From Candidatus Pacearchaeota archaeon (GTDB lineage Archaea > Nanobdellota > Nanobdellia > Pacearchaeales > GW2011-AR1), in contig JAFCDH010000010.1 of the NCBI GenBank assembly GCA_017609795.1, positions 1 through 32,481 on the forward strand: DNA of 32,481 bases, in the 5' to 3' direction. The translations under genes and the position numbers were made by a program. Each line of letters starts with the position of its first letter. Within the stretch, counting starts at the first letter, position 1. This document shows positions 1-32,481 of this stretch, piece by piece. A model generated the notes under the pieces. The model saw nothing but the letters and a program-made list of their open reading frames with translations. It was not told where the DNA came from and did not search any database.

Positions 1-182
1 CCACCACTCTCTCTTATTGCATTATTCCTTTCCTGAGCCATATGATATTGCATTCCAACATCTCCTAAAACATGCATTCTATGAATATTAGCAGGAGTAT
101 TTTCTATACATCCATTAACTCCTAAAGCCAAAGCTCCACCTAATAAACATCTTCCTAAATATCCTAATTTATTTGGTTTCAT
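1..182 (-). CDS. Hypothetical secreted/lipoprotein-like protein, N-terminal fragment (gene runs off the left edge)
   Basis: Own reverse-strand translation from ATG at 182-180: MKPNKLGYLGRCLLGGALALGVNGCIENTPANIHRMHVLGDVGMQYHMAQERNNAIRESGG. Hydrophobic N-terminus ends in the lipobox-like LGVNGC. Preceded by a copy of the intergenic repeat. Truncated, so absent from the ORF track. Confidence 0.35.
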   Translation of the reverse strand, partial: MKPNKLGYLGRCLLGGALALGVNGCIENTPANIHRMHVLGDVGMQYHMAQERNNAIRESG

Positions 183-270
183 CTTGTTTTTATTATTTTA
201 TTTAACTTTTTAAATCTTTCTATTTTGTTACTATTTTATAGTTATATCAATATTATCCCCACCCCACATT

Positions 271-385
271 TTATCAAGCTCAATTAATAAATCATCTGAG
301 TTTTCTTTAAATCTATTTTTTCATCTTCAAGGCTTAATCTTCTCATCTCCATCTTATTATATTTTATAAGATATTGATATTTTTT
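271..385 (-). repeat. Intergenic repeat copy E1 (sense on minus strand)
   Basis: Plus strand reads catcttcaaggcttaatcttctcatctccatcttattatattttataagatattgatatttt and abuts the stop codon of ORF 386..2143. Shares taatcttctcatctccat with copy 26441..26540 and ttataagatattgatatt with copies at 8139 and 19164. Confidence 0.7.
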
Positions 386-2143
386 TTAAACCCCTGCTTT
401 AGCTTTTATCTCACTCATAAAAGCATCTCCAATCTTTTGTTTATCACCATCAATTTTCCATTCAATTCCATCATCTGTATATTTTCCAGCAATATTAACA
501 TAAGCACCACAATCTCCAAGAGAATAGCAAATCTCATTCATTTTTTTAGCATAACTTTGTTCTAAACATTCGCAATTATCTTTACATTTTCTTTTTTCTA
601 ATAATCCTTTTTCATAAGTTACAACACAGACTGAATTTCCTAAAGAACAGATACTTGAAGCATCTCCTTCATCCCAGAATTTTAATCCAGCAGGAACATT
701 TGGAACACAAGCTCCTCCGCCAACCTGCACCCCAGAGCCTTTTTCTTCATCTTTATCATCCCCTCCACCAAAAAGCCCGCCTATAAACTCTCCTGTAATT
801 GGAGCTACTGCTTGTCCTGTAATTCCTCCCTGAAACCCTCCTGTACTTCCTCCACTAAAAACAGGATTAGAACCAGCTCCTGCTTCAGCACTTTCAGTTG
901 TTAATCCAGTAAAATGAGCTCCTTCTAACCAATAACAATCTCTTTTATCAGTATTTAAACAATCATCTTCTTCATCTTGGTCAATACAATCAGTCCATCT
1001 ATTAATTCTGCAAGCAGCTTCTATAAATCCTTCTCCAGCACCAGACTCAATAACTCCTTCATAACAAACTTCGTTTCTAAAATCAGCACAAGGTTCAATT
1101 GTTTCTTCACCTGCAATACAAACATGTCTAAAATGTCTGCTTCCTACTGCATCTGCTCCTTCACCAACATTTCCATCATAAATACACCAGCTTTCTCCAT
1201 TTTTATAATCATTTCCATCTTCAGTATTATAACAATTTAAATCAGTACAATAATAATTACCATAACTTGCACTACCTTTTGAACAAATACTTCCTTTAAA
1301 ATAATCACAATTTCCACAAGTTCTTGAACCAGCGTTTGCATTTTCAACACCATAACCACAACTTTCAGATTTATCAATTACTTTCTTCCAATAAGATTTA
1401 TCATTTATTTTAGAACCATCATAAATGTTAGCTTGATTCCCACAAGTATCTAAAAAATAAACTTCATCTTTTCCTTTAATACAAGCAGTCTTAGTAGAAG
1501 GCCCACAATTAGTTGCTAATTCTTCTGCAGAACATAAATAATCTTTAAAAAATTCAGTATCAGAAGTTTGTCCTTCTACTGTTTGTGATTTTAAACATTC
1601 TCCACGAGTTGTAAATCTACAAGTTCTTTGATAATCAATTTCATAAACACAAGCACCTTCATCTTGTGCAGCAGCAAGTGCAATACATGTTGTTTCATCT
1701 CCAACATCATTTCTAAAATTAGTTTCTAATCCAAATAAGCCAGATAATCTTTTGCATCTAGTTAATGTTACAAAACTTGCTTGAGTTCCTAAAACACAAC
1801 AACCAAGATTACATTGAGGAATATTACATTCTGCATCATCAATCCAAGTCCCATTTCCATCATTACAAACTTTCTGAGGAGTATTTTCCATGCACAATCC
1901 TTCTTGAGAATCATAACAACAACCAGATTTACAAAAACTAGTTGCATCACAAGAAGTTGGAGTTTTTCTAAAACCAGTATTACAATTTTCTTCTAATGTA
2001 TTTTGACACCAAGCACCAGATTGAGTTTTTTCACAACATGCATTTGCTGCAGGCCATGTTTGCTCTTGAGCAAACATAAGAGGAACAATAAGCAAATTAA
2101 ATACAATTATTATTCCTAAATATATTTTTGTTTTATTGACCAT
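386..2143 (-). CDS. Secreted cysteine-rich protein P1, paralog of the N-terminal ~500 aa of ORF 3874..7362 (family not recognised)
   Basis: 585-aa ORF with a signal-like N-terminus (IYLGIIIVFNLLIVPLMFA then QEQ) and about 45 Cys. Collinear similarity to the 1162-aa ORF, e.g. NGESWCIYDGNVGEGADAVGSRHFRHVCIAGEETIEPCADFRNEVC vs NGESWCEYDGTIGDGRDVVGSRHVKHLCFMGEERIEPCQDYRNQIC, and SLGDCGAYVNIAGKYTDDG vs SLGDCGGYVNIAGEYTDDG. Confidence 0.8.
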   Translation of the reverse strand: MVNKTKIYLGIIIVFNLLIVPLMFAQEQTWPAANACCEKTQSGAWCQNTLEENCNTGFRKTPTSCDATSFCKSGCCYDSQEGLCMENTPQKVCNDGNGTWIDDAECNIPQCNLGCCVLGTQASFVTLTRCKRLSGLFGLETNFRNDVGDETTCIALAAAQDEGACVYEIDYQRTCRFTTRGECLKSQTVEGQTSDTEFFKDYLCSAEELATNCGPSTKTACIKGKDEVYFLDTCGNQANIYDGSKINDKSYWKKVIDKSESCGYGVENANAGSRTCGNCDYFKGSICSKGSASYGNYYCTDLNCYNTEDGNDYKNGESWCIYDGNVGEGADAVGSRHFRHVCIAGEETIEPCADFRNEVCYEGVIESGAGEGFIEAACRINRWTDCIDQDEEDDCLNTDKRDCYWLEGAHFTGLTTESAEAGAGSNPVFSGGSTGGFQGGITGQAVAPITGEFIGGLFGGGDDKDEEKGSGVQVGGGACVPNVPAGLKFWDEGDASSICSLGNSVCVVTYEKGLLEKRKCKDNCECLEQSYAKKMNEICYSLGDCGAYVNIAGKYTDDGIEWKIDGDKQKIGDAFMSEIKAKAGV

Positions 2144-2212
2144 TTTTTTATATTATAATTTATTTTTTTCTTTATTATATTATTCTTCGGTATTTTAATG
2201 GATGTTTATGTT

Positions 2213-2313
2213 TTATTATCTGAGTAGCTTAAGCTTAATCCCATTTTCTTTAAGTTTTGTTATGAATAGCTTAATCTTCTCAACATTCTCATCCTATGCT
2301 TATAAGATTCTAG
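2213..2313 (-). repeat. Intergenic repeat copy E2
   Basis: Plus strand reads ttattatctgagtagcttaagc...agcttaatcttctcaacattctcatcctatgcttataagattc. The distal 43 nt (2268-2310) match 3020-3062 with 3 mismatches. Confidence 0.75.
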
Positions 2314-2326
2314 TTTATATTTTATC

Positions 2327-2674
2327 TTATTTATTTTTTTCTTTATTTATTATTTCTTTTATTTGGATTTTTAGTTTAGGGATATCTTGTTTAATAACAT
2401 CCCAAACAGTTTTAAAATCAACACCAAAATAATAATGAATCATTTTGTCCCTAATTCCTGCAATCCCTTTCCATTCTACATTAGGATATTTTTTTCTAAA
2501 TTCAGAAGGTATATTTTTTATAGCTTCACCAATAATCTCAATTCTCCTTATTGTAGCATCTTTCAAAAGATTATCCTTTTTGAATTTATTTTTTGTTATA
2601 TTGTTCATACTTTTTATTATCTTATCTATTTCATCCCGGATATGGTTGATAAATACTAAAGAATCCCTTTTCAT
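2327..2674 (-). CDS. hepT: HEPN-domain (DUF86) toxin of an MNT-HEPN pair
   Basis: 115 aa with an RX4H-type motif in GIAGIRDKMIHYYFGVD. Overlaps the upstream nucleotidyltransferase gene by 4 nt (ATGA), the classic MNT-HEPN arrangement. Confidence 0.8.
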   Translation of the reverse strand: MKRDSLVFINHIRDEIDKIIKSMNNITKNKFKKDNLLKDATIRRIEIIGEAIKNIPSEFRKKYPNVEWKGIAGIRDKMIHYYFGVDFKTVWDVIKQDIPKLKIQIKEIINKEKNK

Positions 2675-2964
2675 ATTATTCTTACCTCCTCTGCCAAAAT
2701 TCTTTCTTTTAAATAAGGACTAATCCCATTATATGTTAATAAGTCAACTTTTTTTTGTAAAATCTTTTTAAGAAGCATTTCAAGTTTTACTAAATCAAGT
2801 AAACTAAATCTTTTCCCCTTAACATCAACTAAAATATCAACATCACTATTTTTCTTTTCCTCACCTCTTGCATAACTACCAAATATCCCTGCTTTCTTAA
2901 CTCCATGGTCTTTTAGAGTCTTTACAATTTGTTTTTTTATTTTATTTACATTATTTTTTACCAT
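2671..2964 (-). CDS. mntA: Minimal nucleotidyltransferase (MNT) antitoxin
   Basis: 97 aa with GIFGSYARGEEKKNSDVDILVD, the GS...DxD motif of the pol-beta superfamily. Paired with the HEPN gene. Confidence 0.8.
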   Translation of the reverse strand: MVKNNVNKIKKQIVKTLKDHGVKKAGIFGSYARGEEKKNSDVDILVDVKGKRFSLLDLVKLEMLLKKILQKKVDLLTYNGISPYLKERILAEEVRII

Positions 2965-2973
2965 TTTATATTA

Positions 2974-3063
2974 TTTTTCTATATCTCTATAATCTTAGAG
3001 CTTTGAAGATGACTTGTATAACTTAATCTTCTCAACATTCTCGTCCTATGCTTATCAGATTCC
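2974..3063 (-). repeat. Intergenic repeat copy E3 (mosaic)
   Basis: The proximal half tttttctatatctctataatcttagagctttgaagatgacttgtata equals the proximal half of copy 8139..8238 apart from a 1-nt indel. The distal half equals the distal half of copy 2213..2313. Confidence 0.8.
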
Positions 3064-3066
3064 AAA

Positions 3067-3834
3067 TCACCCAATCAATCCAGCAGGTAATGCCAAACTC
3101 CTTGAGGCAAACATAAATTTATTTTCTTCATAATCTCTATCAGTTAAAATATAAATTGTTGTTCCTTCACCTTGTTTTTTCTTTTCAACTTTTAATGAAG
3201 GATAATACATCATATAAGTCATAGTTTCTGAATCCCCATAACGAGCTTCATAATTTGAGATTGAACTTGCAATCATAACCATATCATATAATTTGGAAGA
3301 CACATCTGTTTTAATAGATTTATATGCTTCGGTAGTTTCTTTTGTAATTCTTAAATCAGCATCTATATTAATAATAACATTATTAGGAACTAAAGAATAT
3401 GAAATCTCAGGATTTTTCATAGAAACACTATAACCTTTTCCTTCAAGCGAAGCTTTAACAGAATCAATGCAATTTTTAATTCTAGGATCAGAATATTTTT
3501 TTATCTCTTGTTCAATTGATTGTTTTAACAAAGGTTTTTGCATTATACAAGTTTTATAATATTCTTCTGTATAACACAAATAATCTACTTTATTTCCTTG
3601 ATATAAATAATAATGTTCAGGATCTAAACTCCCTCCCTGAACTTTCAAAATATTAATAGCTTCTTCAACAGGTTCTTGAGCACATTTTTTAATTTGATTT
3701 ACAGGAGTTTCAGGACTAAAAATAGAAAATATATTTTCCTTTCCAGTTAGTAATATCACTAAAACAATTATAATTGCTATTGCAAGTATTATAAATACTG
3801 TTACTTGTGCGCGCTTACTCTTTTTTCCTACCAT
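3067..3834 (-). CDS. Membrane-anchored or pilin-like small protein A, paralog of ORF 8246..9055
   Basis: 255 aa. N-terminus KKSKRAQVTVFIILAIAIIIVLVILL resembles an archaeal class III (prepilin-like) signal or a TM anchor. Conserved LCYTEEYYKTCIMQKPLL block and C-terminal ALPAGLIG. Lies 39 nt downstream of the giant ORF with no repeat between, so likely co-transcribed. Confidence 0.7.
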   Translation of the reverse strand: MVGKKSKRAQVTVFIILAIAIIIVLVILLTGKENIFSIFSPETPVNQIKKCAQEPVEEAINILKVQGGSLDPEHYYLYQGNKVDYLCYTEEYYKTCIMQKPLLKQSIEQEIKKYSDPRIKNCIDSVKASLEGKGYSVSMKNPEISYSLVPNNVIINIDADLRITKETTEAYKSIKTDVSSKLYDMVMIASSISNYEARYGDSETMTYMMYYPSLKVEKKKQGEGTTIYILTDRDYEENKFMFASRSLALPAGLIG

Positions 3835-3873
3835 CTTTTTATATTTATTTAACTCATCCCTTGTTTATAAATT

Positions 3874-6800
3874 TTAACTAATCAACGAATAACCTTTAAC
3901 TTTTCTTTTACCTCCTTTTTTTCCATATTCATCTTTACATTGGATAATATAAGTTCTTAATTGCCAATTTCCAATATGTTCAATTCCATCTCCACTCATA
4001 ATCTCTGCTTCATCCCAATTAAATTCATCAAATGAATATCTACATTCAGCTTGCTCATCTGTAATAACTTTCATACCACTATCATAATACATTCTTATAA
4101 TTCTAGGTCCTGTACTATCAATCCTTACTCTAAATAAAGTTGAAGTTTCAGCAGTATTTCCAGCAACATCTTCACATCTAATATCAACCTCATATCTTCC
4201 CCTTGTCATTCTATTAAATACTTGATTATGATAATTAGAATCTGTTTCATAAAATCCAATTTCTCCAACTCCAAAGTCATAATAACATTTTGCTTTTCCT
4301 TGTTCAGCACCACCAGAAGTTTTAACTTGTAATTCAACTGTCATAGGTTCAACACCAGAAAAAATCTCAGCATTATTAATTGGTCTAACTTCATCAATCA
4401 TAAGCTCAGAAGCAGATTTTTGCAAAGAGTAAGCATAACTTTCTGTCATTGTATTTTTATTATCAGAAATATCTTGACATTTAATATAAATATCACTATT
4501 CTCATCTAAGTTAGTAAGATTAGTTTCACAAGCCCATCCATATAATCCATAATCTTCTAAATCAGTTTTACAACTCATTTGATTTTCCATTAAATCATAC
4601 CCTCTATCTTCATTACTATATTTACAATTTGAAGGTTCATTAATCCAAATATCTAATTCTTGTTTAGTTTGATTATAACCTATATAACCATTATTTTCAG
4701 GTTCTGTTCTTGCAATTCTTGGAGCAGTTAAATCAGGACCTGGTTCAACACAAGTTCTTATTGTATAACTTGCTGCATTAATAGCTCCATTAATGCTTTT
4801 ACATTTTACATAAAAGTTAATTTCACCTAAAGCTTTTATTTGTTCATCAGTTAAATTATATTGATTTCTAAATGCTTCAGGACTTGGCATAAACATTAGG
4901 TTTGTATGATTTGCTAAATATAAATTACTTCCACCAAAATAATCTGTCATTTGATCATAAGTATGCAAAGGATCTTCACTTATTTTACATTGAGCAGGTT
5001 TATCTGTTTCAATTCCAAATTCAATAGGAGTAAATTCAGGAATACACCCAAGATTATCACTTTCAACTAATCTAAATCCATTTGCACTAATATCATAATA
5101 TTCATAACCTTTTGTCATTGTTCCAAACAAAGGACTTATCCTAGGACTGCTAACATCAGTAGGAGAATTATCAATACATAATTCTTGATCTGTTCCTTTA
5201 TTAATAAACTCACATGTTTGCCCTAAACTTTGACATCTATATTCTGTACATGGAGTTTCAAAAGGATCATTTGCATTACATTTATAACAATTATCCCCAC
5301 CTGTTGGAGCCTGCCATGGCATACATTTAAAATTTACAATTACTTTTTTTGATTTTCCTATTCCTAGGGCGAGCATTGTTATTGCTATTATGATTCCGAT
5401 TATACCTAGAGGTTTTAAAGCAGGAGTTCCCCAAATAGCTAGAGCAGCAACAACTACTCCTCCAGAAACAATCCATGCAGTTGAAGATTTTACTCCAAAC
5501 CCTGTACTTAAAAAATTTTGAACAGACCATATTGCGGCAGCAGTAGCTACTGCATTTCCAAATGCTGTTGTCGCTGTTTTAGTTCCTGTAGCCGCACCAG
5601 CCCCATGAGGTGCACCTGCAGCTGTGATTGCAGAAGAAGCACTTGTGCTAGTCCCAATACTAGGTCCAAGATTACCAATAATTTCTCCAACACCAGTACC
5701 TATATCACCAATAACAGGTAATCCTGCAAGAGTTTTATAAACACCAGACATTAAATCAATTCCTAAAGCTCCTAATCCTGCAACAGCCATTCCAGCAATT
5801 TTTAATTTACTTATTCCTCCACCCTCATATTCAGGATTTTCAGGACTTAACCAAGCTCCTCCACCTAAAAAACTAAGATTCCCAGGCTCAGCAGGGTCTT
5901 GTCCAGGATTATTACGAGCATATTTTCTATATTGTTCACCCCCTATTTTTCCAGCATCAGAACTATATCCATCATCAGTATATTCTCCTGCAATATTTAC
6001 ATAACCCCCACAATCTCCTAAAGAAGTACATAGCTCATTCATTTGTTGTGTAAATATAGATTTTTCACAATCACAATTAGCTACACAGTCCCATCCAACA
6101 AATTTTCTATGTGAAAATCTTTTAACATAAATCACAGTGCATGTTTGGCTTGCCATAGAACATGCCATTTCAGCATTTTTTCCACTTTCTTCACTAGACA
6201 GGTCAAATCCTGCAGGATATTTAGGAACACACATATCAAAATTAAATTTATCAATATTAACTCCTTTAATAATACAATCAGGATTTTCATCACACTCTTC
6301 TCTCATCTTTTCAGTGTTTTCTCTGGTATTATAATCTAAACAACTTCTCCAATTATTAACTCTGCAAGCAGCCTCTGAAAAACTTCCACCCTCATTTAAA
6401 TCAGTTTTAGATTCAACACAAATTTGATTTCTATAATCTTGGCAAGGTTCTATTCTTTCTTCACCCATAAAACAAAGATGTTTTACATGTCTGCTTCCAA
6501 CAACATCTCTTCCATCACCTATTGTTCCATCATATTCACACCAACTCTCTCCATTTCTTTTTCCAATGTCTTCACAATTCACACTTTTACAAGCAGGTTC
6601 TCCTGCAACTAAACCACAATAATTACCAATAAATAAACTACATTCTTCAGCAATATCTTCTTTATTTCCACAAGAATCAAACCAATAAACACTATCTTTT
6701 CCTTCAACACATTCTTTATGGTCTTTAGCAACACAATTAGTTTCTAAACTTTCATCAGAACAAAAAACATCTTTATAAAAATTCCCACCTCTGCCTCTGC

Positions 6801-7362
6801 ATTCTTCACTAGTTATAAACCTACATTCATCATCTAAAATACAAGCACCTTCATCATCTCTTTCAGCTAAAAATATACATTCTATCTCAGTATTAATTTC
6901 AGGCCTAAAATCAGTTTCCAAACCTAAAAATCCTGATTCAACTTCACAATTTCTTTCAGATGTAAAAAAAGCATCATTTCCTAAAACACAACAACCTCTT
7001 GAACATTGGGCAATATTACAAACCTCATTATCAAACCATTGTCCATTACAACTTCTTTTAGGAGTTTTTTCATCACATAATCCTGTTCCTGAACTATAAC
7101 AACAACCTAATTTGCAAAAACTTGTTTCTTCACACATAGTAGGAGCAGATTGAGCTTCTTGTTTACATTCTTCATCTGCAACAAACTGACAAGAACTTCC
7201 ATCATTTGTTTCTTCACAACAAGAATATCCTGGAAGTGTTTGCGCACTAACACTTCCTGTTGCAGAATATACTAAATAACAAAATGCAAAAGTAGATATT
7301 ATTAATATTAAAATCTGAAAATAACTCATCTGCGCTTTTTTACTAAAATATTTTTTTATCAT
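3874..7362 (-). CDS. Giant cysteine-rich surface protein P2 (N-terminal P1-like domain, Gly/Ala-rich hydrophobic segment, C-terminal beta-rich repeats)
   Basis: 1162-aa ORF with a signal-like N-terminus. Residues ~45-500 are paralogous to P1. Residues ~505-680 are Gly/Ala-rich with several hydrophobic helices (e.g. WIVSGGVVVAALAIWGTPALKPLGIIGIIIAITMLALGIG). The C-terminal ~480 aa carry 3-4 repeats of an Ig-like-looking unit, each with a conserved Cys (AQCKIS, SNCKYS, AKCYYD, AECRYS). Confidence 0.85.
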   Translation of the reverse strand: MIKKYFSKKAQMSYFQILILIISTFAFCYLVYSATGSVSAQTLPGYSCCEETNDGSSCQFVADEECKQEAQSAPTMCEETSFCKLGCCYSSGTGLCDEKTPKRSCNGQWFDNEVCNIAQCSRGCCVLGNDAFFTSERNCEVESGFLGLETDFRPEINTEIECIFLAERDDEGACILDDECRFITSEECRGRGGNFYKDVFCSDESLETNCVAKDHKECVEGKDSVYWFDSCGNKEDIAEECSLFIGNYCGLVAGEPACKSVNCEDIGKRNGESWCEYDGTIGDGRDVVGSRHVKHLCFMGEERIEPCQDYRNQICVESKTDLNEGGSFSEAACRVNNWRSCLDYNTRENTEKMREECDENPDCIIKGVNIDKFNFDMCVPKYPAGFDLSSEESGKNAEMACSMASQTCTVIYVKRFSHRKFVGWDCVANCDCEKSIFTQQMNELCTSLGDCGGYVNIAGEYTDDGYSSDAGKIGGEQYRKYARNNPGQDPAEPGNLSFLGGGAWLSPENPEYEGGGISKLKIAGMAVAGLGALGIDLMSGVYKTLAGLPVIGDIGTGVGEIIGNLGPSIGTSTSASSAITAAGAPHGAGAATGTKTATTAFGNAVATAAAIWSVQNFLSTGFGVKSSTAWIVSGGVVVAALAIWGTPALKPLGIIGIIIAITMLALGIGKSKKVIVNFKCMPWQAPTGGDNCYKCNANDPFETPCTEYRCQSLGQTCEFINKGTDQELCIDNSPTDVSSPRISPLFGTMTKGYEYYDISANGFRLVESDNLGCIPEFTPIEFGIETDKPAQCKISEDPLHTYDQMTDYFGGSNLYLANHTNLMFMPSPEAFRNQYNLTDEQIKALGEINFYVKCKSINGAINAASYTIRTCVEPGPDLTAPRIARTEPENNGYIGYNQTKQELDIWINEPSNCKYSNEDRGYDLMENQMSCKTDLEDYGLYGWACETNLTNLDENSDIYIKCQDISDNKNTMTESYAYSLQKSASELMIDEVRPINNAEIFSGVEPMTVELQVKTSGGAEQGKAKCYYDFGVGEIGFYETDSNYHNQVFNRMTRGRYEVDIRCEDVAGNTAETSTLFRVRIDSTGPRIIRMYYDSGMKVITDEQAECRYSFDEFNWDEAEIMSGDGIEHIGNWQLRTYIIQCKDEYGKKGGKRKVKGYSLIS

Positions 7363-7370
7363 TTTTTGTT

Positions 7371-7464
7371 TTTTCTAAAATCTTATAAGCACAATCAAGC
7401 TTTATTATCTGAATAGCTTAATCTCAGTAGGGCATCTCGTCCCACGCTTATAAGATTCTAATAT
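7371..7464 (-). repeat. Intergenic repeat copy E4 with perfect 12-nt terminal inverted repeat
   Basis: aatcttataagc at 7379-7390 and gcttataagatt at 7446-7457. The distal part agcttaatctcagtagggcatctcgtcccacgcttataagatt belongs to the same subfamily as the copies at 8139 and 19164. Confidence 0.8.
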
Positions 7465-8130
7465 TTATTTATTCTCTTCAGCCTCCTTAAAATCTTCTTT
7501 AGTCAATTTAATACAAACATTTACTAATCTAATTAATTCATTACATCTTGAAAAAGGGCTATCTCTTTTTCTTTCAAAATAAGTCCATAGAATTGTTTTA
7601 ATCCCTTTTTTCTTTAATTTTTCAATAACCGGAACAAAATCAGAATCTCCAGAAACTAGTGCAATCCCTTTAACATTATCAGATTCTAAAGGAACACTTG
7701 CCAAATCCATTCCTAAATACATATCAACCCCTTTTTGTTTATAAACAAAAATATTATTAATTTTTAATCTCTGAGTTCTTCCTTCTCTAACAATAATATT
7801 ATCTTTTTTAAATCTAGAAATAAATTTATCATATAATTTCTTTTTTTCATTTTCTTTAATACTAGATTTTTTGCTTTGAAATGGGGGGGCATCATAAAGA
7901 TAAATCTTTTTAACAATACATTTGGTTTTTTTTGCAAGTGTTTCAACAAAATTTCTTACATTATATCTTAAACCTTCATTAAAGAAATGTTTTTTAACCC
8001 TCATTAAATAAGCATTATCAATAAAAACAATAATTTTTAAAAAATCGTCCGGCAACCTCGAAAGATCACCGGGGAGTATCATATTATTATTATCTTTTCC
8101 TTCTTTATAAACTTTTTCATTATATTTCAT
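7465..8130 (-). CDS. NYN-domain (LabA/DUF88-like) predicted ribonuclease
   Basis: 221 aa. IVFIDNAYLM, GVDMYLGMDLA and ALVSGDSDFVPVIEKLKKKGIKT match the acidic-residue pattern of NYN/LabA proteins. Confidence 0.7.
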   Translation of the reverse strand: MKYNEKVYKEGKDNNNMILPGDLSRLPDDFLKIIVFIDNAYLMRVKKHFFNEGLRYNVRNFVETLAKKTKCIVKKIYLYDAPPFQSKKSSIKENEKKKLYDKFISRFKKDNIIVREGRTQRLKINNIFVYKQKGVDMYLGMDLASVPLESDNVKGIALVSGDSDFVPVIEKLKKKGIKTILWTYFERKRDSPFSRCNELIRLVNVCIKLTKEDFKEAEENK

Positions 8131-8138
8131 TTTTTGTT

Positions 8139-8238
8139 TTTTTCTATATCTCTATGAATCTTAGAGCTTTGAAGATGACTTGTATAGCTTAAACTCAGTA
8201 GAACATCTCGTCCTACGCTTATAAGATATTGATATTAT
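8139..8238 (-). repeat. Intergenic repeat copy E5
   Basis: tttttctatatctctatgaatcttagagctttgaagatgacttgtatagcttaaactcagtagaacatctcgtcctacgcttataagatattgatatt. Positions 8186-8236 match 19205-19255 at 49 of 51 positions. Confidence 0.8.
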
Positions 8239-8245
8239 TTACCCC

Positions 8246-9055
8246 CTAAAACCCAGCTGGCAATGCACAGCTTTTAATTGCAAATTTAAATTCTTGATTT
8301 GTTGTTATATCTCTAATTGTGTAAATTGTATCTGAATCTCCTGTTCTAAATTTTTGAATATCATATTTAGGATAAATAATCATAAATCCTAAAATATCAA
8401 AATTGCAATATTCTGCTTCTTGATTTACAATTTCAGATGCAACCTTAGATAAATCATAAAGAGGATGAACCAAGTTTGCTTTAAATTCACTAAAGCTCTG
8501 GACCTTATCTCCCCTAGTCATTTTAAAATCTCTTTTAATATCAACAACAACTTTATTTTTCTGAAGTTTTGTTATTACCCCCATATCCCCCATTTCAATA
8601 TCATATCTTGATTCAAGTTCTGATTTTAAAGATTGAAAACAATTAGAAATTCTTGGTTGTATATAAGTAGTTATTTCCTTTTCCATATGTTCAATTAACA
8701 TTGGTCTTTGGTTTATACAAGGCTCATAATAATTAGCATTATAACATAAAAAAGTTATTTCTTCATTTCTGTAAATCATACTTCCTTTTGGCTCTAAATC
8801 TCCTCCTGTTTCTAATAAAATTTCAACAGCATCTTCAGTTGCTTCACGAGTACAGCTTTCAATATATGATTGAGGATTTGTTTCATCTCCAAAACCAAAA
8901 TCAGGTTTTTTAACTAAAAGAAAAAGTAAAAGCATAGAAACTACTAGTATCAAAGCTAAGATTATGAAGATTGTTACTTGCCCTGTCTTATTTTTAAAGA
9001 GGGGTTGACTTGTCAAGGGGATTCTTCCCCTTACAATTCTCATTTCTTCAACCAT
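8246..9055 (-). CDS. Membrane-anchored or pilin-like small protein B, paralog of ORF 3067..3834
   Basis: 269 aa. KNKTGQVTIFIILALILVVSMLLLFLLV is a hydrophobic N-terminus. Conserved LCYNANYYEPCINQRPML block and C-terminal ALPAGF. Collinear similarity to protein A. Confidence 0.7.
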   Translation of the reverse strand: MVEEMRIVRGRIPLTSQPLFKNKTGQVTIFIILALILVVSMLLLFLLVKKPDFGFGDETNPQSYIESCTREATEDAVEILLETGGDLEPKGSMIYRNEEITFLCYNANYYEPCINQRPMLIEHMEKEITTYIQPRISNCFQSLKSELESRYDIEMGDMGVITKLQKNKVVVDIKRDFKMTRGDKVQSFSEFKANLVHPLYDLSKVASEIVNQEAEYCNFDILGFMIIYPKYDIQKFRTGDSDTIYTIRDITTNQEFKFAIKSCALPAGF

Positions 9056-9315
9056 AAATTCACCCCTTGTTTTTTAATTTCAATAATCTTTTTTTCAATA
9101 AGAAGCCGCATTAAATATCCTTGAGCAGTATTCCAACTAACTTTTAGATGCTTAGCTAACTCAGAACTAGTAATCACCTTCTTTTTCCCAATATAGTTTA
9201 ATATCTTTTTTCTTATCTGTATATTCATAAGTAAATACCTATTAATATTATTATGAATATACATAGATATATAAATCTTTCTAAGAAATTTAATTAGATT
9301 TAAAATATAAATCAA
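9040..9315 (-). CDS. Small winged-helix DNA-binding protein
   Basis: ITSSELAKHLKVSWNTAQGYLMRLLIEKKIIEIKKQG is HTH-like. The true start is probably the internal Met (MNIQIRKKILNY...). Overlaps the start of ORF 8246..9055 by 16 nt. Confidence 0.45.
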   Translation of the reverse strand: MIYILNLIKFLRKIYISMYIHNNINRYLLMNIQIRKKILNYIGKKKVITSSELAKHLKVSWNTAQGYLMRLLIEKKIIEIKKQGVNLWLKK

Positions 9316-9354
9316 TAAATATTTAAAGATTGGTTCCTTTTATTATTTAATAAA

Positions 9355-9450
9355 ATGGTAGAAAAAACCATAATTAAACTAGAGAAGTTTGGAGTATTAT
9401 TAGGAATAATAGCAATAATTATATTTGGATATTTAATAATCTTTGGTTAA
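9355..9450 (+). CDS. Possible 31-aa membrane peptide
   Basis: Own translation MVEKTIIKLEKFGVLLGIIAIIIFGYLIIFG with a single hydrophobic helix. Too short for the ORF track and no homology recognised. Confidence 0.2.
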   Translation: MVEKTIIKLEKFGVLLGIIAIIIFGYLIIFG

Positions 9451-9649
9451 AATGAATTGGGAAGATAGGTTAAACATTGTTTCACATACTGTCAATTTTT
9501 CTATAGTTCTTTATATTCTGAAGTCAGCACTTCAACCAAAGACCTTTGAACTTAGTAATCCTCTTCTTGCAATTTTTGGATTAATAATAGCAATTCTTCT
9601 AAATATAATTGGAACCATTGTAGTTTTAAAAAGAAGCAAAAAACTCTAA
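9443..9649 (+). CDS. Small two-helix membrane protein (hypothetical)
   Basis: 68-aa ORF from a TTG. An in-frame ATG at 9452 gives MNWEDRLNIV.... Two hydrophobic stretches. Confidence 0.35.
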   Translation: MVKMNWEDRLNIVSHTVNFSIVLYILKSALQPKTFELSNPLLAIFGLIIAILLNIIGTIVVLKRSKKL

Positions 9650-10098
9650 TCCACATAATCCTTTAACTTAGGCAATGCCAAAACCAAATTAGGTGCAAGA
9701 ACTCCTGCCTCATTGAATTTTAATAATTCACTATAATTAAAATAATCAAAACCACCATGAATTTTAGGTTCCATTATTTTAGGAGTTCCAGAAATAATCT
9801 TGCCATAAAAAGTTCTACATAAAAAAGGACCTTCAGGAGTTTGAGTTTCATAATCTCCAAAAATTTTGCTTCCATTTACATTAATTAATTTAACGTAAAT
9901 ATCTAATTCTTGTTTTGCTTCTTTAATAGCCATTAATTCTAATCCTCTTTTAATTTGTTTAAATTTTTCATCTAATTTCCCACCTGGAAATTCCAATCTA
10001 TTACTTCTATGTTTAACATTATTAATTAACAAGGCATGATGATTTTCATTAAGAATTAAAACATTAACCATATTTGGACAAGATTTTTTAGATTTCAT
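9646..10098 (-). CDS. NUDIX-like hydrolase with degenerate Nudix box
   Basis: LEFPGGKLDEKFKQIKRGLELMAIKEAKQELDI approximates GX5EX7REUXEEXGU, with KEAKQE in place of REUXEE. Confidence 0.45.
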   Translation of the reverse strand: MKSKKSCPNMVNVLILNENHHALLINNVKHRSNRLEFPGGKLDEKFKQIKRGLELMAIKEAKQELDIYVKLINVNGSKIFGDYETQTPEGPFLCRTFYGKIISGTPKIMEPKIHGGFDYFNYSELLKFNEAGVLAPNLVLALPKLKDYVD

Positions 10099-10165
10099 GA
10101 TAAATAAAAAAATTTAATCTTCTACTCAAATCAACACCTCTTATTTAATTATTATTACTAAAGTG

Positions 10166-10897
10166 TCAATCCTCAGTCTCAACTCTAGGGGCTAAAATAA
10201 AACTTAGCTCAATAAAAGGAGTATGAAAATCAAGTTTAAGAGGATAATCTGTTGAAAAATTAATAATAGTTTTATCTGTGATTTTTGTTGCTTTAACCAT
10301 TTTTTGTAAATATTCTAAAGAATATTTAGAATTTGCTTCTTGTGCTTGAATATTTGATTCATCAGATGAAAATTCAGATTTAAATGAATTAAGAGAACCT
10401 TTGCCCTGAATTATAAATTTATCTGGACTTGAAACAAAACCACAAGAATCTGCAACAACAGAACAATCCTCAATTGCTTCTGCAAAATCTATCGAAGCCA
10501 TTTCAATCTTACTCACAAATTCTAAAATTGGAATTTCTTTTTCTTCACCTTCAATTTCAATTAAAGCTAAATTAAATTCTCTTTTTATCTTATCTTGTAT
10601 TTCAATTTTTAATGTATTTTCTTCTTTTTTCATAGTTAAAATTCCTCTAATAGAACATCTTCTTAAAACAGCTTTTAAACTTTCTAAACTAACTCCTAAT
10701 ACTTCCTCCTTTTCAACTTCAAATTCTGAAAAAGCAGAACTAGGTAATTTAAATGAAATCATTGCGACATTAGCAGGATCAATAGCAAGAATACTCATAC
10801 CTTCTTTATTTACTTTAATTCTAACCTCTAAAACTAAATCAGAAATTATACTAATAATTTCTGAGAACAATTTTGGATGGTCTAATTTTAATAGCAT
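10166..10897 (-). CDS. pcn: DNA polymerase sliding clamp (PCNA)
   Basis: 243 aa, typical archaeal PCNA length and pattern (LVLEVRIKVNKEGMSILAIDPANVAMISFKL..., C-terminal LSFILAPRVE). Divergent from the primase gene. Confidence 0.85.
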   Translation of the reverse strand: MLLKLDHPKLFSEIISIISDLVLEVRIKVNKEGMSILAIDPANVAMISFKLPSSAFSEFEVEKEEVLGVSLESLKAVLRRCSIRGILTMKKEENTLKIEIQDKIKREFNLALIEIEGEEKEIPILEFVSKIEMASIDFAEAIEDCSVVADSCGFVSSPDKFIIQGKGSLNSFKSEFSSDESNIQAQEANSKYSLEYLQKMVKATKITDKTIINFSTDYPLKLDFHTPFIELSFILAPRVETED

Positions 10898-11127
10898 ATA
10901 AGGAGTAGCTTGATTTAACTTTTAAAGATTATTATACTTTAATATAATTTATTATATAAATCAAAAATCAAACTAATACTATGAATTAATACTAGTATTT
11001 TAAGGAATCTAAAGAGACACTTTACTAAGCTTAAGCTAAACAAAACTCTTAAAATTTAGATTCAAAAAGGGCATCACCATACATTAAGATTTTAGATAAT
11101 TAGATTATAAAATAACAAGACCTAAAA

Positions 11128-13599
11128 ATGGAATTTAAAGAAAAAAGAATTAGAGAAATAACTTTTATTTATTATTCTAGGATAGATGTCAGAAAAGCAA
11201 TTTTCAAGTTTTCAAAAAATAGAGAATGTATCCCAAGATATTATGAGGATTTTGGCAAGCGCCCAGATAATTTTCAATATCCTACAGATATTTTAGAGCA
11301 AGTTAAAAAAGGAGCAACATCTTTTCATTGTTCAGAAGAATTATGGAAAGATTCATTAGAAATTTCAAATGAATTATCAGAGCAAGAATTTAATGAACTA
11401 AGAGCAGGTTGGGATTTGCTTTTAGATGTAGATTCCCCTTATTTAGAATATAGCAAAATATACACTCAACTTTTAATAGATATTTTAAAGTTTCATGGAA
11501 TTGAAAATGTAGGAGTAAAATTCAGTGTATCCGGAGATACAGATATTTTAGTTAAACTAGGAAATCAAATAAAACTTGTTAGGATTAATCAAGTGGTAGA
11601 ATTACTAAAAAAAGAGATTAAATTAGAGGTTTTATCTTTAAATAAAAATCAAAAACTTCAATTCTCAAAAATTTATAATTATTTAGAACATGAAGATATA
11701 ATCTATGATATCTTTCATTCTCAAAGTAAAATTCCATTAAAAGTAACAGGTTATCATTCAGTTTTTGTTTGGAAAAATGGAGAAATTATTCAAAAAAAAG
11801 TTTCTGAGATAAATAAAGGAGATTTTCTTATTTCATTCAATACACAAAAAAATCCAATAAGAAAGGACATTAAAGAGATAACAAATAAATTCGAATTTTC
11901 AAAAAATCAGTTTTCTAAAAAAATAGTAGAAAATAAAATACAAGTAACATTAGATTTAATGAGATTAATAGGTTATTTTTTAGCAGAAGGACATACCACA
12001 AAAATAATAAACCAAACAGGATTTACATTTCATAAAAATGAAAGAGAATATATTGATGATGTGGTAAATTTATTAAAAACTATAACTAAAAGAAAAATTT
12101 CAATAAGACACCCAAATCCAAATTCCACACAAATATTAATCCATTCAAAAGAATGGTATAATTTTTTCAAAAATAATTGTGGAGAAAAAAAGAATAAACA
12201 TGTACCTCAATTTGCATGGACTTCCTCTAGAGAATTATTTTTAGAGATGTTAAAAGGATACATAAGAGGAGATGGATACAAAGTAGGAGAATATAGCATT
12301 ATTGTTAAATCTGTTTCAAAGAGATTAATAAAAGAATTCGTTTGGTTATGCAAATTAAATAATATTTCTTGTTCCTTGTCTTCAGAAAAAAATAAACCAC
12401 ATATAATGCCTCAAGGGAATATCTTTCCAGGAAGTTTTGTTTATATTTTAAAAATCCCAAAATCTGAATTATCTTCTTTGGAATTTAATAGAGATAGAAA
12501 TAAATTCTCACCTTGTCCTGGGGATAAAATTTTTCCAATAGACGGGCTTAAAGTAGTTTATAAAAACATAAAACCAAAGATGTTTAATTATCATAGACCT
12601 GAGCAAATGACCTTGAATAAAAAAAGAGCAAATTTAAAAAGAATAAGAAAAGTTTTAGAATGGTTTGAAAAATTTAAATCAGTGGATTATGATGAGGAAT
12701 CTAAAAAAATCATTTCCAATTACTGGAAATTATTTAATTCTGATATAAATGTTGTAGAAATAAATAATATAATAAAAAAAGACAAACAAAAAGTTTATGA
12801 TATTTCTGTTGAAGAAACAGAATCTTTTTTTGGAAATGATTATCCTATATTGTTACATAATTCAGGCTCAAAAGGTTTTCATGTCATCATCCCTTGGACA
12901 GCATTTCCAAAAGAAATTTATGGACAAAAAACAAAAGATATGTTTCCAAAATGGCCAAGAGCAATTTGTGAATATCTTTCTGAAACAATAAGACCTAAAT
13001 TATCTGAAAAAATTTTTGAACAAGAAAGTTTAAAAGAAGTAGCAAAAAAAACAGGAAAAAAACAAGAAGAATTACTAATAACTGAATGTTTAATATGTAA
13101 TAGACCTGCTGTAAAAAAAGAACTTGTAACTTGGTTATGCCCTTCTTGTAAAAATCAACTAATAATGATAAAAAAAAATAAAAAAATACCCAAGTGTCCA
13201 AATGATAATTGCAGAAAAGAGATGATTTCAACTTTTTCTAAAGAAATCTTTTTTTGTGATTATTGTAATATTAGTTCTGATAAAAATCCTGAGAAGTTTG
13301 AAAAAACAAGAGAAAAAACAGAGGTTTTAATAGAAGCAGATTTAATTTTAGTTGCTCCAAGACATTTATTTAGAATGCCTTATAGTCTTCATGAAAAAAC
13401 AGCTTTGTCCTCAATAGTTATAGATAAAAATAAAATTAAGGATTTTCAAATAACAGATGCTAAACCATTTAAAATAGATATAAAAGAGTTTTACCCTAAT
13501 GCAAAGCCAGAAGAAGCAAGAGAACTTTTATTGCAAGCCTTAGATTGGAAAGAGCAAAAACAAAGACAAGAACAGAAGAAATTTTTCCTCCATGTGTAA
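11128..13599 (+). CDS. priS: DNA primase catalytic subunit PriS, interrupted by an intein
   Basis: N-extein carries WDLLLDVDS (DxD). After removal of residues 133-578 the junction reads GVKF-SGSKGFHVIIP, the conserved FSGxxGFH primase motif. Zn-ribbon-like CLICN...CPSC and CPNDNC...CDYC follow in the C-extein. Confidence 0.85.
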   Translation: MEFKEKRIREITFIYYSRIDVRKAIFKFSKNRECIPRYYEDFGKRPDNFQYPTDILEQVKKGATSFHCSEELWKDSLEISNELSEQEFNELRAGWDLLLDVDSPYLEYSKIYTQLLIDILKFHGIENVGVKFSVSGDTDILVKLGNQIKLVRINQVVELLKKEIKLEVLSLNKNQKLQFSKIYNYLEHEDIIYDIFHSQSKIPLKVTGYHSVFVWKNGEIIQKKVSEINKGDFLISFNTQKNPIRKDIKEITNKFEFSKNQFSKKIVENKIQVTLDLMRLIGYFLAEGHTTKIINQTGFTFHKNEREYIDDVVNLLKTITKRKISIRHPNPNSTQILIHSKEWYNFFKNNCGEKKNKHVPQFAWTSSRELFLEMLKGYIRGDGYKVGEYSIIVKSVSKRLIKEFVWLCKLNNISCSLSSEKNKPHIMPQGNIFPGSFVYILKIPKSELSSLEFNRDRNKFSPCPGDKIFPIDGLKVVYKNIKPKMFNYHRPEQMTLNKKRANLKRIRKVLEWFEKFKSVDYDEESKKIISNYWKLFNSDINVVEINNIIKKDKQKVYDISVEETESFFGNDYPILLHNSGSKGFHVIIPWTAFPKEIYGQKTKDMFPKWPRAICEYLSETIRPKLSEKIFEQESLKEVAKKTGKKQEELLITECLICNRPAVKKELVTWLCPSCKNQLIMIKKNKKIPKCPNDNCRKEMISTFSKEIFFCDYCNISSDKNPEKFEKTREKTEVLIEADLILVAPRHLFRMPYSLHEKTALSSIVIDKNKIKDFQITDAKPFKIDIKEFYPNAKPEEARELLLQALDWKEQKQRQEQKKFFLHV
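11524..12861 (+). mobile_element. Intein with LAGLIDADG homing-endonuclease domain inside priS
   Basis: 446 aa. Starts SVSGDTDILV (block A, Ser1), has VTGYHSVFV (TxxH block B) and two LAGLIDADG motifs (LIGYFLAEGHT, LKGYIRGDGY). Ends VYDISVEETESFFGNDYPILLHN followed by +1 Ser. Confidence 0.8.
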
Positions 13600-13922
13600 A
13601 ATTAATTTTAAAAGGAGTAAAACAAGATGGAAGAAAAAGAGCTTTATTTATTCTTATAAATTTCTTTAAATCATTAGGATTAGATAATCAAGAACTTGAA
13701 AATAGGATTAATCAATGGAATGAAAAAAACTACAAACCTTTAAAACAAGGATATATTCGTTCTCAGCTTCACTGGCATAATCAACATCAAGCAAGACTTC
13801 CACCTAATTGTGATAAGCCTCATTATAAAGATTTAGCAATCTGCAAACCAGATGCACTTTGCAGACAAATAAAAAATCCTGTTAATTATGCTGTTAAAAG
13901 GTATTTCTCAAGTATGAAGTAA
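13545..13922 (+). CDS. PriL C-terminal-domain-like Fe-S module (primase large-subunit CTD), in a different frame from priS
   Basis: FPPCVKLILKG...GRKRALFILINFF...PPNCDK...AICKPDALCRQIKNPVNY gives four Cys in the PriL-CTD 4Fe-4S pattern. The ORF opens at 13500, the first start is TTG 13545, and it overlaps the priS end by 55 nt. Confidence 0.65.
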   Translation: MERAKTKTRTEEIFPPCVKLILKGVKQDGRKRALFILINFFKSLGLDNQELENRINQWNEKNYKPLKQGYIRSQLHWHNQHQARLPPNCDKPHYKDLAICKPDALCRQIKNPVNYAVKRYFSSMK

Positions 13923-13930
13923 AATCTATT

Positions 13931-14105
13931 CTAATATTTATATTTTATAAAATATTATGAGATGGAGATGATGAGTGTTTTAAGTTAAGTAATAAAAATA
14001 GAATAAGAACTCAAAGCAGGAGTGGAGATTAAGAGATACAATCTTATTTTAAGCTAAACAAATCATCTTCAAAACATAAACATACTTTAAGATTTAAAAA
14101 TTCAA
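13931..14105 (+). repeat. Intergenic repeat copy (sense on plus strand), extended or duplicated
   Basis: ctaatatttatattttataaaatattatgagatggagatgatgag...ggagattaagagatacaatcttattttaagctaaacaaatcatcttcaaaac...ctttaagatttaaaaattc. Same modules as the minus-strand copies, oriented with the downstream sigma-like gene. Confidence 0.6.
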
Positions 14106-14146
14106 ATCAACAAAATTTATTTAAAACCTCTTTTGATTAATAGATT

Positions 14147-14836
14147 ATGGAAAAATCTAGTGAATATTCAATTCCATGCCCATTAGCTCAAAGACATGAA
14201 AATGCAGAAAGAATAAGAAAAGCTATGGCCAATAATCTAAATAATGGTAGATATCTTTATCAAATACTTTTTAGAAGAGCTAGTAAAATAATAAATACAT
14301 CTGATCGTGAAGAGATTGTTTGTAAATTTTTTTTAAATATGGTAACACAAAGACTAGAAACATTCAAATATTTTGTAGATGATAGAAAAAAAATAATTGA
14401 GAATCCTAGATTTATGGCATGGGCTTCTAAAGATATTAGAAATCTATGTGTAGACTATTTAAGAGATAAATATCGCACAAATCAAGCAGAAAATTTTACT
14501 GATTTTGAGATAAGAAAATATGGTAGAAGAAAAAGAAATGAACCTACAGACTCTCCTTTTAAAGATTCATTAGTTCAAAATACTTTTCAACAACCAGAAC
14601 AAAGATTAGCAAACTTAGAAGCAAGACAAGAATTAGGAAAAGCTCTTAAAAAACTTGATAAAAAATATAGAGATGTAATATTAAGATATTATTTTAAAGG
14701 ATTAAAATATGAAGAAATTAGAAAAACATTAAATCTTCCTCTTGGAACTGTAAGAAGCAGATTAAATAAAGCTAAAAAAAATTTAAAAAACCTTCTTTTA
14801 AAAGATGGAGAAATGATAATTAATATGAAGAATTAA
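14147..14836 (+). CDS. Sigma-70 family (ECF-like) protein with regions 2 and 4
   Basis: RFMAWASKDIRNLCVDYLRDKYR is region-2-like. LDKKYRDVILRYYFKGLKYEEIRKTLNLPLGTVRSRLNKAKKNLKNLL is a textbook region 4 HTH. Confidence 0.65.
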   Translation: MEKSSEYSIPCPLAQRHENAERIRKAMANNLNNGRYLYQILFRRASKIINTSDREEIVCKFFLNMVTQRLETFKYFVDDRKKIIENPRFMAWASKDIRNLCVDYLRDKYRTNQAENFTDFEIRKYGRRKRNEPTDSPFKDSLVQNTFQQPEQRLANLEARQELGKALKKLDKKYRDVILRYYFKGLKYEEIRKTLNLPLGTVRSRLNKAKKNLKNLLLKDGEMIINMKN

Positions 14837-14881
14837 CCAACCATCCCCAAAATTTAAATACCTCTCTTCTTTCATATTTCT

Positions 14882-16765
14882 ATGAAAAGAGAGATGCTTG
14901 AAGGAGGGTTACGGAAGGGAAACTTGGTTCCCTTGCTATCACTTATATTAGTATTTAGTTTATTAATCATTCCTGTATTTGCACAAGATGGAGAAAATGG
15001 GGATGAAGATATAGGTAAAGGAGTTTCTGAAGATGAAATTGATAAAGCATATTCTTGTTTAAAATCTCAATTAAGTGAAAATTGTGGAGATACAAAATCA
15101 ACAGAACAAACAGCTTTAAGTTTGCTTGCAATAGCTTATGATTCTGGAAAACAATCTGATTGTAAAACTTCTCTTAATAGTAAAAAATCAGGAAGTTGTT
15201 GGGGAACAACTTCTTCAGCAAACTGTGATTTAAAATCAACTTCTTTAGCAGTTCTTGCCCTAGATAATATTAATTCAGCTCCTAATGATGCTATTGAATG
15301 GATATTAAGCAAAGAAAAACTATCTCCAGATTTAGATTGGTTTTTAGAAATTGATGCAGATGAAGCAACTTCTTGTGATATACAAGTTAATGAAGGAAGT
15401 GCAAAAACATTCCAAATGAATGAAGATAAAAAAATGTCTGGAAGCACTACTTGTTTATCTCCTGCAGAATCAAATTATTATTTAAAAATATCTGATTCTT
15501 GTCTTGATGATGAGTTTAAAATAAGCTGTGATAAAGATTTTAAAACAACTTTAATTTATAAAAAATCAGGAAGTAGTGTTTATTATATTTCAAGTCAGAC
15601 TCATTCTTCTTCTTCAGGCGGAACCACTAATGAACAAGTAAATGCATATTGTTTTGCAAAATCAAGTAGTTGTGATTATGAAGGAAGTTTATGGGCTTCT
15701 TTAGCTTTAGCAAGAACAGGAGAAGAAATCTCTCCTTATATTCCATATCTTACTTCAATGTCTGATGAAAACAAAGAATATCTTCCATCAGCTTTCTTAT
15801 ATATGTTAACTAATGAAGATGATTATTATTCTGATTTAACTAATCAGCAAAAACAAGGAAAATATTGGGAAGAAACAGGTAAAAAATTCTATGACACATC
15901 AATAGCACTTTTAGCATTACAAAATGTAAATATTGAAGAAGTAACAAATACTAAAGATTATTTATTAGAAATTCAAGATAATTCTGGATGTTGGAATTCA
16001 AATAATATAAGAGATACAGCATTTGTTTTATATTCTGCATGGCCTAAATCTCCTGTAATATCTGGAGATGGAAGATCAGATTGTGAAAGCTTTAATCATT
16101 ATTGTGTTTCATCAGGAGAATGTTTAACAGAAGACACTTTAGATGATTTTTATTGTTTACATTTAAGCGATGTTTGTTGTAAAACAAGACCTGCAGAACA
16201 AACATGTGCTGAAAAACAAGGAATTATTTGTTCTTCAACTCAAGAGTGTAGTGGAGCAGATTCTATAGCTTCAGATACTAATTATTGTTGTCTTGCTTCT
16301 TGTATTGAAATTAAAAAAAACGAATGTGAAAACCAAGGATATTCTTGTAAAACCTCTTGTTCATCTGATGAAGTAGAAAAAACAGGGTATAACTGTGATT
16401 ATGTTGGAGATGTTTGTTGTGATAAAGAAGAAGGAGGTTGGGGAATAATTATCCTTCTTATAATTTTAATAATTCTTGTAATTTTAGCAATTATATTTAG
16501 AAATCAATTAAAAATCTGGTGGTTTAGAATCAAAAGCAAATTAAGATTTGGAAAAGGGCCTTCAGAATCTTTACAACCACCTATGCCTCCAATGGGAGGA
16601 GTTCCTCAATTACAAAGACCAATGCCAAGACATATTATACCAAGAAGACCTACTCATCGCCCTAGAAGAGCTTTATCAAGAAGACCTCTTAAAACTCCAA
16701 AAACTCCAAAAGCTCCAGATGCTTTTGAAGATACAATGGATAAGTTAAGGAAGATGAGTAAGTGA
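14882..16765 (+). CDS. Membrane-anchored surface protein: alpha/alpha-toroid (prenyltransferase/terpene-cyclase-like) repeats, three Cys-rich modules, TM helix, Pro/Arg-rich tail
   Basis: Signal peptide (LLSLILVFSLLIIPVFAQD). Repeats TEQTALSLLAIAY, LKSTSLAVLAL, YEGSLWASLALA, YDTSIALLALQ and EIQDNSGCWNSNNIRDTAFVLYSAW. Three C-x6-7-C-x3-5-C-x11-18-CC modules. TM helix WGIIILLIILIILVILAIIF. Only 45 nt after the sigma-like gene. Confidence 0.8.
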   Translation: MKREMLEGGLRKGNLVPLLSLILVFSLLIIPVFAQDGENGDEDIGKGVSEDEIDKAYSCLKSQLSENCGDTKSTEQTALSLLAIAYDSGKQSDCKTSLNSKKSGSCWGTTSSANCDLKSTSLAVLALDNINSAPNDAIEWILSKEKLSPDLDWFLEIDADEATSCDIQVNEGSAKTFQMNEDKKMSGSTTCLSPAESNYYLKISDSCLDDEFKISCDKDFKTTLIYKKSGSSVYYISSQTHSSSSGGTTNEQVNAYCFAKSSSCDYEGSLWASLALARTGEEISPYIPYLTSMSDENKEYLPSAFLYMLTNEDDYYSDLTNQQKQGKYWEETGKKFYDTSIALLALQNVNIEEVTNTKDYLLEIQDNSGCWNSNNIRDTAFVLYSAWPKSPVISGDGRSDCESFNHYCVSSGECLTEDTLDDFYCLHLSDVCCKTRPAEQTCAEKQGIICSSTQECSGADSIASDTNYCCLASCIEIKKNECENQGYSCKTSCSSDEVEKTGYNCDYVGDVCCDKEEGGWGIIILLIILIILVILAIIFRNQLKIWWFRIKSKLRFGKGPSESLQPPMPPMGGVPQLQRPMPRHIIPRRPTHRPRRALSRRPLKTPKTPKAPDAFEDTMDKLRKMSK

Positions 16766-16817
16766 ATTTAGATTTTTTAATTCAAAAAGGCAAGCCTAAC
16801 TTGAATTTATTTACTTT

Positions 16818-16902
16818 CTAATATCTGATAATTATAAAAAGAAATGAAGATGACGATCTTAATCTATTCATAATAAAGCTTAAAGATTTATAGAGATTCC
16901 AG
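16818..16902 (+). repeat. Intergenic repeat copy (sense on plus strand)
   Basis: ctaatatctgataattataaaaagaaatgaagatgacgatcttaatctattcataataaagcttaaagatttatagagattccag. Aligns with the reverse complement of copy 27159..27282 (ttaatctattcataacacaacttaaagatataataagattccag). Confidence 0.7.
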
Positions 16903-16961
16903 TTAATAACACAAAAACTAAATTTAGTTAAATTTAAAATCTATTTATTCTTATCCTAATC

Positions 16962-17957
16962 ATGAAAAAAGAGATAATAGCATTAGTATTAATCATATTC
17001 TTAATACCAACAATCTTAGCAATAGATGTATCTTTATCAAAAACAAGTTACCAACCACAAGAAACATTACAAGCAGAAATAACAGGAAATTTTATTTCTT
17101 TAACTAATGAAAATATTTTAATCTATAAAGGAGAGGCAGTACATTCAACACCAACAATCTCTGATTTAACTAAACAAGGAAATATTTATTATTTTTATGC
17201 AGTTCTTCCTAATCAAGAAGGGAATTTTAGTTTAAAGATTGAAAATTCCCAATATACACAAGCAGGACAAACTAAAACAGATACAATAACTAAGGATTTT
17301 AAAATTAAAAGAACAAATGAATCTGCTTTATCTATAAACCAAGGATTTGTTATTACTAGTGAAGATTTTTCAATTAAAGTAAAAAGTTTAAATAATAATC
17401 AAGAAATTTCAGCAATATTAGAATCAACAAAAGAAATACACAATACCACCTTAATAGAAGATTCTGAAAAAATTTTTAGTTTTTCAGTTTTAGCAGAAGA
17501 AACAATAAAAACTAATCTTAAAATTAATAATTATAATATTCCTGTTTTTATTATAGAAAAAACACAACCTATTATAAATAAAACAAATAAATCAGAAATA
17601 AATCAATCTGAACCTAAAATTGATATAGAAAATAAAACAAAAGAAGAAATAGCAGCATTAAACTGTGTTGACATTGGTGAAAAATGTGAAGACAATGAAA
17701 AATGTGAAGGAGAGATTGTTTCAAGTTTAGATGGTTCTTGTTGTGTAGGAGATTGTATAGAAAAAAAACAAAAAAGCTATGCATGGATTATAGGAGTTAT
17801 AATTTTGATTATTCTTGCCACAACAATCTGGTTTTTTTATTCAAGAGCAAGAAAAAGACAAGCACCTAAATCTACAGAAGATATTTTAAGAGAAAAATCT
17901 GAAGATTTTGATGAGCGAATGAGTGGAGAAGTTAGTGGGAGTTTAGGAAGGAGTTGA
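16962..17957 (+). CDS. Membrane-anchored surface protein with one Cys-rich juxtamembrane module
   Basis: Signal peptide (IIALVLIIFLIPTILA), beta-rich ectodomain, CVDIGEKCEDNEKCEGEIVSSLDGSCCVGDC, then TM helix YAWIIGVIILIILATTIWFFY and a charged tail. Confidence 0.75.
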   Translation: MKKEIIALVLIIFLIPTILAIDVSLSKTSYQPQETLQAEITGNFISLTNENILIYKGEAVHSTPTISDLTKQGNIYYFYAVLPNQEGNFSLKIENSQYTQAGQTKTDTITKDFKIKRTNESALSINQGFVITSEDFSIKVKSLNNNQEISAILESTKEIHNTTLIEDSEKIFSFSVLAEETIKTNLKINNYNIPVFIIEKTQPIINKTNKSEINQSEPKIDIENKTKEEIAALNCVDIGEKCEDNEKCEGEIVSSLDGSCCVGDCIEKKQKSYAWIIGVIILIILATTIWFFYSRARKRQAPKSTEDILREKSEDFDERMSGEVSGSLGRS

Positions 17958-17961
17958 GTTT

Positions 17962-18267
17962 TTAAACAACAACTTCTTTTTCTACACCTTTAATTAAATT
18001 CCAATCAAGTTTTATTAATTGTTGTACAGCAGGATTTTCTGTATTTAATTTATATAAATCTGATTTTCCAACTCTTCTAGTTTTGATAACTATTTTATTT
18101 CTTTTTAACTTATCCCAGAAAGTTTGTAATGTAGAATAGCTAACTCCTGAATTTTTAGCTATTTCTGTTAAAGGATAGTCAAATAACTGAAAACTTATAA
18201 GAAAATCTAAAATCCTTATTATTGGATTATTTCCAAAAACCTCTAAAAAAATTGTTTCATTTGGCAT
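17962..18267 (-). CDS. Winged-helix transcriptional regulator
   Basis: 101 aa. YPLTEIAKNSGVSYSTLQTFWDKLKRNKIVIKTRRVGKSDLYKLN is an HTH plus wing pattern. Confidence 0.55.
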   Translation of the reverse strand: MPNETIFLEVFGNNPIIRILDFLISFQLFDYPLTEIAKNSGVSYSTLQTFWDKLKRNKIVIKTRRVGKSDLYKLNTENPAVQQLIKLDWNLIKGVEKEVVV

Positions 18268-18292
18268 GTTTAATGATAAGAGTTATCCTTTA

Positions 18293-18339
18293 TAAATGTT
18301 TCTATTTATGTTTTTATATTTCAATATTAGAAACATTTA
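18293..18339. promoter_or_regulatory. Candidate operator: 12-bp perfect inverted repeat in a divergent promoter region
   Basis: taaatgtttcta (18293-18304) and tagaaacattta (18328-18339) separated by 23 nt, between divergent genes 17962..18267(-) and 18365..18637(+). Confidence 0.4.
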
Positions 18340-18364
18340 AATATTCTCTTTTCTATGTTTTATA

Positions 18365-18637
18365 ATGGAATTTAATGAAGAAAAAATTAAGGCAACTATT
18401 TTATATCATTTAAGAAGAAAAAAAGTTATGGGAGGAGTTCACACTCATTTTGATGCTTTAAGAAGGGGATTTCCATCACATTTAGGAAAAGATATTAAAA
18501 AGATAGCTAAAGATTTAATTAAACAAGGATTAATTTTAACAAAACCAATTACCTATGGATTACAAGTTTATTTAAATAAAGAAAGATTAAATGAAATAGA
18601 AGATTTTATTTTTAAGATTTTAAAATTTAAGTTTTAG
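18365..18637 (+). CDS. Hypothetical small protein (possibly wHTH-like)
   Basis: 90-aa ORF with a basic N-terminal half. No motif confidently recognised. Confidence 0.4.
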   Translation: MEFNEEKIKATILYHLRRKKVMGGVHTHFDALRRGFPSHLGKDIKKIAKDLIKQGLILTKPITYGLQVYLNKERLNEIEDFIFKILKFKF

Positions 18638-19139
18638 AATTAATCTTTTTTCTTCTTTCCCTTTTTTTTAACTTTCTTTTTTTCTTATCTTCACCCTTTA
18701 TTCCTTTTTCAAAACTTTCAATTTTTTCTTCAGCTTCTTTTAACCTTTGAATAAGAATATTTTTTTCCATAAGAGAGACTTTAGCAAGTTCATCATATTT
18801 ATGTATTTTTACACAAAGATTTGAAACAACAGAACTTAAATCAAAATTTTTAAATTCTAATTCTTTTGGCCCAAGAATTTCTACATGAGAAGGAAGCATG
18901 TTTAAAGCAATATCAAATATAAGACTTAAATTATCTGTAATTAACTCAACTTCTGCAAAAGTTGTAAATAAATTCTGAACATCTTTTTTCTCAACAGGTT
19001 TTGGTTCTCTAATTTCTTTTCTAATAATATCAATGCCTTTTTGCTCTCCAAGTTTATCTATAAGCTCACCCAAAGTATTTTTAATATGTTCAGGGGGTCT
19101 TCCCATTATTTCAAAAATAAATAATGCTTTTATTTTCAT
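18627..19139 (-). CDS. Hypothetical protein with coiled-coil region and Lys/Arg-rich tail
   Basis: 170-aa ORF preceded by a repeat copy and the aaccaaaatttaaa leader motif. C-terminus KKKRKLKKRERRKKINSKT. Confidence 0.5.
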   Translation of the reverse strand: MKIKALFIFEIMGRPPEHIKNTLGELIDKLGEQKGIDIIRKEIREPKPVEKKDVQNLFTTFAEVELITDNLSLIFDIALNMLPSHVEILGPKELEFKNFDLSSVVSNLCVKIHKYDELAKVSLMEKNILIQRLKEAEEKIESFEKGIKGEDKKKRKLKKRERRKKINSKT

Positions 19140-19163
19140 TTTAAATTTTGGTTTTTTATATTA

Positions 19164-19256
19164 TTTATCTATATCTTTATGAACTTTTAAGCTATTATTT
19201 GAACAGCTTAATCTCTGTAGAACATCTCGTCCTACGCTTATAAGATATTGATATTT
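19164..19256 (-). repeat. Intergenic repeat copy E6
   Basis: tttatctatatctttatgaacttttaagctattatttgaacagcttaatctctgtagaacatctcgtcctacgcttataagatattgatattt. Confidence 0.8.
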
Positions 19257-19263
19257 ATTAGTC

Positions 19264-20400
19264 CTATTTCAACTTCTTAAATATTAACAAAACACAAATA
19301 AATACACATAATACTGAAAATCCATAAACAGCATATTTTCTTATTTGTTCTGTTTTAGATTCATAAATAATATTTTTCTGGGTTTTTATATCTTCTGTTT
19401 GTTCTACAACCTCTGAAACTCCTAATTTAATTACATCTCCAGTAATAGAAGAAGATTGTATTGATTCAGACTTCTTAGACTCAATATTGTTTTTTATATT
19501 TTCTTGTTCTTCCTCTTCCTCTTTTATCTTTAAAATATCAATATTTTCATTATCTTCTTCATAATCTTTTAATTTAAAAAAGATTTTACCTCTTCCAAAA
19601 AAAGTTTCATAATTATCTATAATTCTTAATTTAGCATATTCTGTTTCATTTCCAGGACCTTGAAAAAACTCATAAATATAATATTTTCCAGATTTCCATT
19701 CTTCTTTTTCATCATCATACCTATCAGAAATTATTGTATCATTACCTTTAAATTCAATCCAGATTTTTAAATCATAAGTCTCATCTTTTAGATTAAAAGC
19801 TCTAACTTTAATTTTAAATTCATCTCCATTTACAATCTCTTCATCATCCCAATCAACTTCTAAATAAATAGGAGGGTCTCCTTCATTTTGATTATTATTA
19901 CCATTTTCATTATTTATTGAACAATTATTTGATGAACTAGGGGTTGGATTTCTCTCAATCCATTCTCCAGAACAATATTGCCAGCTTATTCCAGGGGTTG
20001 TATCTTCATAAGTAAAATCATCAATTAACTCTGAATTATTATCAAAAAGGAAAACAGATTCTTTATCATTTACTAAACTAATTCCAGACAATTCCATAAC
20101 CTTTTCCTCATCAACAGAAAAATTACTCAAAAACACTTCTTTATCTCTTGTTATTATTAAATAATCTTCTAAATAAAAATCAAAATCATAATCTTGATTA
20201 GTAGTATTAATATTCCAGTTAGTTAAATTAATTGGATTTTCAGTATAAATCTCAATATATTCACAATCAACATCTGGACATTGATTAGGATCTGCCATAA
20301 CTTCATTAATTCTAACTCCTAGAACACTTCCAAACATAAGTATAAATTCAATAATCAAGACTAGTAAGACTATCCAACTCTTTTTCATCTTTAAATACAT
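19264..20400 (-). CDS. Surface protein with lamin-tail-domain (LTD)-like N-terminal domain and C-terminal TM anchor
   Basis: Signal peptide, then RINEVMADPNQCPDVDCEYIEIYTENPINLTNWNI (LTD signature INE...E[YW]IE[IL]). C-terminal helix YAVYGFSVLCVFICVLLIF. Confidence 0.7.
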   Translation of the reverse strand: MYLKMKKSWIVLLVLIIEFILMFGSVLGVRINEVMADPNQCPDVDCEYIEIYTENPINLTNWNINTTNQDYDFDFYLEDYLIITRDKEVFLSNFSVDEEKVMELSGISLVNDKESVFLFDNNSELIDDFTYEDTTPGISWQYCSGEWIERNPTPSSSNNCSINNENGNNNQNEGDPPIYLEVDWDDEEIVNGDEFKIKVRAFNLKDETYDLKIWIEFKGNDTIISDRYDDEKEEWKSGKYYIYEFFQGPGNETEYAKLRIIDNYETFFGRGKIFFKLKDYEEDNENIDILKIKEEEEEQENIKNNIESKKSESIQSSSITGDVIKLGVSEVVEQTEDIKTQKNIIYESKTEQIRKYAVYGFSVLCVFICVLLIFKKLK

Positions 20401-20833
20401 TATCTCCTATTTTTAAAGATTTATCTTTTTTAACCTCTCTTTCACTAAAAAATTGAGCAAATCTTTTGCCTTTTTTTCTTACACCTTCAAGAGTAATAAC
20501 CCAGTTTTTTCCAGAATCTTTTAGTTTTTTTGGATTAATAAAAAACCAACCAAATTTATTAAATCTTATAGCAAGAACTGGTTTTAATCCAAAAATATCT
20601 GCAAAAATCATGAAGTTTTCTATTTGCTCTTTTGAAATATATTTAGAAGGTTTTTTACTTGATTTAACTTCAATACAATATTTTTTTCCACTACCTTTTT
20701 TTCCAGCAATTATATCACAATCAGCATTTTCCATAGTCCCACTTCCAGCAACACGAACAGCTCTATAATTATGTTCAACAAACATTTGATATAATTCTCT
20801 TTCTGCTTTAGAACCTTTTGCTTTGTTTTTCAT
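20348..20833 (-). CDS. hjc: Holliday junction resolvase Hjc
   Basis: KGSKAERELYQMFVEHNYRAVRVAGSG...DIIAGKKG...YCIEVKSSK is the archaeal Hjc nuclease motif set. The ~25-aa C-terminal extension overlaps the next gene by 53 nt. TATA-like gcatataaatt about 20-27 nt upstream. Confidence 0.8.
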   Translation of the reverse strand: MKNKAKGSKAERELYQMFVEHNYRAVRVAGSGTMENADCDIIAGKKGSGKKYCIEVKSSKKPSKYISKEQIENFMIFADIFGLKPVLAIRFNKFGWFFINPKKLKDSGKNWVITLEGVRKKGKRFAQFFSEREVKKDKSLKIGDNVFKDEKELDSLTSLDY

Positions 20834-20863
20834 GTGTTTCTAGGTCTCAATTTATATGCTTTA

Positions 20864-21022
20864 TCATTTTTGAAGCGGGACTCTCAAAAATTTATAAATG
20901 TGATGGGGATTTTTCCTTATTTTTCTAATCTTTTTAACTATAATGTCTAATTGTTTTGGATTTTTCTTAGATAATTTACTAAATATTTTATCAGCTTCTT
21001 CTTTTATTTCTAAGGAATACAT
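20864..21022 (-). pseudogene. Truncated RelE/ParE-like toxin (52 codons)
   Basis: Own translation MYSLEIKEEADKIFSKLSKKNPKQLDIIVKKIRKIRKNPHHIYKFLRVPLQK. The N-terminal two thirds look like a RelE/ParE-type toxin, but the ORF stops where the catalytic C-terminal strands would begin. Confidence 0.4.
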
Positions 21023-21023
21023 T

Positions 21024-21308
21024 TTAGTTTAATCCATATCTTTTAGAGAAATCTTTTACTTTAATACTCTTTTGTTTTTCAATAACCCTAATTTTTTCAA
21101 TAAATTCAGGTTTTAATTCAGGCTCTTCTTCTGTTTCAATATATCTTTCAACAACAAATTCAATAGCTTCACCTTTATCATTAAACCCATATTTAGCTTT
21201 TACAATATTTAATACCCTATTAGTATTTTCATCTAGTTTTATTAATGCATTTACCCTTTTATCTAAACTTAGTTTAAATAAGCTTAACTTATTTATAAAC
21301 TTTTCTAT
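21024..21308 (-). pseudogene. Antitoxin-like ORF without a canonical start codon
   Basis: Open frame ...LSLDKRVNALIKLDENTNRVLNIVKAKYGFNDKGEAIEFVVERYIETEEEPELKPEFIEKIRVIEKQKSIKVKDFSKRYGLN ends 1 nt before the toxin ATG. The LDENTNRVLNIVKAKYG pattern resembles small archaeal antitoxins. No ATG, GTG or TTG in frame back to the upstream stop. Confidence 0.3.
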
Positions 21309-21437
21309 GATAAATAATTTAAATAATATAAAAAAGAAATAAAAAATTTACTTTTTACTATAGCTTTAGATCTATTAATTAATTTTTTCAGAACAAAACA
21401 AAACATTTATAAATGTTATTACATATGTAATAACATA

Positions 21438-22232
21438 ATGAAACAACTACTTAAAAAAGCATATAAAGTAGGAAATTCTGCAGGAGTAGTAGTCCCAAAA
21501 GAATGGATGAATGGGTTTGTAGAAGTAAAATTAGTTGAACCTCCAATTAGATTAGATGCTTCAAGCATCTTGAAAATATTACAACAAGAAAATATAGATA
21601 CTTCTAGAATTTTAGGGATTGCTATTACAGGAAGTTATGCTAAGGAAGAACACACTTTAGATAGCGATGTTGATATATTGGTTATAACAGATAATCTAAA
21701 TAAAAAAATAAATGTTGGGAGATATGAAATAATTATTCTTTCTGAAGAAATTTTAAAATCTCAATTAGAGAATATGGGATTTCCAATACTTCCAATGATT
21801 TTAGAATCTAAGACAATAATTAATAAAAAATTATTCGAAAAATATAAAAAGAATAAGTTAAATAAAAAAGCTTTGAAATGGCTTATTGATACAACAAGAT
21901 CAAGTATTAAAATATCTAAAGAACAAACATCCATTCTAAAAGAACTAGGTGAAAAAAAAGTAAGTGATAATATTTCTTATTCTTTGATTCTTAGATTAAG
22001 AACAATTTTCATAATAGAAAAACTAATAAAAAATAAATCTTGGAATAAAAAAGATTTTTTAAATTTAATAAAAAAAGTTTCAGGATCTTTAATTGCTTAT
22101 GAGGGATATATAAGAGTTAAAAATAATAAAAAGATAAGAAAAGAATTATTAATAGAAGATGTAGAAAGATTAGTAGAATATATAACTAAAAAAACAGAAA
22201 AATGGATAAAAAACAAAGAAAACAGCTTTTAA
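21438..22232 (+). CDS. AbrB/SpoVT-like domain fused to a minimal nucleotidyltransferase and a helical C-terminal domain
   Basis: N-terminus AYKVGNSAGVVVPKEW (AbrB/SpoVT swapped-hairpin signature), then GIAITGSYAKEEHTLDSDVDILVITD (GS...DxD NTase), then a ~130-aa helical region. Confidence 0.7.
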   Translation: MKQLLKKAYKVGNSAGVVVPKEWMNGFVEVKLVEPPIRLDASSILKILQQENIDTSRILGIAITGSYAKEEHTLDSDVDILVITDNLNKKINVGRYEIIILSEEILKSQLENMGFPILPMILESKTIINKKLFEKYKKNKLNKKALKWLIDTTRSSIKISKEQTSILKELGEKKVSDNISYSLILRLRTIFIIEKLIKNKSWNKKDFLNLIKKVSGSLIAYEGYIRVKNNKKIRKELLIEDVERLVEYITKKTEKWIKNKENSF

Positions 22233-22390
22233 AAAGAAAAGATGGTTTGTTAAAAGATATAGAAAAACATAAATTAAAAAAACAAACAGAAAAGGGGAGA
22301 TTAGATACAACCCCTAGATATTGGGATATAGAAATTGAGACTAAAGAAAGAGTTTTAGATGAAATAGAAAAAAGACTTAAAAAGAAATAA
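22202..22390 (+). CDS. Small charged coiled-coil protein (hypothetical)
   Basis: 62-aa ORF overlapping the previous gene by 31 nt. Highly Lys/Glu-rich with no motif. Confidence 0.3.
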   Translation: MDKKQRKQLLKRKDGLLKDIEKHKLKKQTEKGRLDTTPRYWDIEIETKERVLDEIEKRLKKK

Positions 22391-22579
22391 TCATAAATCC
22401 CTAGCTAATAAAGTCTTTCTCTGATTTGCTTTAGATCTATCAATAGCATTTTTTAGAATTTCTTCAACTTTTTGTTCTAAAGCAGGTTCAACTTCTTCAG
22501 CAACATTATTCACTGTGTTTTCTTCATCTAATTTTTTCACAATTTCTCTTATCTTACTTTTAACAATTATTCCTGTCAT
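22391..22579 (-). CDS. Small histone-fold-like protein (DUF1931-like)
   Basis: IVKSKIREIVKKL...VAEEVEPALEQKVEEILKNAIDRSKANQRKTLLARDL. The C-terminal A..NgRKT....D pattern is typical of histone-fold/DUF1931 proteins. Confidence 0.5.
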   Translation of the reverse strand: MTGIIVKSKIREIVKKLDEENTVNNVAEEVEPALEQKVEEILKNAIDRSKANQRKTLLARDL

Positions 22580-22629
22580 AATTATCTTAAAAACATCAAA
22601 TATATAAACCTTACTTACTTTAATAAAAA

Positions 22630-22929
22630 ATGGAAAATAAAAGAGGTTCTAAAATAATTACAGTTTTAGCAGGAGTTGCTATTTCAATAGCTACAATGAC
22701 TTTTGGTTGTATTGATGGTTATACTTATAATAGAGGTTATTCAGATTATAGAAGCAACTACTCAAATTATAAGCATAGACCTTGGATTAACCCTTATCCA
22801 AACCATCAGGGAGGTCATTTTCAAATTATAATAACTCCAAGACCTTTTAATAATAGTCCTTATGGACATAGATTTTATCCTAATTATAGAAGCCCTAATT
22901 CTATATATCCACAAAGACACAGAAGATAA
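22630..22929 (+). CDS. Lipoprotein-like, Tyr/Asn/Pro/Arg-rich low-complexity protein
   Basis: Signal-like IITVLAGVAISIATMTFGC (lipobox-like). TATA-like aatatataaac about 25-30 nt upstream. Confidence 0.4.
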   Translation: MENKRGSKIITVLAGVAISIATMTFGCIDGYTYNRGYSDYRSNYSNYKHRPWINPYPNHQGGHFQIIITPRPFNNSPYGHRFYPNYRSPNSIYPQRHRR

Positions 22930-22947
22930 TTTTGATTTATTCTGAAA

Positions 22948-23032
22948 TTCTACAAGCTCAATCAAGAGACTATCTAAATAACTTAATCTCCTCCTCTTTA
23001 TTTCATAATATTTTATAAGATATAGATATTTT
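22948..23032 (-). repeat. Orphan intergenic repeat copy K (no downstream gene)
   Basis: ttctacaagctcaatcaagagactatctaaataacttaatctcctcctctttatttcataatattttataagatatagatatttt. Lies between the convergent 3' ends of 22630..22929(+) and lysS(-). Confidence 0.7.
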
Positions 23033-23041
23033 TTAAAAATC

Positions 23042-24415
23042 TCATTTCTCAGGTTTCATAAAAGGAAATAATAAAATTTCTCTTAGAGAATTTGAATTAG
23101 TAATCAACATTACAAATCTATCAATACCCATACCAAAGCCAGCAGCAGGAGGCATAGCATATTTCAAAGCTTCTATAAATTCTTCATCATGCTCATGCTT
23201 CTCACCTTTTTTCTTTGCTTGTTCTTTAAATCTTTTTTCTTGTTCTAAAGGGTTATTTAATTCAGAAAAAGCATTAACAATCTCTATTCCATCAATAATT
23301 AATTGAAATCTCTGAACAGTTTTTTCATCATTCTTTTTTGCAAGAGGAGAGATATCCATAGGATGATTTATAACAAAAGTTGGCTCTTTAATTTTCTTAA
23401 TTGCTTGTTTAAATGCTTCATCAGTCATTTTTCCTTTAGTTAATTTCTCAAATGTAATTCTTTTAAATGGTTTTTTAATTTTAATTTTCTTGCTATTCCT
23501 TTGTATTTCAAGTTTCCCGTTAACTTTTTTTACAACATAAATAATAAGCTCTTCTGTTAATTTCATTAATTGATTATATTCCATATATGCTTGATAAAAT
23601 TCTAAATTTGTAAATTCAGGATTATGACTCCAATCAACACCCTCGTTTCTAAAACATCTTGAAAATTCAAATACTTTATCAAAACCTGCAATTAATAATC
23701 TCTTTAAATAAAGTTCTGGAGCTATTCTCATATAAACATTCATATCATAAGCATTATATTTTGTTACAAATGGTTTAGCAATTGCACCTCCTGCAATTGG
23801 TTGCAAAACAGGAGTATCAACTTCTAAAAATCTTTTTTTAATTAAAAAATCCCTTAAAGCCTTTATTACTTCAGATCTTTTAACAAAAACTTCTTTATTT
23901 TCAGGATTCATAATCAAATCTAAATATCTTTTTCTAAATCTTTCTTCTTTATCTTGCAATCCATGCCATTTTTCAGGTAAAGGTAAAAGACTTTTACTAA
24001 GCAATTTTAATTTTTTCACTAAAACAGAAATCTCTCCTGTTTTTGTTTTAATTATACTCCCTTCACAACCAATAATATCTCCTACATCAATATATTTTTT
24101 AAAAAATTCAATTTCTCTTGGATTTGTTTGTCCTTTTTGCAAGACAATTTGAATCTTGCCTTTACTATCATGCACAGTAACAAAGACAAGTTTTCCTAAA
24201 CTCCTTATAATCATTACTCTTCCAGCAATCTTAACTTTATTTTTACTTTTTTGATTATTTTTCAGTTTAGAATATTTCTTTTTTATTTCACTAGAAAAAT
24301 CTTTTCTATCAAATTTGTGAGGATAAGGATTAATCCCTTTTTTTCTCAGCTCTTCTAGTTTTCTCCTTTTTTCATTTATTATTTGTTGTTCTCGTGACAT
24401 TTTTTTCATCTGCAT
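23042..24415 (-). CDS. lysS: Lysyl-tRNA synthetase, class II
   Basis: 457 aa with an N-terminal OB anticodon-binding region and class II motifs (FLEVDTPVLQ, FRNEGVDWSHNPEFTNLEFYQAY, GFGMGIDRFVMLIT). Confidence 0.95.
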   Translation of the reverse strand: MQMKKMSREQQIINEKRRKLEELRKKGINPYPHKFDRKDFSSEIKKKYSKLKNNQKSKNKVKIAGRVMIIRSLGKLVFVTVHDSKGKIQIVLQKGQTNPREIEFFKKYIDVGDIIGCEGSIIKTKTGEISVLVKKLKLLSKSLLPLPEKWHGLQDKEERFRKRYLDLIMNPENKEVFVKRSEVIKALRDFLIKKRFLEVDTPVLQPIAGGAIAKPFVTKYNAYDMNVYMRIAPELYLKRLLIAGFDKVFEFSRCFRNEGVDWSHNPEFTNLEFYQAYMEYNQLMKLTEELIIYVVKKVNGKLEIQRNSKKIKIKKPFKRITFEKLTKGKMTDEAFKQAIKKIKEPTFVINHPMDISPLAKKNDEKTVQRFQLIIDGIEIVNAFSELNNPLEQEKRFKEQAKKKGEKHEHDEEFIEALKYAMPPAAGFGMGIDRFVMLITNSNSLREILLFPFMKPEK

Positions 24416-24475
24416 ATCTTTATTCTCATTAAGATTCCAATATTTTTAATTTTTATAAGTTATTAATTAATCCTT

Positions 24476-24709
24476 TCAAAACCCCTTTAAAACTTTAAAC
24501 CCACTTAATCCTTGATGTTTAATCTCTTGTGTTTCTACATTTTTAACATCAGAATGTGCAGGCCCTTTTCTACATATTTTAACCATTTCTAAATTTCTTG
24601 CAAATCCTTTTAATCCAAGCTCATTTGCTTTATCTTTAATAAAATTTCTAAAAAATACCCCTTGTACTGTTCCAGATATAAATATTTTAGTAGATTTCAT
24701 TTTTAACAA
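24476..24709 (-). CDS. acyP: Acylphosphatase-like protein with an apparent internal deletion
   Basis: ISGTVQGVFFRNFIKDKANELGLKGFARNL matches V.G.VQGVgFR...A..lgl.GwvrN. The usual DG.VE....G segment after RN is missing (77 aa total). Confidence 0.6.
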   Translation of the reverse strand: MLKMKSTKIFISGTVQGVFFRNFIKDKANELGLKGFARNLEMVKICRKGPAHSDVKNVETQEIKHQGLSGFKVLKGF

Positions 24710-24750
24710 TTATAACAAACAAGAATACTTTTTATATCTTACTCTTGAAT

Positions 24751-24854
24751 AAATATTAATATCTTAATGAAATATTATGAGATACATAACAAAAGCTTAA
24801 TTTACTCATAACATAACTTAAAATTCCAACAAAATTCTAGAAATAATATAAACC
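24751..24854 (+). repeat. Intergenic repeat copy L, inverted relative to flanking genes
   Basis: aaatattaatatcttaatgaaatattatgagatacataacaaaagcttaatttactcataacataacttaaaattccaacaaaattctagaaataatataaacc reads in the sense orientation on the plus strand, although both neighbours are minus-strand genes. Confidence 0.7.
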
Positions 24855-25427
24855 TCAAACTCCTCTCAAATCCAACTCATTATGAATTATAATAAAAGTT
24901 TGTGAAGCAAAATAAATCTTTTTTCCAATAGAGACTTTATTTTTAAATTTTTTAATTTCTTTTCTAGGTAGACCTTCATGATCTCCAATAACAAAAACAC
25001 AGTTATTTAATTTTTTATCATCTACTTTTCTAATATCTTCTCCTTTAGTATCAAGTATACAGGTCTCTTTTCCTTTGTCTTCAAGTTCTTTAACAAGTTT
25101 TGCAAAACTCTTTTTCTCAATAAAACATCCTGGAAAAACTTCTATTTTTCTGTTTTCATTGCATTTATACAACATTCTTTTTATTAATCCTGCAACATCT
25201 TTTTTACTGATTGGAATATCTTTGTTTGAAACAAACTCTAAATGCATAGGAGGATTTGGAGCTCCATTAAAAATCAAATGCAAATGAACATCTTCTCTCA
25301 TTTTATTTGATATAAATAATGCTTGGATAATAACATTGCAAACAATATCCATTCTTCCTGCTTTTTTCAAATCCTTCCAATTTCCAGAAGTTCTTGCTTT
25401 TTTAGAATAATAAATAAATTCTCTCAT
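24855..25427 (-). CDS. trmY: tRNA (pseudouridine54-N1)-methyltransferase TrmY (SPOUT, DUF358)
   Basis: MREFIYYSKKARTSGNW..DLKKAGRMDIVCNVIIQALFIS...VHLHLIFNG. Typical TrmY N-terminus and length (190 aa). Confidence 0.75.
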   Translation of the reverse strand: MREFIYYSKKARTSGNWKDLKKAGRMDIVCNVIIQALFISNKMREDVHLHLIFNGAPNPPMHLEFVSNKDIPISKKDVAGLIKRMLYKCNENRKIEVFPGCFIEKKSFAKLVKELEDKGKETCILDTKGEDIRKVDDKKLNNCVFVIGDHEGLPRKEIKKFKNKVSIGKKIYFASQTFIIIHNELDLRGV

Positions 25428-25457
25428 TTATCTAAAAGAATTTATTGGTTTAAAGAA

Positions 25458-25664
25458 TTAACTACTGCTAGCTAAAACCCCTAATCGAGTATCAGAAATC
25501 TTAGTCTTTGTTAAATAAGGAATTTCAATATGTGTTTTTCCATCATTCCCACAAATATATAAATTTAAATGTTTTTGTCCAAGTCTAGCAGACACACAAT
25601 CAGCTCCAGATACTTGTTCTTTCACTTCCCAATACTCTCTTGTTTTATTACTTAGCTCACTCAT
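25458..25664 (-). CDS. Hypothetical small protein
   Basis: 68-aa ORF 30 nt upstream of trmY on the same strand. No motif recognised. Confidence 0.3.
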   Translation of the reverse strand: MSELSNKTREYWEVKEQVSGADCVSARLGQKHLNLYICGNDGKTHIEIPYLTKTKISDTRLGVLASSS

Positions 25665-25710
25665 AATAAAGAATTATAATATCCCTACTTTAAAAACTTT
25701 ATCATATTTT

Positions 25711-26412
25711 TCATTTAGGTCTATTTGTTTTCAACTTCTTAAACTTCCTGACTTTTCTTAAATCAATCATTTGTTCTGTTGCATAACTAAAAGTAAGCGA
25801 AGGCATATCTATATGTTTTAAAATTAATCTTTTAACAATTTCAAGTTCTTTTTTTCCAGCTTCTCTTAACATCCAGCCAGTTGCCTTTTGAATATAAGGT
25901 TCTTTATCATAAAGATAATCTTTTGCTAATTTCATAGTTAATTTAACATCTCCTGTTTTAATCCTCGGAAGTGTTGAAACAATTGCAATTCTTCTCATCC
26001 AAAAATTATCACTTTGACTTAATTTTAAAAGTTCTTTTTCAAGTTTTGGATATTTTAATAAAATCTTCCCTATGATAAAAGAAGAAACAGCATCTATCTG
26101 ATCCCAAGTATGAATCTCCTTTAATCTTGGTTTTAAAAACTTCCAGGTTTTCATGTCAAATTCTTTTTCATATAACTGGAGGGTATATAATGCTAAAGAC
26201 ATTTCCTCATGATAACCAGATTCCCATAATCTGTCAAAAGTTTCATAAAATTCTTTTAAACCATGCTCTTCATAAAGTCTTTTTGCTAAGGTTCTTATTT
26301 CAGGCACCCTAACCCCATAAAACTCATAAGGAGATTTAATATATTTTTTAATATCTGATGCAAATTGCTTATCACTTAATTTCTTTAGTTGTTTTCTTAT
26401 TCCATTTGGCAT
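25711..26412 (-). CDS. DNA alkylation repair protein (AlkD-like HEAT-repeat family)
   Basis: 233 aa. FYGVRVPEIRTLAKRL, WMRRIAIVST and IQKATGWMLREAGKK are characteristic of the DNA_alkylation family. Confidence 0.7.
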   Translation of the reverse strand: MPNGIRKQLKKLSDKQFASDIKKYIKSPYEFYGVRVPEIRTLAKRLYEEHGLKEFYETFDRLWESGYHEEMSLALYTLQLYEKEFDMKTWKFLKPRLKEIHTWDQIDAVSSFIIGKILLKYPKLEKELLKLSQSDNFWMRRIAIVSTLPRIKTGDVKLTMKLAKDYLYDKEPYIQKATGWMLREAGKKELEIVKRLILKHIDMPSLTFSYATEQMIDLRKVRKFKKLKTNRPK

Positions 26413-26440
26413 TTTCTGTTTTTACTTTTTTTATTTTTGG

Positions 26441-26540
26441 ATTTATATTATTATTTTATCTGGAATTTTAAGCTTTATTATCTGAGTATCCTAATCTTCT
26501 CATCTCCATATCACCTTACGCTTATAAGATATTAGCATTT
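26441..26540 (-). repeat. Intergenic repeat copy E7
   Basis: ctggaattttaagctttattatctgagtatcctaatcttctcatctccatatcaccttacgcttataagatattagcattt. Confidence 0.75.
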
Positions 26541-26581
26541 TTTTATCACCCATTAAGATTAGTTTTAAATAAAATACAAAA

Positions 26582-27148
26582 TCATCTTGACAGAGCTTTT
26601 CTATGAACTTGAACTTGTTTAGCTTTTGAAGTATGTTTTTGTTCTTTCGCTTGCATTTTTGCTTTTGCTAATCCTTCTTCTTTAGAGGCTTCTTTCTTTT
26701 CTTTTGTTTCTTTTGTTTCTTCAGGTTTTGGTTCCTCAGGCTTTAATCCTTCTTCTGATTTTTTAATTTCTTCAGCTTTAGCCTTTTTCTTTTTATCAAG
26801 CTTTGCTCTTTTCTTTTCTTCTCTTAATTGAGCAAATTTAATATGGGCGGGAATATTAACTAATTCAACTCTTACAATATCATTATCATATTTTTTTGCT
26901 TTAACTTTAATTCTTGCAGGAGGCTTTTTCATTCCTCTGAATCTTATTTCATTATTTAAAATTTGTTCAATTTTAATTTTTCTTAAATCTCTATCATAAA
27001 TTTTCATATGTTTTGCTATAAATTGCTTTAATGCCTTTACAGCTTTATTTGCTCTTTTATATTCTGGAACTTTTAACCATTGTTTTCTAAGTGGAACTAT
27101 ATATTCTCTTTCTAAAATGATCTTTGGTTCTGCTTTTTTCTTTGCCAT
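26582..27148 (-). CDS. rpl31e: Ribosomal protein eL31 with long Lys/Glu-rich C-terminal extension
   Basis: EREYIVPLRK...KRANKAVKALKQFIAKHMK...IKIEQILNNEIRFRGMKKPPARIKVKA is the eL31 core (~95 aa), followed by ~90 aa of K/E-rich sequence. Confidence 0.85.
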   Translation of the reverse strand: MAKKKAEPKIILEREYIVPLRKQWLKVPEYKRANKAVKALKQFIAKHMKIYDRDLRKIKIEQILNNEIRFRGMKKPPARIKVKAKKYDNDIVRVELVNIPAHIKFAQLREEKKRAKLDKKKKAKAEEIKKSEEGLKPEEPKPEETKETKEKKEASKEEGLAKAKMQAKEQKHTSKAKQVQVHRKALSR

Positions 27149-27158
27149 TTTATTATTT

Positions 27159-27282
27159 TATATTATTTTTATTCTGGAATCTTATTATATCTTTAAGTTG
27201 TGTTATGAATAGATTAACCTTTTTCCATTATCTTAATCTTATCATCTTTATATCATTATATACATTAAGATATTGATAATTT
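27159..27282 (-). repeat. Intergenic repeat copy E8
   Basis: tatattatttttattctggaatcttattatatctttaagttgtgttatgaatagattaacc...atcatctttatatcattatatacattaagatattgataattt. Confidence 0.75.
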
Positions 27283-27289
27283 ATTTCCC

Positions 27290-27490
27290 TTAACCCAACT
27301 GTTGTTTTCTTTGTCTTCTTGGTTTAATTTTTAATTTAGTTCTTCTCCAGTTTCTTCTAACATAAGTTACAGATGAAGGGTGTGCTTTTTTTCCTACTCC
27401 TAATTTCTTTAAAACAACCCAAACAGGGGCCCATCTAGTTCTTCTATTCATTTTACTTAATTTTATTTTCTTTTGATATTTTGGTTTCAT
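27290..27490 (-). CDS. rpl39e: Ribosomal protein eL39
   Basis: KLSKMNRRTRWAPVWVVLKK...RRNWRRTKLKI matches the eL39 pattern. 66 aa with a short basic C-terminal extension. Confidence 0.8.
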   Translation of the reverse strand: MKPKYQKKIKLSKMNRRTRWAPVWVVLKKLGVGKKAHPSSVTYVRRNWRRTKLKIKPRRQRKQQLG

Positions 27491-27544
27491 TTTGTTTTTT
27501 TAAAAATGAAATGCTTGAAAATTTTTAATTTTCATTGTGCCATT

Positions 27545-27631
27545 TTTATATTATTTTTTGGAATCTAATAAGCTCATATAAGCTTCACATATCATCTTTA
27601 TCTCATTATATTTCATAAGATATTAGTATTT
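27545..27631 (-). repeat. Intergenic repeat copy E9
   Basis: tttatattattttttggaatctaataagctcatataagcttcacatatcatctttatctcattatatttcataagatattagtattt. Confidence 0.7.
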
Positions 27632-27636
27632 CTATT

Positions 27637-28299
27637 TTATTTCACTCCCTCAACATCTTCTTTTACATCTTCTTTAATCTCTTTATCAGCTTGTTTTTGA
27701 GTAATCTCCTTTTCTTCAACTTTATCTTCTATTTTAGTTATATCTTTAGCTAAATCTTTTTCAGTTTTTTCAATTTTCTCTTCAATTTTATTATCTTTAA
27801 TACTATCCAAAGCCTCTTTATTTTCAGTAGTATGTAGCTGTTTGTCTTTAGACATATCAGTTAATTTTCCTTTATCTTCTATTTCAATACTTTCTAAAAA
27901 CTCTCTCCCTTTTTTAGTTAATCTTCTTCCAGCTTTTTCCCCAAGTTCACTATATTTTTCTAAAAATTCAGCAGATTCAGCTTGTTGTAAGATTACACGA
28001 ATAATTTTTCCACTTGCTTTCTTAAATCTCTCAGGTTTCATTCCTCTATTTTTTTTACTCCCATATCTTGTTCTTAGTTTATTAACTCCGACTAATTTAT
28101 GAATATAAATCTGTCTTAAAATACTTGCAGCTCTTTTATACCAGAAATCCTTTTCTTGAGAAGGTCTTTTTTTTGCAACTCCTGATTTAACAAATGCAAC
28201 CCATTCAGGCTGTTTAAACTCAGGAATTTCTTTTAAAGCAAAAGCTAATTGCTTATTATATTCATTTGAAGGCATTTCATATACTGGATTTGATTTCAT
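27637..28299 (-). CDS. rps19e: Ribosomal protein eS19 with Lys/Glu/Asp-rich C-terminal extension
   Basis: PEWVAFVKSGVAKKRPSQEKDFWYKRAASILRQIYIHKLVGVNKLRTRYGSKKNRGMKPERFKKASGKIIRVILQQAE is the eS19 core, and the last ~70 aa are charged low complexity. Confidence 0.9.
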   Translation of the reverse strand: MKSNPVYEMPSNEYNKQLAFALKEIPEFKQPEWVAFVKSGVAKKRPSQEKDFWYKRAASILRQIYIHKLVGVNKLRTRYGSKKNRGMKPERFKKASGKIIRVILQQAESAEFLEKYSELGEKAGRRLTKKGREFLESIEIEDKGKLTDMSKDKQLHTTENKEALDSIKDNKIEEKIEKTEKDLAKDITKIEDKVEEKEITQKQADKEIKEDVKEDVEGVK

Positions 28300-28344
28300 T
28301 TTAAATCTTGGTTTGGATCATAACCTTTTCAAAAGGTTTGTTTT
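28300..28344 (-). promoter_or_regulatory. Conserved leader with palindrome, shared with the RuBisCO leader
   Basis: Sense strand aaaacaaaccttttgaaaaggttatgatccaaaccaagatttaaa runs directly into the eS19 ATG. Palindrome aaccttttcaaaaggtt at 28322-28338. Confidence 0.45.
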
Positions 28345-28362
28345 CATTTTTTTGATGTTATT

Positions 28363-28458
28363 TTTTATCTATATTTTTATAGGCTCAATCAAGCTTTGTT
28401 ATGTTTAGCTTAATCTTTTCCTCTACATATCATTATATCCATTAAGATATTAGTTTAT
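28363..28458 (-). repeat. Intergenic repeat copy E10
   Basis: ttttatctatatttttataggctcaatcaagctttgttatgtttagcttaatcttttcctctacatatcattatatccattaagatattagttt. Confidence 0.7.
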
Positions 28459-28540
28459 TATTATCAGACCATTCCTTACGGAATTAGATAGGCTTTTGCC
28501 TTTAAATCTAAAAATAAATGAGAAAAAGGGTTTATAAAAC

Positions 28541-28792
28541 TTACCCTCTGGCCTTTCTCCACTTCTTTAGGAAAATACTAAACCCAATAATTTTATAAGT
28601 AAATTTATCTCCTAAAAAATTATTAATTTCTTTAGCATATTTTTTAACATCTTCTTTACTTTCTCTTGCACTCTGCAGAACATGGATTTTAATAGTTTTA
28701 TTTTGATATTTTTCAAATCTTTTCTTTAAATTCTCTAAAAATTCAGGAGTAAGTCCTTTTTTTCCTAATTGTGTTTCTGATTGAGATGTCAT
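28541..28792 (-). CDS. CRS1/YhbY-type RNA-binding protein
   Basis: 83 aa. LGKKGLTPEFLENLKKRFEKYQNKTIKIHVL...KIIGFSIFL fits the iGK.Glt....i...l.....vKv.vl...iG pattern of YhbY domains. Confidence 0.55.
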   Translation of the reverse strand: MTSQSETQLGKKGLTPEFLENLKKRFEKYQNKTIKIHVLQSARESKEDVKKYAKEINNFLGDKFTYKIIGFSIFLKKWRKARG

Positions 28793-28906
28793 GAGTTTAT
28801 TAAGAATCTTTCTTATTTAAGATTATGTTTTCTTTTAATCTTTATAAATAAAAAGTTCACAAAAGCTTAAAAACACTATTTTTCTTAGAATTTCATATAA
28901 TTTAAA

Positions 28907-29491
28907 ATGAAAAAACAAAATCCTGCAAAAGACTATAGGAATTATCGATGGTTTTTTACATCAAATAAAATTTTAGTAGTTGGTGGTAAATCAGATAATC
29001 AAAATGAAGCAGTTATAAGAAATTTTTTAAAATTAAATTATACACTTATGCATACCTCCCTTCCAGGTAGCCCATTTATGATAATTCAATCTCATAATCC
29101 TACTAAAAAAGATTTAGAAGAGACTGCGATATTTACTGCTTGTTTTTCTCATCAATGGAAACTTGGAGAAAAGAAAATAGAAATTGATATTTTTAAAGGA
29201 ACTGATATTTACAAAACTAAATCAATGAAAGTTGGAACCTTTGGTGTTAAAGCTAAGAAAAAAACGATGAAAGTAAAACCAGAACTTGCTTTAATTATTC
29301 AAAAAGGAAAATTAAGAGCTGTTCCTGTAACAACTAAAGAAAAGATTCTTGCAATTATTAAACAAGGAAAATTAACAAAAGAACAAGTTGCAGATAAAAT
29401 TACTAAAAAAATCAAGGATAAATTTCATTTCCCTATTTCAAAACAAGAAGTTATGCAAGCAATTCCGAGTGATAAGTTGAGTGTTAAATGA
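28907..29491 (+). CDS. NFACT-R/DUF814 domain RNA-binding protein
   Basis: RWFFTSNKILVVGGKSDNQNEAVIRNFLKLNYTLMHTSLPGSPFMIIQS matches the DUF814 core (..ilvGrn..qNe.l....d.w.Ha...GS..vi). Confidence 0.6.
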   Translation: MKKQNPAKDYRNYRWFFTSNKILVVGGKSDNQNEAVIRNFLKLNYTLMHTSLPGSPFMIIQSHNPTKKDLEETAIFTACFSHQWKLGEKKIEIDIFKGTDIYKTKSMKVGTFGVKAKKKTMKVKPELALIIQKGKLRAVPVTTKEKILAIIKQGKLTKEQVADKITKKIKDKFHFPISKQEVMQAIPSDKLSVK

Positions 29492-29494
29492 TTC

Positions 29495-29923
29495 TCACAA
29501 TCTCTTTTTTAATTCTCCTATCTTCTTAACATACTCTTCTTCAGAATAAACTTTTCTTTTTTTCCAATTAATGTCTTTTGAACCTATTTGCATATTTGGA
29601 ATAATATGATAATGCAAATGACTAATAGATTTTCCAACTTGTTTATTATTTCCTTCTCTATAAAGAATACTGACATTTTTATATTTTTTATGAAGTTTTT
29701 TCAAACCATAATAAAGCAGTTCTTCAATAGCATTTTTTTCTTGTTTTGATAAGTCTCCTAATCTCAAAACATGTTTTTTTGGAAGAACGAGTAAATGATC
29801 TTTTGTATAAGGGGCCTTTGCAAGAGTAAGAATTGTAAATTTATTTTGTTTTATAATTTCATCTTTTTCAAGTTCACAAAAAGGGCATCTCTTTAATTTT
29901 TTTAAGTATGATTGGTATAGCAT
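29495..29923 (-). CDS. HIT-family nucleotide hydrolase/transferase
   Basis: Histidine triad HLHYHIIP and an N-terminal CPFC zinc-like motif. 142 aa. Confidence 0.8.
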   Translation of the reverse strand: MLYQSYLKKLKRCPFCELEKDEIIKQNKFTILTLAKAPYTKDHLLVLPKKHVLRLGDLSKQEKNAIEELLYYGLKKLHKKYKNVSILYREGNNKQVGKSISHLHYHIIPNMQIGSKDINWKKRKVYSEEEYVKKIGELKKRL

Positions 29924-30019
29924 TTTTAAATCTCTTAATAAAAAGAGAAACAGATTTTTTAAGAGTTTGTATTAAAAGATGACCATAACATTTATATACT
30001 TTGCTGTATTAATTATATC

Positions 30020-31138
30020 ATGGAAATTTGCATATATGATTTAAATAAAATGAATTTTAATTTAGCTGTAGATATTAAAGAAAATCTAAAAAATGAAATT
30101 AGAGATAAAATCAAAGGGAAGATATATAGTTTTGCAAAAGAATTAGGAATAAGTTCTTCTAGGCTCTATGAATATTTTATATGGAAAAAATCATTAATTC
30201 CATTAAACATTCTTTTAAAACTTAGTAACGAATTAGAGATTAAACCGAAAAGAATAGAAGAAAACATTACAAGATACAAACAATTAGGTGTTCCATTTAA
30301 AAATTCAATTCAAAATCCAAAACTTCCAATAGTAGTTAGTCCTTATCTGACATCATTATTATCAAATCTATTTTTTGATGGAAGCTTGCCTAAAGACGGA
30401 AAAGGTACATACTATAACCAGAAAAATAAAGATATAATGAATGATTTTATTAGAAAGGTGAAATATATTTTTGGAGAGACACAATATTCTCTTAGATTAG
30501 ATCATAGACAGGTATTAAAATGTAGGATTCCAAGGATAATTGGAGAGATGTGTAGATATTTTTATAAAGTTAAGTCATTCGGGAGTTTTGATTCTAGAAT
30601 TCCTAAAACAATATTTAGTATGAGTTATGATCATCAAGTTGCTTTTATAATTACCGCAGTATTGGATGAAGGATCAATAACTTATGGTGGACAAATCCAA
30701 TTTGGAGTTTCTAATAAAAATATGATGAAAGATTTTGCATATCTCTGTAAAAAAATAGGGTTAGAAACTTCCCCTATTAGAGAAGGAAAGTTAGGAAGAT
30801 TTCATTTATATATTAAACCTCTAAAAATTTTTTATAATATCTATTTTGATTTTATTAAAAAATATCCTTTAATCTCTTTAAGGTATAAAGAAGAAAGATT
30901 AAAAAAAGCACTAAAAATTAAAGAACAAAGGTTTTATTATACTAAAGATTTTGCAGATAAAAGAAAATCTTTAATTTTGAATGAATTGAATAAAAAAGAA
31001 AATTCTATAAATTATTTAGCTGATAAGTTTCTTATTAACCCAAAATCAATAAATAGATATATGCATAGATTAATAAAAGAAAATAAAATTGCCAGAAAAA
31101 AAAAAGGAAAGGAATATATTTATTTTGTACCCCATTGA
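30020..31138 (+). CDS. Free-standing LAGLIDADG-domain protein flanked by HTH domains
   Basis: N-terminal XRE-like HTH (FAKELGISSSRLYEYFIWKKSLIPLNILLKLSNELEI), two LAGLIDADG-like motifs (LLSNLFFDGSLPKDG, AFIITAVLDEGSITYGG) and a C-terminal wHTH-like INYLADKFLINPKSINRYMHRLIKENKI. Confidence 0.6.
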   Translation: MEICIYDLNKMNFNLAVDIKENLKNEIRDKIKGKIYSFAKELGISSSRLYEYFIWKKSLIPLNILLKLSNELEIKPKRIEENITRYKQLGVPFKNSIQNPKLPIVVSPYLTSLLSNLFFDGSLPKDGKGTYYNQKNKDIMNDFIRKVKYIFGETQYSLRLDHRQVLKCRIPRIIGEMCRYFYKVKSFGSFDSRIPKTIFSMSYDHQVAFIITAVLDEGSITYGGQIQFGVSNKNMMKDFAYLCKKIGLETSPIREGKLGRFHLYIKPLKIFYNIYFDFIKKYPLISLRYKEERLKKALKIKEQRFYYTKDFADKRKSLILNELNKKENSINYLADKFLINPKSINRYMHRLIKENKIARKKKGKEYIYFVPH

Positions 31139-32382
31139 TTTAAGGTAGATCTTAATTCTAAGTGATTTTTAGCATATTTTTTTAAGGAGATTCCTCGCAT
31201 TGTTGCATCTATAGCTTGTCTTGCAGCAATTGCTCCTCTTAATGTTCCAAGTTTGTTTCCGTGTAGCCCCCCGCCCATCTGAATAATTAAATCATTTCCT
31301 AAATGCTTAATTAAAAATGGAACATGTCCTGGATGTAATCCACCAGAAGAAACAGCTAAAACTGGTTTAATCTTCTCCCAATCTTCAGCAAGTCTATTTC
31401 TTGTTTCTTTAACTGTTTTCTTTTCCATTTCTTCATTTAATTCAGAAACTAATTCAATATCTCCTTCTAGTTTTCCAATACCAGTCCCAATATGTAATTG
31501 GTCAACACCAATTAAACGAGCTATATCTGCTAAAACCATCATATCTATACCATGTTTTTTACTTCTTGTAAAAGCAGCATGCATTGCTCTATGAGCATGA
31601 ATTGCAAGTTTAAAATCTGCTTCACGCAAAGTCTGAAGAGCAGAAAATCCAGCAGTCACAATATCTACCATAATATATTTACCCCCTAAATCTTCAACTA
31701 ATTGAGCTCTTTGCATCATTTCTTTTGTTTCAGCAGTTACATTAATTAAATAAGCTTTTTTCTCTCCTGTTTTTTCTTCTGCTTTGTTAGACTTTTCCAA
31801 AGTTCTTGCAAGTCTTTCTTCAAATTCATTAAATTTCTGGCTTGCTAAATTTTCATCATCTTTAACAATATCACATCCTCCTAACCAAGCATCATAAGCA
31901 ACTTGAGCATGGTCTTTTGTTTTTAAACCAAGTTTAGGTTTAATTATTGTTCCTAATAAAGGCCTTTCTTTTATTTTCATTATTTTCCTAACACCTTTAA
32001 TTCCATATTTAGGTCCTTTAAAAGAATTTAAAATTTCTTTTGGAAAATTTATATCCTCAAGTTTTAGATTTTTAACAGCCTTCATTCCAAAAATATTCCC
32101 AGCAATAGAAGATAATATGTTTGGTGCATTTCCTTTTTCAAACAATCCAACAGGATAAGCAATCTTCACCATTCTTCCTTTAATAGAAAAAACTTTTGCA
32201 GCAAGTTTTTTCATATAATCTTTTTCAGTAGTAAGCTCACTCCATGTCCCAATACTACTTTCAAGAGCAACTGTTGCAGCTGCTTGTTTTAAAGAAATTC
32301 TATTAGGTTCAATCCTAAACAAGCAAATCAAATCACTTGATTTTGGCTTATATTTTAAATTTATAAATTCTGAGGGTTTCAT
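31120..32382 (-). CDS. rbcL: Ribulose-1,5-bisphosphate carboxylase/oxygenase large subunit, archaeal form III-like
   Basis: 420 aa. GTIIKPKLGL, DIVKDDENL, AIHAHRAMHAA and GGGLHG are the conserved RuBisCO large-subunit active-site blocks. No small-subunit gene nearby. Confidence 0.9.
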   Translation of the reverse strand: MKPSEFINLKYKPKSSDLICLFRIEPNRISLKQAAATVALESSIGTWSELTTEKDYMKKLAAKVFSIKGRMVKIAYPVGLFEKGNAPNILSSIAGNIFGMKAVKNLKLEDINFPKEILNSFKGPKYGIKGVRKIMKIKERPLLGTIIKPKLGLKTKDHAQVAYDAWLGGCDIVKDDENLASQKFNEFEERLARTLEKSNKAEEKTGEKKAYLINVTAETKEMMQRAQLVEDLGGKYIMVDIVTAGFSALQTLREADFKLAIHAHRAMHAAFTRSKKHGIDMMVLADIARLIGVDQLHIGTGIGKLEGDIELVSELNEEMEKKTVKETRNRLAEDWEKIKPVLAVSSGGLHPGHVPFLIKHLGNDLIIQMGGGLHGNKLGTLRGAIAARQAIDATMRGISLKKYAKNHLELRSTLNQWGTK

Positions 32383-32388
32383 TTTATC

Positions 32389-32432
32389 TTTAAATTTTGG
32401 TTTGGGTCAAGCCTTTTTAAAAGGGTTGTTTT
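32389..32432 (-). promoter_or_regulatory. Conserved leader with palindrome, shared with the eS19 leader
   Basis: Sense strand aaaacaacccttttaaaaaggcttgacccaaaccaaaatttaaa, then gataaa and the ATG. Palindrome cctttttaaaagg at 32412-32424. Confidence 0.45.
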
Positions 32433-32481
32433 GTCTCTTTTATTACCTATGATTTTTAATACAATTCTTTTCTATATTATG

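Follow-up and report, generated by a model that had tools for sequence, protein, structure and literature searches.

Roughly half of the gene spacers in a small genome of the DPANN archaea contain copies of a non-coding intergenic repeat of 90-175 nt, which has a short form of ~95 nt and long variants of 140-175 nt. The window analyzed here, a stretch of 32,481 nt from a Woesearchaeota-like DPANN archaeon classified as Candidatus Pacearchaeota, holds ~15 copies per 32.5 kb, a density that would amount to roughly 460 per Mb were the window representative. On balance, we lean toward the view that this is a lineage-specific interspersed repeat of the Correia type, which is MITE-like and supplies promoters.

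Several lines of evidence establish the family and its statistical significance. A sequence-only reading had described a repeat in 14 spacers of the window, and the family is real: it is recovered by de novo repeat detection, and MAFFT aligns all 14 claimed copies. An nhmmer profile built from the window copies matched every one of the 14 (E 6e-6 to 9e-21), and 20 windows subjected to local dinucleotide shuffling gave no match below E=2. The similarity thus goes beyond AT-rich chance, the concern for which that reading had proposed a shuffle check. With an independent profile, built from copies of other contigs only, 12 of the 14 were found at E<1e-3 (1e-4 to 4e-14) and nothing was matched in the 20 shuffled windows; c13931 was marginal and w27545 was missed (table 1). 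A degenerate fragment that had been suggested at 11026-11070 is not significant in any profile. Copies are also found on four metagenome contigs that have no gene in common with the window, where they precede genes for FttA/aCPSF1, a proteasome subunit, Rad50, ThrRS-ED, HerA and Trm5 and an RPA-like gene. Core and accessory genes alike lie downstream of the repeat, as claimed, and Pfam confirms eS19, eL31, NYN and MNT/HEPN in the window. Searches for CRISPR, tRNA and Rfam families returned no identity for the repeat. The observation of an oriented, modular and recombinant intergenic family is therefore confirmed, and the interpretation first given to it is partly supported.

Table 1. Copies of the repeat in the window, with supporting evidence and features of each site
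Copy	Position	Strand	Support	Features
w271	271..385	-	nhmmer E 1.8e-11; independent profile 2e-6	long variant with internal insertion; next gene start ~95-130 nt further on, with its own TATA
w2213	2167..2318	-	nhmmer E 1e-13 and 6e-4; independent profile E 4e-10	w2213 (2236-2318) plus a second, tandem central module (2167-2237)
w2974	2965..3066	-	both profiles	whole spacer between 255-aa gene and MNT gene; proximal TATA 27 nt from ATG
w7371	7363..7466	-	TIR p<0.002; fold z = -5.4	most intact copy; 15-nt TIR (TAGAATCTTATAAGC / TAAAATCTTATAAGC), two internal hairpins; proximal TATA 26 nt from ATG
w8139	8131..8238	-	both profiles; TIR p=0.02	upstream of NYN gene; TATA 27 nt from ATG; tail AGAAAAAAACAAAAA abuts ATG
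c13931	13931..14105	+	window profile E 6e-6; independent 0.06	long degenerate variant upstream of HTH (Sigma70_r4-like) gene; weakest of the accepted copies
w16818	16814..16912	+	both profiles	antisense copy of another subtype in orthologous spacer of relative L036
w19164	19159..19257	-	window profile E 9e-21; independent 4e-14; fold z = -4.8	upstream of MJ0538-like gene; copies also in orthologous spacers of L008, L011, L036
w22948	22934..23032	-	both profiles; relatives compared	after LysRS stop; plus-strand 99-aa ORF between copy and histone gene; at this site in L010 and L033, copy immediately before the histone gene
truncated copy (15th)	24416..24475 (approx.)	-	pairwise alignment with 99.8%-identical strain L014	distal module only; full element in L014 (9886-9973, E 1.5e-7); deletion of 71 nt in the window removed the central and proximal modules
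antisense copy	24751..24849	+	alignment with L015	between two minus-strand genes; conserved TATA of the AcyP gene lies outside the element
w26441	26439..26540	-	both profiles	between eL31 and AlkD; same spacer also occupied by copies in L010 and L008
w27159	27169..27282	-	both profiles	between eL39 and eL31
w27545	27541..27632	-	window profile E 8e-9; independent profile misses	between eS19 and eL39; central module shortened; distal and proximal blocks common with family by eye and in MAFFT
w28363	28364..28458	-	both profiles	upstream of eS19, followed by 83-nt leader with hairpin

Read toward the gene, an intact copy consists of a left terminal repeat (AAATATCAATATCTTATAAGC), two internal palindromes (CRTAG..CTAYG and TTAAGCT-N10-13-AGCTTAA), a right terminal repeat that on the gene side reads CTTAAAG-ATTTATAGAGATAT, and an A-rich tail that reaches the ATG. 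The terminal inverted repeats (TIRs) of intact copies are ~15 nt long and lie around CTTATAAG; a TIR of 15 nt is present in w7371 and L004c (p<=0.004), and significance at p<0.05 is reached by 6 of 27 copies, with two more at 0.06. In the fold of TIR-bearing copies, the TIR closes a three-way junction (z -5.4, -4.8). Because the core CTTATAAG is a palindromic TATA-like word in its own right, part of the symmetry could be that of two TATA boxes. The most conserved block is the distal box, which is far from the gene. Copies are mosaics, as the sequence-only reading had held, and the identities it gave are reproduced: 8186-8236 matches 19205-19255 at 49/51 positions and 3020-3062 matches 2268-2310 at 40/43, a 1-nt indel is the sole difference between 2974-3019 and 8139-8186, and the 18-mer taatcttctcatctccat is present at both 335 and 26492. 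The distal half of w8139 is 97% identical to w19164 and its proximal half 96% identical to w2974, which is in turn chimeric, with a distal half 91% identical to w2213 and a proximal half 96% identical to w8139.

The repeat has an orientation bias. In tandem spacers we count ~20 sense and 3 antisense copies (binomial p ~2e-4), and behind every antisense copy lies a further canonical TATA that is not part of the element. The distal end had been placed 3-20 nt after the stop codon of the preceding gene, which describes 10 of 14 copies well (0-13 nt) but not three others (41-82 nt), nor 24751-24854, which follows no stop codon and is antisense between two minus-strand genes. Likewise, the proximal end does not run into the next start codon in 271-385 and 2213-2313, where the ATG is ~100 nt or more away, and 22948-23032 is placed between convergent ORFs. 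Copies in divergent spacers (L002c, L003a, L004b, L004c, and L010a) have no co-oriented gene upstream, and the start codon is 5-20 nt away. In 13 of 23 copies, a proximal BRE/TATA-like box precedes the ATG by 21-35 nt. Ordinary BRE/TATA leaderless promoters of the same organism lie at a comparable 24-37 nt, and the proximal CTTAAAG-ATTTATAGAG resembles those of the window that have no element (AAACATTTATAAATG, AACATTTATATAC, and AAACATTTAAATAT). Such promoters have only ~12-15 nt in common, whereas the repeat constitutes 90-100 nt of upstream homology between unrelated genes, and this homology is missing from the orthologous spacers of relatives. In ~140 kb, the tail A3-7CA3-6-ATG occurs at 9 gene starts, 8 of which are directly behind an element.

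The repeat is restricted to a narrow clade, with LysRS identity of ~80% or more. It is present in relatives with LysRS sequences 88%, 87%, 85%, and 80% identical and in one with an NYN protein 78% identical; L012 (LysRS 80%) has only a relic. The syntenic outgroups L034 (LysRS 79%) and L005 (73%) lack it, and in both of them eS19, eL39, and eL31 form one tight operon in which the cluster genes are 0-4 nt apart, with one or two small ORFs, absent from the window, between eL39 and eL31. The window spacers were gained relative to the outgroups. Close relatives differ by gains, losses, partial deletions, inversions, and recombination of copies. Between AcyP and LysRS there are 3 nt in L015 and 15 nt in L010, and in L008 this spacer contains a ~135-nt element with an exact 18-nt flanking duplication, TGTGAAAAAGAGAATTAA (p<0.003); this insert closely resembles an L010 copy at a different site. 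At 18 nt, the duplication is long for a classical target-site duplication (TSD), and with a flanking duplication detectable in 1 of 29 copies, TSD support is weak. L015 has the same variant as 24751-24849 in the opposite orientation (sense-to-sense score 38; shuffles score 16.5 +/- 2.8 and the reverse complement 23), and the spacer of w16818 is a second orthologous one with opposite orientations, in the window and in L036. The two 99.8%-identical strains, the window and L014, show no new insertion over 32 kb and hence no very recent mobility, and the flanking genes across ~200 kb of partial genomes include no transposase or other mobilizing candidate. The MITE-like candidate of the sequence-only reading gains support from the TIRs in some copies, the presence and absence among relatives, and the one 18-nt flanking duplication. 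That reading mentioned neither antisense or truncated copies nor TIRs nor absence from syntenic relatives.

Among known systems, the Correia elements (CREE/NEMIS) of Neisseria lie immediately upstream of genes and can invert (PMC10969869), and their gains and losses among strains alter regulation (PMC2649163, PMC10969869). Like the archaeal repeat, they are non-coding, ~100-150 bp long, and present in many copies, with terminal inverted repeats around a conserved core, a location mostly just upstream of genes, and copies that invert in place; their ends can form promoters, an activity that is putative in the archaeal repeat. The two have no sequence similarity, no TA target duplication is detectable in the archaeal repeat, and its orientation bias is stronger, with copies often extending exactly to the start codon. 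In a DPANN host, the promoter would be of the BRE/TATA type rather than the sigma-70 type, and the IHF and RNase III features do not apply. The BIME/REP elements of enterobacteria and the BOX elements of pneumococcus are likewise modular, with units that combine differently, extragenic, co-transcribed, and recombinogenic. REP units are palindromes of roughly 35 nt that are associated with RAYT transposases, and the flanking genes examined here include no RAYT-like gene; BOX elements are boxA-B-C arrays without a promoter role, and neither has the fixed start-codon distance or TATA-type ends of the archaeal repeat. The MITEs of Sulfolobus (SM), Halobacterium, and Haloquadratum are tied to identifiable IS families and have clear TSDs, whereas we found no partner IS for the repeat among flanking genes and a duplication in 1 of 29 copies. 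Like the repeat, these MITEs are small intergenic sequences that are non-autonomous and multicopy and carry terminal inverted repeats (reviewed in PMC10969869). A MITE census places a Woesearchaeal genome among the MITE-richest archaea at 105 per Mb (PMC11602168), compared with roughly 460 per Mb for the repeat if the window is representative; the census family may or may not be this repeat.

Some observations sit uneasily with the MITE reading. The TIRs are partial and significant in only about a quarter of copies, and a unit that abuts the ATG of unrelated genes fits recombinational copying of upstream regions, or strong selection, more easily than random transposition. A simple promoter, on the other hand, would leave the conserved distal box unexplained. 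We considered a non-mobile cis-regulatory cassette in which a distal operator box, palindromic operator sites, and a BRE/TATA promoter serve a lineage-specific regulator of one regulon and spread by recombination or gene conversion rather than transposition. Conservation is indeed blocky, with TATCTTA, TTAAG, CTTAAAG, and TTTATA near-invariant amid variable stretches; the CTTAA/TTAAG motif recurs three or four times, direct and inverted; for at least 8 genes the unit reaches right up to the ATG; copies are chimeric and group by genome rather than by orthologous site, as gene conversion predicts; the flanking genes include no transposase; and HTH proteins, such as that of the Sigma70_r4-like gene, are encoded nearby. 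Nevertheless, the downstream genes (ribosomal proteins, LysRS, a toxin-antitoxin pair, secreted Cys-rich proteins, Rad50, and the proteasome) have no common function, and the spacer upstream of the essential LysRS gene holds an element in L008 and L014 but none in L010 and L015. Antisense, convergent-spacer, and tandem copies also occur, and the 18-nt flanking duplication is the mark of an insertion event. We regard such a cassette as a possible but unlikely explanation.

Still less probable is a function at the RNA level, whether as a small structured RNA driven by the distal TATA-like box or as a structured 5'-UTR or processing site common to the copies, with a functional three-way junction. 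The distal CTTATAAG box could act as a promoter ~25 nt upstream of a purine-rich block, and the folds of w7371, w19164, and w28363 are far more stable than those of shuffles (z -5.4, -4.8, -3.1), but many other copies fold no better than shuffles (z -1 to +0.75). RNAalifold returned no consensus structure for 27 copies, covariation is no better than in shuffles, and our proposed structure pairs 63.7% of cells compared with 63.0% in column shuffles (94 of 500 reach it), so the earlier suggestion of a short structured RNA is not supported. Moreover, there is no Rfam match at the gathering threshold or at E<=1, modules are freely swapped, deleted, and duplicated, and the element is absent from syntenic relatives. 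A 3'-end or terminator module of the upstream gene, possibly combined with a promoter, would make the position after stop codons functional, in keeping with the 10 of 14 window copies noted above and with w22948 and the L036 tandem pair, which follow a gene and have no co-oriented gene downstream. Archaeal termination uses oligo-T tracts, however, and the sense strand of the family consensus has none; divergent-spacer copies point at a start codon with no co-oriented gene behind them. Closeness to stop codons is instead explained by insertion into spacers that were originally 0-15 nt long. Hence, of the combined 3'-end/promoter module that had been suggested, the promoter part gains support from the BRE/TATA-like box, whereas the 3'-end part does not, and we consider a terminator role very improbable. 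We attach equally little weight to SINE-like retroposition, in which RNA copies would be reverse-transcribed into A-rich targets to leave A-rich tails, long variable duplications, and 5'-truncated copies. The 3' tails are A-rich, one 18-nt duplication exists, and the distal part is absent in the L012 relics, L014 1452-1518, and L015 3747-3814. Yet no reverse transcriptase was seen among the flanking genes, 3'-truncated copies exist too, and in-place inversion is better explained by recombination at inverted repeats. A transcript from the element's own TATA would also exclude that TATA, and therefore new copies would lack the best-conserved block.

We thus return to the Correia-like, promoter-supplying repeat. 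Copies may have spread by transposition through an unseen enzyme or by recombinational copy-and-paste, with older copies decaying and gene conversion between copies producing chimeras. Judging from its sequence, the right end is a candidate archaeal promoter of the BRE/TATA type, at the ATG distance that this organism appears to use for leaderless or short-leader mRNAs. Each sense insertion would equip the gene behind it with a promoter of its own, and ancestral operons would therefore have been split into separately transcribed genes.

The oriented intergenic repeat family that the sequence-only reading placed in 14 spacers of the window is confirmed, with corrections. A repeat search of the window finds the family, and a MAFFT alignment takes in all 14 claimed copies. 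An nhmmer profile built from these copies returned them at E values of 6e-6 to 9e-21 and had no hit with E<2 in 20 locally shuffled windows. To avoid circularity, a second profile was built solely from copies that lie elsewhere; 12 of the 14 score E<1e-3 with it, c13931 being marginal and c27545 missed (copies are named by their start coordinates), and shuffled windows again give nothing. The four identities reported between copies are all exact, and the copies are indeed mosaics; for instance, the distal part of w8139 matches w19164 (97%) and its proximal part w2974 (96%). Other details need amendment. The degenerate fragment proposed at 11026-11070 is not significant with any profile, and the copy at 24751-24854, which had been listed as plus-sense, is antisense between two minus-strand genes. 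The distal end was said to lie 3-20 nt after the preceding stop codon, which fails for three copies that begin 41-82 nt after it. The copy at 22948-23032 sits between convergent ORFs. The final tally is 14-15 copies of 85-175 nt each, none with a conserved ORF, and this one family makes up ~4-5% of the 32-kb stretch and occupies nearly every long spacer between co-directional genes.

The window in which this family resides is AT-rich, with a GC content of 25-33%, mostly 25-30%, and purine-rich coding strands. By Pfam, it encodes archaeal markers (eS19, eL31, PCNA, an archaeal histone fold and a form-III-type RuBisCO) as well as accessory genes (NYN, MNT/HEPN, NUDIX and an intein-bearing gene). 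ARAGORN finds no tRNA in the window, and a search of it against Rfam is likewise negative. The closest named genome is the Candidatus Woesearchaeota MAG L005, with a LysRS identity of 73%. The true start of LysRS lies 5 codons downstream of the start of the 457-aa ORF, and the reading of the 220-aa eS19 as a fusion with the next outgroup ORF was rejected, that ORF being eL39. The genomes of DPANN archaea are small and tightly packed and are usually held to contain little repetitive or mobile DNA. The density and strong orientation of the repeat are unusual for such a reduced archaeal genome, and its operon structure is visibly affected.

An alignment of 27 copies yields the consensus AAATATTAATATCTTATAAGCATAGGAnGAGATnnAGATGAnnAGATTAAGnTAnTCAnnAnCAAAnCTTAAAAATTTATAAAAAT followed by an A-rich tail, that is, a unit of ~95 nt with three distinct modules. 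The near-invariant blocks are TATCTTA in the distal module, TTAAG, CTT-AAAG and TTTATA, and the element termini are AAATATCAATATCTTATAAG. The two ends are inverted repeats, which the sequence-only reading overlooked, and the core of these terminal inverted repeats (TIRs) is a palindromic TATA-like word. The clearest TIRs, of 15 nt and with p<=0.004, are those of w7371 (TAGAATCTTATAAGC / TAAAATCTTATAAGC) and of L004c, a copy on another contig (TTATCATTATCTTAT / TTATCAATATCTTAT). Over all 27 copies, six have TIRs at p<0.05 and two more at 0.06, and the others are no better than shuffles. Where the TIRs are good, the predicted fold is a three-way junction with the TIR stem closing it (z -5.4 and -4.8); the folding of degenerate copies is no better than that of shuffles.

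The short structured RNA that had been listed among the candidate roles is not supported. RNAalifold predicts 0 consensus pairs; under a three-helix model (terminal stem, distal hairpin and central hairpin) 63.7% of cells pair compared with 63.0% in column shuffles, with a covariation of 0.123 compared with 0.125; and no element has an Rfam match at the gathering threshold or at E<=1. The consensus is palindromic, because slid registers pair only 32-53%, and individual copies do not keep the consensus pairing. A palindromic consensus with unpaired individual copies is the look of decaying inverted repeats. Words such as GATGA and CTGA-like motifs are present and might recall a C/D-box sRNA, an identity that we reject given that their position and spacing are not conserved across subtypes. 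A mini-ORF or coding role is likewise rejected, as the ORFs that start at ATGs of the GAGATG block are 3-13 codons long and unrelated in sequence. Unlike CRISPR arrays, in which short, almost identical repeats alternate evenly with unique spacers, the copies described here are 0.3-11 kb apart with genes between them and are 60-97% identical. REP/BIME sequences are palindromic units of ~35 nt accompanied by a RAYT (TnpA_REP) gene, and they differ from the longer, three-module unit found here, for which no Y1-transposase domain occurs in the annotated neighbours.

Several observations connect the element with the start of the gene that follows it. In element-free spacers of the window, ordinary promoters have a AAACATTTATAAATG-like box at a distance of 24-37 nt from the ATG, which points to mRNAs with no leader or a very short one, and the proximal module of the element, CTTAAAG-ATTTATAGAGAT, has the same form. 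Among the 23 copies with a defined downstream gene, 13 place a BRE/TATA-like box 21-35 nt from the ATG, and the rest are followed by extra sequence with a TATA of its own or a long leader. In many cases the shared unit reaches the start codon itself, as A3-7CA3-6-ATG is present at nine gene starts in ~140 kb, eight of which are directly behind an element. Orientation was scored in tandem spacers only, with the tally made by hand, and amounts to ~20 sense versus 3 antisense copies (binomial p ~2e-4); downstream of each antisense copy, beyond the element, lies a separate canonical TATA. Furthermore, copies in divergent spacers still face a start codon, which ties the element to the downstream 5' end and not to the upstream 3' end. 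Of the combined 3'-end/promoter module suggested earlier, the 3'-end part is not supported and the promoter part is favored at the sequence level by TATA geometry and orientation. We infer that the outward-facing end of the element would serve as a promoter for the adjacent gene. The distal box is the best-conserved block, and the promoter reading has no need of it; it could be a recognition end for mobilization, a second promoter, possibly outward-firing, or a regulator site.

Beyond the window, more than 25 further copies were found in unrelated contigs and in relatives. Among GTDB representatives (one genome per species), nothing matches an exact 22-nt pattern taken from the distal block of the A type. 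A metagenome scan with the distal-block pattern has matches in four contigs that share only the element with the window, and the genes behind the copies there are those for FttA/aCPSF1, a proteasome subunit, Rad50, a ThrRS editing domain, HerA, Trm5 and an RPA-like protein. Two patterns searched against viral contigs returned chance 18-mers only, none with the element, and plasmid and phage BLAST gave no match to it. Among syntenic relatives obtained via LysRS and NYN homologues, the element is carried by contigs with LysRS identities of 88% (L008), 87% (L015), 85% (L010 and L011) and 80% (L033), and by L036 (NYN 78%). Only a central-plus-proximal relic exists in L012 (LysRS 80%), and there is no element in L034 (79%) or L005 (73%). 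In these two element-free contigs the genes of the eS19-to-eL31 cluster are 0-4 nt apart; in the window and L010 the spacers of this cluster are ~110-200 nt, with a copy in each. By parsimony, the ribosomal-protein spacers are insertions into an ancestral operon, such that genes once back to back in one operon are now separated where the repeat sits.

Gain of the element is also suggested at individual sites. L008 and L014 have an element in the AcyP-LysRS spacer, which is empty in L010 (15 nt) and L015 (3 nt); the AlkD-TrmY spacer has one in L008 and none in L010. At the L008 AcyP-LysRS junction, a ~135-nt long-variant element lies between an exact 18-nt duplication, TGTGAAAAAGAGAATTAA, which extends over the stop codon of AcyP and the former spacer, and the insert is closely similar to an L010 copy at another site (eL31-AlkD). 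This junction is evidence for a de novo insertion. A length of 18 nt is long for a target-site duplication (TSD), and the other 28 of the 29 copies show no flanking repeat beyond chance. L014 and L035, contigs of another sample that are 99.8% identical to the window, contain no new insertions relative to it. In the comparison of window 24416-24709 with L014 9579-10000, the AcyP-LysRS element is complete in L014 and lacks 71 nt in the window. The same deletion joins an upstream ATG in frame to LysRS, and the window acylphosphatase has a 51-nt in-frame deletion (77 aa versus 91 aa in L014).

Copies also differ in direction and type at the same site. The window and L015 share one idiosyncratic variant (ATACATAACA) in the TrmY-AcyP spacer, where it lies next to a conserved AcyP promoter and points in opposite directions in the two. 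In the spacer between the genes for the 627-aa and 331-aa proteins, the window copy is sense, and the L036 copy is antisense and belongs to another subtype. The nearest neighbors of copies mostly come from the same genome and not from the orthologous site, which suggests that copying or gene conversion went on after the lineages split. A head-to-tail pair in L036 indicates that the family is able to form tandem arrays. No transposase, recombinase or reverse transcriptase was found among the neighboring genes of these partial genomes in Pfam and the gene tables. Given the exact abutment to the ATG and the chimeric copies, recombinational copying fits at least as well as transposition.

The window and its relatives contain other features (table). 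The second leader has no Rfam match; located downstream of the TATA of the main element, it would be a shared 5'-UTR module. The split intein/LAGLIDADG-bearing gene is explained either by a pseudogene or by a difference between assemblies, and the Sigma70 HTH domains, which are bacterial, are unexpected given the archaeal transcription apparatus.

Coordinates of a further element copy, a tandem pair and other features in the window and related contigs
Feature	Contig	Position (strand)	Observation
Truncated 15th copy of the element	window	24416-24475	overlooked by the sequence-only reading
Two copies head to tail	L036	2456-2627	convergent spacer after HAD hydrolase gene
Second small repeated leader	window	28300-28345 (-); 32383-32440 (-); partial, 19140-19156 (-)	directly before ATG of eS19, RuBisCO and others; hairpin (AAACCTTTTGAAAAGGTT or AACCCTTTTAAAAAGGCT), then (GA)CCCAAAYCAARATTTAAA
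Second small repeated leader	L036	10745-10789	
Second small repeated leader	L011	~4860-4919	
Intein/LAGLIDADG-bearing gene	window	11128-13922	split; 88-nt deletion (junction 13572/13573) gives 823-aa and 125-aa ORFs
Intein/LAGLIDADG-bearing gene	L035	4121-7003	960-aa single ORF
Gene for 627-aa protein	window	16652-16699	48 extra in-frame nt
Sigma70 region 4 HTH protein	window	14147-14836 (+)	
Sigma70 region 4 HTH protein	L010	4720-5382	
Sigma70 region 4 HTH proteins	L034	19787-20611; 20672-21349	one L034 protein has both region 2 and region 4 matches
Region upstream of eL39	window	27491-27545 (-)	apparent ancestral start ATGGCA kept, equal to L010 gene start; then ~45-nt insertion with hairpin (TGAAAATT-AAAA-ATTTTCA), then present eL39 ATG
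Long "spacer"	window	21023-21437	minus-strand antitoxin-like frame, not called as gene; sister strain has 77-aa and 94-aa genes and ~92 extra nt; looks like a decaying toxin-antitoxin locus
330-nt "spacer"	window	9316-9645 (+)	two short hydrophobic ORFs, MVEKTIIKLEKFGVLLGIIAIIIFGYLIIFG and a ~65-aa membrane-like ORF (called in L035); probably not truly intergenic
Cys-rich secreted proteins	window	386-2143 and 3874-7362 (-)	paralogues with several shared segments (49-145 nt; 71-80% nucleotide identity)

To classify the element we applied the features by which MITEs are recognized, namely a length under ~500 bp, a non-coding, multicopy and dispersed intergenic nature, TIRs, a TSD, site polymorphism and a cognate IS or transposase. 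The element is small, non-coding, multicopy and intergenic, and its presence or absence varies at orthologous sites. This polymorphism and the TIRs of some copies favor the MITE-like candidate of the sequence-only reading; a TSD is seen in 1 of 29 copies, and no partner IS was found in the partial genomes. On the basis of these sequence features, we file the element with the small interspersed promoter-bearing repeats, as a MITE-like element that may or may not be a MITE in the strict sense. In function it would come closest to the Correia repeat enclosed element of Neisseria, which has inverted repeats around a core, forms promoters at either or both ends, lies directly upstream of genes and may be inverted in place (PMC2649163, PMC10969869). 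Archaeal MITEs are known from Sulfolobus, Halobacterium and Haloquadratum (PMC10969869). In a census of 8,220 archaeal genomes, one Woesearchaeal genome is among the most MITE-dense, with 105 per Mb (PMC11602168). Richness in MITEs is therefore no novelty for a Woesearchaeon, and the census family may or may not be the one described here.

A profile of the element could be used to mark gene starts and to tell strains apart in metagenomes from this clade. An active proximal TATA would make the element an archaeal counterpart of the Correia elements and a clear natural case of a repeat that distributes promoters, which would bear on how leaderless, gene-by-gene transcription can replace operons. 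A bolder proposal, which we consider rather unlikely, is that the element is an archaeal "mobile promoter" whose terminal repeats are BRE/TATA boxes, whose spread turned DPANN operons into monocistronic, leaderless units, and whose distal box and CTTAA/TTAAG palindromes are sites for a lineage-specific regulator. Were this true, dozens of core genes, including those for ribosomal proteins, aminoacyl-tRNA synthetases, FttA, the proteasome and Rad50, would have been wired into one regulon by a repeat.

Follow-up and report, generated by a model that had tools for sequence, protein, structure and literature searches.

Few uncultured archaea are as widespread as Pacearchaeota and Woesearchaeota. 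Their metabolism is minimal, and to our knowledge it is not known how they contact other cells or surfaces. Two cysteine-rich proteins, P1 and P2, encoded in a stretch of Pacearchaeota DNA of 32,481 nucleotides (the whole of which is called the window here) raise the question of what such a pair may do at the cell surface. The initial annotation saw in them two giant secreted paralogs with an unrecognised extracellular domain which, together with pilin-like partners and a wHTH gene, might form an undescribed surface system, possibly one for attachment to a host.

The shared cysteine-rich domain

Both open reading frames are found on the minus strand at the positions originally given for them (Table 1). 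Residues 11-572 of P1 align with residues 19-474 of P2 with 34% identity and an E-value far below chance level (BLASTP, E = 6e-91), and on this sequence comparison the two are paralogs, with P1 aligned over nearly its whole length to the N-terminal part of P2, as had been claimed. All the blocks that the initial annotation quoted are present in the alignment, namely CCE.T..G..CQ, FCK.GCCY, QC..GCCVLG and LGLET.FR, as well as GKD.VY..D.CGN, NGESWC..., EAACR.N.W..C and SLGDCG.YVNIAG.YTDDG. The description of the proteins needs correction in two respects: with 585 and 1162 aa they are large rather than giant, and P2 is more than a secreted protein, as it also contains a hydrophobic anchor segment and, in its other half, Ig-like domains.

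Table 1. Position of the genes, domains and motif blocks in the window
Feature	Position	Strand	Description
P1	386..2143	minus	ORF; 585 aa, 45 Cys (7.7%)
P1 core block, aa 313-360	1064..1207	minus	most conserved stretch of the N-domain (column frequencies, 83 sequences)
P2	3874..7362	minus	ORF; 1162 aa, 63 Cys; bipartite, membrane-anchored
P2 N-domain, aa 45-490	5893..7230	minus	mostly beta, rich in Cys (41 of them conserved)
Core block of P2 N-domain	6418-6561	minus	
P2 linker/anchor, aa 491-668	5359..5892	minus	Gly/Ala/Ser-rich, low model confidence
P2 C-domain, aa 669-1162	3877..5358	minus	Cys cluster, then four to five Ig-like beta-sandwiches
Partner A, 269 aa	8246..9055	minus	KTG|QVTIFIIL...; upstream of the P2 module
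Partner B, 255 aa	3067..3834	minus	KRA|QVTVFIIL...; directly upstream of the P1 module
wHTH gene	9040..9228	minus	cluster head; HTH_24 E 1e-5; overlaps partner A by 16 nt
HepT/MNT toxin-antitoxin pair	2327..2964	minus	HepT-like E 3.5e-27, NTP_transf_2 E 1.3e-17 (Pfam)
NYN-domain gene	7465..8130	minus	Pfam NYN E 1.2e-12
Lipoprotein-like next cluster gene	1..182	minus	start MKPNKLGYLGRCLLGGALALGVNGC...; cut by the window edge

The signals of both large proteins are of the Sec type rather than of class III. P1 is composed solely of the Cys-rich N-domain, while P2 has a three-part layout of N-domain, hydrophobic anchor rich in Gly/Ala and an array of four to five Ig-like domains. AF2 models reached a pLDDT of 84.4 (pTM 0.69) for P1 and 78.5 for P2. 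A second P2 paralog is split in two: P1 is its N-terminal half and the next large gene the other, and some genomes have both halves fused. For example, in the related locus L002 the domain orthologous to P1 is fused to the anchor and the Ig-like half in one protein of 1292 aa. The set of sequences extracted under the P1 label holds 70 split and 12 long (1000 aa or more) forms, and at least four of the latter are true fusions at the P1 position. Stand-alone C-domain paralogs carry a signal peptide of their own and Thr/Pro-rich linkers.

The shared domain spans roughly 450 residues and has a mean identity of 53% in P2 (63 orthologs). We found no sequence match for it in Pfam, NCBIfam, PHROGs or PDB sequences, no Foldseek neighbour of the confident model (pLDDT 84) in PDB or BFVD, and no similarity in sequence or structure to described Cys-rich extracellular modules or to viral or cellular fusogens. 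The earlier view that it belongs to no named family is upheld by these searches. Two particular candidates were rejected. P1 and P2 have no DUF2341 or beta-propeller Pfam match at E <= 1, as a PilY1/DUF2341-type tip adhesin would; Foldseek gave weak alignments to prolyl-oligopeptidase propellers (E >= 0.25, TM about 0.1). Archaeal S-layer proteins (e.g. PF05124, S_layer_C) were likewise without matches to P1 or P2 in Pfam and NCBIfam.

The core block of the domain follows the pattern NGESWC.Y.G..G.G.D.VGSRH.RH.C..GEE.IEPC.D[FY]RNE.C and is modelled in P1 as two beta-hairpins with a pLDDT around 95. Conservation was counted by column over 83 P1- and P2-type sequences (P1 numbering), in all of which W319 and the cysteines are kept. 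The GSRH..H and GEE.IEPC blocks had been called invariant. The former is near-invariant only (G334 in 83/83, S335 in 82/83, R336 in 81/83, H337 in 74/83 and H340 in 78/83), and in the latter the term holds for G345 and C352 (83/83), but not for E346, E347 and E350 (76-78/83). Near-invariant polar residues are E317, D331, R336, H340, E346, E347, E350, D354 and R356. From their conservation, the two blocks may be regarded as a candidate functional site. N-glycosylation sequons are depleted in the N-domain (72 observed versus 259 expected, O/E 0.28), in keeping with a domain that encounters the glycosylation machinery but is under selection to remain unglycosylated.

The anchor region and the Ig-like half of P2

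The anchor region of P2 varies from 140 to 268 aa across orthologs with an identity of only 19-22%, and its predicted helices (601-621, 626-644 and 646-665) are followed by the conserved motif GIGK[ST]KKK; a second conserved motif of the region is FGNA[LV]AAA. By the Hessa scale, 42/64 orthologs have a single strong transmembrane segment, the last helix. Glycine makes up 16% of the region, GxxxG is 1.27-fold more frequent than expected and GxxxGxxxG occurs in 30/64 orthologs. The sole PDB profile match of P2 lies here, to the T3SS translocator AopB, and is not significant (E 0.42).

The C-domain starts with C-x11-C-x2-C-x9-C-x4-C and has 19 conserved Cys, mostly paired inside individual domains. 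In the model its fold is clearly Ig-like: Foldseek against PDB retrieves Ig/FN3/cadherin/GhpA arrays (E 3e-11). Strand motifs of the D.xGN type are Big_13-like, and the Big_13 profile (PF19077) scores 18.8 bits for P2 and 26.8 bits for the L001 paralog against a Pfam cut-off of 27; a PF19077 match is precomputed for one P2 ortholog (P0029). The overall sequon frequency of the C-domain is near neutral (O/E 1.19), and the sequon NLT at residue 836 is kept in 97% of orthologs. The N-domain and the C-domain are about equally conserved (50-53%).

The gene cluster and its prepilin-like proteins

P1 and P2 belong to a cluster of 10-12 genes, which extends beyond the window by five more genes and has the conserved order wHTH, partner A, P2, partner B, P1, anchor-plus-Ig gene and four small proteins. 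It contains two tandem modules, each made of a prepilin-like partner of ~255 aa followed by a large protein. The first consists of partner A and P2; in the second, partner B is followed by an equivalent architecture, which in most cases is divided between P1 and a gene of its own for the anchor and the Ig-like part. The pilin-like partners and the wHTH gene of the initial annotation are real: partners A and B are paralogs (E 4e-56), and the HTH_24 match of the wHTH gene is given in Table 1. The listed ORF of the latter extends to 9315 from a TTG; an ATG at 9228 gives 62 aa, as in relatives, and a gene of 48-62 aa with a 16-17 nt overlap is found at this position in the related loci L001-L003. 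Partner B matches no family in Pfam or NCBIfam.

In 66/67 loci the gene immediately upstream of P1 is a partner gene, and in 48/51 a P2-type gene lies upstream (all gene-order counts: 66/67, 48/51, 55/56 and 28/45). The linkage with the pilin-like partners and the wHTH gene is thus strongly conserved, and the genes are present and keep their small partners in relatives. The gene order persists across genomes in which PCNA is only 69% identical, and the position of the cluster is fixed, beside PCNA and primase. The lipoprotein-like gene at the window edge has positional counterparts in L001 (147 aa) and L002 (123 aa), to which we detected no sequence homology; in relatives the anchor-plus-Ig gene and the four prepilin-like genes come after it. 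In L001, the cluster is followed closely on its downstream side by an S_layer_C gene. L003 has a third partner-like gene, and the protein encoded after it is secreted and contains an HExxH motif.

Two interruptions of the cluster are insertions specific to the window and stand outside the system. The HepT/MNT pair lies between partner B and P1, and no HepT/MNT genes are called at the equivalent position in L001-L003. The NYN gene lies between partner A and P2, and the window alone was positive for it among 84 sequences (tblastn).

The six small proteins, i.e. the two partners and the four downstream, carry a class III signal motif of the EppA/PibD type ([KR][GAS]|Q or F) followed by a hydrophobic helix. 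Scored as [KR][GAS]|(Q/F) and then an uncharged 17-mer, which is motif-level evidence with cleavage predicted, it occurs in 83-94% of the members of the six small families compared to 6-14% of large proteins (partner B, 58/62 orthologs; partner A, 38/46). It agrees with the Epd pilins of Methanococcus maripaludis, which are processed at KGQV, KGQL and RAQI; there, G/A/S at -1 is preceded by a charged residue at -2 and followed by Gln at +1, with cleavage ahead of the hydrophobic domain (PMC4371748). None of 143 small proteins matches the pilin, archaellin or class III signal models of Pfam and NCBIfam, so the prepilin assignment is drawn from the N-terminal motif alone; DPANN pilins are known to elude similarity searches (PMC6393860). 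No FlaI/PilB ATPase, TadC/FlaJ platform or prepilin peptidase is encoded in the 32-kb window or within 10 kb in L001-L003.

P2 has 941 homologs at E <= 0.001; among the 120 matches listed, most have 1036-1316 aa, 39-65% identity and near-full coverage. At 50% identity the family forms 4798 clusters (E <= 1e-3) or 2092 (E <= 1e-30). The species-level genomes that encode it number at least 559, and every one of them bears the label Pacearchaeota, Woesearchaeota or Nanoarchaeota; the presumed DPANN origin of the DNA is supported by homologs named Pacearchaeota or Nanoarchaeia. In the same genomes, the median identity is 53% for P1 and 69% for PCNA, and P1 divergence tracks that of PCNA (r 0.84). 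Judged from these sequences, P1 and P2 are inherited vertically and evolve slowly for adhesins, and the proposed host attachment fits somewhat awkwardly with this pace.

Possible roles and related systems

A domain for which no known relative was detected, in a strongly conserved cluster with six pilin-like genes, makes a good candidate for an undescribed cell-surface apparatus. Our preferred reading, to which we give a probability of roughly 45%, sees in P1 and P2 the large subunits of a conserved, pilin-associated surface apparatus of Pacearchaeales and Woesearchaeales that displays the Cys-rich domain. The small prepilin-like proteins would assemble into a short pilus, a pseudopilus or a platform close to the membrane, and this structure would hold and present P1 and P2 as minor pilins do with PilY1-type tip proteins, or alternatively in the manner of bindosome subunits at the Sulfolobus surface. 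The disulfide-rich N-domain would be the outward-facing working part, with the near-invariant polar block (NGESWC...GSRH.RH...GEE.IEPC.D.R) as a putative ligand- or metal-binding site. That the ligand sits on a host cell or a substrate surface is speculative.

The breadth and steadiness of the family could also suit a housekeeping envelope scaffold, in which P2 and the pair of P1 and C-domain protein are constitutive structural parts and the class III proteins membrane anchors, serving for example S-layer anchoring, spacing or envelope biogenesis and nothing specific to a host. The at least 559 genomes, the vertical inheritance (r 0.84) with slow evolution for an exposed protein, the fixed place beside PCNA and primase, the evenly conserved ectodomains (50-53%) and the S_layer_C gene just 3′ of the cluster in L001 all agree with it. 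However, P1 and P2 lack S-layer family similarity, the S-layer-type gene in L001 is a separate one, two duplicated modules with six prepilin-like genes exceed a simple anchor, and the conserved polar block of the N-domain resembles a binding site; we find the scaffold doubtful, though far from negligible. There is much less to be said for a secreted enzyme, a novel hydrolase acting for instance on host envelope polymers. The near-invariant His, Glu and Asp residues listed above (with R336 and R356) could be catalytic or metal-binding, other large extracellular proteins of Pacearchaeota and Woesearchaeota have lytic transglycosylase domains (PMC8204110), and the HExxH protein of L003 follows a partner-like gene. 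Yet no enzyme family is matched by sequence or fold, the first His is replaced in 9/83 sequences, and densely disulfide-bonded beta-hairpins are found more typically in binding modules; we regard catalysis as very improbable.

The remaining alternatives turn on the anchor region. One strong transmembrane segment followed by KSKKK would, by the positive-inside rule, place the C-domain in the cytoplasm, and P2 could then be a type I transmembrane receptor that couples an outside signal, sensed by the N-domain, to an intracellular scaffold through an Ig-like C-domain with a zinc-binding CxxC...CxxxxC. The 42/64 orthologs with such a segment before GIGK[ST]KKK, the Cys pattern at the C-domain start and its near-neutral sequon frequency are in line with this topology, but the conserved Cys pair per Ig-like domain (typical of disulfide-bonded extracellular domains), the conserved sequons such as that at residue 836, the Ig/FN3/cadherin arrays as closest folds with their Big_13-like D.xGN motif, and the separate signal peptide and Thr/Pro-rich linkers of the stand-alone paralogs speak for the outside and against this reading, and we see little chance for a receptor. 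If the Gly/Ala segment, instead of or besides anchoring P2 in the producer's membrane, entered a partner's membrane as a pore, translocon or fusogen, with the N-domain as targeting head, it could open a channel or a cytoplasmic bridge; cytoplasmic connections between DPANN archaea and their hosts are known (PMC11329633). Its glycine content, GxxxG excess and GxxxGxxxG repeats, its two conserved motifs, its low AF2 confidence and the AopB match speak for such insertion. But that match is at chance level and probably compositional, Foldseek finds no structural likeness to class I, II or III fusogens or pore-forming toxins, the region is the least conserved one, as expected of a plain anchor or linker, and the nanotubes of the only system that has been imaged at high resolution are host-derived (PMC11329633); we therefore hold insertion to be improbable. 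A long shot of similar kind is an unknown archaeal machine for cell-to-cell contact, specific to Pacearchaeales and Woesearchaeales, with a pseudopilus-like stalk of the six prepilin-like proteins, two heads of novel fold and host-membrane-inserting Gly-zippers: the disulfide-locked heads would recognise the host envelope, and the Gly-zipper segments of P2 and the split paralog would open a conduit that supplies these metabolically minimal cells with lipids and nucleotides.

Whichever role applies, a block of hypothetical proteins becomes a defined and testable unit: a domain family with a confident model and no relative found in the searched libraries, six candidate prepilins, a regulator, and a modular logic of partner plus large protein, duplicated and with split and fused forms. 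Its presence and synteny in hundreds of species make the cluster a source of specific targets for antibodies, cryo-ET labelling, recombinant binding assays and metaproteomics of enrichment cultures. Should the N-domain bind a host structure, host recognition in this lineage would gain its first molecular handle; otherwise the domain would still belong to the core envelope of a major archaeal group.

In the literature, including PMC8204110, we found no description of the domain, its fold, the split/fusion relation or the cluster. The P1/P2 family is probably among the unnamed families listed in bulk by Castelle et al. 2021 (PMC8204110), whose 'Module 98' families are specific to these same lineages, are mostly membrane or extracellular and have no assigned function. 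The resemblance to Big_13/Big_3_4, below the Pfam cut-off in score, and to adhesin Ig/FN3 arrays concerns the C-domain of P2 only, not the Cys-rich domain. In bacteria, minor pilins form tip complexes with a large non-pilin protein, such as FimU-PilVWXE with PilY1 and GspHIJK of type II secretion. Here, likewise, four pilin-like small genes stand beside a large putative surface protein that their products could present, whereas the signal type is archaeal, there are two extra partners of ~255 aa and the large proteins have their own anchor.

Within archaea, the Sulfolobus bindosome also has prepilin-type signals on sizeable globular proteins that may stay near the membrane, and its surface proteins with class III signals form no long filaments (PMC4371748); its subunits, however, are sugar-binding ABC transporter proteins, and our cluster has neither transporter genes nor binding-protein folds. 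Two large adhesin-like proteins encoded together with five or more minor pilins are an established pattern of archaeal type IV pilus loci (PMC4858521). Those of clade 1 in Methanococci and Thermococci (Makarova et al. 2016, PMC4858521) share with the Pacearchaeota cluster at least five class III small proteins, two large signal-peptide proteins and conserved cysteines in many components, and the [KR][GA]|Q processing motif is that of the Methanococcus Epd pilins. Compared to these loci, the Pacearchaeota cluster has no ATPase, TadC or peptidase gene nearby, its large proteins are without DUF2341/PilY-type or other named domains, its small proteins match no pilin model, and each large protein is paired one-to-one with a dedicated partner gene.

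The shared Cys-rich N-domain

P1 and P2, the two Cys-rich proteins of the window, are both real ORFs and true paralogs, as the initial annotation had proposed: residues 11-572 of P1 align with residues 19-474 of P2 at 34% identity (E 6e-91), and all the sequence blocks quoted there are present in this alignment. Across 83 P1-type and P2-type sequences, 32 Cys columns are invariant in both families. The best-kept stretch of the shared part (the N-domain) is a core block that reads NGESWC.Y.G..G.G.D.VGSRH.RH.C..GEE.IEPC.D[FY]RNE.C.

The N-domain has no recognizable known relative, in agreement with the earlier view that it belongs to no named family. Neither P1 nor the N-terminal half of P2 matches Pfam or NCBIfam (E <= 1) or PHROGs (E <= 0.1). 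Single-sequence searches found nothing significant among PDB sequences, and a profile built from the P1 alignment gave zero PDB matches even at E <= 10. Since Foldseek with full-length P2 returned only matches of its Ig-like half (the C-domain), we modelled P1 on its own to probe the N-domain. The AlphaFold2 model, based on the 83-sequence alignment, is confident and made mostly of beta-hairpins with short helices (mean pLDDT 84.4, pTM 0.69; pLDDT 85-98 over most of residues 40-410). Foldseek with this model gave no match in PDB or BFVD at E <= 0.001; the top PDB match has E 0.25 (probability 0.06, TM about 0.1) and the top BFVD match E 0.38. The N-domain is a real, large and uncharacterised family without a detectable known structural relative. 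An IMG/VR scan also found no relative, leaving viral origin or carriage unsupported.

Part of P1 looks like a row of 3-4 units of the form 'GCC - beta-hairpin - short helix - C'. Comparing these CC-hairpin units with hhalign gave two short matches, one of 22 columns at E 0.006 and one of 9 columns at E 1.6e-4, which weakly suggests that repeats of this kind build up the first ~190 residues.

Features of the window and of a related locus (positions are those of the window unless a residue range or another locus is named)
Feature	Position	Strand	Size	Remarks
P1	386-2143	-	585 aa	ORF, 45 Cys
P1 repeat-like part	aa 33-203 (about 1535-2047)	-		
HepT-like RNase + minimal nucleotidyltransferase	2327-2964	-		toxin-antitoxin pair between partner B and P1, 4-nt overlap
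Partner B	3067-3834	-		prepilin-like
P2	3874-7362	-	1162 aa	ORF, 63 Cys
P2 N-terminal hydrophobic helix	residues 8-33	-		P2 model
P2 N-domain	residues 45-490 (5893-7230)	-		P2 model, Cys-rich
P2 hydrophobic region	aa 489-660 (about 5383-5898)	-		conserved motifs
P2 Gly/Ala/Ser-rich stretch	residues 500-610	-		P2 model, low confidence
P2 predicted helices	residues 601-621, 626-644, 646-665	-		P2 model, ending KSKK
P2 C-domain	residues 670-1160 (3877-5358 for aa 669-1162)	-		P2 model, tandem beta-sandwiches
NYN-domain gene	7465-8130	-		between partner A and P2
Partner A	8246-9055	-		prepilin-like
Primase small subunit	11128-13599	+	823 aa	intein with LAGLIDADG endonuclease
Sigma-70 region 4 protein	14147-14836	+	229 aa	Sigma70_r4_2 E 4e-13
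Cys-rich surface protein	14882-16765	+	627 aa	secreted, C-terminally anchored
Cys-rich surface protein	16962-17957	+	331 aa	secreted, C-terminally anchored
Lamin-tail surface protein	19264-20400	-	378 aa	LTD E 4e-9, C-terminal TM helix
372-aa ORF	30020-31138	+	372 aa	adjoins RuBisCO gene, no Pfam match
Anchor + Ig gene of related locus L001	16593-18992 (L001)		799 aa	homolog of P2 C-domain

P2 architecture and its split second copy

The AlphaFold model of P2 (pLDDT 78.5) resolves into five regions. In Foldseek the C-domain matches Ig, FN3, cadherin and GhpA arrays with E down to 3e-11, and its matches to Pfam Big_13 are below threshold. Across 63 P2 orthologs the halves show much the same degree of conservation (53% vs 50% identity). 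Between them, the segment of linker and helices is only 19-22% identical and ranges from 140 to 268 residues in length, and the motifs FGNA[LV]AAA and GIGK[ST]KKK are conserved in the hydrophobic region.

In relatives, a further large gene comes after P1, in some with a small lipoprotein-like gene in between. The product of the large gene combines a signal peptide and a hydrophobic stretch rich in Gly/Ala with a homolog of the P2 C-domain. In the related locus L002, P1 and the anchor + Ig gene form a single 1292-aa ORF that aligns to both P2 halves (E 1e-97 and 2e-97); similar fusions occur repeatedly, though only in a minority of genomes. The genome thus has two copies of the same architecture, paralogous to each other, and in the window the second one is split, with P1 as one half. 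Just past P1 a lipoprotein-like ORF starts at 182; the window ends there and the remaining cluster lies outside.

A conserved gene cluster with prepilin-like proteins

A scan that took one genome for each GTDB species found relatives in at least 559 species-level genomes. In a separate search of a representative library, the profile has 1096 positions including C-domain columns, its match counts mix both halves of P2, and almost all of the 150 matches listed are P2-like. The assignment of the window to a DPANN archaeon holds, as homologs of P1 and P2 go under the names Pacearchaeota, Nanoarchaeia, Nanoarchaeota or Woesearchaeota in every source that names them. The genomes of the scan bear these labels or just 'archaeon', with one exception. 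This exception (JAUUWR010000018.1, titled 'MAG: bacterium isolate CSMAG_44') has a PCNA of archaeal type and the cluster in full, its best segment being 71% identical to P1, and its 'bacterium' label is probably wrong.

We mapped the cluster by tblastn of the window proteins and the downstream proteins of L001 onto 80 retrieved loci. The canonical order is PCNA, a small winged-HTH gene (wHTH), partner A, P2, partner B, P1, the anchor + Ig gene, four small genes (about 170, 315, 190 and 170 aa) and an opposite-strand HVO_A0114-type regulator. Counting only loci with enough flanking DNA, a partner lies immediately 5′ of P1 in 66/67, so that the neighbourhood with the pilin-like partner is indeed conserved in relatives. 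A P2-type gene is found upstream in 48/51 loci, two partners upstream in 46/51 and a C-domain gene next downstream in 55/56; all four small genes lie within 8-10 kb in 28/45. The order is kept across genomes whose PCNA has a median identity of only 69% to that of the window (43 genomes); there P1 stands at 53%, the P2 halves at 41-42% and the partners at 45-50%.

The wHTH and partner A genes overlap by 16 nt in the window (9040-9055). In L001, L002 and L003 the overlap is 16-17 nt, and this points to coupled translation of the two genes. The TTG start of wHTH at 9315 is probably wrong; an ATG at 9228 gives 62 aa as in relatives. Two elements interrupt the canonical order: the NYN-domain gene, present in 0/83 related loci by tblastn, and the HepT/nucleotidyltransferase pair, with no such genes called at this position in L001-L003. 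Both are insertions specific to the window genome.

Partners A and B are paralogous (E 4e-56). For the partners and the four small downstream proteins no Pfam or NCBIfam model was found, and pilin or archaellin families match 0/143 members. The N-termini within each family are nonetheless strikingly alike: [KR][GAS]|Q[VI]T[IV]F[IV]I in the partners, K[GA]Q..[MI]SFGMIFSIILIV in one ~170-aa family, KKG|FE[MF]SFAW[LI]FAI in the ~315-aa family, K[GA]|Q[LM]KIQ[QE]MAF in the ~190-aa family and K[GA]|QEE[MI]VGF in the other ~170-aa family. A simple rule ([KR][GAS], then Q or F, then an uncharged 17-mer) is satisfied by 83-94% of each small family vs 6-14% of the large proteins. This is the rule for class III signals in archaea, with G/A/S at -1 and a charged residue at -2, and judged by their N-termini the six proteins look like prepilins. 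A Gln at +1 is a hallmark of EppA substrates, and the Epd pilins of Methanococcus maripaludis are cut at KGQV, KGQL, KGQI and RAQI (PMC4371748). The large proteins carry Sec-type signals ending VSA|Q. In their anchor-bearing forms the N-terminal helix is unusually well conserved (51% identity) and may for this reason be retained.

Some genomes have a third partner-like prepilin gene 3′ of the cluster. In L003 (18998-21489, plus strand) it precedes the gene for a secreted protein of 583 aa that lacks Cys and has the HExxH motif AHEFGHIHH. This pairing suggests that the partner family may escort different large secreted proteins.

The window has a G+C content of about 26-30% and carries housekeeping genes for PCNA, the primase small subunit, Hjc resolvase, lysyl-tRNA synthetase, form III RuBisCO and ribosomal proteins. 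The primase has an intein (Intein_splicing E 2e-15, LAGLIDADG_3 E 1e-9), and in relatives is 438-521 aa long without one. The sigma-70 region 4 gene, encoding a bacterial domain in an archaeon, sits just 5′ of the two further Cys-rich surface proteins; a gene of 229 aa is also present in the corresponding part of L001. Near their TM helix these two proteins carry a Cys-rich repeat of another kind, with a weak Flp1_like match (E 3e-6). At the matching position beside the primase in L001-L003 are genes of similar size (582-592 aa), the one in L003 being weakly Flp1_like. The 627-aa protein has 0 N-glycosylation sequons vs 5 expected, and the lamin-tail protein 7 vs 3.6.

Possible functions and known systems

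Of the readings considered, the best supported is that of a surface complex present across the lineage, in which the two large proteins would be held by prepilin-like proteins: a dedicated one for each of them, and four in common. The prepilin-like set would form a short pilus-like or membrane-proximal structure, with the Cys-rich domain as the exposed working part. The cluster may encode a pilin-associated surface apparatus. What the initial annotation observed is confirmed, and its interpretation stands in part and is considerably extended; attachment of the DPANN cell to a host, which it put forward, is a plausible hypothesis. An envelope scaffold is another reading, and the slow vertical evolution of the proteins fits such a constitutive role at least as well as host attachment.

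Other readings differ in what the large proteins do and where their domains lie. In the enzyme reading, the catalytic or metal-binding residues would lie in the core block. There G, W and C are each found in 83/83 sequences, E317, S318, D331, S335 and R356 (P1 numbering) each in 82/83, R336 in 81/83, and H340, E347 and E350 each in 78/83. The segments GSRH..H and GEE.IEPC had been called invariant, which is true of their G and C but not of H340, of E346 (76/83) or of the first His, H337 (74/83). For a device inserting into the host membrane, the sole PDB profile match of the P2 family pairs the hydrophobic region with the T3SS translocator AopB at E 0.42, which is not significant, and we regard this likeness as noise. 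A receptor with a cytoplasmic Ig array depends on topology. The N-domain is almost certainly extracellular, because a signal peptide precedes it, 41 Cys are conserved and sequons are depleted (72 observed vs 259 expected in 64 orthologs, O/E 0.28). In the same orthologs the Ig-like half has a sequon O/E of 1.19, with sequon columns kept in 81-97%. A simple hydrophobicity-based analysis supports neither side of the membrane decisively for the C-domain. A single strong TM segment (42/64 orthologs), followed by the conserved GIGK[ST]KKK, speaks for the cytoplasm. The outside is favoured by a Cys pair kept in each Ig-like domain, by conserved sequons (residue 836 carries NLT in 97% of orthologs), by fold relatives of extracellular type and by Thr/Pro-rich linkers in stand-alone paralogs. 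We lean, at roughly 2:1, towards a C-domain outside the cell, with the weaker Gly-rich helices giving a second membrane pass.

A literature search found no paper on this domain or cluster, nor an earlier description of Cys-rich pilin-associated proteins in DPANN. We see a small chance that the cluster is something categorically new in DPANN-host contact. Castelle et al. 2021 described a module of 51 families common to Pacearchaeota and Woesearchaeota, most of them of unknown function and largely membrane-bound or extracellular (PMC8204110), and the present families are probably part of this module. Makarova et al. 2015 predicted a secretion system (arCOG01314/arCOG02884, PMC5898192) that was rejected as a candidate, since its signature DUF4350, MoxR ATPase and vWA are absent here. 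The nearest described pattern is that of archaeal type IV pilus loci in which two large adhesin-like proteins accompany at least 5 minor pilins (PMC4858521). Makarova et al. note in addition that the pilins of DPANN evade similarity detection (PMC6393860). The cluster differs from a type IV pilus system in that genes for an ATPase, a platform protein or a peptidase are lacking within 10 kb, no pilin model matches its small proteins, and its large proteins bear their own anchors.

Follow-up and report, generated by a model that had tools for sequence, protein, structure and literature searches.

Promoter-like intergenic repeats, probably not cassette ends, border the accessory NYN and MNT-HepT genes in a surface-protein gene string of a Pacearchaeota genome

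Introduction

Dispersed repeats of modular or mosaic build are known from several bacteria, as illustrated by the REP/BIME sequences of enterobacteria, the BOX elements of pneumococci and the Correia/NEMIS elements of Neisseria, and Correia elements carry promoter-like boxes as well as inverted ends. The repeats described here resemble all of these in being short (about 100 nt), non-coding, present in many copies and restricted to operon spacers, and in being composed of interchangeable modules with lineage-specific variants; with Correia elements they also share the promoter-like boxes and the inverted ends. DPANN genomes are reported to be rich in MITEs, with densities of 105–146 per Mb (PMC11602168).

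The sequence analysed is a 32-kb stretch of one contig of a Pacearchaeota (DPANN) genome, hereafter called the window; loci of related genomes are numbered L002, L004 and so on. A preliminary description of this DNA had proposed that an NYN gene and an MNT-HepT pair are repeat-bounded cassettes, inserted by recombination within a spacer element into an ancestral B-P2-A-P1 string of surface-protein genes.

Results

Accessory genes in a conserved string

The gene identities assigned earlier to HepT, MNT, NYN and wHTH were borne out by Pfam searches (PF01934, PF01909/PF18765, PF01936 and PF13412, respectively; Table 1). The order PCNA-(wHTH)-B-P2-A-P1-P3 is conserved across about 45 related loci, and some 35 Pacearchaeota species, the close relatives L002 and L004 included, keep this string without NYN or MNT-HepT, in agreement with the proposal that both units split it. 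Because they are usually missing from the string in related loci, comparative gene order marks NYN and MNT-HepT as accessory genes lodged at two of its junctions. Upstream of A, the 39-nt spacer 3835-3873 holds a promoter-like TTTATAAA box that is kept in relatives.

Table 1 Genes of the string, accessory genes and element copies in the window
Feature	Position	Strand	Evidence
Partial copy just past P1 stop; the next gene's conserved promoter-like region lies downstream of it	327..381	(-)	nhmmer
P1, Cys-rich secreted protein, 585 aa, conserved string member	386..2143	(-)	ORF; orthologues after A in ~30 loci
Composite copy before P1: X-type distal 2268-2310, duplicated GATTAAGCT core, A-rich tail	spacer 2144..2326	(-)	nhmmer match 2248-2314
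HepT-like HEPN RNase toxin (predicted), 115 aa, RDKMIH (Rx4H) motif	2327..2674	(-)	PF01934, E = 3.5e-27
MNT nucleotidyltransferase antitoxin (predicted), 97 aa	2671..2964	(-)	PF01909 + PF18765; matches PADLOC family PDC-S09
Full copy before MNT: X-type distal 3020-3062 + Y 2974-3020	2965..3066	(-)	nhmmer E = 5e-13
A, pilin-like, 255 aa, class-III-like signal, highly conserved	3067..3834	(-)	754 homologues
P2, giant Cys-rich surface protein, 1162 aa	3874..7362	(-)	ORF; orthologues in related loci
Full copy before P2: Z-type distal 7415-7465, 12-bp terminal inverted repeat AATCTTATAAGC/GCTTATAAGATT	7363..7464	(-)	nhmmer E = 4e-18
NYN/LabA-like protein, 221 aa	7465..8130	(-)	PF01936, E = 1e-12
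Full copy before NYN, mosaic: Z-type distal (8186-8236) + Y (8139-8186)	8131..8245	(-)	nhmmer E = 2e-17
B, pilin-like paralogue of A, 269 aa	8246..9055	(-)	ORF; orthologues in related loci
wHTH protein, head of string	9040..9315	(-)	PF13412 (Pfam); conserved in relatives
Long copy with internal insertion and diverged Y-type middle, before gene for sigma-70 region 4 domain protein	13923..14146	(+)	alignment; Pfam
Copy before gene for 331-aa surface protein	16816..16914	(+)	nhmmer E = 3e-13
Third Z-type copy, Y-like proximal half, before 170-aa ORF (18627-19139)	19140..19263	(-)	nhmmer E = 1e-18
Copy directly past AspRS stop	22933..23030	(-)	nhmmer E = 3e-14; Pfam
Copy opposed in orientation to flanking genes	24752..24842	(+)	nhmmer E = 6e-5
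Copy before DNA-alkylation-repair (AlkD-like) gene	26447..26539	(-)	nhmmer; Pfam
Copy before ribosomal protein L31e gene	27164..27279	(-)	nhmmer; Pfam
Copy before ribosomal protein L39e gene	27551..27630	(-)	nhmmer; Pfam
Copy before ribosomal protein S19e gene	28359..28454	(-)	nhmmer; Pfam

The MNT and HepT genes overlap by 4 nt, and their translations, which read GSYARGE..DVD in MNT and RDKMIH in HepT, carry the predicted domains and catalytic motifs of the HepT/MntA family. No homologue of HepT above 59% identity was present in the protein database searched, and the pair is missing from all close relatives (L002, L004, L009 and L047). At the same junction in L050, A is followed after 4 nt by an MNT-HepT pair that overlaps P1, with no repeats present. 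The strains L049 and L050 are 99.9% identical; what separates them here is a 638-bp MNT-HepT indel, clean and free of repeats, L049 being the strain that lacks the pair. Three MNT-HEPN pairs lie within the string of L051, and others occupy P2|A or P1|P3 in L008, L013, L025, L036 and L040. Judged from these gene orders, the surface-protein operon is a recurrent landing site for MNT-HEPN pairs.

NYN homologues in Pacearchaeota show graded identities (80, 78, 74 and 73%), and L053, L054 and L056 likewise carry the gene between B and P2. It is accompanied there by elements in L053, where the two flanking copies are only 68% alike in the distal module, and in L054; in L056, NYN starts 2 nt after B and overlaps P2 by 4 nt, leaving no spacer. 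On pairwise identities of three proteins (B, P2 and PCNA), L053 is closer to the NYN-less L002 and L004 than to the window, and the 78-80% identity of NYN tracks the divergence of the same proteins. For these reasons, NYN at B|P2 was probably ancestral to the group formed by the window, L053, L056, L002 and L004, and was lost in L002 and L004.

A family of intergenic elements

What had been described as proximal and distal modules are the two halves of one family of intergenic elements of about 100 nt, which is present in at least 13 copies in the 32 kb; 12 of the 13-14 copies share the orientation of the genes. A co-directional gene in the window is thus normally bordered by copies of the element. 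Since the element precedes most genes here, those for ribosomal proteins included, the repeats are probably not marks of mobile cassettes. The copy just past P1 has an orthologue in the P1-x spacer of L002, and L005 has only the promoter-like region at this place.

Read in the sense orientation, the element first shows a TATA-like box ATCTTATAAG directly after the upstream stop codon. Its middle consists of the GATGAGAAGATTAAGCT core followed by AAAGCTTAA, which together with the core forms a short palindrome. A second TATA-like box lies about 26-40 nt before the next ATG in compact copies and further upstream in longer spacers; this proximal box is placed about 26-28 nt before the ATG of NYN, P2 and MNT. 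Both ends carry a palindromic CTTATAAG-type box, which gives a perfect 12-bp repeat in 7363-7464 only and is weak elsewhere. No conserved secondary structure was detected by RNAalifold in 12 copies (0 pairs), and among eight copies folded as DNA just one did better than shuffled sequence, the hairpin of 7363..7464 (z = -3.96). Conservation resides in the sequence boxes. Genes that have no element are preceded by conserved TTTATAAA-type boxes, which the TATA-like boxes resemble. From this likeness, and from a distal-only piece close to the start codon of B in L004, the element most likely provides the gene downstream of each copy with a promoter or adjusts one.

Repeats bordering the accessory units

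The repeats pointed out in the preliminary description have the coordinates and identities claimed for them: the Y modules 2974-3020 and 8139-8186 agree at 47/48 positions with one indel, the X-type distal modules bordering MNT-HepT (3020-3062 and 2268-2310) at 40/43, and the Z-type distal modules bordering NYN (8186-8236 and 7415-7465) at 44/51. It was also correct that CAACATTCTC is limited to the two copies flanking MNT-HepT (2281 and 3033); this X pair, with 91-95% identity, has no further member in the window. The Z subtype, in turn, proved no mark of NYN flanks, as CATCTCGTCC occurs three times in the window and a third Z-type copy, 19205-19255, matches 8186-8236 at 49/51 positions, better than the flank partner 7415-7465 does. 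The repeats lie far above chance level, a 44-nt Y pattern having 0 expected matches. The restriction of Y to NYN and MNT-HepT holds at about 98% identity and fails for diverged Y-type modules, which lie at 19140-19190 and around 14040-14090. In L004 a Y-type module stands before P1 itself, and in L045 one lies ahead of a gene for a membrane protein. Neither these modules nor Z, which occurs at other loci too, are thus tied to a cargo, and the family as a whole extends to the L31e, L39e and S19e genes. The pre-MNT element, its Y part included, is the best match in the window to the single A-P1 spacer of L004, so Y is probably a resident P1-proximal module.

Modules occur in different combinations, the distal types X, Z and W being joined to Y or non-Y proximal halves. 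The pre-MNT copy is X+Y, and the pre-NYN copy is a Z+Y mosaic that matches the 19205-19255 copy at 49/51 and the pre-MNT copy at 47/48 positions; such joins are located at the conserved GATTAAGCT core. Inside the window, Z-type copies agree to 90-95%; between those of the window and those of L053, one of which sits at another locus, the agreement is 80-85%. Adjacent copies resemble each other more than randomly paired ones do (permutation p = 0.04), an effect that is weaker among the copies at ribosomal genes (71-83%). The flank pairs of MNT-HepT and NYN rank within the top 4 of 91 pairwise distal-module identities (median 67%), and no other neighbour pairs in the window are as tight as those around the two accessory units (91 and 89%), a coincidence that by rough estimate, not by a computed test, is unlikely to be due to chance.

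The element in related genomes

The family is restricted to the close relatives L002, L004, L007, L045 and L053 and is absent from about 35 more distant species. Element presence varies at the B-P2, P2-A, wHTH-B and A-P1 spacers (window, L002, L004, L007, L053 and L056). There is no spacer between B and P2 in L002. L004 has a copy before A, exactly between leader and ATG, where the window has none, as well as a distal-only piece about 25 nt before the start codon of B. Single elements are present in L004 at B-P2 and at A-P1, the former where the window and L053 show element-NYN-element; had flanking direct repeats recombined, a single element of this kind would remain. Inverted copies occur in the window (24752-24842) and in L053 (1748-1824).

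Discussion

The reading that we favour, with a probability of about 0.68, is that of a promoter-like dispersed repeat whose copies are exchanged between sites, with accessory genes entering and leaving the string independently of it. On this view the flanking repeats would not be cassette ends but ordinary members of a modular family of intergenic elements, about 100 nt long and specific to this lineage, which occupies most spacers between co-directional genes, including those of housekeeping genes. That X, Y and Z variants recur across loci and genomes, with mosaic copies joined at the conserved core, points to copy exchange between sites, strongest among neighbours, by gene conversion or a copy-and-paste process. 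Such exchange would produce both the same-subtype flanks and the near-identical Y modules. Accessory genes, chiefly MNT-HEPN pairs, would be gained and lost at string junctions in many lineages, with or without the element. Two observations fit this reading less well. The tightest neighbour pairs border precisely the two accessory units, which leaves some room for a spacer duplication at the MNT-HepT insertion, and the single element at the would-be NYN site of L004 resembles the remnant of a recombination between direct repeats.

A less probable but still credible alternative is that the element is MITE-like, that is, mobile DNA with promoter-like boxes that transposes into gene boundaries, so that the repeats reached genes that were already there. 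Likeness within the genome would then reflect recent transposition instead of gene conversion, and direct repeats could later promote gene deletion, as the single element of L004 might illustrate. Variable presence at orthologous spacers, in particular the copy between leader and ATG of A in L004, is consistent with this, as are the inverted copies, the perfect terminal repeat of the pre-P2 copy, the NYN gene without elements in L056 and the high copy density, given that DPANN genomes are reported to be MITE-rich (PMC11602168). However, an orientation bias of 12/14 copies is unusual for MITEs, the terminal repeats are weak in most copies, and mosaic copies are more easily obtained by recombination between copies. 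Furthermore, a comparison of the filled P2-A site of L004 with the empty sites of the window and L002 defined no target-site duplication, yielding only a doubtful AATAAA in AT-rich sequence, and no transposase was seen among the ORFs scanned in the window.

For MNT-HepT only, a recent insertion just upstream of the P1 start may have duplicated about 45 bp of resident spacer (X distal module plus core), in which case the 40/43 repeat would be a true insertion footprint and the NYN flanks would not. We consider this rather improbable. The pair is missing from the four close relatives, its X-type flanks have no third copy, the composite spacer ahead of P1 contains the core twice, and the pre-MNT element resembles the resident one, all of which would fit; but a 45-bp target duplication combined with a new proximal region corresponds to no known mechanism, no such repeat accompanies the insertions that L050 and L051 have at this junction, and the homogenisation seen elsewhere yields the same picture.

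The cassette model, in which proximal module, gene(s) and distal module form one mobile unit that recombines into a resident spacer element, leaving direct repeats of one subtype behind, is unlikely. It would account for the top-ranked distal pairs, the mosaic joins at the core and the single elements of L004 at B-P2 and A-P1, and its cargo (toxin-antitoxin pairs, GNAT, NUDIX) is like that of integron cassettes. Against it, the syntenic comparison showed that NYN in L056 and MNT-HepT in L050 occupy these junctions with no repeats beside them, and that the NYN flanks of L053 match poorly. The preliminary description had itself named two outcomes that would speak against the model, relatives with the genes in place but no flanking repeats, and modules spread regardless of gene type, and both were observed. 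In addition, NYN seems older than the lineage splits, Y was probably resident before P1 in L004, elements also precede ribosomal protein genes, and HepT has no close copy in the database searched. Among the ORFs of the 32-kb window that were scanned against Pfam, none matched a recombinase or transposase, Hjc being the sole DNA-junction enzyme, and neither a conserved hairpin nor, on either strand of nine element-bearing spacers, an attC core (RYYYAAC/GTTRRRY) was found. A broader variant, an integrase-independent plug-and-play system of DPANN archaea in which dispersed copies would recombine at the GATTAAGCT core and so insert, swap or excise accessory genes (toxin-antitoxin, NYN, GNAT) at operon junctions, would provide each newcomer with a ready-made promoter and explain why copies are mosaic, why the flank pairs match so closely and why L004 keeps a single-element scar; it is similarly improbable.

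Comparison with known systems

Our literature search found no published description of this Pacearchaeota element family. As in REP/BIME-type repeats, the copies are mosaics of a few motif types within operon spacers. Differences from the bacterial families are the archaeal (DPANN) host, conserved boxes that look like archaeal TATA boxes, the gene orientation of nearly all copies, and the absence of an identified transposase or target duplication; the GC-rich palindromic stem-loop unit of REP/BIME has no counterpart here, nor is there any conserved stem-loop.

With archaeal and DPANN MITEs (PMC11602168) the element shares a small, non-autonomous-looking form, dense intergenic occurrence, variable presence at orthologous sites and, in some copies, TIR-like ends; it is multi-copy (at least 13 in the window), non-coding and polymorphic in insertion between relatives. 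It differs in its weak or absent TIRs in most copies, its strong orientation bias and its density, which with about 13 copies in 32 kb far exceeds the published 105-146 per Mb (PMC11602168).

Integron cassettes with attC sites, including those of archaeal integrons (PMC9668308), likewise place small accessory genes each beside a repeat. This identity was rejected on integrase, core sites, hairpin and accessory-only association alike: neither IntI nor another recombinase was found among the ORFs scanned in the 32-kb window, the nine spacers examined have no attC cores, a conserved hairpin is lacking, repeats also precede core housekeeping genes (L31e, L39e, S19e) and lie beside the AspRS gene, and accessory genes occupy the same sites without repeats in L050 and L056. 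The evidence does not support a new cassette system. What emerges is a dense, lineage-specific promoter-like repeat family in Pacearchaeota that could help to define promoters and operon structure in uncultured organisms, with repeat copies apparently exchanged between loci inside tiny genomes.

The MNT-HepT pair itself is ordinary for HepT/MntA (HEPN-MNT, type VII) modules, with which it shares the order MNT (PF01909) then HepT (PF01934) with a 4-nt overlap, the Rx4H motif (RDKMIH) in HepT and the GS...DxD motif in MNT, and the flat, sporadic phylogenetic distribution typical of mobile toxin-antitoxin genes. Its uptake at operon junctions, including the strain-level gain or loss between L049 and L050, may bear on operon stabilisation or regulation, and what sets it apart from the known modules is the repeated, seamless lodging inside one conserved operon in many Pacearchaeota.

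The intergenic element

The distal and proximal repeat modules of the window form two halves of a single intergenic element of about 100 nt, as appears when all spacers are aligned in the sense of their genes. Read from the upstream stop codon, the element consists of ATATC.ATATCTTATAAG, a variable stretch of 20 nt, GATGAGAAGATTAAGCT, about 12 nt and AAAGCTTAA, which is followed by a second TATA-like box and the next ATG. The proximal TATA-like box is situated about 26 nt before the ATG of NYN, P2 and MNT. The three pairs of similar repeats that the preliminary description had noted around the NYN and MNT-HepT genes were all recovered (see table).

An nhmmer model detects 12–13 copies in the window, and one further copy was recognized by eye; the orientation is that of the flanking genes in 12 out of 14 copies. 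Copies are located 5' of P1, MNT, P2 and NYN, but also 5' of the genes for ribosomal proteins L31e, L39e and S19e, for an AlkD-like repair enzyme and for a sigma-70 region 4 protein, with one copy 3' of the AspRS gene. Two copies bracketing a co-directional gene are the normal state in this genome. The sigma-70 region 4 HTH domain (Sigma70_r4_2, E = 4e-13) occurs in an archaeal protein of 229 aa, and the element copy 5' of its gene is a long one. Reverse-oriented copies were found in the window and in the related locus L053, the latter in a spacer orthologous to one that carries a sense-oriented copy in the window. The presence of the element also varies between close relatives at orthologous spacers. 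According to nhmmer, the family is restricted to the closest relatives (L002/L003, L004, L007, L045 and L053) and absent from all of the approximately 35 more distant species scanned.

A structured RNA or attC site was rejected, as no consensus secondary structure and no RYYYAAC/GTTRRRY cores were found in the element, and C/D-box sRNAs and small ORFs were rejected since boxes and ORFs, checked by eye, vary between copies. In a comparison with shuffled sequences, the copy 5' of P2 (pre-P2) alone folds better, via a perfect 12-bp terminal inverted repeat. An Rfam scan of the window gave no relevant match.

Accessory genes in a conserved string

The window is archaeal, and its closest protein matches are from Pacearchaeota/Nanoarchaeota MAGs. 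The gene order on the minus strand is PCNA, a NUDIX-like gene, wHTH, B, NYN, P2, A, MNT, HepT and P1, in which A and B are pilin-like paralogues, P1 is a Cys-rich secreted protein and P2 a giant Cys-rich surface protein; the identities of HepT, MNT, NYN and wHTH were confirmed with Pfam. P1 is paralogous to the N-terminal half of P2, with several DNA blocks still 71–80% identical between the two, and these blocks explain many of the direct repeats of the window (D5, D6, D8, D10, D15, D17, D19). Comparison of synteny across 40 loci from genomes and a dozen contigs from metagenomes revealed that the order PCNA-(wHTH)-B-P2-A-P1-P3 is conserved across Pacearchaeota. NYN and MNT-HepT therefore interrupt an ancestral string, as had been proposed. 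They are not distinct in G+C content (24–26% vs a window mean of 27%), and neither tRNA genes as integration sites nor a recombinase gene were found in the window.

The relatives argue against the view that NYN is a recent arrival with its own repeats. In L053/L054, NYN (78% identity) is also located between B and P2 with an element on either side, and the distal modules of these flanks are only 68% alike. In L056, from the sample that also yielded the window, NYN (80% identity) is preceded by 2 nt and overlaps the next gene by 4 nt, with no element whatever. By the identities of B, P2 and PCNA, L053 is placed with L002/L004, the pair that lacks NYN, and the window and L056 fall outside. The simplest history, judged solely from such pairwise identities, is that NYN would have been inserted once, anciently, and later lost in L002/L004. 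The database copy of the NYN protein differs from that of the window by one residue, and homologues in Pacearchaeota form a graded series. A 73%-identical homologue in L055 lies among densely packed genes for two SLFN_AlbA_2/HATPase_c_4 proteins and an MNT-HEPN pair, a context that is defence-island-like, unlike the surface-protein string. An 823-aa ORF of the window contains an intein, which has a homing-endonuclease domain of the LAGLIDADG type, and the L055 homologue of this ORF also has a weak DUF87 match. Other genes at string junctions are an opposite-strand NUDIX gene with an HD gene (L002) and a GNAT acetyltransferase gene (L038).

Among close relatives, the window alone has MNT-HepT between A and P1. 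MNT-HEPN pairs recur at B-P2-A-P1-P3 junctions in at least 10 lineages, L053 among them, and since those of other lineages are only 47–73% identical to the window pair, they are probably independent arrivals. For HepT of the window, no homologue above 59% identity was found in the whole database. What distinguishes the loci L049 and L050, with identical A proteins and 99.9% identical DNA, is a clean MNT-HepT indel of 638 bp at the A/P1 junction. In L050 the HepT stop overlaps the rebuilt P1 start codon, and no repeats flank the indel. The pair thus occurs at this junction without flanking repeats, and with this both of the outcomes that the preliminary description had named as refuting its cassette reading have been observed.

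In the fetched loci, 12 of 13 MNT-like ORFs are in or right beside the string; an enrichment test (8 in the string, 5 out) was not significant as first coded (p = 0.37), with incomplete contigs putting four string-adjacent cases in the wrong class. Even with an enrichment that is only suggestive, the repeated lodging of such pairs in one conserved operon is noteworthy.

Relations between element copies

The supposed specificity of element subtypes for the accessory genes was not borne out, as the distal Z and proximal Y types recur at other genes and loci. A third Z-type copy in the window matches the copy 5' of NYN (pre-NYN) at 49/51 positions, and is thus closer to it than the pre-P2 flank partner (44/51). 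L053 also has Z-type copies, one at an unrelated locus, with 80–85% identity to those of the window. A Y-type module is present immediately 5' of P1 in L004. Of all inter-genome matches to the pre-MNT element of the window, the best is with the whole of this pre-P1 spacer. A 23-nt identical Y core precedes a membrane-protein gene in L045 (same genome as L002), and the window has a diverged Y. The pre-NYN element itself is mosaic: a Z half meets a Y half at the conserved core. A metagenome scan with the Y module, covering samples other than the source of the window, yielded 3 matches, and a viral scan yielded none.

Among 91 pairs of distal modules (median identity 67%), the top four are pre-NYN with the 19140 copy (91%), pre-P1 with pre-MNT (91%), pre-P2 with pre-NYN (89%) and pre-P2 with the 19140 copy (89%). 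Similarity is generally higher between neighbouring copies than between random pairs (p = 0.04), and the L053 copy after B is closer to the L004 copy after A than to its own positional orthologues. This likeness of neighbours and of the L053 and L004 copies, the variable presence and the mosaics point either to sequence exchange among copies or to copies having been inserted repeatedly. The Z pair is 90% identical within the window vs 80–85% across genomes, over only 40 nt, and such pairwise identities alone do not discriminate between old duplicates under constraint and recent conversion.

Alternatively, a spacer could have been duplicated upon insertion of an accessory unit. The two tightest neighbour pairs flank the two accessory units, a signal that is left unaccounted for. 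In the case of MNT-HepT, which is recent, it is conceivable that the spacer was duplicated when the pair inserted; for the NYN flanks such an origin is unlikely.

Probable conserved 5' leader motifs

A 27-nt motif with a small hairpin, AACCCTTTCAAAAAGGCTTGACCCAAA, is almost invariant across genomes with proteins that are only ~70% identical. It is found just 5' of the start codons of RuBisCO and S19e in the window and of P2 in L053, has no Rfam match, and looks like a conserved 5' leader module. Another leader, AAACCAARATTTAAA, abuts the ATG of a 170-aa ORF and of the S19e gene, and a related, non-identical version is present 5' of the RuBisCO large-subunit gene, close to the right-hand end of the window.

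Positions of repeats, genes and motifs in the window and in related loci
Feature	Locus	Position (strand)	Remark
Repeat pair	window	2974-3020, 8139-8186	47/48
Repeat pair	window	3020-3062, 2268-2310	40/43
Repeat pair	window	8186-8236, 7415-7465	44/51
P1	window	386-2143	
P2, N-terminal half	window	3874-7362	
Intein ORF	window	11128-13599 (+)	
Element copy found by eye	window	13923-14146	
Diverged Y	window	near 14040-14090	
Sigma-70 region 4 gene	window	14147-14836 (+)	
19140 copy	window	19140-19263 (-)	
Third Z-type copy	window	19205-19255	
Reverse-oriented element	window	24752-24842 (+)	
Reverse-oriented element	L053	1748-1824	
Orthologous spacer	window	16766-16961	
RuBisCO gene	window	31120-32382 (-)	
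AACCCTTTCAAAAAGGCTTGACCCAAA	window	32401-32427 (-)	diverged copy 28312-28345
AACCCTTTCAAAAAGGCTTGACCCAAA	L002	19962-19988	
AACCCTTTCAAAAAGGCTTGACCCAAA	L004	9868-9894	
AACCCTTTCAAAAAGGCTTGACCCAAA	L014	4702-4728	
AACCCTTTCAAAAAGGCTTGACCCAAA	L053	8751-8777, 3813-3839	
AAACCAARATTTAAA	window	19137-19154, 28297-28314 (-)	
AAACCAARATTTAAA, related version	window	32370-32403	
NYN cluster	L055	5725-13421	
NUDIX and HD genes	L002	8593-9918	P2/A
GNAT gene	L038	5747-6217	B/P2
MNT-HEPN pair	L050	1455-2092	A/P1; indel, L049 5021-5024
MNT-HEPN pairs, three	L051	209-5270	P2/A, A/P1, after P1
MNT-HEPN pair	L013, L025		P2/A
MNT-HEPN pair	L008, L036, L040		P1/P3
MNT-HEPN pair	L049		after P1

Proposed role of the element

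The reading that we favour, with a probability of about 0.7, is that of a promoter-like intergenic element, dispersed and homogenised between copies, with accessory genes moving at junctions independently of it. The promoter-like role is suggested by the TATA-like boxes, by the spacing of the proximal box and by L004, in which a distal-only piece is found about 25 nt 5' of the B start. Copies would have spread through the genome and become homogenised among themselves, and accessory genes would enter and leave without involvement of the element. Direct repeats flanking a gene could favour its loss, as suggested by L004, which keeps a single element at B-P2. Recombination of NYN and MNT-HepT into a spacer element as repeat-bounded cassettes is not supported.

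Modular repeats dispersed among intergenic regions are a familiar phenomenon, as are MITEs. For DPANN genomes, a high abundance of MITEs has been reported (PMC11602168). The element described here is a new family of the dispersed modular intergenic repeat or MITE kind.

Follow-up and report, generated by a model that had tools for sequence, protein, structure and literature searches.

Textbooks treat sigma factors as the mark of bacterial transcription; in archaea, initiation relies on TBP, TFB and TFE. What, then, does a gene of the sigma-70 family do on a Pacearchaeota contig? Intact ECF sigma factors in DPANN archaea are an already known, unexplained oddity of these organisms. Because an intact and vertically maintained ECF sigma subfamily lives in them, the question arises whether the sigma scaffold has been re-used without its polymerase or re-fitted to the archaeal polymerase. 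We address it here with one such gene, found in a stretch of 32,481 nucleotides hereafter called the window. The sequence-only reading of this DNA had stated that sigma-like ORFs have been remarked on in some DPANN-type genomes, which is correct. In the part that deals with them, Castelle et al. 2021 (PMC8204110) describe sigma-70 genes of DPANN archaea (fam00359) as prevalent in Woesearchaeota, with no anti-sigma identified and the mechanism unknown.

The gene, its product and its archaeal setting

The product of the gene at 14147-14836 (Table 1) is an intact two-domain (sigma2-linker-sigma4) ECF-type (group IV) protein of the sigma-70 family. The two peptides initially quoted as a region 4 helix-turn-helix (HTH) and a region-2-like segment are both present in the translation. 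Profile searches bore out region 4, with matches to Pfam Sigma70_r4_2 (PF08281; E=3.9e-13, 49.3 bits for a cut-off of 25.7) and Sigma70_r4 (PF04545; E=1e-9, 38.2 bits for a cut-off of 24.1). The protein as a whole matched NCBIfam TIGR02937 sigma70-ECF over aa 87-216 (68.6 bits for a cut-off of 42.9). Region 2 is weak in the single sequence and is supported at the level of the family. On the window protein alone, Sigma70_r2 (PF04542) stayed below threshold (E=0.036, 14.3 vs 24 bits), with an alignment limited to profile positions 48-70. The same domain was found in 17 of 28 full-length relatives (best E-value 2.4e-10), and a profile of the subfamily matched SigW, AlgU, SigH and RpoE over sigma2 and sigma4, with E-values down to 2e-24 and the SigW and SigH alignments beginning at profile position 37-39. 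The Pfam search of the protein returned no region 1 or region 3 domain at E<=1.

The AlphaFold2 (AF2) model of the protein has a pLDDT of 84.7, and a structure search with it returned sigma factors only, ECF factors first. In this model sigma2 forms four helices with pLDDT above 90, and sigma4 superposes on 2h27/3hug with an rmsd of 0.8-1.9 A. The N-terminal region exceeds the median length in bacteria by ~11 aa. The linker is disordered, and its median length is 37 aa in the archaeal subfamily vs 32 aa in bacteria.

Table 1. Coordinates in the window of the sigma gene, its parts and the associated features
Feature	Position	Strand	Description
26-nt element TAAGCTAAACAAATCATCTTCAAAAC	14050..14075	+	upstream of the sigma gene; third copy in the window
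BRE/TATA-like box AAAATTTATTTAAAA	14112..14126	+	TTTAWAW at -27 of the sigma gene
ECF-type sigma-70-family gene	14147..14836	+	229 aa, ATG start; member of a divergent DPANN/Pacearchaeota subfamily
N-terminal region, aa 1-35	14147..14251	+	motif CPL..R.ENA..(L/I); helix at aa 13-32
Sigma2 domain, aa 36-112	14252..14482	+	region 2.2 EEIVCKFFLNM; region 2.3/2.4 W92...N99...D103..R106
11-aa insertion, aa 72-82, TFKYFVDDRKK	14360..14392	+	subfamily-specific; [YF]x[YF] motif; beside the -10 specificity loop
Sigma2-sigma4 linker, aa 113-149	14483..14593	+	pLDDT below 50 at aa 126-146; without sigma3
Sigma4 domain, aa 150-218	14594..14800	+	recognition helix LPLGTVRSRLNKAKKNL
TATA-like box of surf627 AAAATTTAAATACC	14849..14862	+	TTTAAAT at -29
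surf627	14882..16765	+	627 aa, Cys-rich type-I surface protein; 87-aa cytoplasmic tail
surf331	16962..17957	+	second surface protein; conserved primase-surf627-surf331 block
Empty canonical sigma slot	28793..28906		114-nt spacer between YhbY (28541-28792, -) and NFACT-R_1 (28907-29491, +), divergent here

The archaeal neighbours named in the sequence-only reading (PCNA, PriS, Hjc and eL31) are all present, PriS with an intein, and the window also encodes a PriL-like domain, AsxRS, eS19 and a form-III-type RuBisCO. Scanning the window against Rfam and for tRNAs gave no matches. The GC content of the sigma gene (0.254) and its GC3 (0.087) equal the values of its neighbours, as the claim of a shared AT-rich composition had it. 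A second contig, 99.8-99.9% identical, has the sigma gene in an identical context, which argues against a chimera, and the flanks of the gene are syntenic with Pacearchaeota MAGs. Together with the archaeal TATA box, these results uphold the view that the gene did not come from contamination or a recent transfer: it is native to a Pacearchaeota-like DPANN chromosome, and its composition is ameliorated. All that speaks for an assembly artefact or a contaminating bacterial fragment is that the protein family has bacterial affinities. Set against two independent, concurring contigs, a uniform composition, an archaeal promoter, syntenic flanks and the occurrence of the family at dozens of homologous archaeal loci, the probability of this explanation is practically nil.

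Genomic slot, gene turnover and the adjacent surface-protein genes

Members of the subfamily were collected by an exhaustive search of cluster representatives, as word-indexed homologue searches yielded few true relatives. Related loci were gathered by means of two conserved anchors, the primase C-terminal domain and NFACT-R_1. The subfamily comprises ~35 full-length cluster representatives with 25-43% identity, and a Pacearchaeota protein named 'sigma-70 family RNA polymerase sigma factor' by NCBI (P0270) belongs to it. Fused or extended sequences (P0026, P0034, P0022 and P0013) gave no functional clue, and P0013 was rejected as a family member, being an unrelated transposase HTH array.

The usual gene order is NFACT-R_1, sigma, YhbY (L002/3, L007, L022/3 and L024/5), in a slot that adjoins the eS19/eL31 (S19e/L31e) genes. 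This position is kept across lineages with NFACT-R_1 proteins only 60% identical. Among 66 informative NFACT-anchored metagenome loci, the slot holds a sigma gene in 32 and there is no sigma gene in 25 (27 vs 24 after de-duplication). The gene is carried by about 45% of the related loci and occurs in roughly half of the related genomes. Elsewhere its neighbours include genes for a GDSL lipase and FeThRed_B. Beyond NFACT-R_1 and YhbY, we found no conserved neighbours of the family, and in particular no cognate anti-sigma.

The canonical slot is empty in the window, and in a rough neighbour-joining tree the window sigma groups with the NFACT-adjacent sigmas. Its closest relative (P0005, 42% identity, represented by three identical contigs) also lies beside surf627. 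Furthermore, in five relatives (L010, L011, L012, L013 and L015) a surf627 homologue, itself followed by surf331, directly follows the primase gene with no sigma gene between them; in L010-L013, the four with a measured gap, it spans 34-256 nt. The sigma gene is located elsewhere in at least 27 lineages. Given the empty slot, the position in the tree and the five relatives, the sigma gene was relocated, in the lineage of the window and P0005, between the primase gene and two surface-protein genes that were already paired there. The tree is star-like and does not single out a donor clade; among its archaeal sequences are two that are nominally bacterial. A scan of viral contigs returned a single weak, generic ECF match and no viral relatives, so there is no sign of an origin in a virus or mobile element.

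The gene is optional, is cleanly gained or lost between near-identical genomes and evolves faster than its neighbours. Of two near-identical loci, with flanks 95.6% and 89.6% identical, L026 has the sigma gene and L028 lacks it, and the interval differs cleanly (710 nt vs 86 nt), with no direct repeats or gene remnants found at the junction. Sequence identity of the sigma proteins is 28-43% where the flanks are 64-84% identical. In three locus pairs only, of AT-rich DNA, Nei-Gojobori dN/dS values were 0.51-0.72 for sigma vs 0.16-0.26 for NFACT-R_1 of the same pairs, and below 1 in the folded domains of sigma in all three. These pairs represent other subfamily members, the comparison of the window gene with its closest relative being saturated at 42% identity.

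The presence of surf627 directly downstream had suggested a layout akin to bacterial sigma/anti-sigma pairs. Its ORF does begin 45 nt after the sigma stop codon, and hydropathy agrees with the proposed topology, namely an N-terminal hydrophobic segment, a transmembrane segment at 516-540 and an 87-aa tail rich in Pro, Arg and Lys. On hydropathy only, the signal or anchor is at aa 12-34, a 30-Cys ectodomain lies outside and the C-terminal tail inside. Like the class I anti-sigma factors RseA, RsiW and RslA, surf627 spans the membrane once, and its gene comes directly after one for an ECF-type sigma. Unlike them (N-in, with an N-terminal cytoplasmic domain), it has its large, Cys-rich part on the outer side and its disordered Pro/Arg tail in the cytoplasm, and its adjacency to sigma is not conserved. 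No anti-sigma domain (zf-HC2/RsrA-like) was detected by Pfam in surf627 or surf331 at E<=1. The only matches of surf627 at that threshold were weak ones to Flp1_like, on the transmembrane segment, and SQHop_cyclase_C, and surf627 had no sequence match in the PDB.

The position of the TATA-like box of the sigma gene implies that its leader is short or absent. TTTAWAW occurs at -40..-24 of 11 of 31 genes, with 2-4 expected. The sigma gene is probably transcribed from its own predicted archaeal TATA promoter; no ECF-type -35/-10 promoter was recognised upstream of it, with no cognate motif to score against. Since sigma, surf627 and surf331 each have a separate TATA box, at -27/-29, obligatory co-transcription of sigma and surf627 is unlikely. 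Moreover, the promoter box of surf627, CAAATTTAAATACC, is conserved in its relatives with or without a sigma gene upstream.

The anti-sigma layout therefore did not hold up, given the five relatives without sigma, the promoter of surf627, the missing domain and the opposite topology. Because the family normally resides at NFACT-R_1/YhbY and the gene moved to an existing surface-gene pair, we regard the surf627 neighbourhood as incidental, a lineage-specific accident. A functional pair, in which the Pro/Arg-rich tail would sequester sigma, is largely refuted by synteny and very improbable. The two genes are adjacent on the same strand, their adjacency is shared with P0005, and the tail ends in a conserved motif that could serve as a docking peptide. 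Yet this motif is also kept in genomes without an adjacent sigma gene, the tail varies in length within the population, and elsewhere the family has other neighbours.

Upstream of the sigma gene lies a copy of a 26-nt element, the others preceding the MNT gene (3000-3025) and the NYN gene (8166-8191). This box is a possible candidate operator. It was absent from the 650 kb of related loci searched, and thus conservation does not tie it to the sigma family.

Residues kept, lost and gained

We compared 51 archaeal members with 104 nominally bacterial ECF factors (matches P0155-P0267). Region 2.2 of the bacterial proteins has the polar pattern D..QE with its Q/E dyad, which we take, from sigma70 genetics, to contact the beta' coiled-coil. 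Its Gln is conserved in 92% of the bacterial ECFs vs 31% of the archaeal members, and its acidic residue in 92% vs 38%; the window protein has C59/K60 instead. An insertion of 11 aa just ahead of the specificity loop is found in 41 of the 51 archaeal members and in none of the 104 bacterial ECFs. In bacteria, the contacts between sigma2 and the beta' coiled-coil are reported to be conserved, and the specificity loop reads a flipped -10 base (PMC6411747, PMC6648896).

Other positions are conserved as in bacteria. These include W92 (92%) and N99 (84%), the counterparts of SigH W81 and N88, which stack on and read -10 bases, as well as D103 and R106. Where sigma4 of RpoE binds the beta flap-tip helix, the archaeal residues are still hydrophobic, and the GTVKSR helix of sigma4 is 78-92% conserved. 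From the alignments, the subfamily has thus lost the region 2.2 dyad and retained the sigma4 recognition helix. The conservation of W92, N99 and the flap-tip surface suggests that some RNAP-related or ssDNA-binding function could persist, but these residues may equally well be structural. The positions conserved in the subfamily specifically, namely CPL, YxY, E158 (96%) and Y182 (72%), arose after the split from bacterial ECFs.

Possible functions and comparison with known systems

Our preferred reading, to which we give a probability of about 0.6 for all of its parts jointly, is that of a native, relocated ECF-type gene whose product is a dispensable, sequence-specific DNA-binding transcription regulator. 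The protein would bind DNA through its conserved sigma4 HTH, possibly aided by sigma2, in a mode resembling that of the sigma4-related LuxR/GerE/Tfx/Bat-type HTH regulators of archaea. It would not serve as a canonical holoenzyme subunit, because the region 2.2 dyad has decayed and 11 aa are inserted in the -10 specificity loop; the only RNA polymerase of the cell is archaeal.

The protein might instead be a sigma-like initiation or specificity factor of the archaeal RNAP, with sigma2 on the Rpo1 clamp coiled-coil and sigma4 on promoter-proximal DNA. The clamp coiled-coil is the universally conserved site of TFE and Spt5, at which the protein would be an alternative or competing general factor. 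The full sigma2-linker-sigma4 architecture, kept in more than 50 diverged lineages and not reduced to an HTH, is consistent with such a role, as is the conservation of W92, N99, D103, R106 and the hydrophobic sigma4 surface. The altered region 2.2, the insertion and the CPL motif could be adaptations of a new docking surface, and archaeal transcription factors often reside in gene-expression neighbourhoods such as the usual slot (NFACT-R_1/YhbY/eS19/eL31). We nevertheless consider this role rather unlikely. Unlike a general factor, the gene is dispensable, patchy between near-identical genomes and weakly constrained, and the adjacent genes have ordinary TATA boxes. It is somewhat more doubtful still that a domesticated sigma docks its remodelled sigma2, with the Q/E dyad lost and a CPL-YxY module gained, on the Rpo1 clamp coiled-coil or on TFB/TFE while sigma4 reads a DNA element further upstream. 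The 26-nt box that the sigma promoter has in common with those of MNT/HepT and NYN might be this element. If true, some DPANN archaea would select promoters with an additional, sigma-like layer of control that is optional.

That the gene has no function, being left over from an old bacterial transfer and on its way to being lost, is about as doubtful as the domesticated factor. Frequent loss, dN/dS values of 0.5-0.7, high relative to the neighbours, the decay of the dyad and the lack of a partner polymerase in the cell are all compatible with such drift. However, the ORF is intact here and at more than 30 further loci, the folded domains have dN/dS below 1 in 3/3 pairs, and the motifs proper to the subfamily evolved after the split, in a protein whose AF2 model is confident. 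In addition, the gene has a well-placed TATA box of its own, and its position has been conserved over the divergence of NFACT-R_1. Fast evolution and patchiness also resemble those of conflict genes, and the protein is built like a working sigma. The protein might thus target a bacterial RNAP outside the cell, of a partner or prey, like phage-encoded sigmas, with an arms race driving its evolution. We deem this highly improbable, as the protein has neither a signal peptide nor a context of secretion, the dyad contacting beta' has decayed and no viral relatives were found. The known DPANN hosts in the part of PMC8204110 concerned are, moreover, archaea.

With the subfamily defined, its conserved and lost residues listed and its gene recognised as optional and fast-evolving, the sigma question becomes tractable, and surf627 is removed as a misleading candidate partner. 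The sigma protein, the 26-nt box and the pairs of near-identical genomes with and without the gene are objects for tests. Should the protein be only a repurposed HTH regulator, as in our preferred reading, it would be a neat, modest case of exaptation following inter-domain transfer.

Like the bacterial ECFs SigW of B. subtilis (5WUQ), E. coli RpoE (1OR7, 6JBQ) and M. tuberculosis SigH (5ZX2) and SigL (6DV9), the window sigma consists of sigma2, a linker and sigma4, without sigma1.1 or sigma3, and it has the motifs AED..., W...N...D..R and IPxGTVKSRL. It differs from them in its archaeal host, devoid of a bacterial-type RNAP, in its archaeal TATA promoter and lack of an anti-sigma neighbour, and in the C59/K60 residues in place of the dyad, the aromatic 11-aa insertion and the N-terminal CPL motif. 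TFB and TFE bind the RNAP clamp or dock and promoter DNA to direct initiation (PMC7289017). They are functional analogues of sigma, which would share or compete for their role in initiation. Unlike these universal and essential factors, the window sigma gene is dispensable and patchy, and we detected no relationship of sequence or fold between them. In archaeal Tfx, Bat and the 'LuxR solos' (PMC5413776), a sigma4-like HTH is used as a stand-alone DNA-binding module beside the archaeal RNAP, as we propose for the window sigma; those proteins have no sigma2, in contrast with the window sigma. Lastly, compared by description with the genes in the relevant part of Castelle et al. 2021 (PMC8204110), the window likewise encodes a protein of the sigma-70 type among archaeal markers on a DPANN contig. 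To that account we add the genomic slot, the dynamics of presence and absence, the evolutionary rates and the comparison at the level of residues.

Domain architecture and archaeal setting of the sigma protein

The ORF codes for a 229-residue protein whose translation contains both peptide strings singled out in the sequence-only reading. Its region 4 was recognized by the Pfam profiles Sigma70_r4_2 (E=3.9e-13; score 49.3 bits, cut-off 25.7) and Sigma70_r4 (E=1e-9), and the whole protein by the NCBIfam sigma70-ECF superfamily model TIGR02937 (score 68.6 bits, cut-off 42.9). The region 2 proposed alongside is secure at the family level; in the single sequence it is a partial, sub-threshold Pfam match only (E=0.036). 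An exhaustive phmmer search yielded ~35 cluster representatives that align to the protein end to end with 25-43% identity, and thousands of ordinary ECF sigmas whose matches start only from about residue 87. Region 4 was detected in 28/28 aligned full-length relatives and Sigma70_r2 in 17 (best E value 2.4e-10), and the subfamily profile matches SigW, AlgU, SigH, RpoE and SigL over sigma2 and sigma4, with E values down to 2e-24. The AlphaFold2 model built from the subfamily alignment is confident (mean pLDDT 84.7), with sigma2 and sigma4 domains each above 90 and a disordered linker (residues 126-146). Foldseek searches with this model returned sigma factors only, ECF proteins on top, and the modelled sigma4 superposes on solved sigma4 domains at 0.8-1.9 Å. 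No sigma1.1 or sigma3 domain was found in the protein. Judging from sequence and predicted fold, it is a complete group IV (ECF) sigma. Other members of the subfamily depart from this architecture: P0022 has a duplicated sigma4 domain, and P0026 and P0034 harbour an N-terminal domain of about 170 residues that was not recognized.

The archaeal setting described initially was borne out, as the window encodes PCNA, Hjc, AsxRS, eL31, eS19, YhbY, NFACT-R_1 and the RuBisCO large subunit, together with a PriS that contains an intein and is fused to a C-terminal PriL-like domain. When species-representative genomes were scanned with the primase as anchor, the closest relatives proved to be Candidatus Pacearchaeota MAGs, which share gene order with the window over about 10 kb. 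In a JGI metagenome, a further contig (L001) that is 99.8-99.9% identical carries the same sigma gene at the same position. The gene is as AT-rich as its neighbours (GC 0.254, GC3 0.087), as had been remarked, and is preceded by a TATA-like box at -27. TTTAWAW motifs starting at -40 to -24 occur at 11 of the 31 window genes, where 2-4 are expected, and they peak sharply at -29; the peak includes those of surf627 and surf331, the two surface-protein genes downstream. Contamination and recent transfer, neither of which had seemed obvious in the sequence-only reading, were therefore set aside, as was chimerism.

Relative to L001, 88 nt are missing from the window primase gene, which splits it into ORFs of 823 and 125 residues; the fused protein has 960 residues in L001 and is continuous in L004. 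The split is due either to a frameshift at the strain level or to faulty assembly. The LAGLIDADG intein of PriS is found in the window, L009, L012 and L015 and is absent from the L008, L010, L011 and L013 orthologues; its presence is thus polymorphic among close Pacearchaeota. The closest genome record, L008 (JAUUWR010000041.1, 87% primase identity), is labelled 'MAG: bacterium isolate CSMAG_44'; its gene content and synteny are archaeal, and the public domain label is probably wrong. Two large ORFs of the window, of 1162 and 585 residues, had no Pfam match at E<=0.001.

Coordinates of the features discussed (positions in the window unless another locus is named)
Feature	Position	Strand	Remark
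Sigma gene	14147-14836	+	
surf627	14882-16765	+	
surf331	16962-17957	+	
26-nt box	3000-3025	-	upstream of, co-oriented with MNT of MNT/HepT pair
26-nt box	8166-8191	-	upstream of, co-oriented with NYN gene
26-nt box	14050-14075	+	upstream of, co-oriented with sigma gene
Primase gene	11128-13922		
88-nt gap	13572/13573		relative to L001
PriS with intein	11128-13599		intein at about aa 143-578
ORF, 1162 aa	3874-7362	-	
ORF, 585 aa	386-2143	-	
YhbY	28541-28792	-	
NFACT-R_1	28907-29491	+	
Inverted arrangement	28541-29491		
surf627 tail spacer	16652-16699		
surf627 tail-end motif	16720-16762		
Tandem sigma paralogues, L065	1697-2314; 2503-3114		
P0022, locus L002	8001-8900		

Genomic site and evolution of the sigma gene

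In 4/4 diverged subfamily members whose context was looked up (P0022, P0154, P0008 and P0006), the gene order is NFACT-R_1, sigma, a variable segment, YhbY, eS19 and eL31. Using NFACT-R_1 as an archaeal anchor, 80 loci were collected from the metagenome collection, 66 of them with enough downstream sequence. The sigma gene directly follows NFACT-R_1 in 30 of those and lies one gene further in 2; YhbY comes next without sigma in 25, 6 have the window-like arrangement (HIT and RuBisCO genes on the other strand) and 3 have other arrangements. Collapsing identical NFACT-R_1 proteins left 27 loci with sigma versus 24 without. At this slot, median gaps are 40 nt before the gene and 34 nt after it, with some genes overlapping. 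Its presence is patchy on the NFACT-R_1 tree, and is not shared by the very close relatives in the pairs L026/L028, L047/L050, L068/L058 and L088/L103. Between L026 and L028, whose flanks are 95.6% and 89.6% identical, the gene accounts for a clean difference of 710 nt versus 86 nt, and neither repeats nor gene remnants were found at the junction. Locus L065 contains two tandem paralogues, and the P0010 gene sits in yet another context.

The slot is empty in the window, where 114 nt separate the divergent YhbY and NFACT-R_1 genes. In a rough NJ tree the window sigma groups with the NFACT-adjacent sigmas, and thus it looks like a relocated orthologue. Five relatives (L010, L011, L012, L013 and L015) keep the order PCNA, primase, surf627, surf331, h170, LTD, Hjc and AsxRS, and in none of the five does a sigma gene separate primase from surf627 (gaps of 34-256 nt in L010-L013, the four measured). 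The surf627 promoter box CAAATTTAAATACC is kept in all five, as well as in the window and in the lineage of P0005, the closest sigma relative, in both of which sigma lies just upstream. The gene therefore came to lie between the primase stop and a surf627 promoter that was already there, in an ancestor shared by the P0005 and window lineages. At the vacated site, NFACT-R_1 has an orientation inverted with respect to that of the YhbY-eS19-eL31 cluster. The downstream side of this arrangement, with NFACT-R_1 followed on the opposite strand by HIT, RuBisCO or both, recurs in six metagenome loci (L029, L030, L035, L037, L043 and L079), so the rearrangement that emptied the slot may be common to a clade.

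The sigma proteins are 28-36% identical between lineages whose NFACT-R_1 proteins are 64-80% identical. P0005 is 42% identical to the window protein, compared with 84% for the adjacent primase segment and 52% for the surf627 N-terminus. Nei-Gojobori estimates of dN/dS from three locus pairs of moderate divergence are 0.51-0.72 for sigma, 0.16-0.26 for NFACT-R_1 and 0.06-0.45 for YhbY; within sigma, very small samples gave 0.36-0.85 for the folded domains and 0.64-2.7 for the linker. The gene is under constraint, albeit weak, and hence is no pseudogene.

The downstream surface protein and the upstream module

As described previously, 45 nt separate the sigma stop from the surf627 start, a layout that had been likened to bacterial sigma/anti-sigma gene pairs. 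surf627 is a type-I membrane protein with a hydrophobic N-terminal segment, a 30-Cys ectodomain and the anchor and cytoplasmic tail already recognized (TM segment 516-540, 87-residue Pro/Arg/Lys-rich tail); this topology is the reverse of that of class I anti-sigma factors. No anti-sigma domain was matched in Pfam at E<=1, and no solved relative was found. On the grounds of the sigma-less synteny in five relatives, its own conserved promoter, domain content and topology, we rejected surf627 as an anti-sigma partner. A relationship in trans is formally conceivable, as the sigma-less relatives may carry sigma at the NFACT-R_1 site, but nothing supports one. The tail-end motif F[ED][DE]TMxKL[RK]xMSK, kept in 7/7 homologues with or without an adjacent sigma, may be a docking peptide for some cytoplasmic partner. 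It lies downstream of a conserved juxtamembrane FRNQLKIW segment. The tails differ by a net 45 nt between the window and L001; their low-complexity spacer is polymorphic within the population.

The upstream region of the sigma gene is unusually long (224 nt), and about 100 nt of it is a diverged copy of a module also found directly upstream of the MNT nucleotidyltransferase and NYN-domain genes. The module contains the 26-nt box TAAGCTATACAAGTCATCTTCAAAGC and an ATCTT...AAGAT inverted repeat. Three copies of the box are present in the window versus 0.00 expected by chance, and none in 650 kb of related loci; it is therefore organism-specific, with no tie to the sigma family by conservation. 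The box may be an operator that these genes share or a promoter that was duplicated, and is the obvious first probe for DNA binding by the sigma protein.

Remodelled sites and possible function

The residue comparison covered 51 archaeal members, with redundancy removed, and 104 ECF sigmas taken from among the bacterial-type matches. The E. coli RpoE sequence that we assumed for the landmarks agrees with the residue identities of Fang et al. at six positions. The bacterial region 2.2 motif is AEDLvQE.F, with Gln in 92% and an acidic residue right after it likewise in 92%, versus 31% Gln, 29% Ser and 38% acidic in the archaeal set; the window protein has C59-K60. From classical sigma70 region 2.2 genetics, we take this dyad to be part of the beta'-binding surface. 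An 11-residue insertion with a [YF]x[YF] motif directly precedes the specificity loop in 41/51 archaeal and 0/104 bacterial proteins. Every member with a strict N-terminal CPL motif also has the insertion, and in the model isolated beta-bridge residues lie near positions 10 and 75; thus the two novelties probably pack together, beside the -10 pocket. In ECF holoenzymes, sigma2 binds the beta' coiled-coil/clamp helices via a conserved polar surface (PMC6411747, PMC6648896), and SigH W81 stacks on the flipped -10 base while N88 reads the -10 element (PMC6411747). Their equivalents, W92 and N99, are 92% and 84% conserved, as in bacteria. The sigma4 recognition helix IPxGTVKSRL is 78-92% conserved, and positions aligned to the RpoE contacts with the beta flap-tip helix are still hydrophobic. 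Taken together, these comparisons suggest that the subfamily has kept its DNA-binding determinants, lost one canonical polymerase contact and remodelled the ssDNA pocket.

Sigma-like genes had been mentioned for some DPANN-type genomes, and Castelle et al. 2021 (PMC8204110) do report sigma-70 genes (fam00359) in DPANN archaea, chiefly in Woesearchaeota, with mis-binning ruled out, anti-sigma factors not found and the mechanism left open. NCBI also annotates one subfamily member, from a Pacearchaeota archaeon, as a sigma-70 family sigma factor; the phenomenon is thus already known. Archaea go unmentioned in two large ECF classification papers, and sigma figures solely as a bacterial factor in a review of archaeal transcription (PMC7289017). 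In the literature consulted, we found no earlier description of the canonical slot or of the presence/absence dynamics, nor of the rate contrast, the lost dyad or the insertion.

The best-supported reading is that of a DNA-binding regulator. Its main rival, a sigma re-fitted to the archaeal polymerase, draws on the retention of the whole two-domain layout, of W92/N99 and of the hydrophobic sigma4 face, and on the new CPL-YxY module as a possible adaptation to that end. That the gene is a drifting relic is less likely, given conserved motifs that arose after the transfer, intact ORFs in dozens of lineages and a promoter of its own. As a regulator, the protein would be dispensable and fast-evolving, built on a sigma scaffold. 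Archaea already use sigma4/LuxR-type HTH regulators, and the window protein may work in the way that these do (PMC5413776).
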